From contig CP169074.1 of NCBI GenBank assembly GCA_041891055.1, forward strand, positions 1-64,000: 64,000 bases of DNA. The letters run 5' to 3'. Both the position numbers and the translations under genes were made by a program. Shown in pieces: positions 1 through 64,000 of the stretch; position 1 is the first letter of the stretch; each line of letters starts with the position of its first letter. The DNA comes from Halorutilales archaeon Cl-col2-1. Lineage in GTDB: Archaea; Halobacteriota; Halobacteria; Halobacteriales; Afararchaeaceae. The notes beneath the pieces were generated by a model. The model had not been told where the DNA came from. It was given only the letters and a program-made list of their open reading frames with translations, and ran no database searches.

Positions 1-16
1 AATCTAGGAACGAAAC

Positions 17-232
17 TTGGCAAGTGTACCCAACCCTAATTTTGATTGTACTGTCCGTAGTAGTGGCGAAACGGTGGGTACTATGAGAAATAATCCGGAT
101 GAGAACTGGACTAACATAACTACGGCGTCCTCAAACGATAAGGAGAACAGTCAAAGACAGGCTGGATTCGGAGTTGCTACGACGTTCATGGCTCTCATTG
201 GTATAGGACTCATCGCTCTAAAGGAGCTCTGA
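17..232 (+). CDS. Short ORF or gene remnant ending in a PGF-CTERM-like membrane anchor (start uncertain; ATG at 83 is an alternative)
   Basis: C-terminus QAGFGVATTFMALIGIGLIALKEL resembles the archaeosortase PGF-CTERM signal; the frame is closed upstream by TAG at 5-7. Confidence 0.35.
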   Translation: MASVPNPNFDCTVRSSGETVGTMRNNPDENWTNITTASSNDKENSQRQAGFGVATTFMALIGIGLIALKEL

Positions 233-256
233 AATAGAATATCCTTGAGGTCAAGA

Positions 257-603
257 TCAACTCCCCACAGGTGCGACGTACTGTGACTTGATTTTCTCGC
301 CGTCCCGCCACTGATAGTAATAGTAGTCGCTACCCTCGATTGTCTTCACAGTCAGTGTAGCCTTAGCCGGAGCATCGAGGTCGTCGACGAGATCTTTCCA
401 CTCGTCCTCGTCCAGTCGTCGGGCACGTCTTGCTCGACGACGTCACCAGCTATCTCGTCTTCGGAGAGCTCACGGTTCTCCTTCCATTCGGCTAACTCCT
501 CAGCCCATTCGGATATGTCTCAGAGAGTATCTGCGTCTTGGCTATTCACTCCCTCTCTGACGTACTTCGGGACGCTCGAAGGCGCGGGCGGTCTCTCGGT
601 CAT
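257..603 (-). pseudogene. Pseudogene of a small acidic haloarchaeal hypothetical protein (premature TGA plus frameshift)
   Basis: ATG at 603 reads MTERPPAPSSVPKYVREGVNSQDADTL*DISEWAEELAEWK...DVPDDW; after a frameshift near 410 it continues EDEWKDLVDDLDAPAKATLTVKTIEGSDYYYYQWRDGEKIKSQYVAPVGS*; internal TGA at 522-520. Confidence 0.65.
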
Positions 604-650
604 AGCTAACCAACATTTTGGACAGATAGTATAAAATCTGTCAGTTAGCT
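604..650. promoter_or_regulatory. Inverted repeats enclosing a TATA-like box upstream of the pseudogene
   Basis: GACAGAT(621-627)-agtataaa-ATCTGTC(636-642), with an outer AGCTAAC(604-610)/GTTAGCT(644-650) pair. Confidence 0.4.
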
Positions 651-859
651 CTTAGATCTGTAAAAATACTCTAACGAGTGCGGGGTCGAGACGGTTTTGG
701 GTAAGAGATTTCCCCAGTTCAACAAATTTCTGAGCGACATAATCCCAGGCTCAGAGGGCGACGTCGTCCTACGAGAAGAGTACTACTGACCTGGTCTGCT
801 CCAGACCGTCGTAATTCACACGAACGAAACACTATTCTGAACGACCCGAGCCCTTATTC

Positions 860-889
860 TACATGGGCATGTAAATTGACATGTACATG
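860..889. promoter_or_regulatory. Putative antitoxin autoregulatory operator
   Basis: TACATG-gg-CATGTA (860-873) and CATGTACATG (880-889) palindromes at the antitoxin start. Confidence 0.4.
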
Positions 890-1129
890 CCAAGCTCAGA
901 GAAAGTCGTTCAGACGGAGCTACCGGAAGAGGAGTACGATAGGCTGGCTCGGATAGCTGAGAAAGAAGACAAGTCGCTAAAGAAGTTACTCAGAGAAGCG
1001 GCTAACGAGTATACCAGTCGGCATGAAGAAATAGATCCAGAAGATCCCTTCTTCAGTGTAGAAGTAGGAGAATCCAGCAAGGGAGAAAAGACTGCCAAGA
1101 AGACAGACGAGTACCTTTACGGGGAGTAG
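881..1129 (+). CDS. Ribbon-helix-helix/CopG-type antitoxin (VapB-like); start may be ATG 887
   Basis: VVQTELPEEEYDRLARIAEKEDKSLKKLLREAANEY RHH pattern; lies directly upstream of a PIN toxin. Confidence 0.8.
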   Translation: MYMPSSEKVVQTELPEEEYDRLARIAEKEDKSLKKLLREAANEYTSRHEEIDPEDPFFSVEVGESSKGEKTAKKTDEYLYGE

Positions 1130-1137
1130 AGAAGAGA

Positions 1138-1584
1138 ATGGAAGATAGATTCGCTCCCAAAACTGACAGTCCGGAGCCGCTCTTTCTCGATACGAGTGGT
1201 CTCTTCCCCTACTTCGATCCAGGTACGAAAGAGCACGAGGAAGTCAACTTATTTTTCAAGGAGATGCTACCTGATCTGCCATACCGTCCTCTATACACGA
1301 ACCAGTATGTCGTCGACGAACTCGTTACACTCCTGCTGTACAAGGCAGACCGCGAGAAAGCCGAGAAAGCGTACGAATCTATCACACAGTCCGAAGCCAT
1401 ACAGTTACTCTCAGTTGATGACTCAGTATTTGAACAGGCAGGGGAAAGCTTCCTTCAGGAAAACGAAGCTGTCTCTTTCACTGACCATACAGTAGGTATC
1501 CACGCAGACGAGAAAGGTATAAGTTACATCTTGGCTTATGACGGCGATTTTGAAAGACTGGGAATGAACAAGATACCTCGTTGA
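1138..1584 (+). CDS. vapC: PIN-domain VapC toxin
   Basis: LFLDTSGL, VVDELVTLL, SFTD, ILAYDGDF PIN acidic motifs. Confidence 0.88.
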   Translation: MEDRFAPKTDSPEPLFLDTSGLFPYFDPGTKEHEEVNLFFKEMLPDLPYRPLYTNQYVVDELVTLLLYKADREKAEKAYESITQSEAIQLLSVDDSVFEQAGESFLQENEAVSFTDHTVGIHADEKGISYILAYDGDFERLGMNKIPR

Positions 1585-1591
1585 ACTGCCT

Positions 1592-1650
1592 CTAAGAGCT
1601 AAATATTTAGCTCAGCTTAGAAATCCAAGACATCTCACAAGAGGTGAGAT
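1592..1650. terminator. Two hairpins between convergent toxin genes (possible bidirectional terminator or protein-binding site)
   Basis: Perfect 18-bp palindrome GAGCTAAATATTTAGCTC (1596-1613) and ATCTCAC-aagag-GTGAGAT (1632-1650). Confidence 0.45.
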
Positions 1651-1664
1651 ACTGTTTGACCCAA

Positions 1665-2147
1665 CTAGTTTTTGATACCTAGTGTCCTAATATCGAAGTA
1701 CGTCTCGAAGAATCCTTTATCGAACGTGATGAGTTGATCCGCGTCTGTCTCGGCGTGGGCACCGATGAGAAAGTCAGAGGGTAGATGTTGTCTCAGGGTT
1801 ATATTCTCTTTACAGTCCGGACACACGCATTCTACCTTTCTTCCACAAGTCGGACACTGAAGCTTATCGGATCTGTTTTCAAGATATGATCTAAATCTCT
1901 CTCCCGCTAAGAACATACTTTCTTCATCGGGACGTCGAATTTTTAATCGGGTGTCGTCCAGAAACGCATTAAGATCGTCTTCATTATCGAAGTAAGGATC
2001 CGCTCCGAGTTCTGAATAGACTATACCATTGATGATGAGACTACCTTTCGAATATGCATCACCCAGAAGATCAGACGCCATCTGGTTGAATTCATGATCT
2101 TCACGGAGTAGAGAAATCAATGCGCTAGTGTCAACGAAGGTAATCAT
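1665..2147 (-). CDS. vapC: PIN-domain VapC toxin with an inserted CxxC...CxxC zinc ribbon
   Basis: TFVDTSAL, VYSEL, SDFLIGAHA, LITFDKGF; insert CPTCGRKVECVCPDC. Confidence 0.88.
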   Translation of the reverse strand: MITFVDTSALISLLREDHEFNQMASDLLGDAYSKGSLIINGIVYSELGADPYFDNEDDLNAFLDDTRLKIRRPDEESMFLAGERFRSYLENRSDKLQCPTCGRKVECVCPDCKENITLRQHLPSDFLIGAHAETDADQLITFDKGFFETYFDIRTLGIKN

Positions 2148-2359
2148 TCTTCTCTGAACTTCTCCATCCAGTCCTCAACAGTCTCCCCAGAATCAGACAT
2201 GCCTTGGTACTTCTCGAATGGATTCTCATCTGCCTGTTTTTTTAGCAGAACTCCCCCATCTGTTTCTTCGAACTTTATTTCGTCACCCGCTTCAATACCC
2301 AACTCCTCCCGTATCTCTTTCGGGATCGTGACTTGTCCCTTGCTTGTCACCTTAGTCAT
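2144..2359 (-). CDS. AbrB/MazE/SpoVT-family antitoxin
   Basis: MTKVTSKGQVTIPKEIREELGIEAGDEI; 4-bp overlap with the PIN gene. Confidence 0.9.
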   Translation of the reverse strand: MTKVTSKGQVTIPKEIREELGIEAGDEIKFEETDGGVLLKKQADENPFEKYQGMSDSGETVEDWMEKFREE

Positions 2360-2477
2360 GCGTATTACTTAGTCAGTATACTATTAATGTATTACGGGCA
2401 CTCCGGTGTACTGTGTCAAGACAGGTGGGGATGAATAAAAAACAAAAGACGTCTTTTACTTTACTCTACTCGGCTAC

Positions 2478-5400
2478 TCAGTCGTCGGCGGGACTCGGAC
2501 TCTTATCCTGTGGCACGTCCTCGTCGAAGTAGTAGGTTTCTTCGGCGGGATCGAGCGGACGTTTGAGCCACTTGGGTCTTCTGAGGTTGTTCTGACCGTA
2601 CTCGCTAGCGGGACGGGCCATCTCAACCCACTCCTGGTAGACCTCCATCGACTTCTCTGTGTCGACGACTACGTCTCCGTACTCGTCGTTAGGTCCTGCC
2701 TTCTCGACCTCGACCTGGTGGTGCCACGCGTGTGTTCCGCTTATGGGATCTGGATGGACGGGATGTGTGAGGTTCTGTGGGACTCCTCCTTCGCTCCAGA
2801 ATATACGTGACGAGTCGGGGTCCTCGCTGTTGAAGGCTTGGACGCCCTCCGAGAGGTTCATCTCCCAATCGCCGTCTTTGTCCTCTAAGTCGACCGTCGA
2901 TGTCATCCACGCGTTACCCTCTTGGGTGTCCTGGTCACGTCTCCATCTTCCCATGTGGTGTGAACACGCGACTATACCGGGCTTTATCGACTCGGTTACC
3001 CAAGCCTTGTTGACGAAATGTCCTATCTCCGTCTGAACCTTGACGAGGTCTCCCGTCTGTACGCCCATGCGCTCGGCGTCTTCAGTATGTATCCAGACGG
3101 GGTTCCTGTTCGAAATCTCGGTGAGCCATTTCGCGTTAGCCGACCGTGAGTGTATCAGCGTCGGAAGTCTGAACGTCGGAACGAGGCAGTACTCGTCCTG
3201 GTCGTTGTCTATGTCGTCGGGATGGACGTGTGTCTTCTGCTCGTATCCGGGTATCTTGTGTTCGGGCCAGCCCCAGTCGACGGCAGTCTGCTGATAGAAC
3301 TCCTGTTTGCCCGACGGAGTCGGGAAGCCCTCGACCGCCCTTCCGTCTATGAGCACACCCGAGGCACTCTCGCGCTCCTCGGTGTCGTCGGTGTGTATCG
3401 CACCCTGGTCTGTGATATGTATGTCGTCGGGGTCGTCTACGACGATACCGGTGTCGTCGTCGACTACGACTCCCGTGACCTCGTCGTCGCGTCTTATGAT
3501 ACCCTCCTCGAAGTCGACTTCGAGGTCTTCCCCCCCGTCTGCGGCGGGAGCGACTGCCTTCTTCTCAGCCGACTCACCCTCGGCGTACGCGGAGAGATCG
3601 ATCTCCTCTCCTCCTATGTCCTCGGGCGAGATTGAGTCCTCGTTCTTCCTGTATATCTGGTTCTCTATCTCGAAGGCGCCGTACTTCTTCATGTACTCGA
3701 GAGGCGTGAGATCCTCTTCGTCGGCTGCCTCGGGAAGTCCGGGAACCTCGTTCTCGAATATCCACTGGTAGTACTCGTCTATCGTGATCTTCTCGCCGTC
3801 TCTGTACGGCGACTCGAAGTTGTCACGTATCTGCTGGAGTATGTCGTATCCCTCAACGTCGACGTCTCCACCGGTGGCTATTCTCCATGAGAGCTCTATC
3901 CAGAACTCGTCTTCCTCCCAGACCTCGCCGTGGTTAGCCTCGTAGGTGTACTCGACGTCTTCACCCTGACGCTCCTTCGCTTCTCTCAGAACCGGCTGTC
4001 TGAAGCCGATCCACTTGCCGTTGTGGGTCTCCTGACTCTGTATGTCGTGTCTCTCGGGGGAGTGTCCCATCGGGAGGACGTAGTCGGCGAAGTAGGCTGT
4101 CTCGTTCCACGTCGGTGTGAGTGCGATGTGACAGCCTATCTTCTCCTGATCTCTCAGGACTTCTATCCACTTGAAGCCGTCGGGGTTGATGTAGACAGGG
4201 TTGTAGACACGCGTGAAGTAGGTGTCGACGTATCCCTTTCCTCTGTCCTCCTCTAGGAAATGTGGCAGGAGGAACGACATCTCGTAATGCGCGAGAGGCC
4301 ACTCGTCGGGGAAATGTAGCTCCTGCCAGAACTTCTGGTCTGGGGGATCCATCCAGAAGTCAGGCTCGTAGGCGTTCCACGAGTTGGGAGACGTGCCTCC
4401 CTCCTTTCCGACGCTTCCCGTGAGGACGTTGAGGAAATGGAGAGCGCGTGAGACCTGCCAGCCTCCGAGGTTTCCTACCGACGCTGACCTCCAGATATGT
4501 GTCGCGAAGTTCTCGCCCGCCTTGCCTATCTTACGCGCGACCTTACGTATCTTCTCTGCGTCTATCTGAGCCTCCTCGGCGGCGCTCTCGGGGGTGTACT
4601 CCGAGTAGATATCCTTTATTATCTCTATGTAGTTGTCGAATGTGACCTCGACGTCGGGATGCTCCTTCTGGAGGAACTCCTCCCAGTTGACCCACTTCTT
4701 CATCCACTCGCCGTTGTAGAGATCCTCCTGGAGTATTATGTTCGCCATCGAGAGGAGAACCGGAGTCTCCGTCCCGGGCCAGGTGCCGAACCAGTAGTCC
4801 GCCATGCTCGCGGTATTCGAGAGACGCGGATCCATGACTGCGAGCTCGGCACCTTCCATCATTCCCTCGACGATCCTCTGTGCGTGAGGGTTGAAGTAAT
4901 GTCCCGACTCTAGGTGCGCGCTCAGGAGAAGTATGAAGTCGGCGTTGGCATGGTCAGGACTGGGTCTGTCGTACTTGTGCCAGAAGGCGTATCCGGTTCT
5001 CGCACCCGACGAACAGATATTCGTATGGGAGTTGTGTCCGTCGATTCCCCATGCCTTGAGGACACGGTCCATGTACCCCTCGTGTCCGGGACGTCCGACG
5101 TGGTACATCAGCTCGTCGCCGCGGTCTTCTATGAGGGCGTCGCGCATCCTGTCGGCGATGTCGTCGACTGCCTCGTCCCACGAGACGCGCTCCCACTCTC
5201 CGGAGCCTCTCGCCGTACCGTCCTTGCGCTTGAGGGGATGGTCGATCCTTCCGGGGTCGTTGACCTGGTTTATCGTCGCGGGTCCCTTAGCGCAGTTCTT
5301 ACCTCTGCTTCCGGGATGGACGGGGTTTCCTTCGAGCTTACGTATCTCGTCTGTCTCCTTGTCTATGTAGGCGAGGAGTCCACAGCCTGCCTCACAGTTG

Positions 5401-5648
5401 AAACAGATTGTGGGGACTATCGAGTAATGTTTCTCCTCCCTCTCCTGCTGGCTCTTCGCCTCGTACTCTACCCAGTCGTCCCACTCGCTCGGAGGCGGAT
5501 AGTTCGTGAGATCGCTCCCCTCCGTGACCTTTCTCGCTTTTCCTTCGTTGTCGTCCTCCCAAGTCTTGTCGACTAGCCCTATGCTAGCCGCTATCTTCTC
5601 TATCGTGCCCGGTTCGGGCTGGTCGTGTGATGGTTGGTTCTTTGACAT
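2478..5648 (-). CDS. Molybdopterin (Mo/W-bisPGD) oxidoreductase catalytic subunit, DMSO-reductase superfamily, no Tat signal
   Basis: CFNCEAGC...NCAKG [4Fe-4S] motif, HTNICSSG, YFADYVLP, C-terminal domain NPVWIHTEDAERMGVQTGD. Confidence 0.9.
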   Translation of the reverse strand: MSKNQPSHDQPEPGTIEKIAASIGLVDKTWEDDNEGKARKVTEGSDLTNYPPPSEWDDWVEYEAKSQQEREEKHYSIVPTICFNCEAGCGLLAYIDKETDEIRKLEGNPVHPGSRGKNCAKGPATINQVNDPGRIDHPLKRKDGTARGSGEWERVSWDEAVDDIADRMRDALIEDRGDELMYHVGRPGHEGYMDRVLKAWGIDGHNSHTNICSSGARTGYAFWHKYDRPSPDHANADFILLLSAHLESGHYFNPHAQRIVEGMMEGAELAVMDPRLSNTASMADYWFGTWPGTETPVLLSMANIILQEDLYNGEWMKKWVNWEEFLQKEHPDVEVTFDNYIEIIKDIYSEYTPESAAEEAQIDAEKIRKVARKIGKAGENFATHIWRSASVGNLGGWQVSRALHFLNVLTGSVGKEGGTSPNSWNAYEPDFWMDPPDQKFWQELHFPDEWPLAHYEMSFLLPHFLEEDRGKGYVDTYFTRVYNPVYINPDGFKWIEVLRDQEKIGCHIALTPTWNETAYFADYVLPMGHSPERHDIQSQETHNGKWIGFRQPVLREAKERQGEDVEYTYEANHGEVWEEDEFWIELSWRIATGGDVDVEGYDILQQIRDNFESPYRDGEKITIDEYYQWIFENEVPGLPEAADEEDLTPLEYMKKYGAFEIENQIYRKNEDSISPEDIGGEEIDLSAYAEGESAEKKAVAPAADGGEDLEVDFEEGIIRRDDEVTGVVVDDDTGIVVDDPDDIHITDQGAIHTDDTEERESASGVLIDGRAVEGFPTPSGKQEFYQQTAVDWGWPEHKIPGYEQKTHVHPDDIDNDQDEYCLVPTFRLPTLIHSRSANAKWLTEISNRNPVWIHTEDAERMGVQTGDLVKVQTEIGHFVNKAWVTESIKPGIVACSHHMGRWRRDQDTQEGNAWMTSTVDLEDKDGDWEMNLSEGVQAFNSEDPDSSRIFWSEGGVPQNLTHPVHPDPISGTHAWHHQVEVEKAGPNDEYGDVVVDTEKSMEVYQEWVEMARPASEYGQNNLRRPKWLKRPLDPAEETYYFDEDVPQDKSPSPADD

Positions 5649-5668
5649 TCTATCACCTTTCTTTCTCT

Positions 5669-7321
5669 CTATGCGTTAGGTATAAGCTGGGGTGCTTCTA
5701 CCCATATCTGCTCGGCGGCGTACATGCCGACGAGAGCGAGTATTCCTGCGACAGCGCCTATGAAGGCTCCTCCCGACACAGCGGCGTATCCGGCGAGGAT
5801 TATCGGAAGCAGGTTTCCGGCTCCCATGACTCCTCCCCAGAAGAGGTTGCTGTATCTTCCCGACTTTATCATGTGTGCGACCTCTGCGGCGTCCTCAGTC
5901 GGATGTGTGACCGTGATCTCTGCCCCGAGTATGAGTGTGTTGGCTATGAGTCCCGCGAGGAGAACCGTCGTCATCGTTCCCATCGGAACTGAGAGACCTG
6001 CTACTCCGAGTATAAGGAGCGCGGCAGGTCCTGCTATGACGGCGTGAATGAACATGTGGAACGGGAGTAGGGGCGACTGCCAGAAGTCACGTCCCTTAGC
6101 CTGTGCGAAGAGGAACGCAGTGTATATCGCCGTGAGTATCGCGAGGACTATTCCAGGCCAGACGAGGACGCTGAGTAGTGATCCGAGTCCGAGGAACGCC
6201 GCGACTGTCCAGACGGTCATGAAGAGACCGTAGAACGAAATTATATACGACCCTCTCGTGAGCCACGACGTCCAGTGAGGACGTACGAGAGTGTAGTAGA
6301 ACCTCTCGGGTCTATCGAGATCAAGTATGAGTAGGACTCCTGTGAGACCGAGGAAGACGAGCGACACGATGCCGCTCGCCGCACTGGCTGTGCTGTCGAA
6401 AGGCATTGTTCCCATCAGACCCATCATAGCAGCCATCAGGAAGACTCCCGCGGCGACCGCCTTCGTGACGACGTAGGCGGGAACCTCCCATCCCCACATG
6501 ATACCCTCGTCGGGGACGTCGTAGACACGTCTGACCTTTCCTGTGATCTCCTTGTAGCTACCCTTGACTGTCGACGAGATGCCATCACGGACGTTCTCAC
6601 TGGTTGCGACTCCTCCGTCAGCCTCGACCTTCTTGTCGTTAGTCTTCGACTCTACCGCGCCCGCACCGTCTCCCGACATGGGGGCGGAGTCTCCTGCGGA
6701 GTGTCCTATGCCGCCCGCCTGACTCGACCACATGTACTCGGTGTCCTTCGATGTCGCCGAGGGCGTGACCGAGCTCTCGTCTCCGTCGACGTAGAAGAGC
6801 TTCGGCTCTGTTCCTTTCTCGACTTTGCGCGCCTGTACGGGCTCCCTCTCGATTATGTCTGAGATCTCCGAGTCGGGGTTCTCCATGTCGCCCGATATTA
6901 TGGCGTGCTCGGGGCAGACGTTGACACACGAAGGCTGGAGTCCAACGTCGACCCTGTGTGAACAGTAGTTACACTTCGCCGCAGTGTCCGTCTCGGGATC
7001 TATGTAGAGAGCGTCGTACGGACATGCCTGTGTACAAGACTTACACGCTATACATCTGTTCTTGTCGAAGTCAACTATACCGTCGTCTCGGTTGAACAGG
7101 GCACTGACAGGGCATATCTCGACACAAGGAGCGTCGTCACAGTGGTTACATCTGTGAACTGTGAATGTTCTCTTCGTGTCGGGATACTCACCCTTCTCGA
7201 TGTACTTCACCCATGTTCTGTTGACACCAACAGGGACGTCATGCTCTGCCTTACAGGCTGTCGTGCAGGCGTGACATCCTATACATTTTCTGTTGTCGAT
7301 TACGAAGCCATAACTTGTCAT
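5669..7321 (-). CDS. Four-cluster ferredoxin (DmsB/NrfC-like) fused to an NrfD/PsrC membrane anchor; probable start ATG 7321
   Basis: CIGCHACTTAC, CNHCDDAPCVEICP, CIACKSCTQACPY, KCNYC..PSCVNVCP, followed by WGWEVPAY and LDLDRPERF NrfD motifs and about 8 TM helices. Confidence 0.9.
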   Translation of the reverse strand: MTSYGFVIDNRKCIGCHACTTACKAEHDVPVGVNRTWVKYIEKGEYPDTKRTFTVHRCNHCDDAPCVEICPVSALFNRDDGIVDFDKNRCIACKSCTQACPYDALYIDPETDTAAKCNYCSHRVDVGLQPSCVNVCPEHAIISGDMENPDSEISDIIEREPVQARKVEKGTEPKLFYVDGDESSVTPSATSKDTEYMWSSQAGGIGHSAGDSAPMSGDGAGAVESKTNDKKVEADGGVATSENVRDGISSTVKGSYKEITGKVRRVYDVPDEGIMWGWEVPAYVVTKAVAAGVFLMAAMMGLMGTMPFDSTASAASGIVSLVFLGLTGVLLILDLDRPERFYYTLVRPHWTSWLTRGSYIISFYGLFMTVWTVAAFLGLGSLLSVLVWPGIVLAILTAIYTAFLFAQAKGRDFWQSPLLPFHMFIHAVIAGPAALLILGVAGLSVPMGTMTTVLLAGLIANTLILGAEITVTHPTEDAAEVAHMIKSGRYSNLFWGGVMGAGNLLPIILAGYAAVSGGAFIGAVAGILALVGMYAAEQIWVEAPQLIPNA

Positions 7322-7373
7322 TTTTCCCACTTTCTTTTTTGTCCCTCTGTCTGAGTGATCCTGCACCCCCACA

Positions 7374-7395
7374 TTAGCCGTATGGTAACGGCTAA
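7374..7395. promoter_or_regulatory. Inverted-repeat operator candidate upstream of the oxidoreductase operon
   Basis: TTAGCCGT-N6-ACGGCTAA; also a direct repeat TTAGGTTTGTA at 7476-7486 and 7508-7518. Confidence 0.4.
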
Positions 7396-7553
7396 CAACA
7401 TAGAGACATCTATCCTCATGTCACCTTACTACCACTTAACAGTTGTGATACCATGAAGAACCACCACTCACGAGTTTAGGTTTGTACTGCGGGCAGATTC
7501 GTGTATCTTAGGTTTGTAGAATAAGTCGAAATAAAGACGTGGACAGAAGATGA

Positions 7554-7626
7554 CGGGCTCGGCGGGATTCGAACCCGCGGTCTAGAGCTTAGGAGGCTCC
7601 CGCCCTGTCCACTAGGCCACGAGCCC
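7554..7626 (-). tRNA. tRNA-Arg(CCT), no intron, CCA not encoded
   Basis: GGGCTCG acceptor stem, GGAGC-CT-CCT-AA-GCTCT anticodon arm, GGTTCGAATCCC T-arm. Confidence 0.95.
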
Positions 7627-7687
7627 TCGGTGACTGATACTTCTCAGATGTACTTAATTCTCGCGGTATGGCTCAAAAAGAGAAACT

Positions 7688-7942
7688 CTACTCCGAAGTC
7701 GACGTCGAGCTCGAACTCGAACTCGAACTCGCGGCTTCTTCGACTTCCTCCGTAATCTCGTTGATCTCCTCGTCGGCTTCCTGTTTTGCCTTCTTGAACT
7801 CTCCCATTGCCTCACCAGCGCCTCTCGCGAGCTTCGGAAGCTTATCAGCCCCGAAGAGGAGGACTACGAGAAGGGCTACTATCCCGATCTCCAGGGGTCC
7901 CACTCCTCCCATGAAAAGAGGAGTGAGTGCGTCGTTGAACAT
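7688..7942 (-). CDS. tatA: Twin-arginine translocase TatA
   Basis: GPLEIGIVALLVVLLFGADKLPKLARGAGEAMGEFKK. Confidence 0.93.
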   Translation of the reverse strand: MFNDALTPLFMGGVGPLEIGIVALLVVLLFGADKLPKLARGAGEAMGEFKKAKQEADEEINEITEEVEEAASSSSSSSSTSTSE

Positions 7943-7996
7943 ACCCTATCTACCTCTCCGTAGCATATATGCCTTTCGGGAGTCTGGGTAACCCAA

Positions 7997-8941
7997 ATGA
8001 CTTCTCTGATTGACAGACTTCTCGGCAGGGCGACTCTGAAGGAGCGGATACAAGAGCTGGAGGACGAGAACGAGAGCCTCAGAAACCGTCTTGAGGCAGA
8101 AGAGGAACGACGGAGCGACGCTGTTACGCAGAAACAGGAGGCGGAGCGCGAGATAAACCGGATGGAGGACAGGATACACGAGCTTGAGGACAGGGTCGAA
8201 CGTGCCGAGAGCGAGGAGGAAGACGGACACGGATTCAGACGCGTCGAAAGTCTCAGACGTGACGAGATCCGTGAGGCACTTTCTCTACTCTTGTCTGTTG
8301 AAGGAGCTGACGAGTCTCTCTTGACGGCGTATGTCACTCCGGACGGCGACCTGCCCAACCCCGAAGACTACTCGTCGGAGTCGTTAGGTCTCCTCCGTGG
8401 CATAGACTCCGAGATGGGTCTCGTAGTTTTCACAGACGACAGCCGTCTCATAAGCGCGTGTCTCTCACCCCCTCTACGTGTCGATGATACCCGTGTCGTC
8501 TACGGGGATACCTTCGAGGTCGATCAGTCCCTCTTTGAGCCACCCGAGAGATACGTCCTGGGGGTCGTCCGAGCGGGTGGCTTCTCCGCGGGGTACTACG
8601 AAGGCGGCGATCTTGTCGAGACCGAGTACGTCACCACGAACGTCAAGAGCCAGCACTCGAAGGGTGGATGGAGTCAGTCGAGGTTCGAGAGGATACGTGA
8701 CGAACAGATAGACGAACACGTCGAGAGGTCGGTCGAGGCTTTAGAGCGACTCCTCGACACTGTCGGCTCCGACGACGGTCTTCTCGTGGCGGTCGTGGGT
8801 CACGAGGCTCTCATAGACGAGGTGGCTCAACGTACCGACACAGAGGTATTTACTAAGCCGTCGGACGCGAGAGGCGAAAAGAAAGAGCTACTCGAAGACG
8901 GACGCGAGAGCCTCTGGAGTTCGCGTCTCTACGTCTTTTAG
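7997..8941 (+). CDS. Vms1/ANKZF1-like (acVLRF1) release-factor-family protein with N-terminal coiled coil
   Basis: VKSQHSKGGWSQSRFERIRDEQ loop typical of archaeal VLRF1 proteins. Confidence 0.8.
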   Translation: MTSLIDRLLGRATLKERIQELEDENESLRNRLEAEEERRSDAVTQKQEAEREINRMEDRIHELEDRVERAESEEEDGHGFRRVESLRRDEIREALSLLLSVEGADESLLTAYVTPDGDLPNPEDYSSESLGLLRGIDSEMGLVVFTDDSRLISACLSPPLRVDDTRVVYGDTFEVDQSLFEPPERYVLGVVRAGGFSAGYYEGGDLVETEYVTTNVKSQHSKGGWSQSRFERIRDEQIDEHVERSVEALERLLDTVGSDDGLLVAVVGHEALIDEVAQRTDTEVFTKPSDARGEKKELLEDGRESLWSSRLYVF

Positions 8942-8942
8942 C

Positions 8943-11129
8943 TTAGAAGTAGTCGATGCTCTCGGGAAGCTCCGTCTTCATTCCCTTGCGCTCCCTTATC
9001 TCCTTGATTATCTCGGTCTGGAGGTTGTCGGGGAGGGGTCGGAAGCCTGCGTTCTCGGCACTCCAGGTCGCCCTTCCCTCAGTCGCGCTACGTATGTCAG
9101 ACGAGAATCCGAACATCTCGGCGACGGGTGCCTGTCCCTTTATAGTCACGAACTCGCCCTCGTGTTCCATGTCGTCTATACGTCCACGGCGTCCCTGAAG
9201 CTCTCCCGACGCGTTACCCATGTGCTCCTGGGGACTCTCTATGTAGACGTCCTGGACAGGTTCAAGGAGACGTGCCCTAGCGTGTATCATTCCTCTGTGT
9301 ATAGCGTCTCTAACTGCGGGTATGACCTGCGCAGGACCTCTGTGTATCGCGTCCTCGTGGAGCTTGACGTCCTTGAGCTTCACCTTAATTCCCTCGGCTG
9401 GCTCCCCAGCGAGTGGCCCCTCGTCGAACGCCTCTTCGAGTCCTTCGACTATGAGCTCCATCGTCTCGCGGAGATGTTGGACACCTTTCGTCTCGTCTAT
9501 CAGCATGTTGGTGTTGTGGATGTGCTCGACGTTCTGTGTCTCCTCCTTCTCCATTCCCGCCTCCTGGAGGCCTTCACGTCTCTGCTGTTCAGGCTGATCC
9601 ATCGTGACGTCTCCCATCTTGAGCTTCTCGACGACGTCCTCCGAGAGAGGCTCCATCTCCATGTAGAACCTGTTGTGGCGGTTGGGCGAGATGCCCTCGA
9701 CAGTGTCGGTCTCGTCCTGTATAGCTTCTCTGTAGACGACGATAGGTTCGCTCGTCTCGACGGGTATTCCACGGTTTCTCTCGATTCTCTGTGTGATGAC
9801 TTCGAGATGTAGCTCTCCCATTCCCGAGACGAGATGCTCTCCGGTGTCCTCGTCTATCTCTATCTGTACGGTGGGATCCTCCTTCGATATCTGCTGGAGA
9901 ACCTCTATGAGCTTCGGCAGGTCGTCCATCTTCTTCGCCTCAACGGCGACTGTGACGACGGGCTCCGAGATATGCTCTATCGACTCGAACGGCGTCATCT
10001 CGACGTTCGATACTGTCGATCCCGAGATCGCGTCCTTGAGACCCGTGACAGCCGCGATATTTCCGGCGGGAACCTCGTCGACTTCCTCCCTCTCGGCACC
10101 CATGAAGAGACCGACGTTCTGTAGTCTGTTTTTGCCCGCAGTTCCCGAGACATAGAGCTCCTGTCCCTTCTCAAGCGTACCAGAGAAGAGACGTCCCGAG
10201 ACTATCTCTCCCGCGTGGGGATCCATCGATATGTCGGTGACCATGAAGACGACGTCTCCGTCGGGATCAGCGGCGATCATGTCGTCTGCGACCTGGCTCT
10301 CGGGGTCGCCTCTCCATATAGTCGGAATACGTTCTTCCTGAGCCTCGACGGGGTTGGGGAGATGGTCGATGACCATGTTGAGAACGACACGTTCGAGAGG
10401 CGACTTCTTCGCGAGCTCACGTACGTTGTCGTTCTTGTTGTAGTCGTAGACGTCGCCGAAGTCTATTCCGCTCTTTGCCATGTAAGGCGCGCTTATAGCC
10501 CAGTTGTAGAGGGCACTTCCGAAGGCGACTGTTCCGTCGTCGACCTTGACTCTCCATCCCTCCTCATACTTCTCCTCGGATATGCTACGTATCAGGTCGT
10601 TGACGTCCTCTATGACATCGATGAGACGGCTCTGAAGCTCCTCGGGTCCTTCCTGGAGCTCGTTTATGAGGCGGTCGACCTTGTTTATGAAGAGTATCGG
10701 CTTGACGTCCTCACGGAGTGCCTGTCTCAGTACGGTCTCTGTCTGGGGCATCGATCCCTCGACTGCGTCCACGACGACGAGAGCACCGTCGACAGCACGC
10801 ATCGCTCTCGTAACGTCTCCTCCGAAGTCGACATGTCCCGGCGTGTCGATGAGGTTAATCAGGAAGTCGTCACCCTCGTAGTCGTGAACCATAGAGACGT
10901 TAGCCGAGTCTATCGTGATTCCCCTCTCCTGCTCATCCTCGGCTGTGTCCATGAAGAGCTGTTCTCCAGAGAGATCCTCCGAGATCATCCCCGCACCAGC
11001 GAGAAGATTGTCGGTCAGCGTCGTCTTACCGTGGTCAACATGTGCGACTATCCCGATGTTACGTATCTGTTCGGGTGTGTCCATCAACTCTGTACATCTG
11101 TCTACGATCTTTTTTCTGCGTCCCGACAT
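8943..11129 (-). CDS. fusA: Translation elongation factor EF-2
   Basis: [26 protein letters not shown], diphthamide-site HEDAIHRG; 728 aa. Confidence 0.98.
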
Positions 11130-11345
11130 GGCTAATCGTTGTCGTGCCTACGAGAGAGCAGTCCAAAAACATACTGGTTTGTCGGGGGTCTGTACCTCAT
11201 TCCCACGAAACCGAGACGTGAGACTGTGGATACATACGTCCAGTAAAGTTGATCATACGGTCAGTCAAAGAACGTATTTGTATTTGACACGGTCTATAAT
11301 ACCCAAATAGATTTAAGTTGTCGAAACTACAACTCTTACTTACCT

Positions 11346-11510
11346 ATGTCAGTATCTACCACGGAGTACGGCACGGACACACGCGCAGAGCTACTCAGAA
11401 AGTTGGTAAATGACCCCCACTTCTTGGAGACACTGAGCGAGACGATGTCAGAAGAGACAGATGAGCCGGTTCGGAAAGCCGTCGAAAGGTACATGAGGTA
11501 CTGGGATTAG
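11346..11510 (+). CDS. Small 54-aa acidic protein absent from the ORF track
   Basis: MSVSTTEYGTDTRAELLRKLVNDPHFLETLSETMSEETDEPVRKAVERYMRYWD*; TTTAAG box about 30 bp upstream; its stop abuts the queD stop. Confidence 0.55.
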   Translation: MSVSTTEYGTDTRAELLRKLVNDPHFLETLSETMSEETDEPVRKAVERYMRYWD

Positions 11511-11912
11511 CTAGCCGGTGTACGTAGCGAAAGATGTCTCGGTCTCCCAGAGCTTGACACGAGTAACAGGGAAGCCCTCCGACTCCGTGTACGAGTATAT
11601 CTCCTCTGCTATCGCCTCGGCAGTCGGGTTCTTCTCCATAGTGTAGTAGGGCTCGTCGAGTTCGTCGAAGGTCTCGACAAGAGGGTCGTCCTCCCTCAGG
11701 AGCATAGTATGGTCTAGCTCGTCGTCTATCCACTCCTTGACCTTCTCTTTTATCTCGGAGAAGTCGTAGACCATTCCTCTCTCGTCCAACTCCTCGCTCT
11801 GAAGCTCTATCTCGACCCTTCCGTTGTGACCGTGTATGTGTTTGCACTTTCCGTCGTAGTTCCTAAGTCGGTGCCCATAGCAGAAACGTATCTCCTTGGT
11901 TACCTTGTACAT
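11511..11912 (-). CDS. queD: 6-carboxytetrahydropterin synthase (QueD/PTPS)
   Basis: GHRL..YDGKCKHIHGHN, GMVYDF, LDHTML, NPTAE, WETETS. Confidence 0.93.
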   Translation of the reverse strand: MYKVTKEIRFCYGHRLRNYDGKCKHIHGHNGRVEIELQSEELDERGMVYDFSEIKEKVKEWIDDELDHTMLLREDDPLVETFDELDEPYYTMEKNPTAEAIAEEIYSYTESEGFPVTRVKLWETETSFATYTG

Positions 11913-11976
11913 CTACGTCTCTACTATCGGGACAAGAACATAAGAAGCTATCTCACGTCACGGAGGTTGACCTACG

Positions 11977-12318
11977 CTACGTGTACTCGTCGTAGATCTC
12001 ATCGACCTTCGCCGCCATCACGAAGTCCGCCTCGTGGAGACCGTCTATCTTGTGTGTCCAGAACTTGACCTCCGCGGTTCCGTACTCTAAGTAGATGTCG
12101 GGGTGGTGTCCTTCTTCCTCGGCTAACTCACCGACGTCGTACGTGAACTCTAAGGCGTCGCGGAAGTCGTCGAAGTCGAAGCTCCTCTGTATGTGGTGGT
12201 CGTCGACGTTCTCCCAGTCGCCTACCTGTTCGAGGTACTCGTGGATCTCGTCGCTTTCCATCGGCGGAACGCCTCCCTGACACGGCTCACATTTCTGTTG
12301 TGCTAAGTCTGAGGACAT
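11977..12318 (-). CDS. Pterin-4-alpha-carbinolamine dehydratase
   Basis: CEPCQGG, AEEEGHHPDI, WTHKIDGLHEADFVMAAKVD. Confidence 0.93.
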   Translation of the reverse strand: MSSDLAQQKCEPCQGGVPPMESDEIHEYLEQVGDWENVDDHHIQRSFDFDDFRDALEFTYDVGELAEEEGHHPDIYLEYGTAEVKFWTHKIDGLHEADFVMAAKVDEIYDEYT

Positions 12319-12359
12319 ACCTCAACTACTCGGCGGTAATACTTATACCTGGGGTCGGG

Positions 12360-13295
12360 TCAGCCGAGACCGAAGTCATAGACTGTGTTAACGTATACGT
12401 CTCCCTTCATGGTAGTTCTGACACTTCTGTCATCCCCCACCACGAGATCCTTGTCTTTGAGGTCACTCACGAGTTCGTCGAAACTCTCCGTGTCTTCTTT
12501 ATCGTCATCGTCTCCCCCTTCCTTTCCTTCCGTCTTCACCGTCCTCGCCACTGTCTCACGCGCCTCCTCGGCTGTGAGGCCTGAATAGAGAGCCGAGAGT
12601 ATCCTCTCCTGTCTCTCCGACACGGATAAGTTCTTAATCTCGTCGACTACGTCGTGGTATCTTCTGCCCGCGAAGTAGTAGAGAAGTCTCACGAAACGCT
12701 CGTTAGTGTGGAATATCCGAGTAGTCACTGATCTACTCTCGCCCTCCGTGTTTACCCTCCTGAGGTACTTGACTGTCAGAGACTTCCCTGTAGTGTCTAC
12801 CGGATCTATCCTCGTTTTGCCTGCTTGGACGCTCTGAACCTTCTCGGGATCTATACGGGTCGTGTCCTCAAGGAGTATGGTGCCGTCCTCGATACGTAGA
12901 CGTGTCCTCTCCCAAGAAGTAGACATACGTCTTCCGCCGATCTCGACAGGATCTTCGACGTAGACCTCTCTTCCGCTGAGAAGGAGTCTGTTGAGTACCT
13001 CGTAGAACCTGTGAACCACGTCGGGATTCGACTTTACTACGGCTGCTTCCTCACGGTCTCCCGTGTCGTACTTCACGAGAACCGCCTCCTCGTCCTTCCC
13101 CGTGGGTGTCTGACGAAGTCTGACCCGGAGTATCCTACGGAGTGGGACTGTTCTCTTCTCGTCGTTTCCGGCAACCACGAGACGTTTAGTGCTTAGTATA
13201 ACCCTCCCTTTCTTAAACGAGAGGTCGAAACTCCTCAGGTTGGATGTGAGGGCGTAGACCGACTCGAAGTCGGCGATCTCTTTCTCGTCCGTCAT
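12360..13295 (-). CDS. cheF: Archaeal chemotaxis protein CheF-family; true start likely ATG 13295 (the track's GTG 13340 lies inside a mobile element)
   Basis: MTDEKEIADF, GRVILSTKRLVVA, DPVEIGGR, C-terminal wHTH ERILSALYSG..T.KG. Confidence 0.75.
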   Translation of the reverse strand: MTDEKEIADFESVYALTSNLRSFDLSFKKGRVILSTKRLVVAGNDEKRTVPLRRILRVRLRQTPTGKDEEAVLVKYDTGDREEAAVVKSNPDVVHRFYEVLNRLLLSGREVYVEDPVEIGGRRMSTSWERTRLRIEDGTILLEDTTRIDPEKVQSVQAGKTRIDPVDTTGKSLTVKYLRRVNTEGESRSVTTRIFHTNERFVRLLYYFAGRRYHDVVDEIKNLSVSERQERILSALYSGLTAEEARETVARTVKTEGKEGGDDDDKEDTESFDELVSDLKDKDLVVGDDRSVRTTMKGDVYVNTVYDFGLG

Positions 13296-13453
13296 GTCAT
13301 CTGGCACATATAGATGAGACTTCTGTATTTTGACATCCACCCCTGAAGGACGGGGATTCCCGAGGTTCTTATGTTACTCCCGTCAATCGGATGGTTGGGA
13401 ATCTAAGGTTTGTAGCCGACATCTACTAGGAGTGCCAAGCCCCTGTTATCCCT

Positions 13454-13474
13454 ATCCGACACTAAGTGTCGGAT
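13454..13474. repeat. Single 21-bp perfect hairpin inside the IS remnant
   Basis: ATCCGACAC-taa-GTGTCGGAT. Confidence 0.7.
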
Positions 13475-13672
13475 TTGGAATTACCTTGGTTTTACGTCGG
13501 ACGGTAGTCCATGCTTACTTTTGTTTCCCGTATGGGCGCACACTTCCTACATTACTACATATCCGACAATCACTCGGAAAGCGTGGGAGGACACCTACTT
13601 ACCTCCAATTAGGACTATATGAATATACGAGAGCAAGAACAAGTATCTTGTCCTCTGGGGATTAGACGGCTG

Positions 13673-13722
13673 TCGCAAGATCTCTGATCTTGCTACCCAC
13701 AAATTCGAAGAATTTGTGACTG
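13673..13722. mobile_element. 50-bp double-hairpin mini-element
   Basis: TC-GCAAGATC tct GATCTTGC-tacc-CACAAATTC gaa GAATTTGTG-AC, flanked by duplicated (C)TG. Confidence 0.8.
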
Positions 13723-13730
13723 TATCCCCG

Positions 13731-13835
13731 TGTGCAAATCTCTGATTTGCAGGGCATGACGAGACGCTTCGCGTCTCGTTGCAACCGAAAACGCGTAGCG
13801 TTTTCGAGGACTCAGAAATCAAAGATTTCTGAACG
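13731..13835. mobile_element. 49-bp double-hairpin element carrying a nested 56-bp double-hairpin element (13754-13809)
   Basis: Outer TGCAAATC tct GATTTGCA ... TCAGAAATC aaa GATTTCTGA with CG duplication; inner ACGAGACGC ttc GCGTCTCGT / CGAAAACGC gta GCGTTTTCG with AGG duplication. Confidence 0.8.
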
Positions 13836-13862
13836 CCCTACCCTCGTCGTATAAATCCGACT

Positions 13863-13974
13863 TCAAGCGAATCGGAGTGGTTCGAGACGGCAAGCCGTCT
13901 CGTCATGCCGAAAGGCGCAAGCGCCTTTCGTAGCAATTCGCGTACTCATCGAAAATCTCCGATTTTCGAGACAC
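13863..13974. mobile_element. Further nested double-hairpin elements (boundaries approximate)
   Basis: CGAGACGGC aa GCCGTCTCG and CGAAAGGCGC aa GCGCCTTTCG inside a split GCGAAT..ATTCGC stem, then TCGAAAATC tcc GATTTTCGA. Confidence 0.7.
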
Positions 13975-14073
13975 ATAAAGGACGGGGTTTTAGCCTGTGG
14001 TCTACATAACTTCGGCTCTCCGAGACGTGCGGAAGTAATAAGTCGTGGTTCGACCAAACTAAACTCGGTTAAG

Positions 14074-14370
14074 ATGAACACTCATGAACTCATGAAACAG
14101 GCTGACTGGCAAGACCTTAAAAGAGACGAAGACGGCGAGGTGTCCTTCAGTCATCCCGAGACCGGAGCCGTCTTCTCTCTCGTCGATGTCTCAGGGATGG
14201 AGGGGATGACCGGGGATGTCGAGGGATACTACTGGAGGCTCACAGTCGACGGTGTCGACTACTACGAGGAGATGGGAGAGACGATGGCGAAATGGGACAC
14301 CCAGGACGAGGCTGTCGATGCTCTGAGAAGAGTCGTCGAGGAGTCGGAAGACATCTGGGTTATGATGTAA
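14074..14370 (+). CDS. Hypothetical acidic protein
   Basis: 98-aa ORF with host-like codon usage; its stop abuts the cheC stop. Confidence 0.7.
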   Translation: MNTHELMKQADWQDLKRDEDGEVSFSHPETGAVFSLVDVSGMEGMTGDVEGYYWRLTVDGVDYYEEMGETMAKWDTQDEAVDALRRVVEESEDIWVMM

Positions 14371-14982
14371 TCAGATATCGAGCCTGTCGATGAGGTAGAC
14401 AAAGGAACCGACGTCGGGTATCATGTAGAACTCGAAGTTGAAGTCGCCCTCTGTCTCACCCTCTGTCTCGTCGAACTCCATCACGGTGTCTATGACTATC
14501 GACAGCGAGTCCTCGTGAACGTGTGAGACAACCCTGTTGGATATCTCGTTCCCCGACGATCTCTCGACCTCGGGTGTACTTATCTCTATACTAGTGTCCA
14601 AGGCATTTGCCCAGCCGTCTATGAAGCCCGAAGTAAGGACGTTACAGAGCTCCTGTAGTGCACTCCTGTGTATCCCGTCGATTCCCTCGCCCTCGATCTC
14701 TTCCCCCGTCATCAGCTCCGAGACCCTTCTCGCGGTTCTGGGTGTAAACGTCAGCAGAAACAGACCGTACGGCGGACTGTCCATGTTTATGACGACGTTG
14801 AACTTCTCCTGACTTCCTATCTCGTTTTTCAGATCCCCCGGATCGATAAAGGTCAGACCCGTGACCTCTATCTCCGACTCGACACCCGTGAGCGACTCTA
14901 TGTAGTCGGCGAGTGTCCTGGAGCTCTCCTTGACGAGTGAGTCGATTACCGTGAGCTTACGTATGTCGACGAGTAATGGCAT
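14371..14982 (-). CDS. cheC: Chemotaxis phosphatase CheC-family
   Basis: MPLLVDIRKL, SALQELCNVLTSGFIDGWANALDTSIEISTP. Confidence 0.88.
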   Translation of the reverse strand: MPLLVDIRKLTVIDSLVKESSRTLADYIESLTGVESEIEVTGLTFIDPGDLKNEIGSQEKFNVVINMDSPPYGLFLLTFTPRTARRVSELMTGEEIEGEGIDGIHRSALQELCNVLTSGFIDGWANALDTSIEISTPEVERSSGNEISNRVVSHVHEDSLSIVIDTVMEFDETEGETEGDFNFEFYMIPDVGSFVYLIDRLDI

Positions 14983-15092
14983 TCTCTACCTGAAAAGAAG
15001 ACGATAGCCAAGATAAAATTTGGCTTAGCGCTATCACGAGCCTGAAGTTGTGAGTCCCTTTCTACTCAACAAAACCTAAGAGCGAGAAGAAC

Positions 15093-15163
15093 TGCGTTGG
15101 CCGGGATTTGAACCCGGGTTAAGGGCTTGGAAGGCCCATGTCATACCACTAGACCACCAACGC
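15093..15163 (-). tRNA. tRNA-Gly(TCC)
   Basis: GCGTTGG acceptor stem, GGGC-CT-TCC-AA-GCCC anticodon arm, GGTTCAAATCCC T-arm. Confidence 0.95.
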
Positions 15164-15255
15164 GCAGTACATTCTTGACGTGTTATAAGTATAAGTCTGA
15201 CGGATTGACGATAGGTCTCCGAACCCTATTTATATTACTCGTCACTATACCACGT

Positions 15256-15693
15256 ATGTACGACTCCCTCTCGATCTCCGAACTCGTCTCGTCCCCCCGG
15301 AAGACCGCGCTCCTCGTAGACGGTCCTAACCTTCTCAGAGACGAGTTCGACGTCCGTCTCGAAGACATACGTGAGGTCGCCGAGGACTGTGCGAACCCCA
15401 ACGTCACACGTGTCTACCTCAACCACCACGCGCCGCCGTCTCTCGTCGAGGCTGTCGAGACGAACGGAATGGAGCCAGTCGTGACCTCTGGCGATGTTGA
15501 CGTCAAGCTCTCTGTTGACGCAACTGCGTATGCAGTCGAAGGAGCTGACCTCATCGTGGCGACGAGGGACGCCGACTTCAAGCCCGCTCTCGAAAAGGCT
15601 AACGAGGCAGGGTCGGAGACACGTGTGATCGGCGTCGACAAGGGCTTCTCGTCGGCTCTCGAAAGCGTCGCCGACGACGTAGTCTTTCTCTGA
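15256..15693 (+). CDS. NYN-domain (PIN-like, TIGR00288-type) protein; start ATG 15256
   Basis: LLVDGPNLLR, GDVDVKLSVDA, TRDADFKP, GFSSALESVAD. Confidence 0.85.
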   Translation: MYDSLSISELVSSPRKTALLVDGPNLLRDEFDVRLEDIREVAEDCANPNVTRVYLNHHAPPSLVEAVETNGMEPVVTSGDVDVKLSVDATAYAVEGADLIVATRDADFKPALEKANEAGSETRVIGVDKGFSSALESVADDVVFL

Positions 15694-15724
15694 ATTTGTG
15701 AGTTACTGTTACTACTACTGCTAC

Positions 15725-16198
15725 TCAGTCCTCGGCTGCACCACCTTTTCTGGAGAGGAAGTCCTCGACTTCGATTCTGAGGTACTCGGCGACCCTGTCG
15801 TAGTACTCCCAGAGGGCGTCGTTGAGTTTCTCGCGCGTCTCCCTGTCGGGAATCCCCTCTCCTCTGTAAGTCGTCTTGGGTATCTGTGGATGGTAGGTAC
15901 AGACGACTCGGGGCGAGCCGTCCTCTGAGACCCTCTCCCCCTGTACTATCCCATACTCGGCGGTACCCCAGAGACCCTCGCCCGACTCCCTGTGCATCTC
16001 GGAGTCGATCCAGTCGACTGTACGTATCTCTTCGTCGGTGAGTAACGCGTCCTCGCCCTCGAAAAGTTCGTTGTACGCCCTACGTCTCGCGTCGTAGAGC
16101 CAGTCGTCGAGACGGTCGCGCGCCGCCTGTACGAGTTCCCTCCTGTTCTCTATCTCTATGTCCGTGTCTGTCTCAGTCTCAGTCTCGTCGGTATCCAT
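15725..16198 (-). CDS. Conserved haloarchaeal hypothetical protein
   Basis: 157-aa acidic ORF, motif VVCTYHPQIP. Confidence 0.75.
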   Translation of the reverse strand: MDTDETETETDTDIEIENRRELVQAARDRLDDWLYDARRRAYNELFEGEDALLTDEEIRTVDWIDSEMHRESGEGLWGTAEYGIVQGERVSEDGSPRVVCTYHPQIPKTTYRGEGIPDRETREKLNDALWEYYDRVAEYLRIEVEDFLSRKGGAAED

Positions 16199-16242
16199 CT
16201 CGGATCTACAACGGTCTCGTACCGTATAAATCTACATCCAAA

Positions 16243-17538
16243 TTAGACCACGAAGACTAGGACGAGCCCCGTCGCTACCGCCGGTATGAGGATCTTCGCC
16301 ATCACTATACCGAGACGAGCCGTCCCGAGAGCCACGGCGATCCCTATCTTGACGAGGGTGTTGGTTATCGCACCTATGACTATACCGTTCGCGGCGACAT
16401 CGGACTGTATATCGCCTTCGAGAGCTAGCTTGCTGAGTGAGATAGTGATCGAGTCGACGTCCATGAGTCCTGAGAAGAAGGCTGTGGCGTAGACGCCGAG
16501 GTCACCGAAGTTCTGGCTCGCATTCTCTGAGATGAGGAGTATGATGGCGAAGAAAACACCGAAAGCCAGAGCGGGCTTAAGACGGAACGGGTTTTCGAGG
16601 TCGACTTCGGGAGTCTTCCCCGAGACATCCGTGAAGTAGAGGATGACTGAGAGTCCCAGACCCACGACCGCCATGCCTGCTATGGGGATTCCAACGTTAA
16701 AGAGGAGACTTGTGTTGACTACCGAAATCTCTATGAGCATCCTCGGAAACATAGTCACCGACGCTATCGACGCCGCGAAGCCAGCCGCGTTCGTGAGACC
16801 CGGGTTTATCTTCGCCCTGTTAGCCATCGAGACTGTGGTCGGCGTCGACGAGACGAAGCCACCGAGTATCCCCGTCAGACTCAGTCCTCTCTGAGCACCC
16901 ACTACCTGTGTGAGTAGGTACGCTGAGAAGCTTATACCCGAGACTAGGACCACCACAGTCCAGATGAAACGTGGGTTGAGTCCGAGGAGACTGTCAAGAT
17001 TTCTGTCTGGGAGTATGGGTAAGACGACGAGGGCTACGATTAGGAACTTTGACGCGTTGAATAGCTCTTCCTCGCCGAGACTTCCAGCGAACGAATGTAT
17101 CGGCTTCTTGGCGGCGAGTATCGCCATCGTTATCGTCCCGAGAATCACCGACACAACCAAGCCTTCCTCTGACTGTGTCGCCATTCCACCGTAGACGAAG
17201 GTCAGAAGAGTGCTCACGGACGTGGTTATGCCTCCCGTCCCCCTGTATTTCTCTGTCTCGGTATTATTCTCCACGTTGGTCTCTGTTCCCGGTGTTGGAG
17301 TCTCCTCTATCTGTGACTCAAATATATATCCGAGTGTGGCTAGGACGACGACCCCCGAGAATCCAACCCACAGAATGCCGGGGAAGAAGCTGTTTAACGT
17401 AGCGCCTAGGAGAGCCACGAGGGGGTGTGTCCTGCTTCCCGCGAATACGTGTCCCGGCACACTCTTCTCCCTCTCTATTCCGATCATTCCTCCGACTCCT
17501 ACGGCTACGAGGAACTCAGCCGCGAGAGGCAGATCCAT
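16243..17538 (-). CDS. MgtC/SapB-family membrane protein with DUF4010 domain
   Basis: GGMIGIEREK..FAGSRTHPL, GILGGFVSSTPTT, LENPFRLKPAL, SGLMDVDSIT. Confidence 0.88.
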   Translation of the reverse strand: MDLPLAAEFLVAVGVGGMIGIEREKSVPGHVFAGSRTHPLVALLGATLNSFFPGILWVGFSGVVVLATLGYIFESQIEETPTPGTETNVENNTETEKYRGTGGITTSVSTLLTFVYGGMATQSEEGLVVSVILGTITMAILAAKKPIHSFAGSLGEEELFNASKFLIVALVVLPILPDRNLDSLLGLNPRFIWTVVVLVSGISFSAYLLTQVVGAQRGLSLTGILGGFVSSTPTTVSMANRAKINPGLTNAAGFAASIASVTMFPRMLIEISVVNTSLLFNVGIPIAGMAVVGLGLSVILYFTDVSGKTPEVDLENPFRLKPALAFGVFFAIILLISENASQNFGDLGVYATAFFSGLMDVDSITISLSKLALEGDIQSDVAANGIVIGAITNTLVKIGIAVALGTARLGIVMAKILIPAVATGLVLVFVV

Positions 17539-17578
17539 GGTATATCTCGTGTCTGAGATGTGATTAAGCTTCCGCGTC

Positions 17579-18259
17579 TCAGACCATGTTGCTCAGGACG
17601 TGTGAAACCGAAGCGACCGTCGTCTCCCAGACCGAGAATCCCGCCGTCACGCTCAGAGCAGTGTCAGCCGCGAAGAAGACGAAGAGAGCTGCACCCGCGT
17701 AATGTGCCTTCCTGACGTCGAAGCTGTGGGAGAACCTGTGGAAGAAGAAGGCGTTGGCTATGCTTACGGGAATTATAGCGAGCATCTCACCTACCCAGAT
17801 AGCGGGATGAGCACCGTACTGAGCCGCGAGTCCGATAGTCACTATCTGTGTCTTGTCTCCGAACTCTCCCGCAGCCATCATCACAAATATAGGAAGAAAA
17901 CCGCCCAGGTAGTCAGGGATGTCCCAGCCGAGTACGGAGACGTCGACGTCGTCGTAGACTTTCTCTGCCTCCTCTGGAGTTCCCGAGTCGGGGGCTGACC
18001 TGTATAGGAGCACGGCGAATACCACGAAGAGAGACGCGCTGAAGATGTCGAGGTAGAACTCGGGGAGTGCATCCTTGAGCGCGTTTCCGAGGAGTACCTC
18101 TAAGGCTGTCCAGCCGGCGAATGCGCTTCCGGCGGCGGAGACTACGACGAGAGGGTTGTACCTCGTCGACAGACCCGCTATTATGAGCTGAACCTTCTCG
18201 CCGGGCAGAACCGCTAGCTGTGTCGTGAAGGCTATTAGGAGTATTTCTGTCCAGTCCAT
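17579..18259 (-). CDS. TMEM165/GDT1 (UPF0016) Mn2+/Ca2+ transporter
   Basis: LPGEKVQ and GEFGDKTQ repeats of the E-x-G-D-K-T motif. Confidence 0.88.
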   Translation of the reverse strand: MDWTEILLIAFTTQLAVLPGEKVQLIIAGLSTRYNPLVVVSAAGSAFAGWTALEVLLGNALKDALPEFYLDIFSASLFVVFAVLLYRSAPDSGTPEEAEKVYDDVDVSVLGWDIPDYLGGFLPIFVMMAAGEFGDKTQIVTIGLAAQYGAHPAIWVGEMLAIIPVSIANAFFFHRFSHSFDVRKAHYAGAALFVFFAADTALSVTAGFSVWETTVASVSHVLSNMV

Positions 18260-18267
18260 CTTCTATT

Positions 18268-18975
18268 CTATGTAGTCCCGTGTTGAGACGTCTCTGACTC
18301 GGCTCCTCCCATCTTATCGGCGTTGCTCACGTAGATTCTCTCGGCTATCTCCTCAGGGAGCGACTGCTCACTCTCGTCCTCGACCTCGACGACTACCATG
18401 CCGATGGGAGCCACCTCGACTACCCTCACTACGGTTCCGGGGACTATTCCGGCGTCAGAGAGGTATCTCAGTTTCTCCTCGTCCCTGTCACTGACCCTCT
18501 CGACTACGACTGTCTCGCCCTCCGAGGAGTCCGACAGCGTCTGGGACGTCTCCTCTGTGACCGGGTCGAGGCTTTCGGTCGGTATCGGGTCGCCGTGTGG
18601 ATCGACCTCGGGATCATCGAGCGCCGAGGCAACCTTCCTCTCGAACTCCTCGCTGATATGGTGTTCTAAGACGTCCGCCTCGTCGTGTACATCGGTCCAA
18701 GAGTAGTCGAGGTACTCCGACAGGAAGGTCTCCAAGAGACGGTGATGACGGACAGTTTCGAGTGCGACCTTCCGCCCCTTCTCGGTCAGCCTTACACCCT
18801 CGTACTTCTTCCTGTCGATGAGGCTCCTGTCCTCTAGCTTCTCCATTCCGCTCGTCACCGTCGGGGACGTCACCCCGAGGTGGTCGGCTATCGACGATGT
18901 CTTGACACGCGAACCCGCCTCGTCTTCGAGTTCGTAGATCGCCTTGAGGTAGTCCTCCATAGATGCACTTATCAT
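18268..18975 (-). CDS. DtxR/MntR (SirR-like) metal-dependent regulator with FeoA domain
   Basis: MEDYLKAIY, VRHHRLLETFL, EADVLEHHIS, DPHGDPIP. Confidence 0.93.
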   Translation of the reverse strand: MISASMEDYLKAIYELEDEAGSRVKTSSIADHLGVTSPTVTSGMEKLEDRSLIDRKKYEGVRLTEKGRKVALETVRHHRLLETFLSEYLDYSWTDVHDEADVLEHHISEEFERKVASALDDPEVDPHGDPIPTESLDPVTEETSQTLSDSSEGETVVVERVSDRDEEKLRYLSDAGIVPGTVVRVVEVAPIGMVVVEVEDESEQSLPEEIAERIYVSNADKMGGAESETSQHGTT

Positions 18976-18984
18976 ATAAGCTAT

Positions 18985-18998
18985 TTAGACGCGTCTAA
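18985..18998. promoter_or_regulatory. DtxR/MntR-type operator
   Basis: Perfect palindrome TTAGACGCGTCTAA 10 bp upstream of the regulator start; fits TTAG-N6-CTAA DtxR-family boxes. Confidence 0.65.
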
Positions 18999-19236
18999 TG
19001 ATAAGTATTGTGGAGGCTAAATACACTCGCGCTAAACCAGTCTCACCTGGATGTGATCTCTAATGTGGGGGGAAAGCAATAGGTTATGCCGGCTCACTTT
19101 GGGTTTGTCGAGGTGGGGTTTGGGGAAACTTCTCGAATCTATGCCGGCACTCGGTAATTAGACCGTATGTATACTAAGTCTGTTGTCAGAGGTAATTATT
19201 GGAATAGGACGAGAACAGATGTAATTATTGCCGGAA

Positions 19237-20703
19237 CTACACTCCGTATATCTCGCCGAACTTATCCTCGGCGTATTCGACGAAGGGATTGACGTTGAGG
19301 TCGTCGCCCGTGACACGTCTTATGAGGTCGTCAGTCTCGTACCGCTTGCCGTGTTGGTGTATCTCGTCCTTGAGCCAGTCCCTGAGGTGTGAGAAGTTGC
19401 CTCGGCTTATCTTACCATTGAGGTCTTCTATCTCGTCGTCGGCGGCGTCGAAGACCTGTGCGGCGAGGACTGAGCCGAGCGAGTAGGTCGGGAAGTAGCC
19501 GAAGCTTCCGTGTGACCAGTGTATGTCCTGGAGACAGCCCTCGGCGTCGTCCTCGGGTCTTATTCCGAGGTACTCCTCGACCTTGTCGTTCCAGATCCCA
19601 GGGACTTCGTCGACCTCTATCTCTCCACGTATCAGGTCTTTCTCTATCTCGAACCTCAGTACTATATGCATGTGGTAGGTGAGTTCGTCCGACTCGACAC
19701 GTATGGGATGGGGGGAGACCTCGTTGACTGACCGGTAGAGGGCACCGGGAGAGACTTCGGTCTCCAGGGTTTCGTTCAGCTTAGGCGCGAAGTAGTCCCA
19801 GAAGGCGCGCGACCGTCCGACGTGGTTCTCCCAGAGGCGCGACTGTGACTCGTGTACTGTGAGGTCGCGCGCCTCCGACAGGGGTGTTGCATAGCCTTCG
19901 TCGGGTAGACCCTGTATGTAGAGGGCGTGTCCCATCTCGTGTACAGTAGACATGAGTGAGTCGAGCGGCTTAGTGAACCTCGTGGTCACACGTGCGTCGA
20001 ATGTGTTGCCTGAGGTGAAAGGATGGGGTGAGGTGTCGAGCCTCCCGCGCGAGAAGTCGTATCCCATCTCTTCGAGAGCCGTCTCGGCGAGCTTCCTCTG
20101 TCTCTCGTCGGTGTACTCCGACCCAAGCACTTTCTCGACCTCGACTTCCGACTCCCTTATGTCGTCGATGAGAGGCTTGATAGCGTCTCTGAGGTTGGTC
20201 AGAACTCTCTCAGCGGTTTCGAGGTCAATGTAGGGCTCGAAGTCGTCGAATAGAACTGCGTAGGGGTCTCTGTCGGGGTCTATCTCCTCGGCGTACTCCC
20301 TCTTGAGTTCGACGAGTCTTTCTAGAGTTGGCGCGAACTCGTCGAAGTCGCTCTTCTCACGCGCCTTCTTCCAGACGGGATGTGCGCGCGAAGAGGTGTC
20401 TGATATCTCCTCGACGATCTCGTCGGGAACCTCGACCGACCTCGTGTACTCGCGCTGAATCTCTCTCATGACTGCCTTCTCTTCTTCTCCATTCGGCTCG
20501 ACGGAGTCGAGTATCTCACCCGTCTCGTCGTCGGTCAGTATCTCGTGTTTGATCGAGGAGAGAGTCGAGAGTTCCTGTGCGCGCGCCTCGATTCCTTTTT
20601 CGGGCATCATGACCTCCTGATCCCAGTTAAGCACCGACGAGGCGTTCTCGACGTTACGTATACGTCTCACCCTGTCGACGAGGTCGTCGTAGTCGTACTC
20701 CAT
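19237..20703 (-). CDS. Carboxypeptidase M32 (Taq family)
   Basis: HPF, DARVTTR, HEMGH, HESQS, IRVESDE, GCLQDIHWS, GYFPTYSLG. Confidence 0.95.
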   Translation of the reverse strand: MEYDYDDLVDRVRRIRNVENASSVLNWDQEVMMPEKGIEARAQELSTLSSIKHEILTDDETGEILDSVEPNGEEEKAVMREIQREYTRSVEVPDEIVEEISDTSSRAHPVWKKAREKSDFDEFAPTLERLVELKREYAEEIDPDRDPYAVLFDDFEPYIDLETAERVLTNLRDAIKPLIDDIRESEVEVEKVLGSEYTDERQRKLAETALEEMGYDFSRGRLDTSPHPFTSGNTFDARVTTRFTKPLDSLMSTVHEMGHALYIQGLPDEGYATPLSEARDLTVHESQSRLWENHVGRSRAFWDYFAPKLNETLETEVSPGALYRSVNEVSPHPIRVESDELTYHMHIVLRFEIEKDLIRGEIEVDEVPGIWNDKVEEYLGIRPEDDAEGCLQDIHWSHGSFGYFPTYSLGSVLAAQVFDAADDEIEDLNGKISRGNFSHLRDWLKDEIHQHGKRYETDDLIRRVTGDDLNVNPFVEYAEDKFGEIYGV

Positions 20704-20763
20704 ATTTCGCTTAGTTCCCCCCGAATAATAGGATTTATCTTACTCGCGTAACAAGTTCGTCGT

Positions 20764-21048
20764 ATGTCTGAAGATGAGACTAAGGGGAACGTAACGCGTA
20801 GCGCGGGACGTTTCGGAGCGCGTTACGGACGCGTGGCTCGGAAACGCGTCGCCGACATAGAGGACGAGATGAACAAGGATCACGACTGTCCCGACTGTGG
20901 TGCCGAGAAGGTCAGCCGTACCGACACCGGGATCTGGGAGTGTGGCAAGTGTGGATACCGTTTTACCGGCGGAAGCTACCAGGTAGAGACACCCGCTGGA
21001 AGACGCGCGGAGCTATCCATAGAGGAAGCCGTAGAAGAACAGAACTAA
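20764..21048 (+). CDS. rpl37ae: 50S ribosomal protein L37Ae (eL43)
   Basis: SAGRFGARYG, CPDC..GIWECGKC..FTGGSY. Confidence 0.96.
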   Translation: MSEDETKGNVTRSAGRFGARYGRVARKRVADIEDEMNKDHDCPDCGAEKVSRTDTGIWECGKCGYRFTGGSYQVETPAGRRAELSIEEAVEEQN

Positions 21049-21060
21049 TCTAATCTCACA

Positions 21061-21195
21061 ATGGCATACAGATGCGCGCGCTGTAAGAGGAGTATAGAGC
21101 TTGAGGGAAGAAGTAGCGTGCGCTGTCCCTACTGCGGTCACCGTATACTTCTCAAGGAGCGCGGTGGCGGAATCAAGAAGGTCGATGTCCACTGA
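21061..21195 (+). CDS. rpoP: RNA polymerase subunit P (Rpo12), not in the ORF track
   Basis: [44 protein letters not shown]; conserved eL43-rpoP-pcc1 synteny. Confidence 0.95.
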
Positions 21196-21514
21196 CTCCT
21201 CTGAGCACAGCATATCCATAACTCTCGACGGCTCCGGCTTCGACAACCACAGTTACGACCTCGAATCTGTCTACCTCTCTCTTCTACCCGAAGTGGGTGA
21301 CATAGACGGTGACTCGGAGACAACTGTCGAGTACGACGTTCATCAACCGGAGATTGACGCCCAAGCAGGTCAAAGATTCCCAGACGCCGACCAAGGCTGT
21401 CTGAGGATAGAAGTCGAAGCCGACAGCCTGACGTCGCTGAGAGCGGGGCTCAACACGTGGCTGCGTCTCGCGCGTACCGCGAATGAGGTTCTGTCTCTGT
21501 CGACCTCCGACTGA
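21185..21514 (+). CDS. pcc1: KEOPS subunit Pcc1 with a probable 16-aa insertion; start ATG 21185
   Basis: [33 protein letters not shown]; synteny. Confidence 0.85.
21339..21386. mobile_element. Decayed 48-bp double-hairpin element inserted in frame in pcc1
   Basis: GACG direct repeat (21335-38 / 21383-86); TT-CATCAACC gga GATTGACG-cccaag-CAGGTC aaa GATTCC; same layout as the mat insertion. Confidence 0.6.
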
Positions 21515-21575
21515 GTAACGTCTCAGACTCTTAATACCAGTACTCTTTTCAACTTTCCACTCACTCTTTACGTCC

Positions 21576-21965
21576 ATGGATCAAGCACTTCCGCCCGAGG
21601 CTCAGGAGAAGCTAGAGAAGATACAGGAGTTACAGGAACAGATTGAACAGATCTCCGTACAGAAGACGGAGTCTGAGAAGGAGATAGACGACACAGAGAG
21701 AGCACTCGAAACCCTCCGCGATACAGACGAGGGTACAGAGGTTCACCGTTCTGTCGGCAACGTCATGGTCAAGGCTGACAGACAGGAGACGATAGACGAG
21801 CTTGAGGAGAAGCAGGAGAGTCTCGAAGTACGTATAGAGTCGCTCAAGAAGAAGGAGGAGAAGGCAGAGGAGCAGTTCGAGAACCTCCAGGAAGATCTCC
21901 AGCAGATGCTCGGCGGAATGGGCGGAGGAATGATGGGCGGTGCGGGCGGCCCCGGCGCTCAGTAG
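21576..21965 (+). CDS. pfdB: Prefoldin beta subunit
   Basis: LPPEAQEK, VHRSVGNVMVK coiled-coil hairpin, Gly/Met tail. Confidence 0.93.
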   Translation: MDQALPPEAQEKLEKIQELQEQIEQISVQKTESEKEIDDTERALETLRDTDEGTEVHRSVGNVMVKADRQETIDELEEKQESLEVRIESLKKKEEKAEEQFENLQEDLQQMLGGMGGGMMGGAGGPGAQ

Positions 21966-21995
21966 ACGTAGAGTAGACACACCTTTTCTACTTCG

Positions 21996-22616
21996 TTAAT
22001 TAAGTAAAATCCGTCTCAGTTCCTCGACGTACTCGTCGTACGAGTAGCCGAGGCGCGAGAGCCAGATGTCCTGGTACGAGGGATGTAGAACAGGAACCAC
22101 CGACACCCCAAGCGAGTCACAGTCTACGGCTTCGAGGACTGAGTCGACGAATCCGTCTAACTCCTTGCCCTCCTTTTCGAGGACGAGATTCGTCGAGTGC
22201 TTCCCTGTCGTGACTACGACTTCGGGATCTATCTCGTCTAACTCGTTCTTGAGATGTGTCCAGCAGTTTTCGAGTTCGCCACGCGCAGGCTCACGGTTCG
22301 AGTCGCCGTCCTCTTCCTCTGGGAAACACTTGACTGCGTTGGTGTAGTAGACGTCTTCGACACCAGCGTCCGACATCAGGTCACGTACCTTCTGTCCTGA
22401 GTGGCGCGACGTGTAGGCGAGACCCGTCCAGTTGCCTCCTCTCCATCTCTCGGCGTCGGGGTTTCCCTTCCCCGGGGCTTCTCCTACGACGATAACCCTC
22501 GCGTCTTCGGCTCCGTTGCCCCACGAGATACAGTTGCGTGACTCGACGAGCGACGGACATCTCTCACAGCCCTCCTCAAGGACGTTTCTCGTCTTCGGAT
22601 CGGGAAAGTCGGGCAT
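21996..22616 (-). CDS. Uracil-DNA glycosylase, family 4-like (start ATG 22616)
   Basis: CERCPSL..R, VGEAPG, YYTNAVKC, LHPSY. Confidence 0.88.
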   Translation of the reverse strand: MPDFPDPKTRNVLEEGCERCPSLVESRNCISWGNGAEDARVIVVGEAPGKGNPDAERWRGGNWTGLAYTSRHSGQKVRDLMSDAGVEDVYYTNAVKCFPEEEDGDSNREPARGELENCWTHLKNELDEIDPEVVVTTGKHSTNLVLEKEGKELDGFVDSVLEAVDCDSLGVSVVPVLHPSYQDIWLSRLGYSYDEYVEELRRILLN

Positions 22617-22617
22617 C

Positions 22618-23925
22618 TTAGTTCTTGACCGAGTGTATCGGAGCGGGTATACGTCCACCTCTCTGTACGAAGTCGGCGCTCGATGCCTCCGAGACTTCCA
22701 TTACGGGAACTTCTCCTAAGAGACCGCCTAAGTCTATCGAGTCTCCCTCGACGCCTCCGGGTATGACACGTACCCCTGTCGTCTTGTTGTTGACGACGCC
22801 GATCGAGCATTCGTCGAGTATTATCCCCGCGAGCTTCTCGGTCGTCGTAGACTCAGGGACTGCGAACATGTCTAGACCCACGCTACAGACACTCGTCATG
22901 GCTTCGAGCTTTTCGAGAGACAGCGTGCCATCTTCCACCCCATGTCTCATTCCTCTGTCCTCGCTCACGGGTATGAAAGCCCCTGAGAGACCGCCGACGT
23001 ACGATGACGCCATCACGCCGCCCTTCTTGACGGCGTCGTTGAGGAGTGCGACCGCCGCAGTCGTGCCGTGTGCCCCGACCTGTTCGAGACCCATCTCCTC
23101 CAAGATGTCGGCGATAGAGTCACCCACCGCGGGAGTCGGAGCGAGTGATAGATCTATTATACCGAACTCGGTTCCGAGGCTATCTGCTGTCTCTCTTCCG
23201 ATCAGGTCGCCCGCACGCGTAATCTTGAAAGCGGTTCTCTTTATCCTCTCTGATACCTCTCCGAGGTCGCCTTCGTAGTCTTCGAGCGCTGAACGTACGA
23301 CCCCGGGACCCGATATTCCGACGTTGAGTGCAGTCTCTGGCTCGCCCTCACCGTGGAAAGCGCCCGCCATGAACGGATTGTCGGGAGGAGCGTTAGCGAA
23401 GGTAACCAGACGCGCCGCTGCCTCGGGACTTCTCTCGGCGACGTCGTGGACTGCCTCTCCCATTATACGCGCCGCCTCGGCGTTTATCCCTGACTTCGTA
23501 GTGGCTATGTTGACGCTAGAACAGACGCGCTCTGTCGAGTCGAGAGCCTCGGGGAGAGCCTCAATGACCGCCTTGTCGCCCTCCGTAAAACCCTTCTCGA
23601 CGAGAGCACCGAATCCCCCGAGGAAGTCGATTCCTATCTCGTCGGCGGCGTCGTCGAGTGCGCACGCGATGTCTACGGGATCGGCGTCGTCTAAGACAGA
23701 TCCCACGGGAGTAACACTGACACGTTTGTTGACTATCGGGACGCCGTACTTCGACGAGACCGCCTCCGCCTCGTCGACGAGCGAGCCGCCTTCCTCGACG
23801 ACCCTGTCGTAGACATCGTCGGGGTCATCCGATCTCAGACGTATCCCGAGTGTCACGGTACGTATATCGAGCATGTCGTCGTCGACCATCTCGACGGTCT
23901 CTATTATCTCGTCACTGCTGAACAT
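22618..23925 (-). CDS. UPF0210/DUF711 PFL-like protein
   Basis: LDIRTVTLGI, VNKRVSVTP, DNPFMAGAFHG, DLSLAPTP, KLEAMTSVCSVGLDM, GGRIPAPIHS. Confidence 0.93.
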   Translation of the reverse strand: MFSSDEIIETVEMVDDDMLDIRTVTLGIRLRSDDPDDVYDRVVEEGGSLVDEAEAVSSKYGVPIVNKRVSVTPVGSVLDDADPVDIACALDDAADEIGIDFLGGFGALVEKGFTEGDKAVIEALPEALDSTERVCSSVNIATTKSGINAEAARIMGEAVHDVAERSPEAAARLVTFANAPPDNPFMAGAFHGEGEPETALNVGISGPGVVRSALEDYEGDLGEVSERIKRTAFKITRAGDLIGRETADSLGTEFGIIDLSLAPTPAVGDSIADILEEMGLEQVGAHGTTAAVALLNDAVKKGGVMASSYVGGLSGAFIPVSEDRGMRHGVEDGTLSLEKLEAMTSVCSVGLDMFAVPESTTTEKLAGIILDECSIGVVNNKTTGVRVIPGGVEGDSIDLGGLLGEVPVMEVSEASSADFVQRGGRIPAPIHSVKN

Positions 23926-23970
23926 ACATGGGAGACGTACCGCGGAGACAAAAAACGACCCTATCCTACT

Positions 23971-24837
23971 TCACTCGACCCACGTCTTCGCGAACGAGTC
24001 GAAGAAGTCGTCTCCGGTATTCACGACGACGTGGCGCGCGAGTACCTCGTCGGATATCTCGTCTATACTGCTTATGTGGTTCTCGAGACGGTTCTGGTAG
24101 GTCGTCTTGAGTCTGTTACTGAAGTAAGTACGTAGACTCGTGTCGGACTCTAGAGCCTCGAATATCGTGTCCCCCCTCGCGGGAAGCTCGCGCTCGTCGG
24201 GTGCTATGACGTGTGCGAGTGTGACGTCGTGTTTGGCAAGAGCGCTCAGACCCTCGGCTATACCGTCGGTGTCACCGAGGAAGTCGCTTGCTATCAGGAC
24301 GAGAGACTTCGATCCTATAGTCGACTCGTACTCCTCGAACGACTTCCGGAAGTCGGTTCTTCCCTCTAGCTCCTCGCCCTCCTCGTTGAGTAGGTCTATG
24401 AGACGGAGTATCTCTCCCCTGTTCGAGCCTCCTGTGTCGAGCCTCTTGAAGCCGTCACCGAACACAGATACTCGGAAGTCGTTGTTCTCGTCGGCGGCGA
24501 GGTATGCGAATCCAAGACCTATCTTGGCGGCGTACTCGAACTTGTTGTCGTCTCCCTCGCCGAACCCCATCGAACGGCTCGCGTCTATGAGGACGTGTAT
24601 GGTGAGGTTCCTCTCCTCCTCGAACTGCTTTATGTAGAGCTCCTCGGTTCGGGCGTAGACTCGCCAGTCTATGAGACGCGTGTCGTCGCCCGGCGTGTAG
24701 TTGCGGTAGTCGCTGAAGGTCAGACCCTCACCTAGCTCCTTCGACTCCTGTTCGCCCTGGAATATCGAGTTGACCTCCTTCTTGAGAGCGGCGTCGAACC
24801 GCGCGAGTTCGTCGAGGAAGTCGGGCTGTATTGCCAT
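23971..24837 (-). CDS. DUF58 protein (MoxR-associated, vWA-like)
   Basis: FSDYRNYTPGDDTRLIDWRVYART, LIDASRSM, IASDF. Confidence 0.92.
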   Translation of the reverse strand: MAIQPDFLDELARFDAALKKEVNSIFQGEQESKELGEGLTFSDYRNYTPGDDTRLIDWRVYARTEELYIKQFEEERNLTIHVLIDASRSMGFGEGDDNKFEYAAKIGLGFAYLAADENNDFRVSVFGDGFKRLDTGGSNRGEILRLIDLLNEEGEELEGRTDFRKSFEEYESTIGSKSLVLIASDFLGDTDGIAEGLSALAKHDVTLAHVIAPDERELPARGDTIFEALESDTSLRTYFSNRLKTTYQNRLENHISSIDEISDEVLARHVVVNTGDDFFDSFAKTWVE

Positions 24838-24853
24838 TCTACTATCTCTACTC

Positions 24854-27607
24854 TTACAGCAGGTTCTCTATCGCGTCGTCCTCTGTAACTCCCTCGCGCT
24901 CCGCTCTGAAGTCGACTATTATACGGTGTCGGAGTACAGGAGGAGCCATAGCCTCTATGTCCTCCTCGCTGACGTGTGTGCGTCCCCTGAGGAGTGCGCG
25001 AGCCTTCGACGCGAGGACTAAACCCATGCTCGCACGTGGACTAGCGCCGTACTCTATCTGTTCGTCGTCACGCGTGTCGCCGACTATCCTTATCGCCTTG
25101 TCACGCAGGTCGTCGGCTATCGGAACCTGACGTGTGAGCTCCTGTATCTTCTGAAGCTCGTGCTGATCCATGACCTTCTGAAGCTGTATATTGTCGTCGA
25201 GACTCTTAGTGTACCTGTCGACTATCTCGACCTCCTCGTCGAAAGACGGGTAGTCGAGGACTATCTTCATCAGGAATCTGTCCGACTGAGCCTCTGGGAG
25301 AGGGTAGGTGTTGTGGTTAACCCCACACGCACCAAGTCCTGCGACGTAGTTGTGGCTCCCCGGGACTGAGAGACCTATGACAGAACCCTCGTACTCCTCC
25401 TCCTCTATCTGGGTGATGGGGTCGTAGAAGACGTCTGAGCCGACTAGTTCTCTGAGATACTCGGTCAGGTTTTCGGCTTCCTCAACACGTGACGAGTACT
25501 CGTCGGCGACGTACTCGACGGCTTCGGGCTCTTCCCTCTCGCCCTCGTAGGTCTTCCAGACTGCGTGTTTCGAGAGCGAGGTATTCTCGACTACCTGTGT
25601 CATCGAGACTCCACAGCCGTCTGCTATCTCACCCACATCCATTTCGTCTATCTCGGCGTTCTTTCTCTCATCGACCGTCTCCTCCATCTCAGTCACGAAC
25701 GAGTCGAGGTAGGAGTTAGCCATACGGTCGCGTTTCGTACGTGCCCATCTGTACGAGTTGTACCAGTCCTTCGAAGACACGTCGTCTACGCCGAGCATCT
25801 CGACGAGCCTCTCGGCTGCTTCGGAGTCGACAGGCGTGGTTCTGTGTGCCGAGTCGAACTCCTCGGCGTCAACGTCGGGTTCGTCACCTCGCCACTCGAA
25901 CTCTTCGGTGTACTTAGCTACGTCCTCGCCCTGTATACGTATCTCGTATGCGTCCTCTCTCTCGTATATCCACGGCAGTATACCGAAGCTGAGGAGAAGA
26001 TGTGCGACGAGGTTCGTAGTCTCCCTGTCCTTCTGTTTGAACGTGATTCTCCTCCTCTCACCGTCGAAGTGTGACTCGGTGAGTACGAATATCTCAAGGA
26101 ACGACCTCCTGAACTCCTCGGGTGCGCGCAGAAGACGGTTCGGCTCGTCTATGCTGTAACGTTCTCTGAGGTAGTCGACGAAGGGCTTCGAACTGATCTT
26201 GACTTCCTTTCCTCCTTTCTGTCTCGTCGTGTAGTCGAGTCCCAGTCTCTCGGCTATACCGATCCATCTTTCGAGCTTCTCAGTCAGGTTCTTCTGTGTG
26301 ACTCTCACCCCTGTGTCGGAGACTGATCCCTCGGCGAGAACGAATCCCACGAAGAAGCCCGCCTCCTCGTCGGTCATCTCGTCGTCGAATCTGTGTACCG
26401 TATGAGACTCGACGTAGTCGGCTTCTCTAATCTCAGAGTCTCGAAGAGCCTCACGTATCTCTTCACCGACTCTTGTCTGAGTTCTGGAGCCGTCGAGATG
26501 TCTCAGAACCTCGTCGTACGACGCCGACGTTATCTGAGACAGCTCCTTCTTCGAGAGACCCGACGCTGTCCTCAGACTGTCGAGTTCGTCGTGTGAGAGG
26601 TCTTTGTCCGCCCTCAGACGCTCGGTGAGACTCGTCACCTCGTCACGTCTCACGACACTGTACTCATCCCTGTCCGAGACTGAGTCGAGTGCTTCGTCGT
26701 GGCTCACGAACTCGCCGCTTCCTAACTCTAGCTTACGCGGTGTCACTAGATGGTCGCCCTCGTCGAGGTTGCGCGCCTTGACCCAGCTTATGACTCCCGA
26801 CCTGTTGACGAGGAAGGGATGGTTGTCCGAGACACGTATACGTCTCCCAGTCTTAGTCTCGAAGCTGTATATTTCGCCCTCGTAATCCTTCTCGTAGACC
26901 ATACAGTCGGTCTCGACCATCTCTCCCTCAGGATTCAGCGTCTGTGTCGTGGCGTCGATGTCGTAGAGACGCATCTCCACCCCGTCTCCTTCATCCGTCT
27001 CCGTCTCTGTCTCTCTCTCGTGTACCACCTCACCGTTCTGTCTCGCGTGTTCGAGTGCTTCGCTCGCTTTCCAGAGCTTACCGTTCATGTAGAGACTCTC
27101 GTCGGGATGTAGACTCCCTTCCTGGTCTATCGGGTTCTGTGTCGCGAGAACGAAGAAAGGGCGCGGCAGGTCGTAGGTATCACCGCTCGCAGTGACCTGT
27201 TTCTCCTGCATGGCTTCGAGGAGTGCTGCCTGTGTCTTAGGCGTCGCCCTGTTTATCTCGTCTGCGAGGACGATGTTGGCGAATATGGGACCTTTCTGGA
27301 ACTCGAACTCCTTCCTCGTCCCTGTGTCACGTATGACCTCCGTCCCGGTTATGTCCGACGGCATCAGGTCGGGGGTATTCTGTATACGTGAGAAATCGAG
27401 ATCTATGACGTCCGAGATAGTCCGTATCATCAGAGTCTTACCCAGACCCGGGTTACTCTCAAGCAGAGCGTTTCCGTCACATAACATCGTGGCGAGAACC
27501 TGTTCGAGAACCTCGTCCTGACCCACTATCTTCTTCGCTACCTCGTCCTTTACCTTCTGCATCTTCGACTGTACCTGTTGTAAGTTGTGAGAAGACCTGT
27601 CAGCCAT
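24854..27607 (-). CDS. moxR: MoxR AAA+ ATPase precursor containing an intein (spliced product about 315 aa)
   Basis: ESNPGLGKT Walker [46 protein letters not shown]|...|[19 protein letters not shown]. Confidence 0.93.
25310..27115 (-). mobile_element. 602-aa intein with LAGLIDADG homing endonuclease and two HTH-like inserts
   Basis: Begins SLHPDES, block B SDNHPF, LAGLIDADG-like [12 protein letters not shown] and [13 protein letters not shown], ends HNYVAG..VNHN followed by +1 Thr; removal restores [11 protein letters not shown]. Confidence 0.93.
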
Positions 27608-28601
27608 TATTATCACTTCCGCTTCTTATACGTACGTTGTATTCCTTTACGAGATCCGCGTCGTCTATCTTCTGCTGTTCCTCGAAGCCCGCTTGCTGTG
27701 ACTCGACCCCACCGCCGTTGCCCGAGTATCCGCTTGAGTCGTACTCCTCGGGTGAGGCTCCGCCGCCTGAACCCGAGCCCCCTCCACCCCGCTGCAAAGT
27801 GGCGTCGAGGTTCTGGGATCCCGACGAGACGTCCTCTGCCTCGCCTAAGACGCTGTCACCCGACTGGAGACCCTGGTATCCGGAGCCTCCCTGTCCTCCG
27901 CCGGCTCCCCCGCCTCCGCCGCCGCCGCTCGACTGTGAGGTCGACGAATCGGAACCCAGGATTCCCGACGGCGAGTTGAGCGCGGGCTGGTCGGAGTACG
28001 TCATGTAGAATGCTCCGATAGCCATCCCGAATATGAGGAGTATGCTGACGAATATACGTCTGTTGCTGAGTAGACCCGCGCTCGATGTCGAACGTAGACG
28101 TTCGACGACATCATCGTAGAGCGCAACAGCGACCGGGTTTTCGTCGTCCTCTTTCTTAGCGATGTCCCTCGCCGTCCTGAGAGCCTCCTCAATCTCGGGG
28201 TTGACTGACTCGAACTTCTCAACCTCGGAGTAGACGTAAGCACGGTAGGCGAAGCTCACCACGAAGACGACGACTCCGACGCCGAGTGTCACGAGAGCAC
28301 CCCCCGAGGGCTCTATTGGCGACTCGACAGGTGAGGCTCCGATAGACGCGAAAGCCGAGTTCATGAGAGACAGAACTGACGACGGAATCGGAACCGTGAC
28401 CGAATCGGGTATCTGGCTTATCTCGAAGAGAGCGAGAAGAAGGTTGGTCGCCATCAAGACGAGAGAAGAGTCGACGACCGCATAGATAAACGAAGCCTTG
28501 TAGCCCTCGCGACGTATCTCCTTGAGCGCCTTACGTATCTTCTTACGCTCGTTCTCGACTGAGACCTCGGACGACGACTTCGAAGCGCTTGCTCGTGACA
28601 T
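27600..28601 (-). CDS. Membrane protein of the MoxR cluster with Gly/Ser-rich extracellular linker
   Basis: 3 TM segments, [13 protein letters not shown] motif, poly-G/S region; operonic overlap. Confidence 0.8.
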
Positions 28602-28604
28602 CGT

Positions 28605-29198
28605 CTATCCTCCCTGCTGTGACTGGCACTGAGCTAGCTCCTGTTCTAGCTGATCGACCTCGGATTCAAGCCTCGACACATCGCTTTCGAGATCGCTGTT
28701 CTCGTCCTCCAGTGTGTCTATCTCGTCGTTGGCATCCGAAAGTTCCCTCGTAAGCTCGTTGTTCTCGGTCTGAAGCTCGTTCCTCTCCTGTCTGACTGTC
28801 TCAAGCTCCGACTCAAGCCTACTCACTCGGCTCCTCGCCTGTGAGAGCTGAGCCTCCGTCTCTTCGAGCGTGTCCCTCGTCTGGCTCAGACTAGACTGGG
28901 TCTCCTGTAGCTCGCTCTCTGTCTCTTTGAGGTCACCTGTGACCTGTGACAGATCCTGTTCCCTCGTCTCGACCGTCTCGCCGAGGTCACGCAGACGCTG
29001 TGTCCGGTTCTGTAACGTTTGCTCGGTGTTCCGAAGCTCTGTCCTGAGGTTCTGGTTATCCTCACGCAGATCCTCGACGTTCGAGTTGAGGTCGTTGACC
29101 GACTCCTGATAAAATACCGTGGCTCCCGCAGTGCCGGTTATGGTGAGTCCGACGAGGAGCGTGAGAACGAGGTTGATCTTTCCGCCTATCAGACCCAT
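28605..29198 (-). CDS. Membrane-anchored long coiled-coil protein
   Basis: N-terminal TM helix then about 160 aa of heptad repeats. Confidence 0.82.
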   Translation of the reverse strand: MGLIGGKINLVLTLLVGLTITGTAGATVFYQESVNDLNSNVEDLREDNQNLRTELRNTEQTLQNRTQRLRDLGETVETREQDLSQVTGDLKETESELQETQSSLSQTRDTLEETEAQLSQARSRVSRLESELETVRQERNELQTENNELTRELSDANDEIDTLEDENSDLESDVSRLESEVDQLEQELAQCQSQQGG

Positions 29199-29275
29199 GT
29201 TTGTATTCAGTTAGTAAGGTGGTGTCCTATTTAACGTCTTGGTTGGGGATTACGTCTCGGGTTTTTACAGACTTT

Positions 29276-31732
29276 TCATCTCCTGAGTCTGCTCGGGACG
29301 ATGTCGGGGAGTCTGTATCCGTATATCTCGTATATTCTCCGTGCCATGATCTCGACGAGGTACAGAGCGAGTGCCACGCCTAAGACCATCCACGTCACGT
29401 CCTCACGTACTTCTCTGACCTTCGTCGACCGGCTCTTGACGAAGTCGGCTATTGCGCCCGCCTGGTTCGGTTCGAAGAGACGTCCTCCCGACGACCTGAC
29501 CGCTGACCTCAGACCGGATGAAAGACCGAAGTCGTCGTACTCGTGGGGATAGTTGACGGCGTACTCGTCGTCCATCACCGAGTCGAAGCCCGTACTTTCG
29601 GGTACTACTGTCGCCGAGTAGGTACTCTGCCCGTCTGACTCGCCGGTCTTCGAGAAGGAGAGGTCAGACGAAGACGGCGGTGAGCTTCCCGTGTATGTGA
29701 CCTGTGTCGGAATTCCCACTCTCGTGTCGGCGACGTCGACCCCTTCGGTCTTCCTCTGTGGATCTCCTATCGCCCAGTTGACCGACTTCGAGATGAGTAA
29801 CGAGTCGGGGTTCGAAAGCATTCCGTTGAGCCCGCCGTCGTTTCCGTACGCAGTAAACGAGACTACGCGTCCGAGACCGTATCTCCACGATGCGACCGCA
29901 GGTCTTCCTGATCCCGACGCCACGAGGAACTCAGCGCCGTCTTTCACAGTTACCTTGTGAGCATTCGGGGGATTGGCTGTCGTCTCGACCCCTCGTGTTA
30001 TGAAATGCCCCGAGTTGACCACGCTCAGACCCTGACCCTGAGGCTTCTTGTCCTCGCCTCCGAAGAAGACTCGTAGACTACTCGTCTCGTCGGCGTGGAA
30101 GAAGGTTCCGCCTCCTCTCTCGGCGATTCCTCTCATCACTTCGTCGTTGGTGTTGCCCCCGACTCCCACTGTAATCACACGTGTACCGTCGCGGTTCATC
30201 TGCCTCGCGTGTGAGAACGCCGCGGCTTCGTCGTTACTGACTCCGTCGCTTATCATTATTACGTTGCCGCTTCCTCCGCCTAAGATGTCGGACGAGCCTT
30301 TGAGTCCGGCTGAGAGGCTCGTTGACCCGCCGTTTTCGAGTCTACGTATAGTGTTCCTTATCTCGCCTCTTGAGTCGCTTAAAGAACGTAGGTCGGAGAC
30401 CCTGTACGCGCCTTGGTTGAATGCGACGACACCTACACGGTTTCCGTCCCCAAGATTTTCGACGACGTCGAGGGCAAGTGCCTTCTGGACGCTCATACTC
30501 TCGGTAGTACTCCCTGAGACGTCTATTGCGAGGACTATCCTCGACGACTGGCTCGACTCTCCCATACGGACGGGTACCATGTTTCCTATCGTCGACTGGC
30601 TGTATCCTCCGTTGTCGTACGAGTTGGGTCCTCCGACGACGACAACGCCGTTTCCGTCTATTGCGTAGGTCTGAAGATCGTTGGCGTTTCCTATGTCGCC
30701 CGCCGCGACGTTCTGTATAACCACGGCGTAGTAGTCGTCGAGCTCCGACCGGCTCGGGACGGACTGAGCTGTCTCGACGTCGTAGAGGTCTCCGAGGAGT
30801 CCTTCAAGACGGTAGCTCCCGCGCGAGACGTAGAGTATCTTCGGCTTCTCGACTGCCTCGACGGTCTTCCGGAAGACGTTGTTGTTCGAGAACTTGTCGC
30901 CGCCTCCCATGGTCGCAGTGATCCTGTGTGAACCCGTCGAGTCGAAGGTGTGTTTGAAATCGAAGCTCGTCTCCTCGGATACGCTCTCGGAGATCTTCTG
31001 TTCGCCGTCGACGCTAACTGTGAGGCTCGCCGATCCCTCGAATCCGACCCCCTTGACCTCCACGAGGAAGGAGTTCTCGACTCCCACGCTCGTCTTCGCG
31101 GGTCCGTGTACACTCACCGCCCTTTCAGTCTCCGACTCCGCCGAAGATATATTCACGGCGTTGACCGTAGCGTTGACACTCCTTGCTATCGACGTTGACT
31201 GAGAGAGGCTTCTTCCCGAAGTCACACGCCCGTCGGAGACGAGGAGGAGACTCCCGTTCTGCTCTATGTTAGACAGGACTGCGTCGCCTATCCTCGACTC
31301 GTTCCCCGATCCTACCATGACCGTCTCGACGGGAACGCCGTTCGACTCTATCCTCCCAGCGAGATCTGTTGCCATCGAGTCGGCGCCCGTGACATCCATG
31401 CTGTTCGAGCCGTCGACGAGCATCTTGACACGCGGGTCGCCGGGAGTCTCCTTCGTCTGGACGGCGTAGGGCTGTGCGGCACCTAGGACGAGGAGGACAA
31501 CGATCACGAGACGTGACACGAATACCGCCGTACGTCTACGTCGGCTCACACCCTCGACACTACCTCTCCAGAAGAAGACGTAGACGAGGACGAGGGCGAG
31601 TACGGGTATGCCCACGAGTGCTATCGGGCTCCTCAAGCCGTAACCCGCGAACTCGGCTCCCGATGTGAGACGTCGTACGAGACTGCCTAAGCCGTCGAGC
31701 CCTATATCCGGAACCGTCTGTAATGGGAACAT
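29276..31732 (-). CDS. Membrane vWA-domain protein with Ig-like and glutamine-amidotransferase-like domains
   Basis: DGSNSM and DVSGST MIDAS-like motifs, VSDG/ISDG, GGPNSY, WRYGLGRV, C-terminal TM. Confidence 0.85.
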   Translation of the reverse strand: MFPLQTVPDIGLDGLGSLVRRLTSGAEFAGYGLRSPIALVGIPVLALVLVYVFFWRGSVEGVSRRRRTAVFVSRLVIVVLLVLGAAQPYAVQTKETPGDPRVKMLVDGSNSMDVTGADSMATDLAGRIESNGVPVETVMVGSGNESRIGDAVLSNIEQNGSLLLVSDGRVTSGRSLSQSTSIARSVNATVNAVNISSAESETERAVSVHGPAKTSVGVENSFLVEVKGVGFEGSASLTVSVDGEQKISESVSEETSFDFKHTFDSTGSHRITATMGGGDKFSNNNVFRKTVEAVEKPKILYVSRGSYRLEGLLGDLYDVETAQSVPSRSELDDYYAVVIQNVAAGDIGNANDLQTYAIDGNGVVVVGGPNSYDNGGYSQSTIGNMVPVRMGESSQSSRIVLAIDVSGSTTESMSVQKALALDVVENLGDGNRVGVVAFNQGAYRVSDLRSLSDSRGEIRNTIRRLENGGSTSLSAGLKGSSDILGGGSGNVIMISDGVSNDEAAAFSHARQMNRDGTRVITVGVGGNTNDEVMRGIAERGGGTFFHADETSSLRVFFGGEDKKPQGQGLSVVNSGHFITRGVETTANPPNAHKVTVKDGAEFLVASGSGRPAVASWRYGLGRVVSFTAYGNDGGLNGMLSNPDSLLISKSVNWAIGDPQRKTEGVDVADTRVGIPTQVTYTGSSPPSSSDLSFSKTGESDGQSTYSATVVPESTGFDSVMDDEYAVNYPHEYDDFGLSSGLRSAVRSSGGRLFEPNQAGAIADFVKSRSTKVREVREDVTWMVLGVALALYLVEIMARRIYEIYGYRLPDIVPSRLRR

Positions 31733-33519
31733 CAGATATCACCTCTGTATTTCATGTATCCGACCTCAGAGAGGACGATCAAGAGTGCGGCGAGAGCGAC
31801 GAGAGGTGTCAGGTTTATGGGGACTTCTTCCGATGTCGTTCCGGTCTCCCGTGCCGCGACCGACGACTCCTCTATCGGGGCCGCCTTTACGTCTGACTCC
31901 GTCGAGTCGAGGAGGTTGGCGGCTATGTCGTTCTCTCCGACCGAGTAGAATCCCACCTCGTCGAATACGAGTGTTCCGGTCGTCGTGCTGCCACTCGGTG
32001 TGCTCACCGTCTGTGTGTCGGAGAAGGTGAGGCTGTCGCCAGTCTCGACGTTCATCGATGAAAGACGGTCACGTCCCGAGAGACGGTATACGACACGTTT
32101 CCAGAAGACAGGATAGAGGTAGTTGAACTTGAACTCCGAGGAGTCCTCCATGAAGCCGTAGTAGAGGCTACGTCCCGAGACCGCGATGAGTGGGGAGCCG
32201 TCGGAGGTGTTGACTATCGCTGTCCCCTCGTCGAGACTCGCACTAAGGTACCTGTCGGGGGATGAGAACTCTATACCCTCAACGAGGGGATCGTCGGAGA
32301 CGACACGTGCTGAGCCACCCGACTGTACGCCGTCGACTGAGACGGGGAGTAGATCTCCGTATCCCGCCCTCGACAGACCTTCCTGCGCCTGTATCACGAC
32401 ACCGCCGCCGTTCTCTATTGTGTCACGCCCCTTCTGTACTGTTCCCTGGAGAAGTCTGTCGGGGTTGACGTTCGAGTAGATGACGATGTCGTAGCTTCCG
32501 GGTACCGAAGCCGGCGGGTTCTTCACTGTCAGACTCACCTCCTCCATCACGGAGAGTGCCGTCGAGAGATAGGTGTTCTCGTCGTTAGTGACGAGAAGGA
32601 CGTCTATCTCCGACTTCGAGGGTCCCGAGATGTAGGCGGTGTCGTCGGTGGGAAATGAGTCGCCGGGAGAGAGACTGACCCTCGACCTGCCGGGCGGAAC
32701 GTCTAGCTGAACAGTCTCGGAGGAGCCGGGTCCCAGAGTAACCGACTCCGATGAACCTCCGAGACTCACTGATCTCTGTTGCTCCGACTCTCCGAAGTTG
32801 GTGACTGTGACCGATACGGTGTTCCTGTCGTATGCCATGTCCGTTATACCGACGTTCGAGTCGCCCCCTCGGTTGTACTGGTTGAGTGCGACGGGAACGT
32901 CGCTCGCCCTCGCTTTCTCGACCTCAACCTCCCACTCTGTCGCCCCCGCGAAGTCGCTGTATACTAAGACGCGCGAGTCGTCGCTCGCTACGGATGCGGC
33001 ACGCGAGACTGCGTCGGCAAGGCTCCCCTGTGTGTCGGAGACACTCAACGATTCGAGAGCACTACGTGCCTCCTCCGCCGATCCTTCGGTCAGAACACTT
33101 CCCGACGACCCTCCTGACACGATTACTGAGGTCGTGCTGGTGACCTCCGACTTAGCGTCTGCTACTGCGTTCTCGAACCGTGTTCCGTCTCCCGTCTGGG
33201 TCGCCATGCTCGCCGAGGCGTCGATCACTATCACTGTGTTACCCGTCTCGGCGGTCGCAGTCGTCTCGACGTAAGGCGACGCGAGTGAGAGGCTTATGAG
33301 TATCAGAGCAAGAATCTGGAGAAGCAGCATCAGGTTTCTCCTAAGCCTCTCTATGACGGGGTTTGTCCCGCCCTCGTCGGTCTGTTCCGATAAGAACTCC
33401 ATAGTCGGAATTCTCAGCCTCCTCGGGTCGGGCTTTATGATGTAGAGTATTATCAGAGGTATCAGAGACGCGAGACCCGCTAGCCCGAGCGGGTTGAGGA
33501 AGAAGTCAGAGATTGCCAT
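31732..33519 (-). CDS. BatA N-terminal + vWA domain protein
   Basis: FLNPLGLAGLASLIPLIILYIIKP..IPT BatA motif, IDASASM, YSDF. Confidence 0.88.
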   Translation of the reverse strand: MAISDFFLNPLGLAGLASLIPLIILYIIKPDPRRLRIPTMEFLSEQTDEGGTNPVIERLRRNLMLLLQILALILISLSLASPYVETTATAETGNTVIVIDASASMATQTGDGTRFENAVADAKSEVTSTTSVIVSGGSSGSVLTEGSAEEARSALESLSVSDTQGSLADAVSRAASVASDDSRVLVYSDFAGATEWEVEVEKARASDVPVALNQYNRGGDSNVGITDMAYDRNTVSVTVTNFGESEQQRSVSLGGSSESVTLGPGSSETVQLDVPPGRSRVSLSPGDSFPTDDTAYISGPSKSEIDVLLVTNDENTYLSTALSVMEEVSLTVKNPPASVPGSYDIVIYSNVNPDRLLQGTVQKGRDTIENGGGVVIQAQEGLSRAGYGDLLPVSVDGVQSGGSARVVSDDPLVEGIEFSSPDRYLSASLDEGTAIVNTSDGSPLIAVSGRSLYYGFMEDSSEFKFNYLYPVFWKRVVYRLSGRDRLSSMNVETGDSLTFSDTQTVSTPSGSTTTGTLVFDEVGFYSVGENDIAANLLDSTESDVKAAPIEESSVAARETGTTSEEVPINLTPLVALAALLIVLSEVGYMKYRGDI

Positions 33520-33643
33520 TATAGGCTCGAATAACGTCTTCTCCGACTTAAGCTTTCTATATATTTGACTTCACATTTCCCGACTTGACTTCAGGTTTCT
33601 TCCACCGATGGCTTTAATTGTGACGCAGACAGTCTCATAGACC

Positions 33644-33907
33644 ATGCAGGACGACATCAACCGCCTAATGGGATACGACGTCTACTCGACCAACGGAGTC
33701 TTCGTAGGAAAGGTTGACGACGTACAGATAGACGTCAACGAGAGGTCGATATCGGGACTCGGTATCACCGACGTCAACCAGGATCTCTTCGAGAAGGAGG
33801 ACACGTCTGGCAAGGGCGTAATCCTCCCGTACAGATGGGTGAGTGCGGTCGGAGACATAATACTCGTCAAGGACGTCGTAGAACAGACCGCCGAGACTCC
33901 CGAGTAG
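33644..33907 (+). CDS. PRC-barrel protein (family includes archaeal CdpB division proteins)
   Basis: LMGYDVYSTNGVFVGKVDDV..GVILPYRWVSAVGDIILV. Confidence 0.88.
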   Translation: MQDDINRLMGYDVYSTNGVFVGKVDDVQIDVNERSISGLGITDVNQDLFEKEDTSGKGVILPYRWVSAVGDIILVKDVVEQTAETPE

Positions 33908-33919
33908 GATTAGACCAGG

Positions 33920-35350
33920 TCAGTCGCGCTCTTCCTCGACGCCTATCGAGTCGAATATACGTGACTCGACCGCCTCTGCTGTGAGTTCGAGAAGAGTCTC
34001 GCGGTCTTCGCCAGTCTCCCCTATTCCCTTGAAGAGTCCGAGAGGAACCCGGGCGTTGGCTCTTCGGGTGTGTCCCGCGACCTCCCCTATTCCGCCAAAG
34101 GCGTCTTCGAGAACCCTCGCTATGTTGATACGGATGTCGTTAGACCTCGCGGCTATATGTATGTAGTCGTCGGTTATTCCGAAGACAGCCGTAGTATTCA
34201 CGCCTTCGAGTGAGAGGAGATGGTCGGCGGCGGGTATTAGAGCCTCGTTGTCGTTTATGTATCCCGCGTTAGATATGAGGTAGGAACTCCTGACCTCTCT
34301 GTTGTGTATCGAGTCGGCGAGTACGTCGAAGGTCTCGGGGCTCATAGACGGAGACTCTATCTGTTCGAGAAGCTCGTGGTCGGCGAGTGCATAGAGGTAC
34401 GCAGCTGCTGTCAGGTCGGCGGGGGCAGTGTTCCGGAAGTCGTCTGTCGCCGTCCTTATACCGTAGAGTAGAGCCGTCGGAACCTCGTTAGGAACGTCCG
34501 CCTCGGTCTCCTGTATGTACTTCGTCATTATAGTCGATGTACTCCCTAGGTTGGGACGGATGTCCTCGAACTCGGCGTCGACCTCGTACTCCGAGGCTCT
34601 GTTGTCTATGAATATGTCTACCTCCGTACCCTCTTCCTCTACGTTCTCGACGTGGTCATAGACAGCTACTGTTCCGTAGTCGTCGAGGTCGACGCCGCTC
34701 ATTCTAGTGAGATCTATCTCGAGGAGGTTAACGAAAGCCTGGTTCTCTCTGTGTCCGAGGTCTCCCTTGTAGAGTATCTCCGCCTCGACGTCGAAGCTCT
34801 CAGCGATGCTTTCGAGAGCGACGGCGCTCGCTATCGAGTCGGGGTCGGGACTGTCGTATACGAGTATCGCCATCTTTCCGTCGGTCGACTTTATGACATC
34901 GACGAGGTTTGAGACGCGGTACTCCATCTCTCCCGTCTCGACCGCCCGGAGAGCGCTCTGTGCTATAACTGTGGGGGGATTTATGACCGAGTCGGCACCC
35001 TTCTCTATGAGAGTCTCCTGTGAGACGGGGTCGGACGCCCTCACGACGATGTACTGTTCCCTACCCGTCTCACGGAGATTTTCGAGAGCCTCGGCATTGG
35101 CGTCTATGTCGTCCGTAAGTATGAGAACGACGTGTCTGTCGGAGACCTCCTCCGTCGCCTCGGGGTCACGTATGTCCATCTGTATCGCGTTGAGATCCTG
35201 ATCCCTCAGCGACTCGACACGGCTCTCGTCCTTGTCGATTATAGTGATCTCTTTCCCCCTGTTGAGTAGATCCTGAGCCACCTCGTATCCCACACTTCCG
35301 CAGCCGAGTATACCGTACCCGGAGGCGGTGTCGGGGACTCTTTCGACCAT
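33920..35350 (-). CDS. TrkA-N (RCK) + DHH/DHHA1 phosphoesterase-like protein
   Basis: ILGCGSVG NAD-binding motif, PDPDSIASA, GSTST, ALLYGIRT, ARS. Confidence 0.88.
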   Translation of the reverse strand: MVERVPDTASGYGILGCGSVGYEVAQDLLNRGKEITIIDKDESRVESLRDQDLNAIQMDIRDPEATEEVSDRHVVLILTDDIDANAEALENLRETGREQYIVVRASDPVSQETLIEKGADSVINPPTVIAQSALRAVETGEMEYRVSNLVDVIKSTDGKMAILVYDSPDPDSIASAVALESIAESFDVEAEILYKGDLGHRENQAFVNLLEIDLTRMSGVDLDDYGTVAVYDHVENVEEEGTEVDIFIDNRASEYEVDAEFEDIRPNLGSTSTIMTKYIQETEADVPNEVPTALLYGIRTATDDFRNTAPADLTAAAYLYALADHELLEQIESPSMSPETFDVLADSIHNREVRSSYLISNAGYINDNEALIPAADHLLSLEGVNTTAVFGITDDYIHIAARSNDIRINIARVLEDAFGGIGEVAGHTRRANARVPLGLFKGIGETGEDRETLLELTAEAVESRIFDSIGVEEERD

Positions 35351-35554
35351 GCCTCAGACAAGACGCGGAGACACTTACATCTTCAGTTTGGACACCGGCG
35401 TGAGAGTTATACGTCCTCAGTCTCCAAACTCTTCCATGGCATCTGTTAGCATCAGTATACCCGACGAGATACACGACGAAGTTCTCGAGTACGCCGAGAA
35501 ACATACCGAGTCGGTCGATCAGGCTTACGTGAAGTACCTCGGGGACAAGCCCCG

Positions 35555-35652
35555 TCACAAGATCTCCGATCTTGTTGGCACGTCAAACAAAGTTTGACGA
35601 ACGTCACGAGAACTTCGTTCTCGCGGGCTCGCAAATCTTCGATTTGCGAACG
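35555..35652. mobile_element. Two tandem 49-bp double-hairpin mini-elements
   Basis: CG|TC-ACAAGATC tcc GATCTTGT-tggca-CGTCAAAC aaa GTTTGACG-AA-CG|TC-a-CGAGAAC ttc GTTCTCG-cgggct-CGCAAATC ttc GATTTGCG-AA-CG. Confidence 0.85.
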
Positions 35653-35967
35653 AGGCTTCGCCGTTTTGGGTCTGCACCGCACCCGCAGGCGAATTTAATT
35701 CCTCCCGACCTTGTGCATCAGCACTTGGCTGGAATTAACACCCGAACACCTCGATAGTGTCCGTGGGAGTCGGTCGCTCCACCACGACCCGATAGTGCCC
35801 GTCTCACCGCCGTAGCGGGTTTTTGAGAGGCACCACATTTCCATAGTTTACTCAGTCAGCGTTGGATTAAGGTCTTTAACCCGTCTTTGGAGTTTTTCTG
35901 ACTGTTACTCTACTATGCGAACCGTGGTTAGTTAAAAGTTCGTGTCGGCTTCACCCTCGGGGTCAAG

Positions 35968-36018
35968 TCAAGGAAAATCTTTGATTTTCCGTATCCCAAA
36001 AAGCTCTGCTTTTTGAAG
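35968..36018. mobile_element. 51-bp double-hairpin mini-element in the loop of the IS left-end hairpin
   Basis: TC-aa-GGAAAATC ttt GATTTTCC-gtatcc-CAAAAAGC tct GCTTTTTG with AAG duplicated; removal restores perfect CCTCGGGGTC aa GACCCCGAGG. Confidence 0.85.
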
Positions 36019-36157
36019 ACCCCGAGGCACTCGCCTTGCTTTCTGTAGAACTCGTTGAGTTCGCACTCAACAACGTCGAACATGACCCCGACGAGGACAC
36101 CTACATAATGTGACTCTAACGGGACTGTTTTTAGTGCCCAAGCCGTACTCCGAGTAA

Positions 36158-36613
36158 ATGGCGATCACCGACAGGATCTATCTCAAGGACGCGAACGCCA
36201 TATCGAGTCAGATCGACAGGAGGATGCCACGTAACATCTTCAGCGGCGCGGCTCTCGACATTCTTTACTCGACTGAGGCTCTCGAAAGCCTCGACCCCGG
36301 GACACGTGATCAGCTTCTCGAGTTCGTCGAGGACTTCCTCGACTGCGGCTGTAAGGACGCGCCCTACTGTGGACATCCCGAGGAGAAGTTCATGGAGTAC
36401 CTCCTCGAACTCCGTTCGGCGGGTCTCTCTCCCGACGAGATAGTTGAGACGATGGAAGCGGAGTACGGTCTCTACGCCTACACGGGTGACATACTCGACT
36501 TCCTCGACTCCGCCGTCAGAAACCTCGAAGCCTTCGAGAAGATAGCCGGCGCGGCTGGTAAGGACGGAGTGAAAAGTAGGTCCGAGAGACTGAGACGCGA
36601 CCTGGTCGAGTAG
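36158..36613 (+). CDS. DUF5814-like archaeal protein
   Basis: MAITDRIYLK, DFLDCGCKDAPYCGHPE, YGLYAYTGDIL. Confidence 0.8.
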   Translation: MAITDRIYLKDANAISSQIDRRMPRNIFSGAALDILYSTEALESLDPGTRDQLLEFVEDFLDCGCKDAPYCGHPEEKFMEYLLELRSAGLSPDEIVETMEAEYGLYAYTGDILDFLDSAVRNLEAFEKIAGAAGKDGVKSRSERLRRDLVE

Positions 36614-36674
36614 AAGTAGAACCAGAACCCGAACCGGAAGTGGATTTATACGGTTTGAGAACCTAATTCTTGGT

Positions 36675-38657
36675 GTGAAGACTCGTACGGGAGTACTTGA
36701 CACAGTCGTTTTCGGGGTCGACGTACAGAGCGGCGACGTGAGAGGTGACTCTCCCTCTTACGCCGTAGTGGCTTTCGACGGTGAGAACATCGACAGGGAC
36801 GTAGTCTCACACAGGAAGCTTCTGCGTCTCATACAGAGAGAGGAGCCCGACATAGTCGCGACTGACAACATGTACGAGGTAGCCGAGGACAAGAAAGACC
36901 TCGTGGGGTTCCTACGTAACCTACCCTCCGAGACGCGTTTAGTACAGGTCACGGGAGACGAACGTCCCGAACCCCTCTCCCGAGTCGCGGCGCGCCACGG
37001 AGTGCCGTACGGAAAGAAGCCCATAAAGGAGGCGGAGGCGGCGGCACGTCTCGCCGCCGACAACGTCGGATACGTCGTCTCGGCGTTCGAGGACACGACA
37101 CGTCTCAAGGTGTCGAGGGGACGGTCGACGGGGAAGGGCGGCTGGAGCCAAGACCGTTACACGAGAAGGATACACGGCGCGGTCAGGAGACGTTCGAGAG
37201 GGATAGAGGAGAAGCTCGACAACGAGGGCTTTGAGTACGATCTCGATGTCACAGAGAAGTACGGCGGATACTCGAACGCCGTCTTCACTGTCGAAGCGAG
37301 AGCCGGTGAGGTACCTGTGTCGTCGGAGAGGTCGGGTGACGTGCGTGTCGAGGTCGAGGAGGTGCGTAAGGACGGAATAGAGTTCGAGCCCCTCGCCCGC
37401 AGACGTGACTACGTCATAGTCGGCATGGATCCAGGTACGACCACAGCCGTAGGAGTCGTGGGACTCGACGGTGAGATACTCAACGTCGTGAGCACACGTA
37501 CCTCCGACATCTCTGAGATCATAGAGTGGATAGTCGAGAGGGGACGTCCCGTAGTCGTCGCCGCAGACGTCACTCCGATGCCCGACACAGTCGAGAAGGT
37601 TAGGAGGAGCTTCGACGCCGCCGGATGGAAGCCCGACGAGGATCTCCGTGTCAACCATAAACAGCGCGTAACCTCGGAGTACTCCTACGACAACGACCAC
37701 GAGAGGGACGCAGTCGCCGCCGCACTCTTCGCGTTCGACGAGTACGACGAGAGGTTCGAGAGAATATCACGTAAGGTACCTCCGGGACTGGAGGACGGCG
37801 AGGTAATACGCCGCGTGGTCGCGTACGAGGAGTCGGTTGAGACGGCGATAGATGTCCTCACCGAGACAGAAGACGAAGACGACGAGGACGGCGGACACTC
37901 GCCGCGCGAACTCACTGAGGACGAGAGACGTATAAAGGATCTCGAGAAACAGGTCGAACGTCTCAAGTCGTACGTCGACGACCTCGAAGGGACAGTAGAG
38001 GAGAAAAACGACGAGATCGACGAGCTTCAGGAACGTCTCTCCGAGAGACGCCGAGAGGAGAAGAAGGAGATACGTAAGACCGACGAGGTCAGACGTCTCG
38101 AAAAGAAAAACCAGAGGCTCGAACACAAGCTCACGTCGGTCGAGGAGAAGTACGACGACCTCAGATCGAAGTTCGAGAGACTCAAGAAGTTCTGGAAGCT
38201 CGACCACTCGAACTTCTCCGACGTCGCCGGAGACGCCGACGGCTACACCTCGGTCAAGATAATAGACAAGTTCACGAAGTCGGCGATAGACGAGACAGAC
38301 GAACGCACGGGTCTCGTCGAGGACGACGTCATACTCCTGCGTGACGCGAGCGGAGCGGGTAGAAGCACTGCCGAGAAGCTCGCATCGGTCGAGCCGCGTC
38401 TCGTCCTCAAGAACGGAGGGATCTCTGAGGTAGCCGACGAGGTACTATTCGAGAACCGGATTCCCGTCGGAGACGCCGACGATGTCAAGGTACGTGAGGT
38501 CGATGACCTCGCGATAGGCTTAGAGTCGGACGTCGAGGATGTCATAGAGGACTGGGAGGAGAGAGCCGAGGAGAGGAAGAGAAAGAGGAGTTCGGAGATG
38601 GTCGACAGCCTCATAACCGAGTACAGGGCTGAGAGAAAGAGAGAGACGAGCGACTAA
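36675..38657 (+). CDS. DUF460 domain protein (RNase H-like fold + coiled coil)
   Basis: GVDVQSGD, GKGGWSQDRY, VGMDPGTTTA, NDHERDA, long coiled coil. Confidence 0.88.
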   Translation: MKTRTGVLDTVVFGVDVQSGDVRGDSPSYAVVAFDGENIDRDVVSHRKLLRLIQREEPDIVATDNMYEVAEDKKDLVGFLRNLPSETRLVQVTGDERPEPLSRVAARHGVPYGKKPIKEAEAAARLAADNVGYVVSAFEDTTRLKVSRGRSTGKGGWSQDRYTRRIHGAVRRRSRGIEEKLDNEGFEYDLDVTEKYGGYSNAVFTVEARAGEVPVSSERSGDVRVEVEEVRKDGIEFEPLARRRDYVIVGMDPGTTTAVGVVGLDGEILNVVSTRTSDISEIIEWIVERGRPVVVAADVTPMPDTVEKVRRSFDAAGWKPDEDLRVNHKQRVTSEYSYDNDHERDAVAAALFAFDEYDERFERISRKVPPGLEDGEVIRRVVAYEESVETAIDVLTETEDEDDEDGGHSPRELTEDERRIKDLEKQVERLKSYVDDLEGTVEEKNDEIDELQERLSERRREEKKEIRKTDEVRRLEKKNQRLEHKLTSVEEKYDDLRSKFERLKKFWKLDHSNFSDVAGDADGYTSVKIIDKFTKSAIDETDERTGLVEDDVILLRDASGAGRSTAEKLASVEPRLVLKNGGISEVADEVLFENRIPVGDADDVKVREVDDLAIGLESDVEDVIEDWEERAEERKRKRSSEMVDSLITEYRAERKRETSD

Positions 38658-38674
38658 GACTAACAGACGTTAAC

Positions 38675-39043
38675 TTACAGACCTCTATCTCCGTCTTCGT
38701 CTCTGAATATGAGTCTGTCGCCCTCCTCGACACCGTCTAAGCCTCCCGCCTTAGTCTCTATGACCCTCTTAGCCTCGTGGGACACGTACCCCGTCCACGC
38801 CTCCATACGTGTCTTCTTCACGACCCTGTTGTCTGAGTCGAGGAAGACGGCGTCGATACCGAAGAAGACAAAGACCATGTGGAGACGTACCTTCTTCTCG
38901 GAGTCGAACTCGAAGACTAAGGCGTAGCCGTCGGGAACTGACTCTGAACGTCGGAACATCAGACCCAGAGACTTAGACAGGAAGGTATCGGCGACCTCGG
39001 CTTCTTCTGTGACTACATTGCTGTTCTGAGTCTCTATTCTCAT
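38675..39043 (-). CDS. DUF192 (UPF0127) protein
   Basis: ADTFLSKSLGLMFR, LHMVFVFFGIDAVFLD, VIETKAG. Confidence 0.88.
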   Translation of the reverse strand: MRIETQNSNVVTEEAEVADTFLSKSLGLMFRRSESVPDGYALVFEFDSEKKVRLHMVFVFFGIDAVFLDSDNRVVKKTRMEAWTGYVSHEAKRVIETKAGGLDGVEEGDRLIFRDEDGDRGL

Positions 39044-39071
39044 CTTATTCTATTCTTATGACGTCTCAGAC

Positions 39072-39398
39072 TCAGACGGGTATCCCGTGTTCCTCGACTA
39101 TCTCCTCCCGGAGTATGAGGTCGGCGTTCGCTCTGACGTAGTCGGGAGCGTCGTCTGCTATCAGAACCGCCTTGAGGTCGGGATTGACGTGTTTGGCGAC
39201 AGTGACCTGTACAGACTTCTCGCCGCCGTAGACCACGAAGATGTCGGCGTCGTCTATACCCGCCTCGATCAGGGCGTCCTCACCGACCCCCTCGGCTTCG
39301 ACGACCTCGACATCGACCTCCTCGGCTTCGTCATCTTCACTCTCACCGAGGTCGAACTTTCTCAGTCTCTCCGGGACTCCGAGAACGACTACCTTCAT
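39072..39398 (-). CDS. Small conserved haloarchaeal protein downstream of the GMP synthase gene
   Basis: LIEAGIDDAD..VTVAKHVNPDL; operonic with pyrG and the GMP synthase gene. Confidence 0.72.
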   Translation of the reverse strand: MKVVVLGVPERLRKFDLGESEDDEAEEVDVEVVEAEGVGEDALIEAGIDDADIFVVYGGEKSVQVTVAKHVNPDLKAVLIADDAPDYVRANADLILREEIVEEHGIPV

Positions 39399-40316
39399 CT
39401 ATTCGTACTCTATCGTCGCAGGTGGCTTGTGTGTGACGTCGTAGACGACACGTGCGACGTTGGGATGTGCCCCCGTTATCCTCGACTGTATCCTCTGGAG
39501 GCTCTCCCACGGTATGTCCATCGCCTGTGCGGTCATTCCGTCACGTGACTCTACGGCTCTCACGGCGACTATCCAGCCGTGAACCCTGTTGTCGCCCTTG
39601 ACTCCCGTGCCCTTTCCTACGACTGCGGCGAGAGCCTGCCACGGGTCGAACTCCTCGACCTCCTCCTCGACGACTGCGTTAGCCTCGCGCGCGACCTCTA
39701 GCTTCTCCTCTGTGACCTCGCCTATCACACGCACTGCGAGACCGGGTCCCGGGAAAGGCATCCTCTCGCTGATGTCCTCGGTGAGACCGAGTGCACGCGC
39801 GACCTCACGTACCTCGTCCTTGTAGAGCTCTCTCACGGGCTCGACGAGTCCCTCGAAGCTTATGACCTCGGGGAGACCTCCGACGTTGTGGTGGCTCTTT
39901 ATTCCACCCTCGCTCTCTATCCTGTCGGGGTATATCGTACCCTGGACGCAGTACTCCGCCTCGACCTCTGAGGCGACCTCCTCGAAGACACGCATGAACT
40001 CCTCTCCTATTATCTCGCGTTTCTCCTCCGGATCTGTGACTCCCGAGAGTGCGTCTAAGAACCTCTCTCGCGCGTCGACTATACGCAGACTCTCCATGTA
40101 GTCGAATGTCTCACGTATCTCGTCGGTCTCGCCCTTCCTCATCAGACCCGTGTCGACGTAGATAGGCGTGAGACGGCTGCCTATTGCCTCGTAGGCGAGT
40201 GCCGCGCTCACAGCCGAGTCGACGCCTCCCGACAGGGCTATGACGGCGTGACCGTCGCCGACGTCTTCCTTTATCTCCTCTACCGCTTCGTCTATGAAAC
40301 TGTCTGTGTCTACCAT
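39399..40316 (-). CDS. guaAb: GMP synthase subunit B (ATP pyrophosphatase)
   Basis: [48 protein letters not shown]. Confidence 0.96.
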
Positions 40317-40330
40317 CTTTGTAATCTCCT

Positions 40331-41953
40331 TTATGCCTCTATCCTGGCACCGTGTTTTCTTTCGAGCGCTGCCTCCACGAGCCCTACGAATACGGGGCTC
40401 GGCTTACCCGGACGTGACTTGAACTCGGGGTGGAACTGTGTGCCGACGAAGTAGGGGTGTTCGTCCTGTGGGAGTTCGAGTATCTCCATACGGCTGTTCG
40501 AACGTCCCGAGAAGACGAGACCGTTTTCCTCTAAGACGTCTATGTACTCGGGGTTGACCTCGAACCTGTGTCTGTGTCTCTCGCTCACCGACCTCGCGCC
40601 GTAGAGGCTGTGTGCGAGGCTGTCCTCGTCTATCTGAGTTTCTTTTTCGCCGAGACGCATCGTTCCTCCCATATCCTCGACGTCGTACTGTTCGGGGAGT
40701 ATGTCTATCACGGGATTCGGAGTCTCCTCGTCTATCTCTGTCGAGTGTGCACCGTCTAAGCCGACGACGTTACGTGCGTACTCGACGACAGCCATCTGGA
40801 AGCCGAAACACAGTCCTAAGAAGGGAACACCGTTCTCACGCGCGTACTTCACGGCGTTGACCTTGCCCTCTGTTCCTCTCTCGCCGAACCCTCCGGGAAC
40901 TATCAGACCGTCGACTTGACGTAGCTTCCTCCTGTCTTCCTCCTCCATGTCCTCGGTGTTGACCCAGAGAACCTCCGTCTCGACGTTGTGTCTCAGACCC
41001 GCGTGTTTGAGAGCCTCGTGTACGGAGAGGTAGGCGTCCTCGAACTCATACTTCCCCGCGAGGGCGATCTTGACAGTCTCGTCGGTCTCCTGTGTCACCG
41101 TCTCGCGCCAGTCTGTGTTCATCTCGTCGGCTTCCGACTCCAGACTGAGCTCCGACATCACGTACTCGTCCATTCCCTCGTCCTCAAGCGTGAGGGGAAC
41201 GTGATAGATGTCATCGACATCCGGCGTGCTTACGACTGCGTCGGTCGGTACGTCACAGAAGAGACTGATCTTCTCGCGCGTCTCGTCTTCGAGCTTGTCC
41301 TCCGATCGTCCCACGACTATGTTGGGATGGAGACCCAGCTCCCTCAGCTCCTTCACGCTGTGCTGAGTCGGCTTAGTCTTCTGTTCGCCGTTGTTAGTGA
41401 GAGGAACCAGAGTTACGTGGACGAGTAGGAAGTCGTCTTCGTCCTCCTCGTTGTGCATCTGTCTCACCGACTCAAGGAAAGGCATTCCTTCTATGTCTCC
41501 GACTGTTCCGCCGAGCTCTATTATACAGATGTCCTCATCGTCTCCCGCTTCACGTATACGTCTCTTTATGTCGTCGGTGATATGCGGAATTATCTGTACG
41601 GTCTTCCCGAGGTAGTCCCCCGACCTCTCACGGTCTATGACGTTGCTGTAGACCTTCCCAGTCGTGACGTTGTGGTCGAAGGTCATGTCGATATCGAGGA
41701 ACCTCTCGTAGTTGCCGAGATCGAGGTCGACCTCTCCGCCGTCCTTGAGGACATAGACCTCACCGTGTTCGTACGGGTTCATAGTCCCGGCGTCGACGTT
41801 GAGATAAGGATCGATCTTGACCGCGGTCACGTCGAAGCCACGGTTCTTGAGAAGCCTCCCCAACGACGCCGCAGTGATGCCCTTCCCGAGTCCGGACATC
41901 ACACCTCCGGTCACGAATATAAACTTAGTATCAGTATCAGACTCCTTCGGCAT
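40331..41953 (-). CDS. pyrG: CTP synthase
   Basis: [39 protein letters not shown]. Confidence 0.98.
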
Positions 41954-42032
41954 ACTATCTGTAGGGAAAACCGGTTGAAAACTGTTGCTACTGGACTGGA
42001 ATACGCGAAATGTTGACGTATATGTGAGTGAG

Positions 42033-42479
42033 TCAGAACTCGTCTTCCGAAATCCGTGTCACAGTCACGTCGTCGGTGTCGTAGAGGTCGTACTCGGGAG
42101 GCTCCTCCTTGCCGTATACCGGCTCACGCAGTTCTCCGTCGACCACGCCTCTCACGAGGTAGTACTCCGTCGTATCCTCGGGATCGACATCCCTCTCGTA
42201 GAGCTTCCGCGCGAGAGACCGCGAGAGCCACTCGTGGGTGCTCACGCTCGGCTCCAGAACCTCGGAGAATCGCGCGTACCTCGTGAGGTACCAGTCGAGA
42301 TCGTTGAGAGACGCGAGTGCACCTCCGAGAGAAGACGTGCGGTATACGACCGAGTTACGTATCTCTACCTCAGACTCGACGCGGTCATACGACGAGAGTG
42401 CCTCGCGTGCGGTCTCACTCGTGACTAACTCATACTCCAGACTGACGTCCTCCCTTCCTATTATACGTACGCGTGTCAT
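42033..42479 (-). CDS. DUF5804-like archaeal protein
   Basis: [29 protein letters not shown]. Confidence 0.75.
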
Positions 42480-42480
42480 C

Positions 42481-43710
42481 TCAGTCCCGTCTCACGCGAA
42501 CTTTCTCCGCTCTCTCAACGGCGTCGGAGACGAGCAACCCAACATCGGTGCTTAGACTCTTTTCCTTCTCACGTACCTTTTCGAGGTCGGCGTGTGTCGT
42601 CGGATGGTGGGGGGCGAGCGACGCACATCCCTCGTCTATGTCGACTGTCGGATACGTTCCTATCACCCTCGCCTTCGCCGTAATCTCGGTCTTGTCACTT
42701 CCGAAGAGTGGTCTGTGTACGGGCATACCGACCGCCTCCGAGGTCACACGGAGGTTTCTCGCCGTCTGGCTCGACTTCTGCCCTAGCGACTCCCCTGTGA
42801 CGATACCCTCGGCGTCCTCCTTCTTAGCTATCGCCTCGGCGATCCTCAGCATGATTCTCCTGTAGATGATCATCCTGTCACGTTCGACCTCGTCGAAAAG
42901 CTGTAGGAGTATCTCGTCGGTCGGGACTCTCCAGATCTCGTCGACGTCGGGAGCGTACCTCGACAGAGACTCTACGGCGAGACGCGCCCTCTCGAAATGG
43001 TCTTCGCCTACGAGGGGGTCGAGGTCGAGGTATATAGGCACGAGGCTCGAACCCCGTCTCAGACTGTACCAAGCCGCGACGGGCGAGTCTATTCCGCCGC
43101 TTACCAAGCCGACTGTCCGTCCCTGTGATCCCACGGGAAGACCGCCGACACCCTCCATCTCCTCGACGTAGACGTAAGCCGCGTCTTCGCGCGCCTCTAC
43201 GCCTACCGAGAGGTCGGGATCATCGAGGTCGACCTCAGGCGCGTCTATCGCTTCCCAGACCGCGTCTCCTATCTTCCGTCCCATATCCTCGCTGTCGAAC
43301 GAGTGGTCGCCTGCCGACCTCGGACGTACTGCGAACTTCCCCGAGTCGAATCCGACTGCCTTTACGAGGCTCACCGCGGCGCCCTCCATCTCGTCCATCT
43401 CTGGGGATACGCGTCTTGCGGGAGAAGTCCTCACGACACCGAAGACGTCGGCTACCGCCTCAGCTGCGTCTACGACGTTATCGGAGTCTACGAAGAGACG
43501 CCCCCACTCGACCTCTATTCCGTTGTACTCAATCTCTCTGTCGTCGAGCGTGAGACGTATTCTGTCGGCTAAGAGACGCTGGAGACGTGACCTCACTGAG
43601 CTACTCTTGTTGCCTACCTCTCCGTAACGCACGAGGACTGTGTCGTACAGAGCCTCGGCTTCGACGTCTTGGGTCTCCTCGGCGTCGTTTCGTTTCGTGT
43701 CGGCTCTCAT
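42481..43710 (-). CDS. thiI: tRNA 4-thiouridine sulfurtransferase ThiI
   Basis: LVRYGEVGNK, THUMP domain, GGLPVG, SGGIDSPVA, TGESLGQKSSQT. Confidence 0.93.
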   Translation of the reverse strand: MRADTKRNDAEETQDVEAEALYDTVLVRYGEVGNKSSSVRSRLQRLLADRIRLTLDDREIEYNGIEVEWGRLFVDSDNVVDAAEAVADVFGVVRTSPARRVSPEMDEMEGAAVSLVKAVGFDSGKFAVRPRSAGDHSFDSEDMGRKIGDAVWEAIDAPEVDLDDPDLSVGVEAREDAAYVYVEEMEGVGGLPVGSQGRTVGLVSGGIDSPVAAWYSLRRGSSLVPIYLDLDPLVGEDHFERARLAVESLSRYAPDVDEIWRVPTDEILLQLFDEVERDRMIIYRRIMLRIAEAIAKKEDAEGIVTGESLGQKSSQTARNLRVTSEAVGMPVHRPLFGSDKTEITAKARVIGTYPTVDIDEGCASLAPHHPTTHADLEKVREKEKSLSTDVGLLVSDAVERAEKVRVRRD

Positions 43711-43747
43711 CTGTGAAAAGATACGGTTGAGACTCTTTTAACTCTGG

Positions 43748-45004
43748 CTAGAAAGTCGACATCTCGCCGTGTATTATGTCACGTGTGAGGTCAGTCACAT
43801 TTTCGAGGGCGTCGTCTGTGATCGACTCTATCTCGTACTCGACGTCGGAGAGTTCGACGCCTTCCTCTGTCTGAACCTGGAGACCGGCTATCTGTGGCTC
43901 GTCTATCGGCTTTCCTATCTGTGACAGGAGCTTTACCCTCAGGTCTTCTATGCCGTCGACCTCGTCGACGACCTTCCTCGCTATACGTATCGAGAGGAGG
44001 TTGTAGATCTTGCCTATGTGGTTGACGGGGTTCTTTCCGCTCGTGGCTTCGAGGCTCATGTTCCTACTCGGGGTTATGAGACCGTTGGCGCGGTTGCCCC
44101 TTCCGACGCTTCCGTCGTCTCCCATCTCCGCGCTCGTTCCCGTCTCTGTGAGGTAGAAAGTCCCCTCGTCCCGAGGACTCTTTGAGTCCTCGTGTGCACG
44201 CGAATCTTCAGATTCGCGAACGTCGTAGTCGTCGGCGGTGTTGACTGCGACGTTGAGGTCTCTGTCAGTGTGTTTCTCGGCTGTCGAGGCAACGAACTCC
44301 CTCACGTCCTCCATCACGCTGATATACTCGTCGGCGTCCTCGACGTACTCCGAGACCGTCGCCGCCGCGACCGTGAGATCTAACGTCTCGCCCTCGCGTT
44401 TCCCCATCACTTTGACGTCCTCTCCCACCGCGGGAATCTCGTGTCTCAGGTCTTCGTAGATCTGTGTCTCGGTCTCGTAGACTACCTTCTCGGTCTCGGA
44501 GAAGGGCGCGTGACCCACTCCGAACGAGGTGTCGTTTGCCTTCGGAACCGCACCGTCCTCGAGCTTGAAGACGTCCTTGAGATCTGTCGACCCCTCGCCC
44601 ATACGTACGTCGACGACGACCTCGGATTCAAGGTCGATATTCTGGAGAGTGTCGTCGATATAGTCGCGTGCCGCCTTGACAGCGAGGGTGTCGGTGGGTA
44701 TCGCCTCGCCCTCGAACTCCTTAGTCGCCCTTCCGACTATCAGGACGTAGATCGGCTCGACGACCTCACCGCCACCGAAGTCGGGCTGGCTCCGTCCTGC
44801 GACCAACTGACACTCATCTGTGTTGTGGTGGAGGACAGCACCGAACCTGTCGAGGTACTCCTGAGACAGCGCGCGCATCACCGACTCCGCAATGCCGTCA
44901 CAGATAGAGTCGGGATGTCCCATTCCCTTTCTCTCGGCGAGCTCGATCCTCTGTTGATCCACAGGGATCTCGTCGAGAGACTCCACTCTTATATTACGCT
45001 CCAT
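43748..45004 (-). CDS. mat: Archaeal methionine adenosyltransferase with an 18-codon insertion (start ATG 45004)
   Basis: [56 protein letters not shown]. Confidence 0.96.
44171..44224. mobile_element. 54-bp double-hairpin mini-element inserted in frame in mat
   Basis: CGTC direct repeat (44167-70 / 44221-24); CGAGGACTC ttt GAGTCCTCG-tgtgca-CGCGAATC ttca GATTCGCG-AA; removal gives ADDYDEG. Confidence 0.85.
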
Positions 45005-45101
45005 ACACAGAGTCGTCGCCGGCTGATCTAATAACTTCTGATCACATCTCCCGACGTGGGTTAAAGTTATGAGTATAGACTCCTCTAACATAACCTAACG
45101 C

Positions 45102-45776
45102 ATGGCGCGCTCCGACGAGGCAGAGGACTCGATAGTCCCCGAGGGGTACGTCGAGCCCGAGATCTCGACCCCCGAGGACGACGACCTCGACGAGGACATG
45201 GCTAAGACCCCTGACGAGATCAAACACGACGTCGAGAAGATCGACGACAGCCGTAATCTCGTCCGTCTTAACGAGAGCCAGGAAGACGAGGTGGTCACAT
45301 CTCCCCGTCAGAAAAAGAGCCGGGGTCACGGACGTGACCGTCCCAACCCCAAAACAGAGTCATCTAAGCCCAAACGCTCGTTGGAGACTGCTGTCGAACC
45401 CTCGGAGTCCGTCGACGAATCCGATGGAATAGACAGTAAGCTACGTGAGGCTCTTGAGGACAGGCACGACAACGCCTTCTACGTCGGAGTAAAGAGAGAG
45501 GGCGAGATAGAGATACTCGACTCAGACGTCGACTCCTCCGATGAAATAATCCGGGAGGTCTTCACCCAGTACGTAAGATACGAGTACGAGTCGGACGGCG
45601 GGTCGTATGAGGAGACCGCGTACGACAACCTTTCGAGGCTTCCCGTCTCGCCGCGTCTCACACCCCTCGACGTCTTCAAGATAATAAAGTCATACGACGT
45701 CTCGCCCGACGACACAGTCATGGATCTCATAGAAGAGGTCGAGAAGGGCGGAAGCAGACGTCTCGATGAACTTTAG
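45102..45776 (+). CDS. Hypothetical protein with disordered N-terminal half
   Basis: 224-aa acidic ORF, host-like codon usage, stop abuts the next gene. Confidence 0.7.
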   Translation: MARSDEAEDSIVPEGYVEPEISTPEDDDLDEDMAKTPDEIKHDVEKIDDSRNLVRLNESQEDEVVTSPRQKKSRGHGRDRPNPKTESSKPKRSLETAVEPSESVDESDGIDSKLREALEDRHDNAFYVGVKREGEIEILDSDVDSSDEIIREVFTQYVRYEYESDGGSYEETAYDNLSRLPVSPRLTPLDVFKIIKSYDVSPDDTVMDLIEEVEKGGSRRLDEL

Positions 45777-47729
45777 TTATCCTATCTTCCTGTCCTCGAC
45801 TCCCGAGATGTCGGGGGCACCCTCGGCGCCCTCCTTGAGGGGAGCCTCGCCGAACTTCTTCTTGAGTTCGTAGAGGACTTCCTCTCTCATTCCCTCGGCG
45901 AACTTTATCGAGCCTACGACGAGATGTCCTCCTCCGTCGACACCCGCTCCTCTGATCTCGTCCTTGAGTTCGTCGACTATCTGGGGTATGTCTATGCCGA
46001 CGCCGTGTCCTCTTATGACACAGAAGTCGGGTCCGTATCCTATCGTAATTACAGGATCGTCTGTCTCGTCGACCTTCGTGTCGTGTATCTCTCCCGTCGT
46101 CTTGCCGGGTCCGGGGAAGGTGAACTTGTGGGCGTACTTCTCGACGTTTATGGTGTAGAGACGCGCGCCGTTTTCGAGCCTCTCCTCCTGTACGTGGGGC
46201 ATCGCGGTCGATATCTGTCTCTCGAATGCCTCGTCGGCGCGTTGGTTGAGCTTCTCGACGAGTTCGTCGTGTACGTAATTGTCGCTCACGTCGAGTATGT
46301 CGTTGACGAGATGCCTCCCCTCGTCGTACTTGAGCCAGAACGCCTCGTAGTCGAGAGCATCAGCGACGTCCTCTAAGTGACCCTCTTCATAACCCTCTTC
46401 GACTGCCATCTCGACGTAGTCTTCCATCTCTTCAGCCTCCGACCTGTCGCCCTTGCCCGACACAGCCGGAACGTGGCGTACTTCGTCCTCGACATCGGGG
46501 TTGACGAGACGTGCTAGTTCGGTACACAGCATCCCCGAGGTTATCGAGTAGTCCTCTTCTATGAGGTAGGGGTTGACGTGTTCCTCGACGAGAGGGTCTA
46601 CCGAGTCGGGGTCGGGGAAATGGTGGTCGACTATGTAGATCGGAATGTCGTAGGTTCTCGCTATCTCGTACGCCGGAGTATCCTCCTCGGTCGATCCGTT
46701 GTCGAGCATCACGAGTATAGGCATCGAGTGACCGTGTCTATTGACGTCCTTGAGGGCGTAGTTGAGGTCACGCGTGACGTCCTCCATCTCGTAGAAGGGC
46801 GCCTTGCTCGGCGACCGCGAGAAGAGATGGTACTTCGCCTCGGGGTCGTCGTTGACCTCGTCTATCATAGAAGTCACAGCCCTCTCGACTACGACTCCGC
46901 TCGATATACCGTCGGCGTCGGCGTGGTGTCTGACTATTATCGGACGGTTGGTGAGAACAGCCTTCCTTATCGCCTTAGCTACGTTTCTGAGTCCCGGGTA
47001 GAGACTGTCTATGCTGTCGGCGTCTATGAGAGGCTCTATCTCGGGAGGCTCAGCCTTCTCGTCGAGACTCGCCTGTATTCTCTCCTCGACCTCGTCTCTC
47101 TCGTCGCCTTCGAGCTCTGTCATTTCGTCTACTTCTATCTGGAGGTCGCCGTCACGTGTCTCGACCTCTCCTCTTATACGTACGAAGTCGTCTGTCTCTA
47201 TCTCGGGATATGCACGTACACCCGCTTCGACGAACGCCGCGGTGTCGACTGTCCCCGTCTCGTCGGTGACCGTGAAGATAGTGGGACCTCCCGTCTGTTT
47301 CGTACGGACGACCTCACCCTCGACGTAGACCGACTCACCTATCCTGTCGCTGAGACTACCTATCTCCGCCCTCGTCGTCTCACACTCTATCTCGGCGTCG
47401 TTGTAGTCATGCATGAAAACGGGACGCAGATCTATGTCTCCGTTGTCCTTTATCTCCGAGACACGTACCTTGACCTCATCTCCGACTTCGAGACTCTCCG
47501 AGAGGTTCGACTCGTGTATCAGACCGCTTATGTCGTCGTTGAGGTCGACAAAGACACCGTAGTCGACCACACCGTTGACCTCACCCTCGTAGACCTTTCC
47601 CTCGTCTACCTCGTCTAATCCACACGAGTCGCCGAGATGGTACAGAACAGGTGTGCCCTCGTGCTCGCTACACAGGTCACCGCCATCCTCAACTTTCTTT
47701 CCGCAGACATCGCATCTAGATTCGTTCAT
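45777..47729 (-). CDS. RecJ-like DHH phosphoesterase with S1 and OB-fold domains
   Basis: S1 YGVFVDL..GLIHES, OB QTGGPTIF, RHHADADG, LDNGS, VDHH, GGGH. Confidence 0.9.
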   Translation of the reverse strand: MNESRCDVCGKKVEDGGDLCSEHEGTPVLYHLGDSCGLDEVDEGKVYEGEVNGVVDYGVFVDLNDDISGLIHESNLSESLEVGDEVKVRVSEIKDNGDIDLRPVFMHDYNDAEIECETTRAEIGSLSDRIGESVYVEGEVVRTKQTGGPTIFTVTDETGTVDTAAFVEAGVRAYPEIETDDFVRIRGEVETRDGDLQIEVDEMTELEGDERDEVEERIQASLDEKAEPPEIEPLIDADSIDSLYPGLRNVAKAIRKAVLTNRPIIVRHHADADGISSGVVVERAVTSMIDEVNDDPEAKYHLFSRSPSKAPFYEMEDVTRDLNYALKDVNRHGHSMPILVMLDNGSTEEDTPAYEIARTYDIPIYIVDHHFPDPDSVDPLVEEHVNPYLIEEDYSITSGMLCTELARLVNPDVEDEVRHVPAVSGKGDRSEAEEMEDYVEMAVEEGYEEGHLEDVADALDYEAFWLKYDEGRHLVNDILDVSDNYVHDELVEKLNQRADEAFERQISTAMPHVQEERLENGARLYTINVEKYAHKFTFPGPGKTTGEIHDTKVDETDDPVITIGYGPDFCVIRGHGVGIDIPQIVDELKDEIRGAGVDGGGHLVVGSIKFAEGMREEVLYELKKKFGEAPLKEGAEGAPDISGVEDRKIG

Positions 47730-47843
47730 CGCTTACGCGACCTTTGTTATAGAGTCTAAAGGCTGTTCGGGTTTTGGTTCACGATAGATATACCGTCAAA
47801 AGACTGCTAAAAGTAAAGTATCTTTGCGCCCGATGTACAAGGT

Positions 47844-48308
47844 ATGAGCAACCAGGAGATAGACGACGTCGACAGGGCTATTCTGTACGCGTTACAGGAG
47901 GACGCCCGAAACACCTCGTCAGGGGATATCGCCGAACGGACGGGTACCTCCGACAGCACTGTCCGCAAACGCATACAGAAACTCGAGTCCGAAGAAGTCA
48001 TCAAAGGATACAGTGCCGAAATCGACTACCAGAAGTCGGGCTATCCCCTCCGCATGATGCTGTTCTGTACGGCGTCGATCCCCGAGCGCGGCGACCTCAT
48101 ATCCGAAGTACTCGAAATAGACGGCGTGGTGTCAGTCCAGGAGCTAGTCACGGGTGACGAGAACCTTCTAGTTACTGCTGTCGGGGAGAACGACAGCGAC
48201 ATCACACCGATCGCCCAGGAGCTCCTCGACATGGGTGTGACGGTAGCCGACGAGGTACTCGTCCGGAGTCACGAAACCACTCCTTTTGGCGGGTTCGACA
48301 CCGAATAG
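47844..48308 (+). CDS. Lrp/AsnC transcriptional regulator
   Basis: IDDVDRAILYALQEDAR..IAERTG.SDSTVRKRIQKLE..VIKGY. Confidence 0.93.
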   Translation: MSNQEIDDVDRAILYALQEDARNTSSGDIAERTGTSDSTVRKRIQKLESEEVIKGYSAEIDYQKSGYPLRMMLFCTASIPERGDLISEVLEIDGVVSVQELVTGDENLLVTAVGENDSDITPIAQELLDMGVTVADEVLVRSHETTPFGGFDTE

Positions 48309-48404
48309 GTGAGACTCAACTCGGAACTCGGAGGGTTCAGAATCACCTTTCCTGACCACAGTCAGAGACTGGGATAACGATGTATTTATCAGACAGGAGA
48401 ATAC

Positions 48405-48421
48405 GAACAATCCGGTAATAT
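48405..48421 (+). promoter_or_regulatory. Shared upstream motif, copy 1 (before the CA-like gene)
   Basis: GAACAATCCGGTAATAT, 14/17 identical to 49251-49267. Confidence 0.45.
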
Positions 48422-48516
48422 TTTAGACATCAAAGACCAACCTGTTTGTAAGTGACAGCAGTGAACCGTAGTGGCAGACTGTACCCACGTCGACAGACGG
48501 AGGTCGACTCTCAGTA

Positions 48517-49197
48517 ATGACGGAGGAAGCAATAGAGTCGGTGGTTAAGTCAGTCCAGGATAACCTTAGCCCTGAAGAGGGGTACGTACACAACTCTGAT
48601 TCACAGACTGCTCATATAGTCACGTGTATGATGGAGAACCGTGAACACGGTGAGCCGCCTTGGCCCATCGAAGTTCCGTGGCGCGTCTTCGGCGTCGAGA
48701 CAGTCGGCAACCAAGTACGGGAGAAGTGCGGTAACAAAACGGCTCTTGACAGTAGTCTCCTACATCTCACATCTCAGCACGACTTCACAGCCGTGGTCGT
48801 CGTCGGTCACACTGACTGTGAGGCTGTCAAGGACGCCTACGAGTACTGGGTTTCCCCCTCCTCAGAGCCACCCGCGGGGATCGAATCGCGCCTAAAGCCA
48901 CTCGTCTCGGTAGTCGATGACGCGTTCGATGAGGGCGTCTTCGAGGAATCGACCCCGCTACGAGCCGTACAGAGCAGACTCGTCGAGTACAACGTCGTGC
49001 GTCAGGTCTCGTTTCTCGAAGAACATATCCCAAACTCGACTACTACGGTCGGATACGTTTACGACGAGAACGGTGTCTACGGCTCGTTCCCAGACATGAA
49101 ATATATGGTTGCACTCGACGGCAGGAGCGATCCAACCGAGATCCGAGACCGCCTTCCGGAGGAGACCTCGGTTCGTGTCGCAAGCCTGATAGACTGA
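48517..49197 (+). CDS. Beta-carbonic-anhydrase-like protein with an atypical active-site motif
   Basis: VTCMMENR in place of CxDxR, GNQV, VVVGHTDCEAV (HxxC), LVEYNVVRQV, GYVYD. Confidence 0.75.
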   Translation: MTEEAIESVVKSVQDNLSPEEGYVHNSDSQTAHIVTCMMENREHGEPPWPIEVPWRVFGVETVGNQVREKCGNKTALDSSLLHLTSQHDFTAVVVVGHTDCEAVKDAYEYWVSPSSEPPAGIESRLKPLVSVVDDAFDEGVFEESTPLRAVQSRLVEYNVVRQVSFLEEHIPNSTTTVGYVYDENGVYGSFPDMKYMVALDGRSDPTEIRDRLPEETSVRVASLID

Positions 49198-49250
49198 GTC
49201 GGCGCTACACTCATCTAAAAACCGTAATGTTCAACAAACCATACTTTAGG

Positions 49251-49267
49251 GAACGTTCTGGTAATAT
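49251..49267 (+). promoter_or_regulatory. Shared upstream motif, copy 2 (before dabB)
   Basis: GAACGTTCTGGTAATAT. Confidence 0.45.
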
Positions 49268-49383
49268 AGGTAACTTTAATAGGCACTTTGTTCGTACTAG
49301 CATGTAGAGACTACCGATGGCTGTAGTCACGGCTTACTAGCCCGTCTCGACAGTCGTCGGTCACAGGCAGGTCAAACAAAAAT

Positions 49384-50874
49384 ATGTCAGGACAAGAACA
49401 GACGACTACGGTTGGACAGCTTCCGACTCCGAGTACTGAGGAACCACGTCTTCCTACGGTACTGACGAGGCTCGTGTGGCTTCTCTGGATACTGAGCTGT
49501 GGCGCTCTCGCCGCCTATCTCTGGAACTGGAGCGGAGAAGCTTGGGAAGTAGCGGGACTCGTGCGCGTCGATGGACTTACAGTAGTGATGTGGACGACGG
49601 TCACCTTCTTCAGCGGCATCGTCCACAGCTACTCGCGGCGGTACATGTCAGGGAGCCGGAGCATAGACAGCTTCTTCCGCCGTGTCTTCGGCTTCACGGT
49701 CGCTGTGATGGTGTTGGTCGCGGCTGACAGCTTCGTCTTGTTCGGGGCTAGCTGGCTCGCGATGGGACTCGTTATGTCTCAGCTAATCGGACAGTTCGAC
49801 GGCTGGCAACAGGCACGTTCGGCGGGTTCGCTCGCACGCCGGTACTTCGTCGGTAGTACGGCGTTACTCGGGGTCGGACTCGTGACAGTCTGGTTGTTCA
49901 CCGGAGTGGCAACAGTCTCTGGGGTCGCCTCTGCTGTCGAGAAGACTTCTTCGACGGTGTTACTCTTCGCGGCTACTGCGCTCGTGTTAGCCGCTATGGT
50001 TCAGTCGGCACTGATTCCGTTCCACACGTGGCTGCTCTCGTCGATGACAGCACCCACACCTGCCTCGGCGCTGATGCACGCGGGCTTCGTCAACGCGGGT
50101 GGAATTCTACTCACACGGTTCGCTCCCATAGTCACTGTCGACCCGGGATTCATGGTCGCGACAGTCGTCGTCGGAGCCGTGAGTGCTCTCGGAGGTAAGA
50201 TACTCAAGTCAGTCCAGACAGACTTCAAGAGCACTCTGGGATGTTCGACAGTCGGACAGATGGGATTCATGATAATGCAGGCAGGTCTCGGCTTCTTCGG
50301 GGCTGCAGTCACCCATCTCATAATACACGGCTTCTACAAGGCGTATCAGTTTCTCTCGTCGGGAGGCGAGGTCGAACACAAGAGCCCCAAGAAGTCGAAA
50401 CCCACCGGCTCGGTAGGATTTGTCGACACCGTCGTTGTTATCGCCACAGGACTCGCGGGCGGTGGGGTCTTCGCCGCGCTCACGGGCAAGGGAACCAAGC
50501 TCGACGGAGGCATAGTCTTAGCCCTCCTCGTCGTCCTGACAGTTCTACGTGCTTCCCTCGAAGTCGTTAGACACAGTTCGTTGTCAGCCAAGCTTCGGTA
50601 TGGCGTTCCGGTCATCGCACTCCCCGCTATCGGAGTCTATGCCGCGGTCTACCGAGTGATAGAGGGAGTACTCGCCGAACTCCCCGGTGTCGGTCAGCCA
50701 GCCGAACTGACACCGATCCATCTACTCGTCGCAGTCGCCTTCGTCGTCGTCTATGTCGGTATCGAGAGCGGCGTCCACAAGCGGAGCCACCGGCTCTACG
50801 TGGCGTTGCTAAACACGACACAGCCCCCGTCTGAAACCCTACTAACTTCGAAGGAGGAATACAATGAGTACTGA
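49384..50874 (+). CDS. dabB: DabB/NuoL-like proton-translocating membrane subunit of an inorganic carbon pump
   Basis: QSALIPFHTWLLSSMTAPTPASALMHAGFVNAG, STVGQMGFM, HLIIHGFYKAYQFL; overlaps the DUF2309 gene. Confidence 0.88.
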   Translation: MSGQEQTTTVGQLPTPSTEEPRLPTVLTRLVWLLWILSCGALAAYLWNWSGEAWEVAGLVRVDGLTVVMWTTVTFFSGIVHSYSRRYMSGSRSIDSFFRRVFGFTVAVMVLVAADSFVLFGASWLAMGLVMSQLIGQFDGWQQARSAGSLARRYFVGSTALLGVGLVTVWLFTGVATVSGVASAVEKTSSTVLLFAATALVLAAMVQSALIPFHTWLLSSMTAPTPASALMHAGFVNAGGILLTRFAPIVTVDPGFMVATVVVGAVSALGGKILKSVQTDFKSTLGCSTVGQMGFMIMQAGLGFFGAAVTHLIIHGFYKAYQFLSSGGEVEHKSPKKSKPTGSVGFVDTVVVIATGLAGGGVFAALTGKGTKLDGGIVLALLVVLTVLRASLEVVRHSSLSAKLRYGVPVIALPAIGVYAAVYRVIEGVLAELPGVGQPAELTPIHLLVAVAFVVVYVGIESGVHKRSHRLYVALLNTTQPPSETLLTSKEEYNEY

Positions 50875-53320
50875 ATCCACAATCAAGGATAGTATCGAAT
50901 CAGCAGCCGATACGGTCGGTTCCGTCTGGCCCCTACACTCGTTCGTAACGTCGAATCCTCTGTCGGGCTTCGAGGATCAGCCGTTCCACGAAGCAGTCGA
51001 GGAAGCAGAGGATCTGATAGGCGGAGACGGATATCCGAGTCATGACGTGTTTCGGAGAGCGTGGGAGTCGGGACAGATCGACACCGAAGTGTTAGAGAGA
51101 CGTCTGAGACAGAACGGCTACGGTCTGAGTCCCGAGGAGTCACTCGACCGCATGGCTGAGAAAAGAGCGGAGACGGACGACGATCCCAGAAAGACAGCCG
51201 AGATGGAGAAGGTCGATGCGGTTCTAACGAAATGGCTCGCGGCGTTCCTCGACCAAGGACATGCTGACTGGTCGATGCCGAACCGCGAGGAGGGTTTCTA
51301 CGAGGCTTTCCGAACCGTCGCACGCCACGACACGGATATACCCGACAGGGACTTTATCGCGGATCTTCCCGACGATCCCATCGAGGCAGTCAAGGACTGT
51401 CTCGCGGATTACCAGGTCGGCGACTGGCACAGTATCTTCGATTTCCAGATGGCGGAGCTACCGGGCTGGACGGGGTACCTCAAACAGCGTGCCGATGACG
51501 ATGGTGCCTGGCAGTCGAAGTACCCGATAACCCTCTCGGGGTATCTCGCGGTTCGTCTGACTCTCGTAGACCTCTTCGATGCACCTCTCGCACCGTCGGA
51601 AGAATATTCCGGCGACACCGACCGCAGAGACTCGACCGGCGAGGACAGAGAGGGACTTCCACTCCCCGAAGTCTGGCTCGCGGCTTGGGAGGAGACATAC
51701 AAGACCGAACTCGTCGAGTCGATCCAGGAGACAGGTGACTCGGCGTCGGATACATACAGAGAGGGACGTCCCGACGCCCAGCTAGTCTTCTGTATCGACA
51801 CACGGTCCGAGATCATCAGACGTCATATCGAGGAGGCTGGCAAGTACGAGACCCACGGCTACGCCGGCTTCTTCGGGGTTCCGATGCGGTACTCGGAGTA
51901 CGACGGCGACGTGGATGTCGATGCGTGTCCCCCGATACTCGACCCACAGCACCGTATCACAGACCGTCCCGCGGAGGACTGCGACAGTAAGAGTAAGGAC
52001 GAGTACGAAAACTGGCAAAAAACACTGACTGCGGGAAAGAAGGCTCTCAAGAGTATCAAGTCGAATGCCGCGACAGCCTTCAGCTTTGTCGAGAGCACAG
52101 GCGTGGGATACGGCGCAGCCTTAGCCACTCGGACGATCCTACCTGCACGTGTCTATGACCTCTTCGACACAGTCGACGAACACGTCCCTGACGACCACGA
52201 GTTCTGTGAGCCTTCACTCGACTTCGACTGTGACGCCCCCACCCATGACAGTGACCACGGGCTACGCGAGGGACTTACGCTTGACGAGAAGGTTGAGTAC
52301 GCCCAGACAGCCTTCGAACTCATGGGATGGGAAGAGTTCGCCCGCCTCGTAGTCTTTACGGGACACGCTAGCCAGACTACGAACAATCCCTTCGACTCGA
52401 GCCTCGACTGTGGAGCTTGCGCGGGCAATCCGGGCGGTCCGAACGCACGTGTCCTCGCGGCAATCTGTAACGACGGCGAAGTCAAGCGAGAGCTACGTGA
52501 CCGGGGCATCGCCGTCCCAGACGACACCGTCTTCGTCGCTGCTGAACACAACACGACTACCGACGGGATCGAGATCTACGACAGTCGAGTCCCTGAAAGC
52601 CACGAGGAGGACTTAGAACAGCTACGTGACGACCTCGAAACTGCCCGAGAGGCTGCGGCTGAGGAGCGTTCCTGTAGCATGGGTGTCGACGGAGACGCCG
52701 AGTCAAGAGTCCGTGATACAGAGCGCCGTGCCGCTGACTGGGCAGAGACACGTCCCGAGTGGGGTCTCGCGGGAAATGCGGGCTTTGTAGTCGGTCCTCG
52801 CACACTCACCCAAGACTGTGACCTCGACGGACGGTCTTTCCTTCACTCGTATGACTGGAGGACAGACCCCGAGGGCGACGCACTCGAGGATATACTGACA
52901 GGTCCTATGGTCGTTACTCAGTGGATCAACGCCCAGTATTACTTCGGGACGGTCGACAACGCCGTCTACGGGAGTGGCTCGAAGGTGACACACAACCCCA
53001 TCGGAAATATCGGTGTCTACCAGGGCAACGGTGGCGACCTGATGACAGGTCTGCCGTTAGAGTCCCTGATGAGTGCCGATGACGAGCCCTACCACCAGCC
53101 TCTCCGTCTCTCGACTGTGGTTCACGCACCCGTCGAGAATGTGACCGAGATACTCTCCGAAAACGACGAGATCACACGTCTTCTCGACAACAACTGGCTC
53201 TCACTCACGGTCGTCGATCCCCAACGGGGACACCGGGCGTTCGAATACGACGGCAGTCTTAGCTGGACGCCAGCCACAGACGAGACCGCCGAACGCGAGC
53301 GCGTCAGTATAACCAACTGA
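50864..53320 (+). CDS. dabA: DabA (DUF2309) beta-CA-like subunit of an inorganic carbon pump
   Basis: VWPLHSFVTSNPL, FCIDTRSE, GHAS, LDCGACAG Zn ligands, RPEWGLAGNA, WINAQYY. Confidence 0.92.
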   Translation: MSTESTIKDSIESAADTVGSVWPLHSFVTSNPLSGFEDQPFHEAVEEAEDLIGGDGYPSHDVFRRAWESGQIDTEVLERRLRQNGYGLSPEESLDRMAEKRAETDDDPRKTAEMEKVDAVLTKWLAAFLDQGHADWSMPNREEGFYEAFRTVARHDTDIPDRDFIADLPDDPIEAVKDCLADYQVGDWHSIFDFQMAELPGWTGYLKQRADDDGAWQSKYPITLSGYLAVRLTLVDLFDAPLAPSEEYSGDTDRRDSTGEDREGLPLPEVWLAAWEETYKTELVESIQETGDSASDTYREGRPDAQLVFCIDTRSEIIRRHIEEAGKYETHGYAGFFGVPMRYSEYDGDVDVDACPPILDPQHRITDRPAEDCDSKSKDEYENWQKTLTAGKKALKSIKSNAATAFSFVESTGVGYGAALATRTILPARVYDLFDTVDEHVPDDHEFCEPSLDFDCDAPTHDSDHGLREGLTLDEKVEYAQTAFELMGWEEFARLVVFTGHASQTTNNPFDSSLDCGACAGNPGGPNARVLAAICNDGEVKRELRDRGIAVPDDTVFVAAEHNTTTDGIEIYDSRVPESHEEDLEQLRDDLETAREAAAEERSCSMGVDGDAESRVRDTERRAADWAETRPEWGLAGNAGFVVGPRTLTQDCDLDGRSFLHSYDWRTDPEGDALEDILTGPMVVTQWINAQYYFGTVDNAVYGSGSKVTHNPIGNIGVYQGNGGDLMTGLPLESLMSADDEPYHQPLRLSTVVHAPVENVTEILSENDEITRLLDNNWLSLTVVDPQRGHRAFEYDGSLSWTPATDETAERERVSITN

Positions 53321-53386
53321 AACAGTTCAGCTTCTTCGGCTTGACAAGCTTTGTATACTCCCGAACTCTATACGTCCCATCCTCGT

Positions 53387-53809
53387 ATGTACAAAATTCT
53401 CGAACACACTGCAGACGCCAAGTTCAAGGCTGAGGGCGAGACACTCGAAGACGCATTCACCGAGGTAGTCGAGGCGTTCGCCGAGGTGGTCGGAACACCA
53501 CGGATAGAAGACGAAGACGACGATTCCGAGACTGATGTTGGGATAGCGGTTGAGTCGGAGAACCTCGAAGCCCTTGTCTTCGACTTCCTCGACCGTCTTA
53601 TCTACACTCAGGACGTCGAGGGCGTCGCAGTCGTGGAATCCAAGGACTTGACTGTCGACGAGACGGACAGCGGCTACTCACTCGAAGCCGTTCTCAAGAC
53701 AGTGCCCATAACCGGAGGCCTCACCGACATCAAGGCTCCGACATACAACGACATGAGGGTCGAGGAGACCAACTCGGGATGGCTGATTCAGGCGGTTCTC
53801 GACATCTGA
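53387..53809 (+). CDS. Archease (start ATG 53387)
   Basis: LEHTADAK, DIKAPTYNDM, VLDI C-terminus; adjacent to rtcB. Confidence 0.92.
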   Translation: MYKILEHTADAKFKAEGETLEDAFTEVVEAFAEVVGTPRIEDEDDDSETDVGIAVESENLEALVFDFLDRLIYTQDVEGVAVVESKDLTVDETDSGYSLEAVLKTVPITGGLTDIKAPTYNDMRVEETNSGWLIQAVLDI

Positions 53810-53846
53810 CCCAAAGGTTTAGTTAGGCAGATTCGAAGACTCAGGT

Positions 53847-55271
53847 ATGGAGATATCACAGGTAGACGAAAACATCTACGAGATCGAGCAGGAAGACGAC
53901 ATGAACGTTCCTGCGAGGGTCTACGCTTCTGAGCTTCTTCTGGAGAAGATCGAACAGGACAAGACGCTCGAACAGGTCAGAAACGTCGCCACCCTGCCGG
54001 GAATACAGAAGTACTCTATCGTTCTCCCCGACGGTCACCAGGGATACGGATTCCCGATAGGCGGCGTCGCGGCTGTCGACATGGACGACGGAGTCATAAG
54101 TCCCGGAGGTATCGGCTATGACATTAATTGCGGCGTCCGTGTTCTGCGTACAAACCTGAGTTACGACGACGTGAAGGGAACGGGGGAGAAGCTAGCCGAG
54201 AGGCTCTACCAGACAGTCCCATCGGGTCTCGGCAAGGGAAGCTATCTAGACACGGATCTCGACGACATAGAAGGTATACTCGAAGGCGGCATGGAGTGGA
54301 TGCTCGAAAACCGACACGCCTTCGAGGAGGATCTCGAACACTGTGAGGAGAACGGCAGGCTACCCGGCGATCCGAAGGCTGTTCCCGAGGAGGCGAAGGA
54401 GAGAGGAGTCAGCCAGGTTGGATCGCTCGGATCGGGCAACCACTTCTTAGAGGTACAGAGGGTCTCGAACCTCTACGACGAATCGACCGCCGAAGCCTAC
54501 GGTCTTGAGGAGGATCAGATCGTCGTCATGATACACACGGGATCGAGGGGTCTCGGACACCAGACGTGTACCAACTACCTCAGGAGGTTCGAGAGGGAGT
54601 ACCCCGATATAGTCGAGGATCTCCCCGACAAGGAACTCATATACGCGCCGATAGGCGACGACCCAGCCGAGGAGTACAGAGACGCTATGTACGCCGCCGC
54701 CAACTTCGCGTGGTCGAACAGACAGGCGATAACACAGGCTGTGAGAGAAGTCTTCAACGAGATGTACAACATCCGTGAGAGGGACGTCGAACTCGTCTAC
54801 GATGTCTGTCACAACATAGCCAAGGAGGAGACCCACACCGTAGACGGCGACGAGAAGGAGCTACTCGTCCACAGGAAAGGCGCGACGAGAGCCTTTCCCG
54901 CAGGAAGGGAGGAGGTTCCCGACGTCTACCAGGACGTAGGTCAGCCCGTTCTCATACCCGGTACGATGGGCACCGACTCGTGGATACTCTCGGGAGGTGA
55001 GAAGTCGCTCGACCTCTCGTTCGGATCGACCGCACACGGTGCTGGCAGGGTGATGTCGAGGACACAGGCGAAGAAGGACTACTGGGGACGTGACGTACAG
55101 GAACAGCTCGCGGAGAGGCAGATTTACGTCAGGGCAGAGAGCGGATCGACTATCGCCGAGGAGGCACCCGGAGCGTACAAGGACGTCGATGAGGTCATGA
55201 GGGTGAGCGACGAACTCGGAATAGGTGAGAGGGTCTCACGTCTCGCTCCTATAGCGACTATAAAGGGGTAG
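53847..55271 (+). CDS. rtcB: RNA ligase RtcB
   Basis: PDGHQGYGFPIGG, DINCG, GSGNHF, HTGSRG, HNIAK, HRKGATR, HGAGR, EEAPGAYK. Confidence 0.97.
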   Translation: MEISQVDENIYEIEQEDDMNVPARVYASELLLEKIEQDKTLEQVRNVATLPGIQKYSIVLPDGHQGYGFPIGGVAAVDMDDGVISPGGIGYDINCGVRVLRTNLSYDDVKGTGEKLAERLYQTVPSGLGKGSYLDTDLDDIEGILEGGMEWMLENRHAFEEDLEHCEENGRLPGDPKAVPEEAKERGVSQVGSLGSGNHFLEVQRVSNLYDESTAEAYGLEEDQIVVMIHTGSRGLGHQTCTNYLRRFEREYPDIVEDLPDKELIYAPIGDDPAEEYRDAMYAAANFAWSNRQAITQAVREVFNEMYNIRERDVELVYDVCHNIAKEETHTVDGDEKELLVHRKGATRAFPAGREEVPDVYQDVGQPVLIPGTMGTDSWILSGGEKSLDLSFGSTAHGAGRVMSRTQAKKDYWGRDVQEQLAERQIYVRAESGSTIAEEAPGAYKDVDEVMRVSDELGIGERVSRLAPIATIKG

Positions 55272-55310
55272 AAACGAGAGAGACAGACACAAAGACAGAG
55301 AACTAATAGA

Positions 55311-56132
55311 CTAAGACAGCTTCTTCTTGGCTTCCTCGACTATTCCGTCTATGTCGGCGTCCTGGAGATCCTCGTCGCCGAGTCGGAGACGCAGACGCGG
55401 TCTTCCTATGTCGATCGGCTCCTTCTCGGTGTCTATCAGACCTGCGTCCTCCAGCTCAGTCTTCTTACGTGAGAAGGTCGCCTTCGACGCGACGCCCGAG
55501 TCTTCTCCCCATTTCGAGATGTCATAGAGGAGTATCTTGTTCTTCGCCGCGACCAGGAGAGCGACTGTGATCTCGTCGAGCCCCTCACCGTCACCCTTCG
55601 CGGCGTCGAGGAGGTCGAGGACTCTTCTGAAGTCGTCCTCAGTCTCGTCGCCTATCTCGTCGCTCAGACTCTGGCTCACGTCGCTCATCGGCGGAGTACG
55701 TATCTTGAACTCGTCTCCATCCTCCCACATCGAGTCGAAGAGGTTCGAGACCGACTCGGCGAGTTCGTCGTTCTCGGCTGCGACGGTACCTATCGAGTCG
55801 TCGGTCTCTATGAAGCTGATAGTCTCTGTGTCGTCGAGTATAGCCACCGACCTCTCGACCGTGTCGTCAGTAGACAGTATCTCTAAGACTCCCTCCTTTA
55901 TGAGGTCACTCGCGGCACTCGATATCAGGAAGTCACGCATCACCTCCTTGAGACTCTCCTCGTGGACGAGTACACGCATCCTCTCGATCTTGTCGCGCTC
56001 CTCGCTCGCGACCTCTATGTAGTCGCCCAGAACCCCAGGAGAGACCTGCAGAACGTCGAGACTGCCTCCGCTTTCCTCTATGGATCTCCGTATAATGTCC
56101 CGTCCGTCGACACCTGTCAAGTTCGCTGTCAT
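55311..56132 (-). CDS. tbsP: Haloarchaeal transcriptional regulator TbsP (DUF5821)
   Basis: LLYDISKWGEDSGVASKATFSRKKTELED..IDTEK.PIDIGRPRLRL; divergent from glyA. Confidence 0.85.
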   Translation of the reverse strand: MTANLTGVDGRDIIRRSIEESGGSLDVLQVSPGVLGDYIEVASEERDKIERMRVLVHEESLKEVMRDFLISSAASDLIKEGVLEILSTDDTVERSVAILDDTETISFIETDDSIGTVAAENDELAESVSNLFDSMWEDGDEFKIRTPPMSDVSQSLSDEIGDETEDDFRRVLDLLDAAKGDGEGLDEITVALLVAAKNKILLYDISKWGEDSGVASKATFSRKKTELEDAGLIDTEKEPIDIGRPRLRLRLGDEDLQDADIDGIVEEAKKKLS

Positions 56133-56334
56133 TCTGACTAAGTATATTGATAGGTCTATATTTAATTTGACGGTCTGAGTCTGATAAATGAGGGATAACG
56201 AGGTAGTTGGAATACGTCAGTCTTAGATTGACTATAACACAGATCGGGGATATGTGGAATACGTCGCTCGCCGACGCTTGAAAGTCTCGGTTGGATCGGA
56301 GAAGACTTATGCTCGACAGTCCGTTTGGTTAGGT

Positions 56335-57579
56335 ATGGAACACATAGACGAGACCGACCCCGAGACGGCGGAGGCGATACGCGGAGAGATCGAGAGGGAG
56401 GAACGCGGTCTTGAGATGATAGCGAGCGAGAACATCGCCTCGAAGGCTGTGATGGAGGCACAGGGCTCTGTAATGACCAACAAGTACGCCGAGGGGTATC
56501 CAGGAGAGAGGTACTACGGCGGCTGTGAACACATGGACGAGGTCGAGGATCTCGCGAGAGACCGCGCGAAGGAGATCTTCGGAGCCGACCACGTCAACGT
56601 ACAGCCACATTCGGGGACACAGGCTAACATGGCAGTCTACTTCTCTGTTCTTGAGCCCGGCGACAAGATACTCGGAATGGATCTCACACACGGAGGACAT
56701 CTCTCCCACGGACATCCCGCCAACTTCTCGGGAAAGCTCTACGACGTAGAGAGCTACGAGGTCGACGAGGAGACGGGACGTATAGACTACGACGACCTGA
56801 GGGAGCACGCCGAGGAGTTCGACCCCGACATAATCGTATCGGGAGCGAGTGCGTATCCCCGCGAGATAGAGTTCGACACTATAGGAGAGATAGCCGACGA
56901 CGTCGACGCCTACCATCTCGCCGACATAGCACACATAGCCGGATTAGTCGCCTCAGACGTTCATCAGAGTCCTGTTGAGCACGCCGAGTTCGTGACGACG
57001 ACGACACACAAGACACTCCGTGGTCCGAGAGGCGGAATGATAATGTGTGACGAAGAGTTCGCCGACGACATAGACACGACTGTCTTCCCCGGAGTCCAGG
57101 GAGGACCCCTGATGCATGTCGTAGCCGCTAAGGCTGTCTCGTTCAAGGAGGCACTCACAGACGACTTCGACGAGTATCAGGAGGCGATCGCCGAGAACGC
57201 ACGTGTCCTCGGTGAGACGCTCCAGGACGAGGGATGGAACCTCGTGAGCGGCGGAACCGACAACCATCTCGTCCTGATGGATCTACGTGGTACCGGAATT
57301 ACCGGAAAGGAGGCGGAGGAAGCACTCGAAGACGTCGACATCACAGTCAACAAGAACACCATACCCGGCGAGGAGAGAGCCCCGACCGTCGCCTCGGGAA
57401 TACGTATAGGTGCTCCCGCGCCGACGACACGTGGTCTGAGAGCCGACGAGTTCGAGAAGGTAGGACGTCTCATCTCACGCGTCCTCAACAACACCGACGA
57501 CGACGAGGTCAAGGCGGAGATCAGAGAAGAGGTAAACAGTCTGTGTGACGAGTTCCCGATCTATCCCGTACTGAACTAA
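56335..57579 (+). CDS. glyA: Serine hydroxymethyltransferase (start ATG 56335)
   Basis: [43 protein letters not shown]. Confidence 0.98.
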
Positions 57580-58676
57580 ATCTTAATCTCCTCACAGACG
57601 CGACGGAAGACTTCTTTTTCGGCTTCGTTCTCATTCTCGTTCTCGTTGTACGCCTCGATCTGACGCTGTGCCCCCGACTCCTCTATGAGACTCTCGGCGA
57701 GACTTAGTTTCTGACCCTCAAGACTCCCGACCACGTCATCGAAGAGGTCTTCGAGTTCGACTACTCCGGTCTCCCCTTCCCCCGTACGCAGGAAAGAGGC
57801 GTCGTGTCCGTGTCTCAGGGCGCGCCACTTGTTCTCATCGAGTATCTCACGTCTGACGTCGGTGTGACCGCCTCTGTCGCAGTCCGAGTACAGATCGAGG
57901 ACGAGTGCACGTGTCAGAGCCACGAACCCGACGACCCTCTCGATACTCGTCTGTGAGTCGGGCGAACGTATCTCGACTGTGCCGTACCTCGTGTTGGGAC
58001 GCACGTCCCACCAGATCTCTCCTCTGTCCTTTATCGATCCTTCCTCGACCATCCTCTTCTCGAACGACCTGAAGTCGCGCCACGAGTCGAATGCGGTCGG
58101 CATCCCCGTGTTAGGCAGGTTCTCGAAGACGACCGCCCTCGCACTTCTCAGACCCGTCTCGTATCCCTGCCAGAAAGGAGAGTTGGCTCCGAGAGCGAGA
58201 TACATCGGAAGGTAACGTCTGATCTCGTTGGCTATACAGACCGCGGTGTCGGCGTCGTCTACGCCTATGTGGACGTGGAGACCCGCCGTCGTGTTCCTGT
58301 GCTGAGGATAGCCTATACGTTCGAGCTGTTTGGTGTAACGCGGCTTCTGTATCTGTTCGTTCTCGATCCATCTCGCCGAGGGATGGAGACCCGCCGCGAG
58401 AACCTCGTAGCCGTAAGACCGGACGTACGACTTGAGAGCCTCCCTCTTCTCGGCGACCTGGTCACGTGCGTCTCCGACGGAGGTCGCCGTGTCGGTCGTG
58501 GTTTCGAGGACGAACTTGAATAGCTCGGTGTCAAGATGATCCTGAAGCTCGCGTGGAGGGTCTTCTAGAAGACTGTCGGAGGCTGGCACGGGCTGAAGAG
58601 TCTCGGAGTCGACGACGTAGAACTCCTCCTCGACCCCTATCGTGCCTAACGTGTCGAACCTTTCCCTCTCTTTCAT
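57576..58676 (-). CDS. Glutamate--cysteine ligase (GCS2 family)
   Basis: [51 protein letters not shown]. Confidence 0.92.
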
Positions 58677-58746
58677 CCGACTCTCGCCTCTGTGTACTTG
58701 TGATTGGAAAACCAGATATAAAAGTGAATCTAACTAAACTGAGTCT

Positions 58747-59511
58747 CTACGCCGCGGCTTCCTCACGTATCCAGTCGTAGCCCTCGTCCTCGAGCTTCTC
58801 GGCGAGCTCGTGTCCTCCCTTCTTAGCCACCTCTCCGTCGAGCATCACGGCGACGCGGTCGGGCTCGACGTAGTCGAGTATTCTCTGGTAATGCGTGATG
58901 AGGAGAGTACCCATCGAGTCGTCACCCTGTGTGAGCTCGTTTATGCCCTCGGCGACTATCTTGAGTGCGTCTATGTCGAGACCCGAGTCGACCTCGTCTA
59001 TGAGGGATATCTCGGGGTTGAGAACCGCCATCTGGAGGACTTCCATTCTCTTCTTCTCTCCTCCTGAGAATCCCTCGTTGATCGACCTGTTCATGAAGTC
59101 GGAGTCGATGTCGAGTATCTCCATCTTCTCCTCGAGCATCTCCTGGAACTCCGCAGGTCCTATTTCGTCTTCCTCGTCCCTACCGGCGTTCACCGCGGTA
59201 CGAAGGAAGTTACTCACCGTCACACCCGTGATCTCCTTGGGGTACTGGAAGGCGAGGAAGAGACCGAGATTTGCCCTCTCGTCGGTCTCCATCTCAAGTA
59301 TGTTCTCGCCCTGGAGGTACGCCTCTCCCTCGGTGACCTCGTAAGCCGGATGTCCCATTAGTACCTTCGCGAGAGTCGACTTTCCGCTTCCGTTGGGACC
59401 CATCATGGCGACGACCTCACCCTTCTCTATCGTGATGTCGACTCCGTTGAGTATCTTTTCTCCGTCAGCCTCTACGTGTAAGTTGTTTACTTCAAGTTGT
59501 GTCTGTGTCAT
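58747..59511 (-). CDS. sufC: Fe-S assembly ATPase SufC
   Basis: GPNGSGKST, FLAFQYP, NEGFSGGEKKR, DEVDSGLDID, ITHYQRIL. Confidence 0.96.
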   Translation of the reverse strand: MTQTQLEVNNLHVEADGEKILNGVDITIEKGEVVAMMGPNGSGKSTLAKVLMGHPAYEVTEGEAYLQGENILEMETDERANLGLFLAFQYPKEITGVTVSNFLRTAVNAGRDEEDEIGPAEFQEMLEEKMEILDIDSDFMNRSINEGFSGGEKKRMEVLQMAVLNPEISLIDEVDSGLDIDALKIVAEGINELTQGDDSMGTLLITHYQRILDYVEPDRVAVMLDGEVAKKGGHELAEKLEDEGYDWIREEAAA

Positions 59512-59556
59512 TGTTGATCTTATCTTGTCTTAACTTAAGCTACCTGTCTAACTATG

Positions 59557-59940
59557 CTATGCCTCTGCCTCGTACTCTGCTACGCCGCCTTCGAGAACCT
59601 TGAGACCTAAGACCGCACATTTCACCCTCATCGGGTTGAGATCTATGCCGAGCATATCCATTATGTAGTCGCGGTCGAGGTCTTTGACCTCTTCGAGAGT
59701 CATTCCCTTGATCTCGTCAGTGAGCATCGACGCGCTCGCCTGGCTGATCGCACAGCCCTCCCCCTCGAACTTCGCGTCTACTATCTCGCCGTCCTCGTCT
59801 AGCTCGACGTAGACGTCTATCTCGTCGCCACACGACGGGTTGACGTCATCGTACTCTATGTCGGGGTTCTCGATCTCGCCGTAGTTGTGGGGATTCCTGT
59901 AATGGTCGAGTATGTTCTGCTTGTACATGTCGCGGCTCAT
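59557..59940 (-). CDS. sufU: SufU/IscU-type scaffold or sulfur-transfer protein
   Basis: ILDHYRNPHNYG, NPSCGD, GCAISQAS, RVKCA. Confidence 0.88.
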   Translation of the reverse strand: MSRDMYKQNILDHYRNPHNYGEIENPDIEYDDVNPSCGDEIDVYVELDEDGEIVDAKFEGEGCAISQASASMLTDEIKGMTLEEVKDLDRDYIMDMLGIDLNPMRVKCAVLGLKVLEGGVAEYEAEA

Positions 59941-61187
59941 GCTCCGAACACCTCCTTGACGTCTTCGAGTGACTCTACGAATCTGTCCGCCTCCTCACGT
60001 GTGTTGTAGAGGTAGAACGACGCACGTGCTGTCGCCGCTACATCTAACTGATCCATAACGGGCTGTACGCAGTGGTGTCCCGCTCTGACGGCGACTCCCG
60101 AGTCGTTGAGTATGTCGCTCGTGTCGTGAGCGTGTGCGCCCTCGACGTTGAACGAGACGACCCCTCCTCTCTCCTCGTAGTCGGAAGACGGACCGTATAC
60201 CTCGACACCGTCGACCTCTTCGAGTCTTTCGACCGTGTACTCCGCGAGCATCTTCTCGTGTTCGTGTATGTTCTCCATGCCTATATCTTCGAGGTACTCT
60301 ACGGCTCTCCCGAGACCTATCCCCTCGGCGACGTTCGGGGTTCCCGCCTCGAACTTCCACGGAATCTCCGCCCACGTCGCCTCCTCACGTGTGACCTTCT
60401 TTATCATCTCTCCGCCGTACTCGAACGGCGATGTCTCTTCGAGGACTTCCTTCGAGCCGTATAGGACTCCGCTTCCCGTCGGTCCACACATCTTGTGTCC
60501 GCTGAAGGCGAGGAAGTCACAGCCTATCTCTCCGACGTCTACGGGCATATGAGGAACGCTCTGGGCGGCGTCTACGAGACACCGTGCGCCGACTTCGTGG
60601 GCGCGGTCACAGATCTCCTCTACCGGCGTGACCGTGCCGAAGACATTCGACATATGTATCACCGAGACCATTGCTGCGTCCTCGGTGATCTTCGTCTCTA
60701 TCTCGCCTTCCTCTATGAATCCGTGGTCGTCGGTTTCGAGAAAGACGAGGTCTGCGCCCGTGCGTTTAGCGATCTGCTGCCACGGGAGGAGACCCGAGTG
60801 GTGTTCCATCCCCGTGAGGACGACCTCGTCGCCCTCGCCGAGGTTATCGAGACCCCAGCCGTATGCTACTGTGTTGATCGCCTCCGTCGTGTTCGAGGTG
60901 AAGACGATTTCGTCGCTCGACGCGCCTATGAAGTCTGCGACCTTGTCGTGAGCCGTCTCGTAGGCTATGCTAGCCTCCTGGCTCATCTCGTGGAGACCCC
61001 TGTGTACGTTGGCGTTGTACCTCTCGTAGTACTCGTTCATCGCGTCGACGACCTGAGTCGGGGTCTGTGAGGTCGCTGCGTTGTCGAGGTAGACGAGTCT
61101 CTCCCCGTTGACCTCACGTCCGAGTGCGGGGAAGTCTCTCCGTACCTCCTCGACGTCTATCGGGCTAGGGCACTCCTCGGCAGTCAT
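59937..61187 (-). CDS. sufS: Cysteine desulfurase SufS
   Basis: YLDNAATSQ, ANVHRG, EHH, DAAQS, SGHKM, RAGHHC. Confidence 0.95.
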   Translation of the reverse strand: MTAEECPSPIDVEEVRRDFPALGREVNGERLVYLDNAATSQTPTQVVDAMNEYYERYNANVHRGLHEMSQEASIAYETAHDKVADFIGASSDEIVFTSNTTEAINTVAYGWGLDNLGEGDEVVLTGMEHHSGLLPWQQIAKRTGADLVFLETDDHGFIEEGEIETKITEDAAMVSVIHMSNVFGTVTPVEEICDRAHEVGARCLVDAAQSVPHMPVDVGEIGCDFLAFSGHKMCGPTGSGVLYGSKEVLEETSPFEYGGEMIKKVTREEATWAEIPWKFEAGTPNVAEGIGLGRAVEYLEDIGMENIHEHEKMLAEYTVERLEEVDGVEVYGPSSDYEERGGVVSFNVEGAHAHDTSDILNDSGVAVRAGHHCVQPVMDQLDVAATARASFYLYNTREEADRFVESLEDVKEVFGA

Positions 61188-61192
61188 CTCTA

Positions 61193-62410
61193 TTATATTT
61201 CCATCTTACGTTCGACTATCTCGCGGCAGTCGTCCTCTAACTCCTCGAGAGGGAGCTCTCCGAAGACGGGCTCGAAGAATCCCTCAACTATTCTGCGTCT
61301 CACCGTCTCCTCGTCGAGACCCCGCGACCTCATGTAGAACATCTCCTCGTCGTCTATCCTACCGACTGTTGCGGCGTGAGAGCATTTGACGTCGTTGTTG
61401 TCGATCTCGAGACGCGGCGACGCGTCAGCCTCCGCCTTGTCACTCACGAGTAGGACGTTCTCTGTCTGGTAGGCGTCGACGTTGTAAGCGGGCTCGGAGA
61501 CCTCTATGGTGCCCTCGTAGGCACCCACCGCCTCGTCGTCTAAGACTCCTCTCGTGAACATGTCACAGACGGAGTTGGGAGCGTCGTGGCGTGTACGTGT
61601 CTCTACGTCGAAGTGCTGGTCTCCCGTTCCGAAGAAGAGACCCAGGTTCTCGGTGTCGGCTCCCTCTCCCTCTATCACCGTGCTCACGGTCGACTTCGTG
61701 AGAGCGGTTCCGAAACAGCCGTCTATCCAGTTGACACTCGCGTCTCTTCCCGCTGTCCCTCTCTTGACCGTGTACTGGTACGAGTCCTCGGAGAGATCCT
61801 GTACGGCTCCGTAGTTGACCTCGGCTCCGTCTCCTGCGTGTACTTCGACAATGTTCGAGAAGTACGACTCGTCTCCTCCCTCGATACTCTCGGAGACGTT
61901 GACCTTGGCGTTATCCTCGACGACGACGAGTGTGTGACTGAACTGTACCGTGTCGTCCACGACGGTCTGGGTCGAGAGAATCTCGTCGACCTCGACGCCC
62001 TCGGGAACGTAGACGAAGACACCGTCGGTAACTGCGGCGGCGTGTATAGCAGTGAAACGGTTGTCGTCCCATCTCACAGCCTTGTTCATCAGGTTCTCAC
62101 GTACGAGATCCTCGTGTTCTTCGAGTGCTGTCTCGAAGTCGGTGAGGACGACTCCCTCGGGCAGATCGGCTTCGTTAGTCTCGATCTGCCTCTGGGTCGT
62201 ACCCTCTCCCTTAGCGAGCGACCTCGCTGTTAGCTCTCCTAAGTCGGTCCAGACCTTTCCGGGTGTGGTTATGACCTTCGGGAACGGGAGGTCTTCGTAC
62301 GACTCCCATGCTTCGAGTCTTCTGTTCGTGAGCCAGTCGGGCTCGTCTCTCGACTCGGAGACCTCAAGTACGTGGTCTCGGTCGAGCTTCTGTTGGGGTT
62401 CTGCGCTCAT
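61193..62410 (-). CDS. sufD: Fe-S assembly protein SufD
   Basis: PRLEIDNNDVKCSHAATVG, FYMRSRG; SufBD beta-helix. Confidence 0.92.
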   Translation of the reverse strand: MSAEPQQKLDRDHVLEVSESRDEPDWLTNRRLEAWESYEDLPFPKVITTPGKVWTDLGELTARSLAKGEGTTQRQIETNEADLPEGVVLTDFETALEEHEDLVRENLMNKAVRWDDNRFTAIHAAAVTDGVFVYVPEGVEVDEILSTQTVVDDTVQFSHTLVVVEDNAKVNVSESIEGGDESYFSNIVEVHAGDGAEVNYGAVQDLSEDSYQYTVKRGTAGRDASVNWIDGCFGTALTKSTVSTVIEGEGADTENLGLFFGTGDQHFDVETRTRHDAPNSVCDMFTRGVLDDEAVGAYEGTIEVSEPAYNVDAYQTENVLLVSDKAEADASPRLEIDNNDVKCSHAATVGRIDDEEMFYMRSRGLDEETVRRRIVEGFFEPVFGELPLEELEDDCREIVERKMEI

Positions 62411-62461
62411 TGTCTTTGTCTTGTGGTGTGGTTACGTCGTTTTAAAATACAACTGTTGTTT

Positions 62462-63874
62462 CTATCCGAGTGATCCTTCCATCTCGAGCTCTATGAGACG
62501 GTTTAGCTCGACGGCGTACTCAAGAGGTAGCTCGTCGGTTATGGGCTCTATGAAGCCCGAGACGACCATCTGCATAGCCTCGTCGTCCTCTATTCCGCGT
62601 GACTGGAGGTAGAATATGTCCTCGTCTCCTATGCTTCCGACAGTCGCCTCGTGTGCCATGTCGACGTCCGACTCGTTGATCTCCTCGTAAGGCATCGTGT
62701 CGCTCACCGACTCGTCGTCGAGCATCAGTGCGTCACAGTCGACGCTCGATTTGACGCCCTTCGCTCCCTCGGAGACACGTACGAGTCCTCTGTAGTTCGT
62801 CCTTCCGCCGTCCATCGATATCGACTTCGACTCTATCGTCGACGACGTGTCGGGCGCGAGGTGTGAGACCTTAGCTCCCGTGTCTATGTCCTGACCCTCT
62901 CCCGCGAAAGCGACCGAGATCTGACGCGCGTTGGCGTTTCTTCCCTTGAGAACCGACATCGGGTAGAGCATCGTCGTCTTCGATCCCATCGATCCCGATA
63001 TCCACTCCATCGTTCCGTTCTCCTCGACGAGTGCGCGTTTCGTGTTGAGGTTGTAGGTGTTCTTGCTCCAGTTCTGAACTGTCGAGTACTTGACACGTGC
63101 GTTCTCGTCGACGAAGACCTCGACACATCCCGCGTGGAGGTTGTGGCTGGTGTACTGGGGAGCCGAACATCCCTCTATGTAATGAACTTCAGCACCTTCC
63201 TCGGCGATTATGAGGGTGTGCTCGAACTGTCCCATTCCCTCGGTGTTCATACGGAAGTACGCCTGTATAGGCATCTCGACAGTGACTCCTTCGGGGACAT
63301 AGACGAACGACCCACCCGAGTGTACCGCGCCGTGTAGAGCGGCGAACTTGTTGTCGCTCGGGGGGACTGCCTGTGTCATGAAGTACTCCTTCACGAGATC
63401 CTCGTGCTCCTGTATCGCTGTGTCTATGTCGGTGAAGACGACTCCCTTCGACTCCCACTGCTCCTTCATGTTCTGGTAGACGACCTCCGACTCGTACTGG
63501 GCACCGACTCCGCCGAGTGCCTTCTGTTCCGCCTCGGGGATACCGAGCTTGTCGAAGGTGTCCTTTATGTCGTCGGGAACCTCGTCCCAGTCCTGCTCCG
63601 ATTCCGACTCGTCAGCGCGGAGGTAGGTCACTATCTCGTCTATCTTGAGATCCGACAGGTCGGGACCCCAGTCGGGCATCGGCATCTCCTTGAAATGCTC
63701 GAGAGCGTTGAGACGTCTCTCGAGCATCCAGTCGGGCTCGCCTTTCTCCTCTGAGATCTCACGTATTATCTCCTCCGAGAGACCCTTCTCACTCTTGTAC
63801 TCCGACCTCTCGGGGTTGCGGTGGTCGAACCTCTCCCTCTGGGCTTTTTCTAACTCTCTTGTGTCTGAGCTCAT
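62462..63874 (-). CDS. sufB: Fe-S assembly protein SufB
   Basis: KLGIPEAE, GGVGAQYESE, GQFEHTL, YIEGCSAP, YSTVQNWS, HEATVG, LPLEYAVELNRLI. Confidence 0.97.
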   Translation of the reverse strand: MSSDTRELEKAQRERFDHRNPERSEYKSEKGLSEEIIREISEEKGEPDWMLERRLNALEHFKEMPMPDWGPDLSDLKIDEIVTYLRADESESEQDWDEVPDDIKDTFDKLGIPEAEQKALGGVGAQYESEVVYQNMKEQWESKGVVFTDIDTAIQEHEDLVKEYFMTQAVPPSDNKFAALHGAVHSGGSFVYVPEGVTVEMPIQAYFRMNTEGMGQFEHTLIIAEEGAEVHYIEGCSAPQYTSHNLHAGCVEVFVDENARVKYSTVQNWSKNTYNLNTKRALVEENGTMEWISGSMGSKTTMLYPMSVLKGRNANARQISVAFAGEGQDIDTGAKVSHLAPDTSSTIESKSISMDGGRTNYRGLVRVSEGAKGVKSSVDCDALMLDDESVSDTMPYEEINESDVDMAHEATVGSIGDEDIFYLQSRGIEDDEAMQMVVSGFIEPITDELPLEYAVELNRLIELEMEGSLG

Positions 63875-64000
63875 GTTATCACTTGTAAGTATAAGGACTT
63901 ACCATTTTGAAAGTAGTCTGTCTTCCGCTTAAGTCTTACGTGTTGGGGACTGTCTAAAGTGTTTTCTCTTTGCCGCAGCCCGGAGACACAGCTAATAATA

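Follow-up and report, generated by a model that had tools for sequence, protein, structure and literature searches.

Double-hairpin units on a haloarchaeal chromosome that look like archaeal cousins of small palindromic mobile repeats in bacteria

In the REPIN/RAYT system two hairpins form one mobile unit, a Y1 enzyme acting in trans recognizes the hairpin together with a flanking tetranucleotide, and the stems carry compensatory changes. A REPIN contains its two REPs in inverted orientation, so that together they form a single long hairpin; they carry a GTAG tag, and RAYTs have been found in bacteria. Single-strand transposition by Y1 enzymes, as in IS608, uses a nonpalindromic target and inserts the element in one fixed orientation. 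Classical IS200/IS605 elements generate no target duplication and have dissimilar cleavage sites on the left and on the right; their hairpins are located about 10 to 20 nt inside the ends. Short repeats consisting of two hairpins have reportedly been found in Allomyces mitochondria too; these double-hairpin elements, which Paquin et al. (2000, as cited in PMC3787672) are said to have described, come with evidence of mobility and with no known enzyme. They belong to fungal mitochondria and show no sign of ancestry or end motifs in common with the units described here.

The PATEs (palindrome-associated transposable elements) of Haloquadratum walsbyi include 52-bp "terminal-only" derivatives of IS605-type transposons that are described as apparently mobile (PMC3119063). 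According to the part of that account dealing with their structure, they are noncoding in size, have palindromes at the ends, no inverted terminal repeats, and a 5' targeting sequence of 4 to 6 nt; the 52-bp form is attributed to deletion between the near-terminal palindromes, with one palindrome kept and no target duplication. Short mobile repeats of Haloquadratum, which an initial annotation of the DNA analyzed here had mentioned as lacking a known mechanism, do exist in the same account (SMRs; 80 to 110 bp). The mobilization of SMR-A and SMR-B is there called "enigmatic"; their preferred insertion sites are the palindromes close to the ends of PATEs and of IS605-type transposons, and they are characterized by prominent inverted terminal repeats, >95% identity within a type, and no target duplication (PMC3119063). 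The CGTC-tagged REP superfamily, which includes Rickettsia RPE-4 and RPE-6, is bacterial only as its hosts are presented by Di Nocera et al. (2013, PMC3733652). These REPs are described with an unpaired tag at one end (CGTC, or TGTC/CCTC), 8- to 9-bp stems of variable sequence, loops of 4 to 5 nt, A-T at stem positions 1 and 2, and a 3-nt CCA tail. They occur mostly as head-to-head dimers, in-frame copies add 20 to 30 amino acids to genes, and that account knows of no dedicated transposase (PMC3733652).

Paired hairpins in the window

The window, the whole 64,000-nt stretch of a haloarchaeal chromosome that was analyzed (55.8% GC), contains about ten units of 45 to 55 nt, which are too small for any coding capacity. 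A scan for perfect hairpins (stem of at least 7, loop of 2 to 6) found 39 in the window, 17 of which, with stems of 7 to 10 bp, are located where the initial annotation had placed its hairpin units. The features are as follows.

13336 to 13486, minus strand: omega RNA remnant (Rfam sot0042, 3' end of IS1341-type tnpB genes), 47.3 bits, E 2e-11
13673 to 13722, plus strand: unit W1; hairpins 13675-13693 (8 bp) and 13698-13718 (9 bp), 4-nt linker, CTGT on both flanks
13731 to 13835, plus strand: four-hairpin array; perfect hairpins 13733-13751, 13759-13779, 13786-13806, and 13812-13832
13863 to 13974, plus strand: composite; interrupted outer stem 13867-13872/13936-13941, inner unit 13883-13902 plus 13909-13930, then hairpin 13949-13969
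21339 to 21386, minus strand: decayed copy in pcc1, in frame, 16 amino acids; sense-strand GACG at 21335-21338 and 21383-21386
35553 to 35605, plus strand: unit W5; CGTC 35553-35556, hairpins 35557-35575 and 35581-35599, AA, CGTC 35602-35605
35602 to 35654, plus strand: unit W6; hairpins 35607-35623 and 35629-35649, right end ACGAG
35661 to 35780, plus strand: possible decayed tnpB C-terminal piece (weak), between W6 and W7
35955 to 36027, plus strand: unit W7; hairpins 35972-35990 and 35997-36015 within the loop of a 10-bp inverted repeat (35955-35964/36018-36027)
44167 to 44224, plus strand: unit W8; CGTC 44167-44170 and 44221-44224, hairpins 44172-44192 and 44199-44218
Starts of the 17 hairpins, first cluster: 13675, 13698; 13733, 13759, 13786, 13812; 13883, 13909, 13949
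Starts of the 17 hairpins, remainder: 35557, 35581, 35607, 35629; 35972, 35997; 44172, 44199

The hairpins, and above all their pairing into doublets, were far more frequent than in 200 first-order Markov shuffles of the window. With stems of at least 8 and loops of 2 to 4, the window has 21 hairpins (shuffles, 5.0 ± 2.1; maximum, 11) and 8 adjacent pairs separated by a gap of at most 10 (shuffles, 0.005; maximum, 1). A scan that tolerated mismatches found 10 adjacent doublets, none of which contained a mismatch, compared with a mean of 0.77 in 30 shuffles; all 17 doublet hairpins in that scan were perfect and no one-mismatch cases appeared. Folded as single-stranded DNA against 200 shuffles each, all six intact regions gave z scores of -4.8 to -7.5, with 0 of 200 shuffles folding equally well. 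The values were -7.45 for W1, -7.13 for the 13731-13835 array, -5.33 for the composite, -5.08 for W7, and -4.82 for W8. These results bear out the annotated positions of the units.

Of the 17 hairpins, 14 have a loop of 3 nt and 16 are closed by a 5'-C...G-3' pair; counting the hairpin at 44199 with a loop of 4 nt brings the latter figure to 17. Their 5' arms contain much A and little T. Linkers measured 4 to 7 nt, slightly beyond the 4 to 6 nt initially given. The proposed nesting of inner units within outer units is plausible. The 13731-13835 array, whose right end is AACGCC, can plausibly be read as two units, the inner of which (hairpins 2 and 3, with TGCAAC as linker) occupies the linker of the outer; the composite folds with its outer 6-bp stem paired around two inner hairpins; and W7 lies within the loop of an inverted repeat. 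The inner unit of the composite and the one at 13759-13806 are related.

The core ARATC-NNN-GATYT occurs in 7 window hairpins, compared with 0.43 expected in the pattern search. In all seven, the three positions that follow outward also pair (21 of 21), and each of these positions shows three different bases, so that the stems do differ while remaining paired. This inner-core covariation test is independent of how the hairpins were chosen. The pattern search of a genome collection returned at least 119 loci, none of those listed being from the source genome, and the free position 4/18 pairs in each of the 47 archaeal matches among them. Where the related inner units (13759-13806 and 13883-13930) differ, the change in one arm has its counterpart in the other; one of these is a 1-to-2-base change. 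The initial description of the family as conserved in structure, not sequence, is overstated: pairing is kept while stems differ, but the units also have their polarity, end motifs, and a linker motif in common, and identical hairpins are found in other genomes. Besides the core, sequence is conserved in the linker (TGKGC-like) and at the right end (AACGYC). The hairpin at 13812 is 100% identical over 21 nt in at least six loci (L020, L046, L075, L079, L114, and L091), and positions 35971-35992 are identical to positions 129-150 of L096.

Insertion sites and unit polarity

The units have arrived by insertion, even in frame within essential genes, and for three of them homologues of the interrupted gene represent the empty site. 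Unit W8 lies in frame (18 amino acids) in a gene for S-adenosylmethionine (SAM) synthetase (43748-45004, minus strand), and the insert is absent from PDB 4l4q and from all eight aligned homologues. The 48 nt at 21339-21386 are exactly the 16 codons absent from three of three Pcc1 homologues, one of them 77% identical. In another haloarchaeon (L087) a unit within a tnpB gene adds 19 amino acids; this insert is common to four aligned homologues (P0127, P0130, P0132, and P0141) and absent from five (P0134, P0152, P0148, P0142, and P0169). All three inferred empty sites have a single sense-strand GACG, whereas the filled sites have GACG on both sides, and the insert lengths of 54, 48, and 57 nt correspond to 50, 44, and 53 nt plus 4.

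The Pcc1 copy had been called decayed. It no longer folds (z scores of +0.5 and +0.3), and it is the best match of covariance model R1 outside the training regions (21336-21386, minus strand; 17 bits, rough E of 0.014). The R1 training set included W1, W5, W6, and W8 but excluded the Pcc1 copy; the matches of the training members themselves were 37.5 bits for W1, 36 bits for W5, 49.8 bits for W6, and 61.9 bits for W8.

The order within a unit is CGTC, one base, hairpin 1, the TGKGC-like linker, hairpin 2, AA, and then CGTC or CGCC. Units have a fixed polarity: the loop of the hairpin adjoining the 5' CGTC begins with T in 10 of 11 units, the Pcc1 copy included, and the two ends show no inverted-repeat relationship, which means that terminal inverted repeats are absent. 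Insertion is specific for CGTC, which is directly 5' of W5, W8, the Pcc1 copy, and the units of L020, L046, L087, L089, and L091; CGTC-type flanks in other genomes were found in these five loci and in L107. The background frequencies in the window are 1.3% of positions for CGTC and 0.05% for AACGTC. W6 follows W5 head-to-tail with one CGTC common to both, and the tag of W1 reads TGTC. The two inner, nested units and W7 are without clean CGTC flanks, and units in the methanogen-type and DPANN loci have other flanks. What had been reported as flanking duplications of 2 to 4 bp is thus, for the most part, one specific tetranucleotide. It flanks both sides of the unit, with CGCC as the right copy and CGTC as the left in L020, L046, and L089. 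The two-sided tetranucleotide may be a true 4-bp duplication, or the element itself may end in CGTC/CGCC.

Other archaea and IS200/IS605 remnants

Among the matches listed, units with the same grammar were found in other Halobacteria, methanogen-type archaea, and DPANN. A covariance model from the haloarchaeal units also found units in methanogen-type loci (L050, 1511-1565, 42 bits; L005, 122-177, 42.5 bits) at sites that the pattern search had not selected. No Rfam family matches the units.

Many copies are located in or beside remnants of the IS200/IS605 family (TnpB or omega RNA). The unit of L087 interrupts tnpB, the unit of L046 lies within an omega-RNA match, and a TnpB remnant adjoins the units of L091; L096 has a weak HgcC match. 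In the window, the sot0042 match at 13336-13486 covers the full model length, scores below the gathering score of 88, and is separated by about 190 nt from the first cluster of hairpins. A search beside it yielded no coding remnant of tnpB, and this omega-RNA remnant indicates that the IS200/IS605 family was once present in this genome. The piece at 35661-35780 aligned with haloarchaeal TnpB proteins (local tblastn) at 40% identity over 42 amino acids with one stop codon, which was not significant (E of 0.25), and it has no Rfam match. The terminal omega-RNA hairpin of L046 has a unit-like geometry: its stem is 8 bp long, and a C-G pair closes a loop of 3 nt. Orientation relative to tnpB or omega RNA varies: the CGTC strand of the unit is the omega-RNA strand in L046 and the strand opposite tnpB in L087. 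Sampling may account for part of this association with IS remnants, because the pattern search over-samples copies within multicopy IS elements.

Proposed single-strand transposition and the alternatives

The units resemble several described systems. Like PATEs (PMC3119063), they are found in haloarchaea, are noncoding in size and about as long as the 52-bp forms, end in palindromes but lack inverted terminal repeats, are linked to IS200/IS605, and have a fixed 5' tetranucleotide and a single orientation. They differ from 52-bp PATEs, as these are described, in having two different hairpins 1 to 2 nt from the ends and the tetranucleotide on both sides. They resemble CGTC-tagged REPs in the tag, the stems, and the in-frame gene copies, but they differ in that 3-nt loops predominate, stem starts vary, and TGG or TGT follows hairpin 1. 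The hairpins are also arranged head-to-tail between direct copies of CGTC, as are W5 and W6 with respect to each other, and the hosts are archaea. With REPINs the units share the two-hairpin make-up, compensatory stem changes, and, as proposed below, recognition of a hairpin plus tetranucleotide by a Y1 enzyme in trans, but they are not REPINs: there is no inverted REP pair and no GTAG tag, the hairpins of a unit are unlike in sequence and form no joint stem, and no RAYT-like gene (Y1_Tnp) was found in the 59 window open reading frames (ORFs) or in the 107 ORFs beside the archaeal matches listed. They share with SMRs, as described, a small, noncoding size, and units also occur in tnpB, omega-RNA regions, and hairpin loops. 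However, at 44 to 53 nt, with divergent stems and no terminal inverted repeats, they do not belong to the SMRs. The units look like archaeal relatives, apparently undescribed, of the short palindromic repeats that are mobile in bacteria.

Ordinary MITEs, moved by double-strand cut-and-paste with a CGTC-preferring DDE transposase and a 4-bp target duplication, would explain the same 4 nt on both sides of the three reconstructed gene insertions, W5, and W1 (CTGT/CTGT), and one DDE transposase gene is near a match in L010. However, we consider this explanation unlikely. The units have no terminal inverted repeats, none of the 59 window ORFs encodes a DDE transposase, and the elements take one orientation relative to a nonpalindromic target, as loop and linker polarity indicate. 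Furthermore, the left and right copies are often unlike, and an end carried by the element accounts for this better than a duplication does.

It is slightly less probable still that the units are host cis-elements, hairpins for transcript 3' ends, mRNA stability, or protein binding that were spread and kept by selection with no transposase. Most copies are intergenic, T-rich 3' arms on both strands could make two-way archaeal terminators in AT-rich methanogens, and AGATC is present on both strands of hairpins 13675 and 35557; partial termination in Haloferax volcanii is attributed to hairpins and to this motif (PMC7237163). However, the reading frames of SAM synthetase, Pcc1, and tnpB are unlikely sites for such signals, a run of five T is missing from most window stems, and the units match no RNA family in Rfam. 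Function after insertion is possible but would leave the spread of the units unexplained. The perfect pairing of every intact hairpin and the differences matched on both arms of related copies might also be produced if the palindromes were made in situ while DNA was repaired or replicated, through snap-back or template-switch synthesis, and were not mobile. This is very improbable: the arms are not copied from local flanks, unrelated sites and unrelated genomes have hairpins, a linker motif, and end motifs in common, and the haloarchaeal covariance model recovered the nonpattern units of L050 and L005.

The explanation that we prefer, with a probability that approaches but does not reach an even chance, is that the units are nonautonomous elements of the PATE/REP kind, recognized as single-stranded DNA hairpins and probably moved in trans by a Y1 (HUH) transposase of the IS200/IS605 type. 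That transposition is single-stranded, which enzyme carries it out, and how the arms are corrected are inferences. The units probably behave like the smallest possible PATEs or like REP-type repeats. The hairpins would form on single-stranded DNA, such as the lagging-strand template, and the two arms of a dimeric Y1 transposase would bind the two hairpins, cut next to the tetranucleotide, and paste the element immediately 3' of CGTC in a new single strand. Because the element itself would end in CGTC, the site would appear duplicated, precise excision would be possible, and a second copy could land head-to-tail. Copies in genes would survive only when in frame and free of stop codons. Perfect pairing of differing stems could reflect selection for mobility or arm-to-arm template switching at quasi-palindromes. 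In favor of this explanation are the three empty sites, the CGTC target, the single orientation relative to a nonpalindromic target as in Y1 transposition, the IS200/IS605 association, the PATE precedent, and the perfect pairing. Unlike those of classical IS200/IS605 elements, the hairpins sit 1 to 2 nt inside the ends, with the same tetranucleotide on both sides; this counts against it, as do the nested units and W7 without clean CGTC flanks, the other flanks in methanogen-type and DPANN loci, and the varying orientation relative to tnpB or omega RNA. The initial annotation had left the mobilizing enzyme unidentified; no Y1 gene was seen in the 59 window ORFs, but the association with IS200/IS605 remnants and the precedent of apparently mobile 52-bp PATEs may point to a candidate.

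A more far-reaching idea, which we regard as doubtful although likelier than MITEs, is that the units have a mobilizing activity of their own and do not simply borrow TnpA. They would then be structure-defined, single-strand mini-transposons widespread in Halobacteria, methanogen-type Euryarchaeota, and DPANN, with arm-to-arm templating that corrects every hairpin to perfect pairing as the stems drift. Such elements would colonize IS605-type palindromes, omega-RNA regions, and tnpB, and would add short acidic loops to essential proteins. If this is true, the elements would ride IS605-type transposons between genomes, or disable them.

Structure of the double-hairpin units

The window is a segment of haloarchaeal chromosome with genes of the archaeal CheF, TbsP, and DUF75xx families and a GC content of 55.8%. 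GC skew tracks gene strand, and the direction of replication is not readable from it. The SAM synthetase gene of the window is recorded on a 1,935,030-bp contig. The nearest homologs of this SAM synthetase are just 67 to 68% identical by BLASTP (70 to 72% in the alignment), which indicates that close relatives are scarce. Other features of the window include a MoxR-type AAA ATPase gene (24854 to 27616, minus strand) that is split by an intein containing a LAGLIDADG homing-endonuclease domain (Pfam AAA_3, Intein_splicing, and LAGLIDADG_3). At 48517 to 53320 (plus strand), a carbonic-anhydrase-like gene is followed by genes for a DabB-like proton-antiporter subunit and DabA (a probable inorganic-carbon transporter); this cluster is unusual in a haloarchaeon. 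Two convergent PIN-domain genes (1138 to 2147) have an 8-bp AT-rich perfect hairpin (1596 to 1613) between their ends.

The double hairpins reported in the initial annotation are real and strongly non-random. The window contains 39 perfect hairpins (stem of at least 7 bp, loop of 2 to 6 nt), 17 of which lie within the intervals that the annotation had marked. With a stem of at least 8 bp and a loop of 2 to 4 nt, 21 hairpins were observed, compared with 5.0 ± 2.1 in 200 Markov shuffles, and adjacent pairs of such hairpins numbered 8 versus 0.005. A scan that tolerated mismatches recovered 10 adjacent doublets, all with 0 mismatches (shuffle mean, 0.77; n = 30). Single-stranded DNA folding gave z scores of -4.8 to -7.5 in all six intact regions. 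Loops were 3 nt long in 14 of 17 hairpins, and a C-G pair closed 16 of the 17. The 5' arms are rich in A and poor in T; the stems being palindromic, this applies to either strand. The units and composite sites discussed here are as follows.

13673 to 13722: unit W1
13731 to 13835: outer unit with an inner unit in its linker
13863 to 13974: inner unit interrupting the stem of another hairpin
21339 to 21386, minus strand: decayed copy within pcc1
35553 to 35605: unit W5
35602 to 35654: unit W6, head-to-tail with W5, one CGTC being common to both
35955 to 36027: unit W7, inside the loop of a 10-bp inverted repeat
44167 to 44224: unit W8, within the SAM synthetase gene

When aligned, the units share one order: CGTC, one base, hairpin 1, a linker, hairpin 2, AA, and CGTC or CGCC. 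The linker is mostly TGKGC plus 0 to 2 bases, and the unit ends are not inverted repeats. Of the 11 units that could be oriented, 10 have T as the first base of the hairpin 1 loop. For comparison, CGTC occupies 1.3% of positions in the window and AACGTC 0.05%. The inner units of the two composite sites are without CGTC flanks and are related to each other, the differences between them being matched on both arms.

Covariation could be evaluated without circularity with the pattern ARATC-NNN-GATYT, which fixes only the inner five pairs and leaves outward positions free. It matched the window seven times (0.43 expected), and the next three outward positions were paired in 21 of 21 cases, each position being occupied by three different bases. 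A pattern applied to a genome collection, TCRNAAATC-NNN-GATTTNYGA, leaves two positions free. Among the 47 archaeal matches listed, position 4/18 was complementary in all 47, with four pair types, and position 3/19 in 44; by chance both would be complementary in 1 of 8 matches. Conserved sequence within the units means that the annotation's description of conservation in structure, not sequence, was overstated. Perfect hairpins were many, those with one mismatch numbered zero, and a single copy, located in a gene, was badly decayed. Template switching from arm to arm at quasi-palindromes is known from bacteria. The pairing pattern suggests either such switching or the quick loss of damaged copies.

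Units inserted in genes

The SAM synthetase of the window has 18 extra residues that are found neither in the solved structure 4l4q nor in any of the eight aligned homologs. The 54-nt insert consists of unit W8 plus one CGTC. The protein alignment alone permits two placements of the gap, and the DNA favors the one that would keep both W8 hairpins whole. The predicted structure of the protein with its insert was poor (mean pLDDT, 50.3), and the position of the insert was not readable from it.

Pcc1 has 16 extra residues missing from three of three homologs, one of them 77% identical, and the gap coincides exactly with 21339 to 21386. Folding has been lost in this copy; on the minus strand CGTC, two hairpin remnants, and AACGTC are still legible. 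A covariance model trained on haloarchaeal units (R1), from whose training set this copy was absent, detected it on the minus strand with 17 bits and a rough E value of 0.014. It was the top match outside the training sites, the next matches having E values of 0.14. With filters off, R1 found no other match at E < 0.1 in the whole window beyond the known sites, and in a scan of the window for further decayed copies anchored on CGTC...RACGYC flanks, only W5 and W8 rose above shuffles.

A third insertion was found in a Haloferacaceae MAG (locus L087), where a unit lies in frame within a tnpB gene (Pfam OrfB_IS605). The resulting 19-amino-acid insert is common to four aligned TnpB proteins, including those of Haloferax sp. 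Q22 and Natrarchaeobius chitinivorans, and is missing from five others. Two TnpB homologs (P0127 and P0141) have, besides the shared insert, a second one of 19 to 20 amino acids near the C terminus. This second insert contains many Ser, Glu, and Asp residues, and its peptide signature, seen at the protein level only, is as expected from a GAATC...GATTC hairpin.

In all three genes a single sense-strand GACG is present at the inferred empty site, GACG stands on both sides of the filled site, and the CGTC strand of the unit is antisense to the gene. The claim of mobile insertion made in the initial annotation is thus borne out by protein-level empty sites in three genes. No empty site was found at the DNA level: blastn of the 119 listed loci from other genomes against the window returned hairpin-sized matches alone (21 to 45 nt). 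It is very likely that the units are mobile insertions with CGTC as their target.

Other genomes and IS200/IS605-family DNA

A scan of the genome collection with the pattern TCRNAAATCNNNGATTTNYGA yielded at least 119 loci, none of those listed being from the source genome; these are a partial sample chosen by one hairpin type. Among the 47 archaeal matches listed, 44 were perfect 9-bp palindromes, and 34 had another perfect hairpin no more than 10 nt away. The units at six loci from Halobacteria (L020, L046, L087, L089, L091, and L107) have flanks, linker, and partner hairpin in common with those of the window. Among the matches listed, those from Methanobacterium, other methanogen-type MAGs, and Woesearchaeota had as many as seven such hairpins in an array. 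The 2-kb flanks of the methanogen-type loci held 33 further perfect hairpins versus 4.8 expected, 30 of them with A-rich 5' arms.

R1 was run on 100 of the 119 listed loci, those numbered below L101. It matched two sites that the pattern had not selected (L050, 1511 to 1565, 42 bits; L005, 122 to 177, 42.5 bits), with GNGCC or TGGC linkers and flanks other than CGTC. Below about 30 bits R1 cannot tell double from single hairpins, because many matches of 20 to 25 bits reflect just the single pattern-selected hairpin.

Many bacterial matches, from Oscillospiraceae and Faecousia, are built differently. In seven of these MAG loci (L006 to L008, L039, L080, L081, and L097) a single base separates a GTCAAAAATC-type hairpin from a CCTCCC...GGGAGG-type hairpin, and the repeat is frequently in inverted pairs. 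A Sedimentisphaerales MAG (L060, 2823 to 2900 and 3877 to 3930) carries arrays of related 8-bp hairpins of CACGGGCA and CATCGGCA types with 3-nt loops, which look like another hairpin-repeat family. Hairpin units also lie about 10 to 270 nt from tRNA genes at L114 (424 to 512, minus strand) and L015 (1841 to 1924, plus strand); in the L114 tRNA match, the variable region contains an insert of 14 nt that does not align.

Several units accompany remnants of IS200/IS605-family DNA. Rfam family sot0042, now named omega RNA, is a small RNA located at the 3' terminus of IS1341-type tnpB genes, and it matches the window at one place.

13336 to 13486, minus strand: solitary omega-RNA remnant (47 bits, E = 2e-11, below the gathering score)

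About 190 nt separate this remnant from the first hairpin cluster, and no adjoining tnpB survives. The remnant overlaps the predicted start of a cheF-like gene (12360 to 13340) and contains an internal stretch of 31 nt that corresponds to 5 positions of the family model. Elsewhere, L046 has a double hairpin in a variable internal stretch of its sot0042 match, and L020 has the same flank. L096 resembles an omega RNA that carries hairpins at two internal sites (its HgcC match is weak), and at L091 a TnpB remnant adjoins the units. A tblastn search of the window with 40 haloarchaeal TnpB proteins found no significant remnant; the best match near units (35661 to 35780, E = 0.25, not significant) may be a decayed tnpB C terminus between W6 and W7.

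Mobilization and significance

It is possible, and we advance it tentatively, that a Y1 transposase of IS200/IS605 type mobilizes the units in trans while they are single-stranded DNA. A dimeric enzyme would fit the two hairpins of each unit, the target is not a palindrome and serves in a single orientation, terminal inverted repeats are absent, and the units accompany IS605-type DNA. The 52-bp mobile palindrome-associated transposable elements (PATEs) of Haloquadratum offer a precedent (PMC3119063). However, an identical tetranucleotide on both sides of the unit, hairpins at its extreme ends, and the absence of CGTC from the inner units all speak against a Y1 enzyme. A further point against it is that no Y1 transposase was found in the 59 ORFs of the window or in the 107 ORFs adjoining the archaeal matches listed. 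A TnpA-bearing ISH1-8 on a halovirus was sought by tblastn of a piece of the L087 TnpB against a phage collection; the 25 matches listed included no haloarchaeal virus. The mobile element of the initial annotation stands as regards insertions with empty sites, and the enzyme it left unnamed may be an IS200/IS605 transposase.

Within the literature covered, the closest described elements are haloarchaeal PATEs and small mobile repeats (PMC3119063), bacterial CGTC-tagged REPs, including RPE-4 and RPE-6 of Rickettsia, which likewise lie in frame in genes and whose transposase is not known (PMC3733652), and double-hairpin elements of Allomyces mitochondria (as cited in PMC3787672). REPIN/RAYT elements are also among the closest. 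The archaeal units appear to miss defining features of each family yet to work like them, PATEs being compared on features other than their end sequences. RepRanger, in the part of its description available, lists generic palindromes from the intergenic regions of six archaeal genomes, haloarchaea not among them, and no double-hairpin units (PMC12306157). A literature search whose coverage mostly excluded subscription journals found no published account of archaeal double-hairpin units.

If confirmed, the units, at about 45 to 50 nt, would be among the smallest known mobile elements and the first family of such elements demonstrated in several archaeal lineages. The clean four-base target CGTC makes the mobilizing enzyme of transposase-less hairpin repeats directly testable, a question that also applies to bacterial CGTC-tagged REPs and the small mobile repeats of Haloquadratum. 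The total lack of one-mismatch hairpins provides a natural opportunity to study how perfect palindromes are maintained in cells. The spread over archaeal lineages and the in-frame copies in core genes make the units worth following up. In-frame insertion into SAM synthetase and Pcc1 (KEOPS complex), and into tnpB/omega-RNA regions, may affect annotation and protein alignments, and inserted units could affect the behavior of haloarchaea-derived TnpB systems.

Follow-up and report, generated by a model that had tools for sequence, protein, structure and literature searches.

Palindromic repeats that lie in frame within essential genes are a curiosity known to textbooks from Rickettsia and a small number of other bacteria. 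The question raised by the 64-kb stretch of DNA analysed here (called the window, at its full length) is how the same phenomenon came to stand in an archaeal essential enzyme, S-adenosylmethionine (SAM) synthetase or methionine adenosyltransferase (MAT), whose gene carries two perfect hairpins within its reading frame. According to our analysis, this insert is probably an in-frame copy of a proliferating, non-autonomous family of hairpins.

The insert in the SAM synthetase gene

The region 43748–45091 of the window contains a single long minus-strand ORF. Translation probably starts at the Met of MERNIR, whose codon is at 45004, which gives a protein of 418 residues. The protein matches Pfam PF01941 over its full length (profile positions 1–395 of 395, E = 1.9e-171) and the solved archaeal enzymes with E = 8e-132 for the best and weaker values for the others; all 131 columns that are invariant across 120 sequences are retained. 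In the protein search the nearest MAT relative was approximately 68–71% identical, and neither an allele with an empty site nor a nearly identical donor copy turned up. The protein itself appeared in this search, on a 1.94-Mb contig. An assembly or sequencing artefact would hardly have produced such an in-frame insert, whose architecture is repeated elsewhere in the window and in numerous independent assemblies, and we regard this explanation as extremely improbable.

The 54-bp in-frame unit with its two perfect stems and CGTC repeat, which had been pointed out in an earlier note on this DNA, is seen directly in the sequence (Table 1). The note expected a gap of 18 residues against the orthologues. 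Alignments with three solved archaeal enzymes have a gap of 17–18 residues at this position, and the insert columns are empty in all of the 119 listed orthologues and likewise in 16 of 16 close orthologues. Excision of the insert leaves NTADDYDEGTFYL, which matches the NTADDYDEGSVYL of Halorubrum-type orthologues and is normal for an orthologue. The closest relatives read NTADD-RDEG at the site. MAFFT places the 18 inserted residues before RDEG, an equally possible parse, and the boundary of the insert, as drawn from alignment, is uncertain by 6 nt.

The insert occupies a variable turn just upstream of a conserved 17-residue block. This is the most variable point within an otherwise highly conserved stretch, and 3 of the 119 orthologues have a 2-residue indel there. 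The inserted peptide consists of 18 hydrophilic residues and is acidic and serine-rich; we infer from the sequence that it is translated as an extra loop. AlphaFold models reached a mean pLDDT of 51 with 17 sequences and of 66 with 120 sequences, with approximately 30 for the insert. In the better model the insert, which the earlier note expected to be a surface loop, is a low-confidence coil after strand 249–254, and the conserved loop that follows is also of low confidence.

On the plus strand, the order of parts in the MAT unit is CGTC, c, hairpin 1, the spacer tgtgca, hairpin 2, aa and CGTC. Both hairpins form in DNA folds and in RNA folds; when folded, hairpin 2 takes 8 bp with a 4-nt loop. 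The unit has palindromes near its termini and no terminal inverted repeats, and it is too short to code for anything on its own. The right CGTC overlaps the a(a)cgt tail that is found 3' of hairpins of this family. No further copy of either MAT hairpin was found in the 64-kb window at up to 3 mismatches.

An alternative in which the insert is removed from the transcript as a mini-intron, and is never translated, finds nothing direct in its favour; genes for RtcB ligase and archease are present in the window, but these are general tRNA-splicing factors. The RNA fold of 44140–44260 consists of two independent hairpins, with no helix joining the insert boundaries, and the flanks on both exon sides, purine-rich words of the GACG type, are unable to pair, so an archaeal bulge-helix-bulge structure was rejected. 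Moreover, the four inserts compared with solved homologues (see below) keep the frame without stops, which RNA removal does not require, even if our screen misses frame-breaking copies. Removal from the transcript is therefore very unlikely.

Table 1. Features discussed in the text, located by window position or, for genes of other genomes, by the locus of the motif scan
Feature	Location	Strand	Basis
Archaeal S-adenosylmethionine synthetase (MAT) gene, 418 aa, intact	43748..45004	minus	ORF and Pfam PF01941
In-frame insert, 54 nt = 18 codons, V262-D279	44168..44221	minus	gap against solved enzymes and orthologues
Insert, alternative parse, Y260-P277	44174-44227	minus	MAFFT alignment
Hairpin 1, 9-bp perfect stem, 3-nt loop TTT	44172..44192		sequence and folds
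Hairpin 2, 9-bp perfect stem, 2-nt loop TC	44199..44218		sequence and fold
CGTC, left copy of 4-nt direct repeat	44167..44170	plus	sequence
CGTC, right copy of 4-nt direct repeat	44221..44224	plus	sequence
Sub-threshold match to sot0042	13336..13486	minus	47.3 bits against gathering score 88, E=5e-11
Intergenic array, 9 perfect hairpins with the family architecture, first pair inside a short outer stem	13675..13969		scan and fold of 13655-13730
Two abutting 49-nt units (4 hairpins), each CGTC-hairpin-spacer-hairpin-a(a)	35553..35650	plus	scan and fold
73-nt composite, 10-bp outer inverted repeat around two family hairpins (35972-36015)	35955..36027		fold
TnpB genes spanning a hairpin	L009, L051, L061, L072		Pfam
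Mevalonate kinase, ~16 extra residues at the hairpins	L043		Pfam and solved homologue
Fumarase beta, 16 extra residues at the hairpins	L050		Pfam and solved homologue
DHH/RecJ-like nuclease, ~36 extra residues between two aligned domains	L053		Pfam and solved homologue
CobN	L093		Pfam
PS decarboxylase	L116		Pfam
HVO_A0114-family protein	L028		Pfam
Burkholderia LeuA, may be a chance match	L026		Pfam

The hairpin family in the window and in other genomes

The window was scanned for perfect stems of at least 7 bp with loops of 2–5 nt, hairpins separated by at most 12 nt being counted as adjacent pairs. Among the 34 perfect hairpins revealed, 17 have one common architecture and lie in four groups, of nine (13675–13969), four (35557–35649), two (35972–36015) and two (MAT) hairpins. 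The window contains 10 adjacent pairs against 0.12 expected; in 100 first-order Markov simulations the pairs numbered 12 altogether, and never more than 2 in one simulation. A chance origin of the paired hairpins is thus excluded, and at least six hairpin units are present within 64 kb. The sequences of the 17 family hairpins differ, every stem is perfect, and allowing one mismatch added no further member in the window. The stems are of 7–10 bp (mostly 8–9), begin mostly with CG or GC and contain no G-T pairs; the 5' arm is A-rich, the closing pair is C-G in 94%, and the gaps between hairpins are 4–7 nt. Loops of 3 nt were found in 13 of the 16 clustered window hairpins.

The units 35553–35601 and 35602–35650 share the layout of the MAT unit (CGTC, 0–1 nt, hairpin, 5–6 nt, hairpin, a(a)), and the first of them supplies approximately the 14 C-terminal codons of a small ORF, 35436–35597, for which there was no Pfam match. 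Both are of exactly 49 nt, in agreement with non-coding unit lengths listed in the earlier note; the second coding insert that it listed, of 48 nt, was not found, and a looser search of the coding regions for degenerate double hairpins yielded no convincing second internal in-frame insert in the window. The note had also seen a sign of selection in coding inserts being multiples of three. This regularity is true, but the argument is weak, since an insert can persist in an intact gene only if the frame is kept, and since the second coding insert is unconfirmed. Two of the window pairs lie inside an outer stem and are predicted to form three-way junctions; for one of these, the composite 35955–36027, the DNA fold has -21.9 kcal/mol (z = -6.6). 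At gathering score Rfam found only two tRNAs in the window, and nothing over the hairpin arrays, either here or in 20 loci from the scan described below.

A collection of genomes was scanned with a 21-letter motif, TCGMAAATCTYYGATTTKCGA, which covers two of the window hairpins and for which approximately 4–9 chance matches are expected in the collection by our information-content estimate. At least 118 loci were matched; by record titles, 83 archaeal and 35 bacterial loci are among the matches listed, many of them copies from the same assemblies and hence not independent, and the source genome of the window is not among the matches listed. The archaeal loci among these matches include, within Halobacteria, Halorutilus, Natrialba, Halobellus, Halalkalirubrum and Natronocalculus, and, outside them, Methanobacterium and its relatives, Methanosarcinales, Methanolliviera, Methanoliparum, Methanocorpusculum, and Woese-, Pace- and Nanoarchaeota. 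The 35 bacterial loci among the matches listed belong mostly to Oscillospiraceae and Lachnospiraceae, where the hairpin has conserved flanks of its own.

Archaeal matches typically lie within arrays of differing perfect hairpins (eleven in L042, ten in L021 and nine in L086); imperfect members are present in the array of L017. Loops of 3 nt were counted in 219 of 240 clustered archaeal hairpins, a figure that includes the searched hairpin and same-assembly copies and is biased by the pattern. The commonest loops, in the pyrimidine-rich orientation, are TTT, TTC, TCC, TAC, TCT and TAT, with loop positions 1 and 3 constrained. The context tggc-hairpin-acg(t) surrounds 10 of the 19 haloarchaeal copies, and the MAT unit likewise ends with aacgt. 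Furthermore, the CGCGAATC arm of hairpin 2, together with its aacg tail, recurs within the L017 array. The family unit is a perfect palindrome of 19–21 nt. Its stem of 8–10 bp has an A-rich 5' arm and is closed by a C-G pair, and its loop of 3 nt reads T-N-Y or, on the opposite strand, R-N-A. Such units are usually paired or arrayed at spacings of 4–7 nt and intergenic; they were met in intergenic regions, on the 5' sides of genes and in the interiors of unrelated genes. The MAT case is in this way tied to a hairpin family in at least 83 archaeal loci among the matches listed.

Genes that had received a hairpin in frame were sought as ORFs that run through a matched hairpin and extend 120 nt or more beyond it in both directions, a screen that is blind to frame-breaking copies. 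The Pfam scan took in 24 such ORFs and the ORF of L053, and Pfam families were identified in eleven of those scanned (Table 1). Comparison with solved homologues located extra residues at the hairpins in mevalonate kinase and fumarase beta, and between the two aligned domains of the RecJ-like nuclease; with MAT, these make four inserts, and in all four the frame is kept and no stop occurs. CobN and PS decarboxylase are probable further cases; no solved homologue of the latter was found by sequence. For annotation, this means that such inserts lengthen conserved proteins, and that the arrays inflate intergenic regions without a match to any RNA family.

Stem upkeep, flanking words and mode of spread

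The perfect pairing of the two MAT stems had been taken in the earlier note as a mark of a recent event. Our analysis does not support this, because the stems of all 17 family hairpins in the window are perfect despite their differing sequences. In three diverged TnpB genes with flanks 71–91% identical, 36 of 36 stem columns of two inserted hairpins are invariant, against 68% of the flank columns. Half of these columns are fixed by the search pattern; in the other, unselected hairpin 18 of 18 stem columns are invariant amid the diverged flanks, with a probability of approximately 1e-3 at the flank rate. In a second trio 12 of 12 unselected stem columns are invariant, which is not significant. 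The uniform perfection of diverged copies, together with the absence of G-T pairs from the window stems, suggests that the stems are kept perfect either by a process at the DNA level or by selection.

A candidate for such a process is indicated by the loops. In 3 of 10 haloarchaeal copies the loop, by our reading, is complementary relative to the tggc...acg(t) flanks. Template switching within a palindrome yields loop inversion, as is established for quasipalindromes, and the inversions fit this process. The same observations might suggest that the MAT palindromes arose locally and de novo by snap-back or template-switch repair, with no pre-existing element; perfect stems, the loop inversions of the family and the CGTC microhomology at the junction would all be in keeping with such an origin. 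However, the arms of the MAT hairpins are not copies of the flanking MAT sequence, their layout equals that of the intergenic units of the window, and the arm and tail of hairpin 2 recur in the array of another genome. These points make local formation quite unlikely, slightly more so than the two other alternatives weighed below.

If selection maintains the stems, the hairpins could be functional signals, either protein-binding DNA sites or structured RNAs, and the MAT copy would have been kept for its function and not as selfish DNA. This would agree with the 18 invariant unselected columns, with the constraint on loop positions 1 and 3 and with the presence of the same core hairpin in distant phyla. 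Nevertheless, we consider it improbable: no Rfam family covers the arrays, the lack of G-T pairs in the 17 window stems speaks against purely RNA-level selection, and the positions are scattered and extend into the interiors of unrelated genes.

As for the flanks, the MAT unit and the positions 35553 and 35602 have CGTC, and 13671 has TGTC; the hairpin tails read a(a)cg or tggc. CGTC or GACG stands beside 19% of clustered hairpins against 12% of random positions, which is not a significant enrichment. The CGTC repeat of the MAT unit need not be a target-site duplication. With a copy on either side, one CGTC could be a target word and the other the end of the element itself, or the two could be a 4-bp duplication. 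In the second case, with CGTC as a true 4-bp target-site duplication, the unit would be a cut-and-paste MITE moved by a DDE transposase. Besides the 4-nt repeat at MAT, a MITE would account for the CTGT that flanks unit 13675–13718, for the composite 35955–36027 with its 10-bp terminal inverted repeat, and for the overall enrichment of flanking direct repeats of at least 4 nt (16 of 106 clusters against 6.5 expected, with none of 1000 permutations reaching 16). But 85% of the clusters have no such repeat, which argues against regular target-site duplication, the 10-bp outer repeat occurs only at the composite and terminal inverted repeats are absent from the MAT unit, and there is no DDE transposase in the window. 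In addition, the two abutting units 35553–35601 and 35602–35650 have a single CGTC in common, a better fit to a target word than to a duplication. A DDE-type MITE was accordingly rejected as unlikely.

Among the 58 ORFs of the window that were scanned, Pfam revealed no transposase of any kind, RAYT included. The sub-threshold match at 13336..13486 is to sot0042, an RNA that goes with tnpB genes of the IS1341 type (PMC4615843), and may be an IS605-type remnant beside the 13.7-kb array. In the Halorutilus locus L051, a tnpA-like frame (by our reading of the translation) lies upstream of the tnpB identified by Pfam; downstream of tnpB, a perfect hairpin of 10 bp with a 3-nt loop, of the same architecture as the family, is followed by acg, and no obvious left-end hairpin was seen upstream of the tnpA-like frame. 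In L072 the upstream end of tnpB is directly adjoined by three hairpins of the family.

We propose that a small, non-coding and non-autonomous double-hairpin repeat landed in frame in the SAM synthetase gene. Such repeats would spread as single-stranded DNA hairpins with the help of a hairpin-recognising HUH/tyrosine transposase supplied in trans, as the bacterial REP/RPE repeats and the haloarchaeal PATEs are thought to do, and would insert next to a short target word, CGTC in the case of MAT. The stems would stay perfect through template switching, with one arm re-copied from the other, or through selection, and in the protein the insert would add 18 hydrophilic residues to a variable turn. 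Survival of the MAT copy may be explained by the 54 nt that keep the frame, by the A-rich and T-rich arms that avoid stops, and by an acidic, serine-rich peptide that suits the variable turn of a halophilic protein. The IS200/IS605 type of tyrosine transposase can be named as the specific enzyme class only tentatively, at a little less than an even chance.

A separate observation is that the two hairpins of a unit differ from each other and that the family members are very diverse, unlike the ends of REP and IS605 elements, to which a transposase binds sequence-specifically; this counts against the proposed mode of spread.

Still more tentatively, archaea (Halobacteria, Methanobacteria, Methanosarcinales and DPANN) might share undescribed self-propagating modules of perfect hairpins, possibly without a dedicated transposase. 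Their sequences would diversify while the stems were kept by arm-copying at the DNA level, their arrays would grow by adjacent insertion, and their repeated in-frame entry into essential genes (SAM synthetase, mevalonate kinase, fumarase and the RecJ-like nuclease) would make them a general source of new archaeal protein loops. If the family is mobile, the creation of protein loops by selfish DNA could be studied with it in a simple archaeal setting; it would also allow one to test how palindromes remain perfect in the long term, and to find out whether minimal two-hairpin DNAs are moved by IS200/IS605-type enzymes or by something else.

Comparison with known systems

Mobile units of two hairpins are known from mitochondria as double-hairpin elements, which spread intergenically and occasionally within genes. 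They are organellar, to our knowledge they have no sequence relation to the archaeal family, and they are likened to it here by description only.

Rickettsia palindromic elements, with which the earlier note compared the insert, are short palindromes that are mostly intergenic, with some in frame inside conserved genes (PMC3733652, PMC10969869). The comparison proved apt: several palindromic copies are present in the window, the MAT insert is in frame and absent from the orthologues, and further archaeal housekeeping genes have hairpin inserts in frame. On the other hand, the Rickettsia elements have a consensus and a conserved peptide, whereas the hairpin sequences in the window vary between units. 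The short RPE-4 and RPE-6 are themselves CGTC-tagged REPs, one of two super-families, GTAG- and CGTC-tagged, into which bacterial REPs have been sorted (Di Nocera et al. 2013, PMC3733652). According to the same account, CGTC REPs are without a dedicated transposase, their intragenic copies are often dimers that code for about 20–30 residues, and they have an unpaired CGTC (or TGTC/CCTC) at one end of the stem-loop, stems of 8–9 bp that begin with two A/T positions, loops of 4–5 nt and a CCA tail (PMC3733652). The MAT unit resembles them in its stems of 8–9 bp, and a CGTC stands at one end of it. The family differs in its 3-nt loops, in stems that start mostly with CG, in the absence of a CCA tail and in CGTC not being significantly enriched. 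In the accessible text of these sources, RPEs and CGTC REPs are described in bacteria only; archaea are not treated in that of PMC3733652, where the word 'archaea' is confined to the reference list. Among the open-access papers and bioRxiv preprints searched, judged by title and abstract opening, we found none that deals with this hairpin motif or with hairpin or palindromic elements lying in frame in genes of archaea.

The REP, BIME and REPIN elements that go with RAYT are clustered hairpins of 20–40 nt in both orientations, thought to be handled in single-stranded form by a tyrosine transposase of the IS200/IS605 type (PMC2817692). In contrast to these, neighbouring hairpins of the archaeal family differ in sequence and no RAYT was seen in the window. 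Unlike the GTAG REPs, the family has no GT(A/G)G head in its flanks, and its stems are perfect and A-rich, whereas the REP palindrome is GC-rich and imperfect.

PATEs, elements of Haloquadratum walsbyi derived from IS605-type transposons, have no terminal inverted repeats, make no target duplications and use a targeting word of 4–6 nt; terminal-only PATEs of 52 bp, which keep one copy of a palindrome of 19–22 bp, may still move (Dyall-Smith et al. 2011, PMC3119063). Like the MAT unit, they are haloarchaeal, too short to code and have palindromes close to their ends, and the sizes are similar; a possible remnant of an IS1341-associated RNA lies beside one of the window arrays. In contrast, the MAT unit consists of two different hairpins with almost no terminal sequence, as compared here by description, and in-frame insertion into housekeeping genes is not among the features reported for PATEs in the accessible text of PMC3119063. 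Overall, the MAT unit works like the CGTC REPs of bacteria and the PATEs of haloarchaea, and fits neither definition fully.

Features beside the hairpins of the window

The 13.7-kb array, an intergenic group of nine family hairpins (13675–13969), has as its neighbour a stretch resembling sot0042, an RNA described in PMC4615843 as associated with IS1341-type tnpB genes. The match is sub-threshold (47.3 bits, E = 5e-11) and adjoins the start of the CheF gene; no tnpB ORF is left at this stretch.

Farther along, two hairpin groups flank about 300 nt of non-coding sequence in which there is no ORF and the best Rfam match has an E-value of 0.12 or worse. This stretch may be an RNA gene of a new kind or the core of an element in decay. 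The hairpin unit at 35553–35601 provides the final ~14 codons of a small ORF, the C-terminus of which may have been replaced or extended by the hairpin repeat.

Two further observations concern other parts of the window. An intein that includes a homing-endonuclease domain of the LAGLIDADG type splits a MoxR-type AAA ATPase gene, and AT-rich palindromes lie between and beside two adjacent PIN-domain genes on opposite strands.

Positions of the features in the window and of the Methanobacterium-type loci
Feature	Position	Strand	Content
PIN-domain genes (two)	1138–2147	opposite	AT-rich palindromes
sot0042-like stretch	13336–13486	-	
MoxR-type AAA ATPase + intein	24857–27616	-	Pfam AAA_3, Intein_splicing, LAGLIDADG_3, AAA_lid_2
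Small ORF	35436–35597	+	53 aa, no Pfam match
Non-coding stretch	35650–35955		
Methanobacterium-type hairpin composites	L042 940–1000; L059 3985–4060; L021 170–260; L053 3960–4109		

Hairpin inserts and composites in other archaea

Among the loci of other genomes that match the 21-letter motif of two window hairpins (L-numbers), L028, L054 and L104 represent three haloarchaeal genera and carry a hairpin pair at the identical position of a homologous HVO_A0114-family gene, with flanks of 85–89% identity. It follows that this insert is old or moves together with a mobile gene. GC-rich haloarchaeal assemblies also contain multi-hairpin composites (L007, L023, L027, L033, L045, L048, and L086) amid further repeated words, gggactgaaaggggcc and cagaaagccccc, which suggests that the hairpins are one portion of a bigger repeated element.

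Methanobacterium-type genomes have composite elements in which an outer, longer inverted repeat (ccctcaaac...gtttgggg) encloses two or three hairpins of the family. The RecJ-like ORF of L053, as listed, contains two related three-hairpin arrays, one of which lies upstream of the part aligning to solved homologues.

The core hairpin in Oscillospiraceae

The same core hairpin occurs in rumen and gut assemblies of Oscillospiraceae, where it lies inside a repeated element whose G-rich flanks (gggggctg...ctggggga) are conserved, and is often accompanied by a second hairpin, GTCTGAAATC...GATTTCAGAC. Among the matches listed, this element is represented by L001, L002, L004, L015, L025, L030, L040, L078, L080, L087, L103, L109, and others. 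It looks like a bacterial repeat family of its own, with the core hairpin in common.
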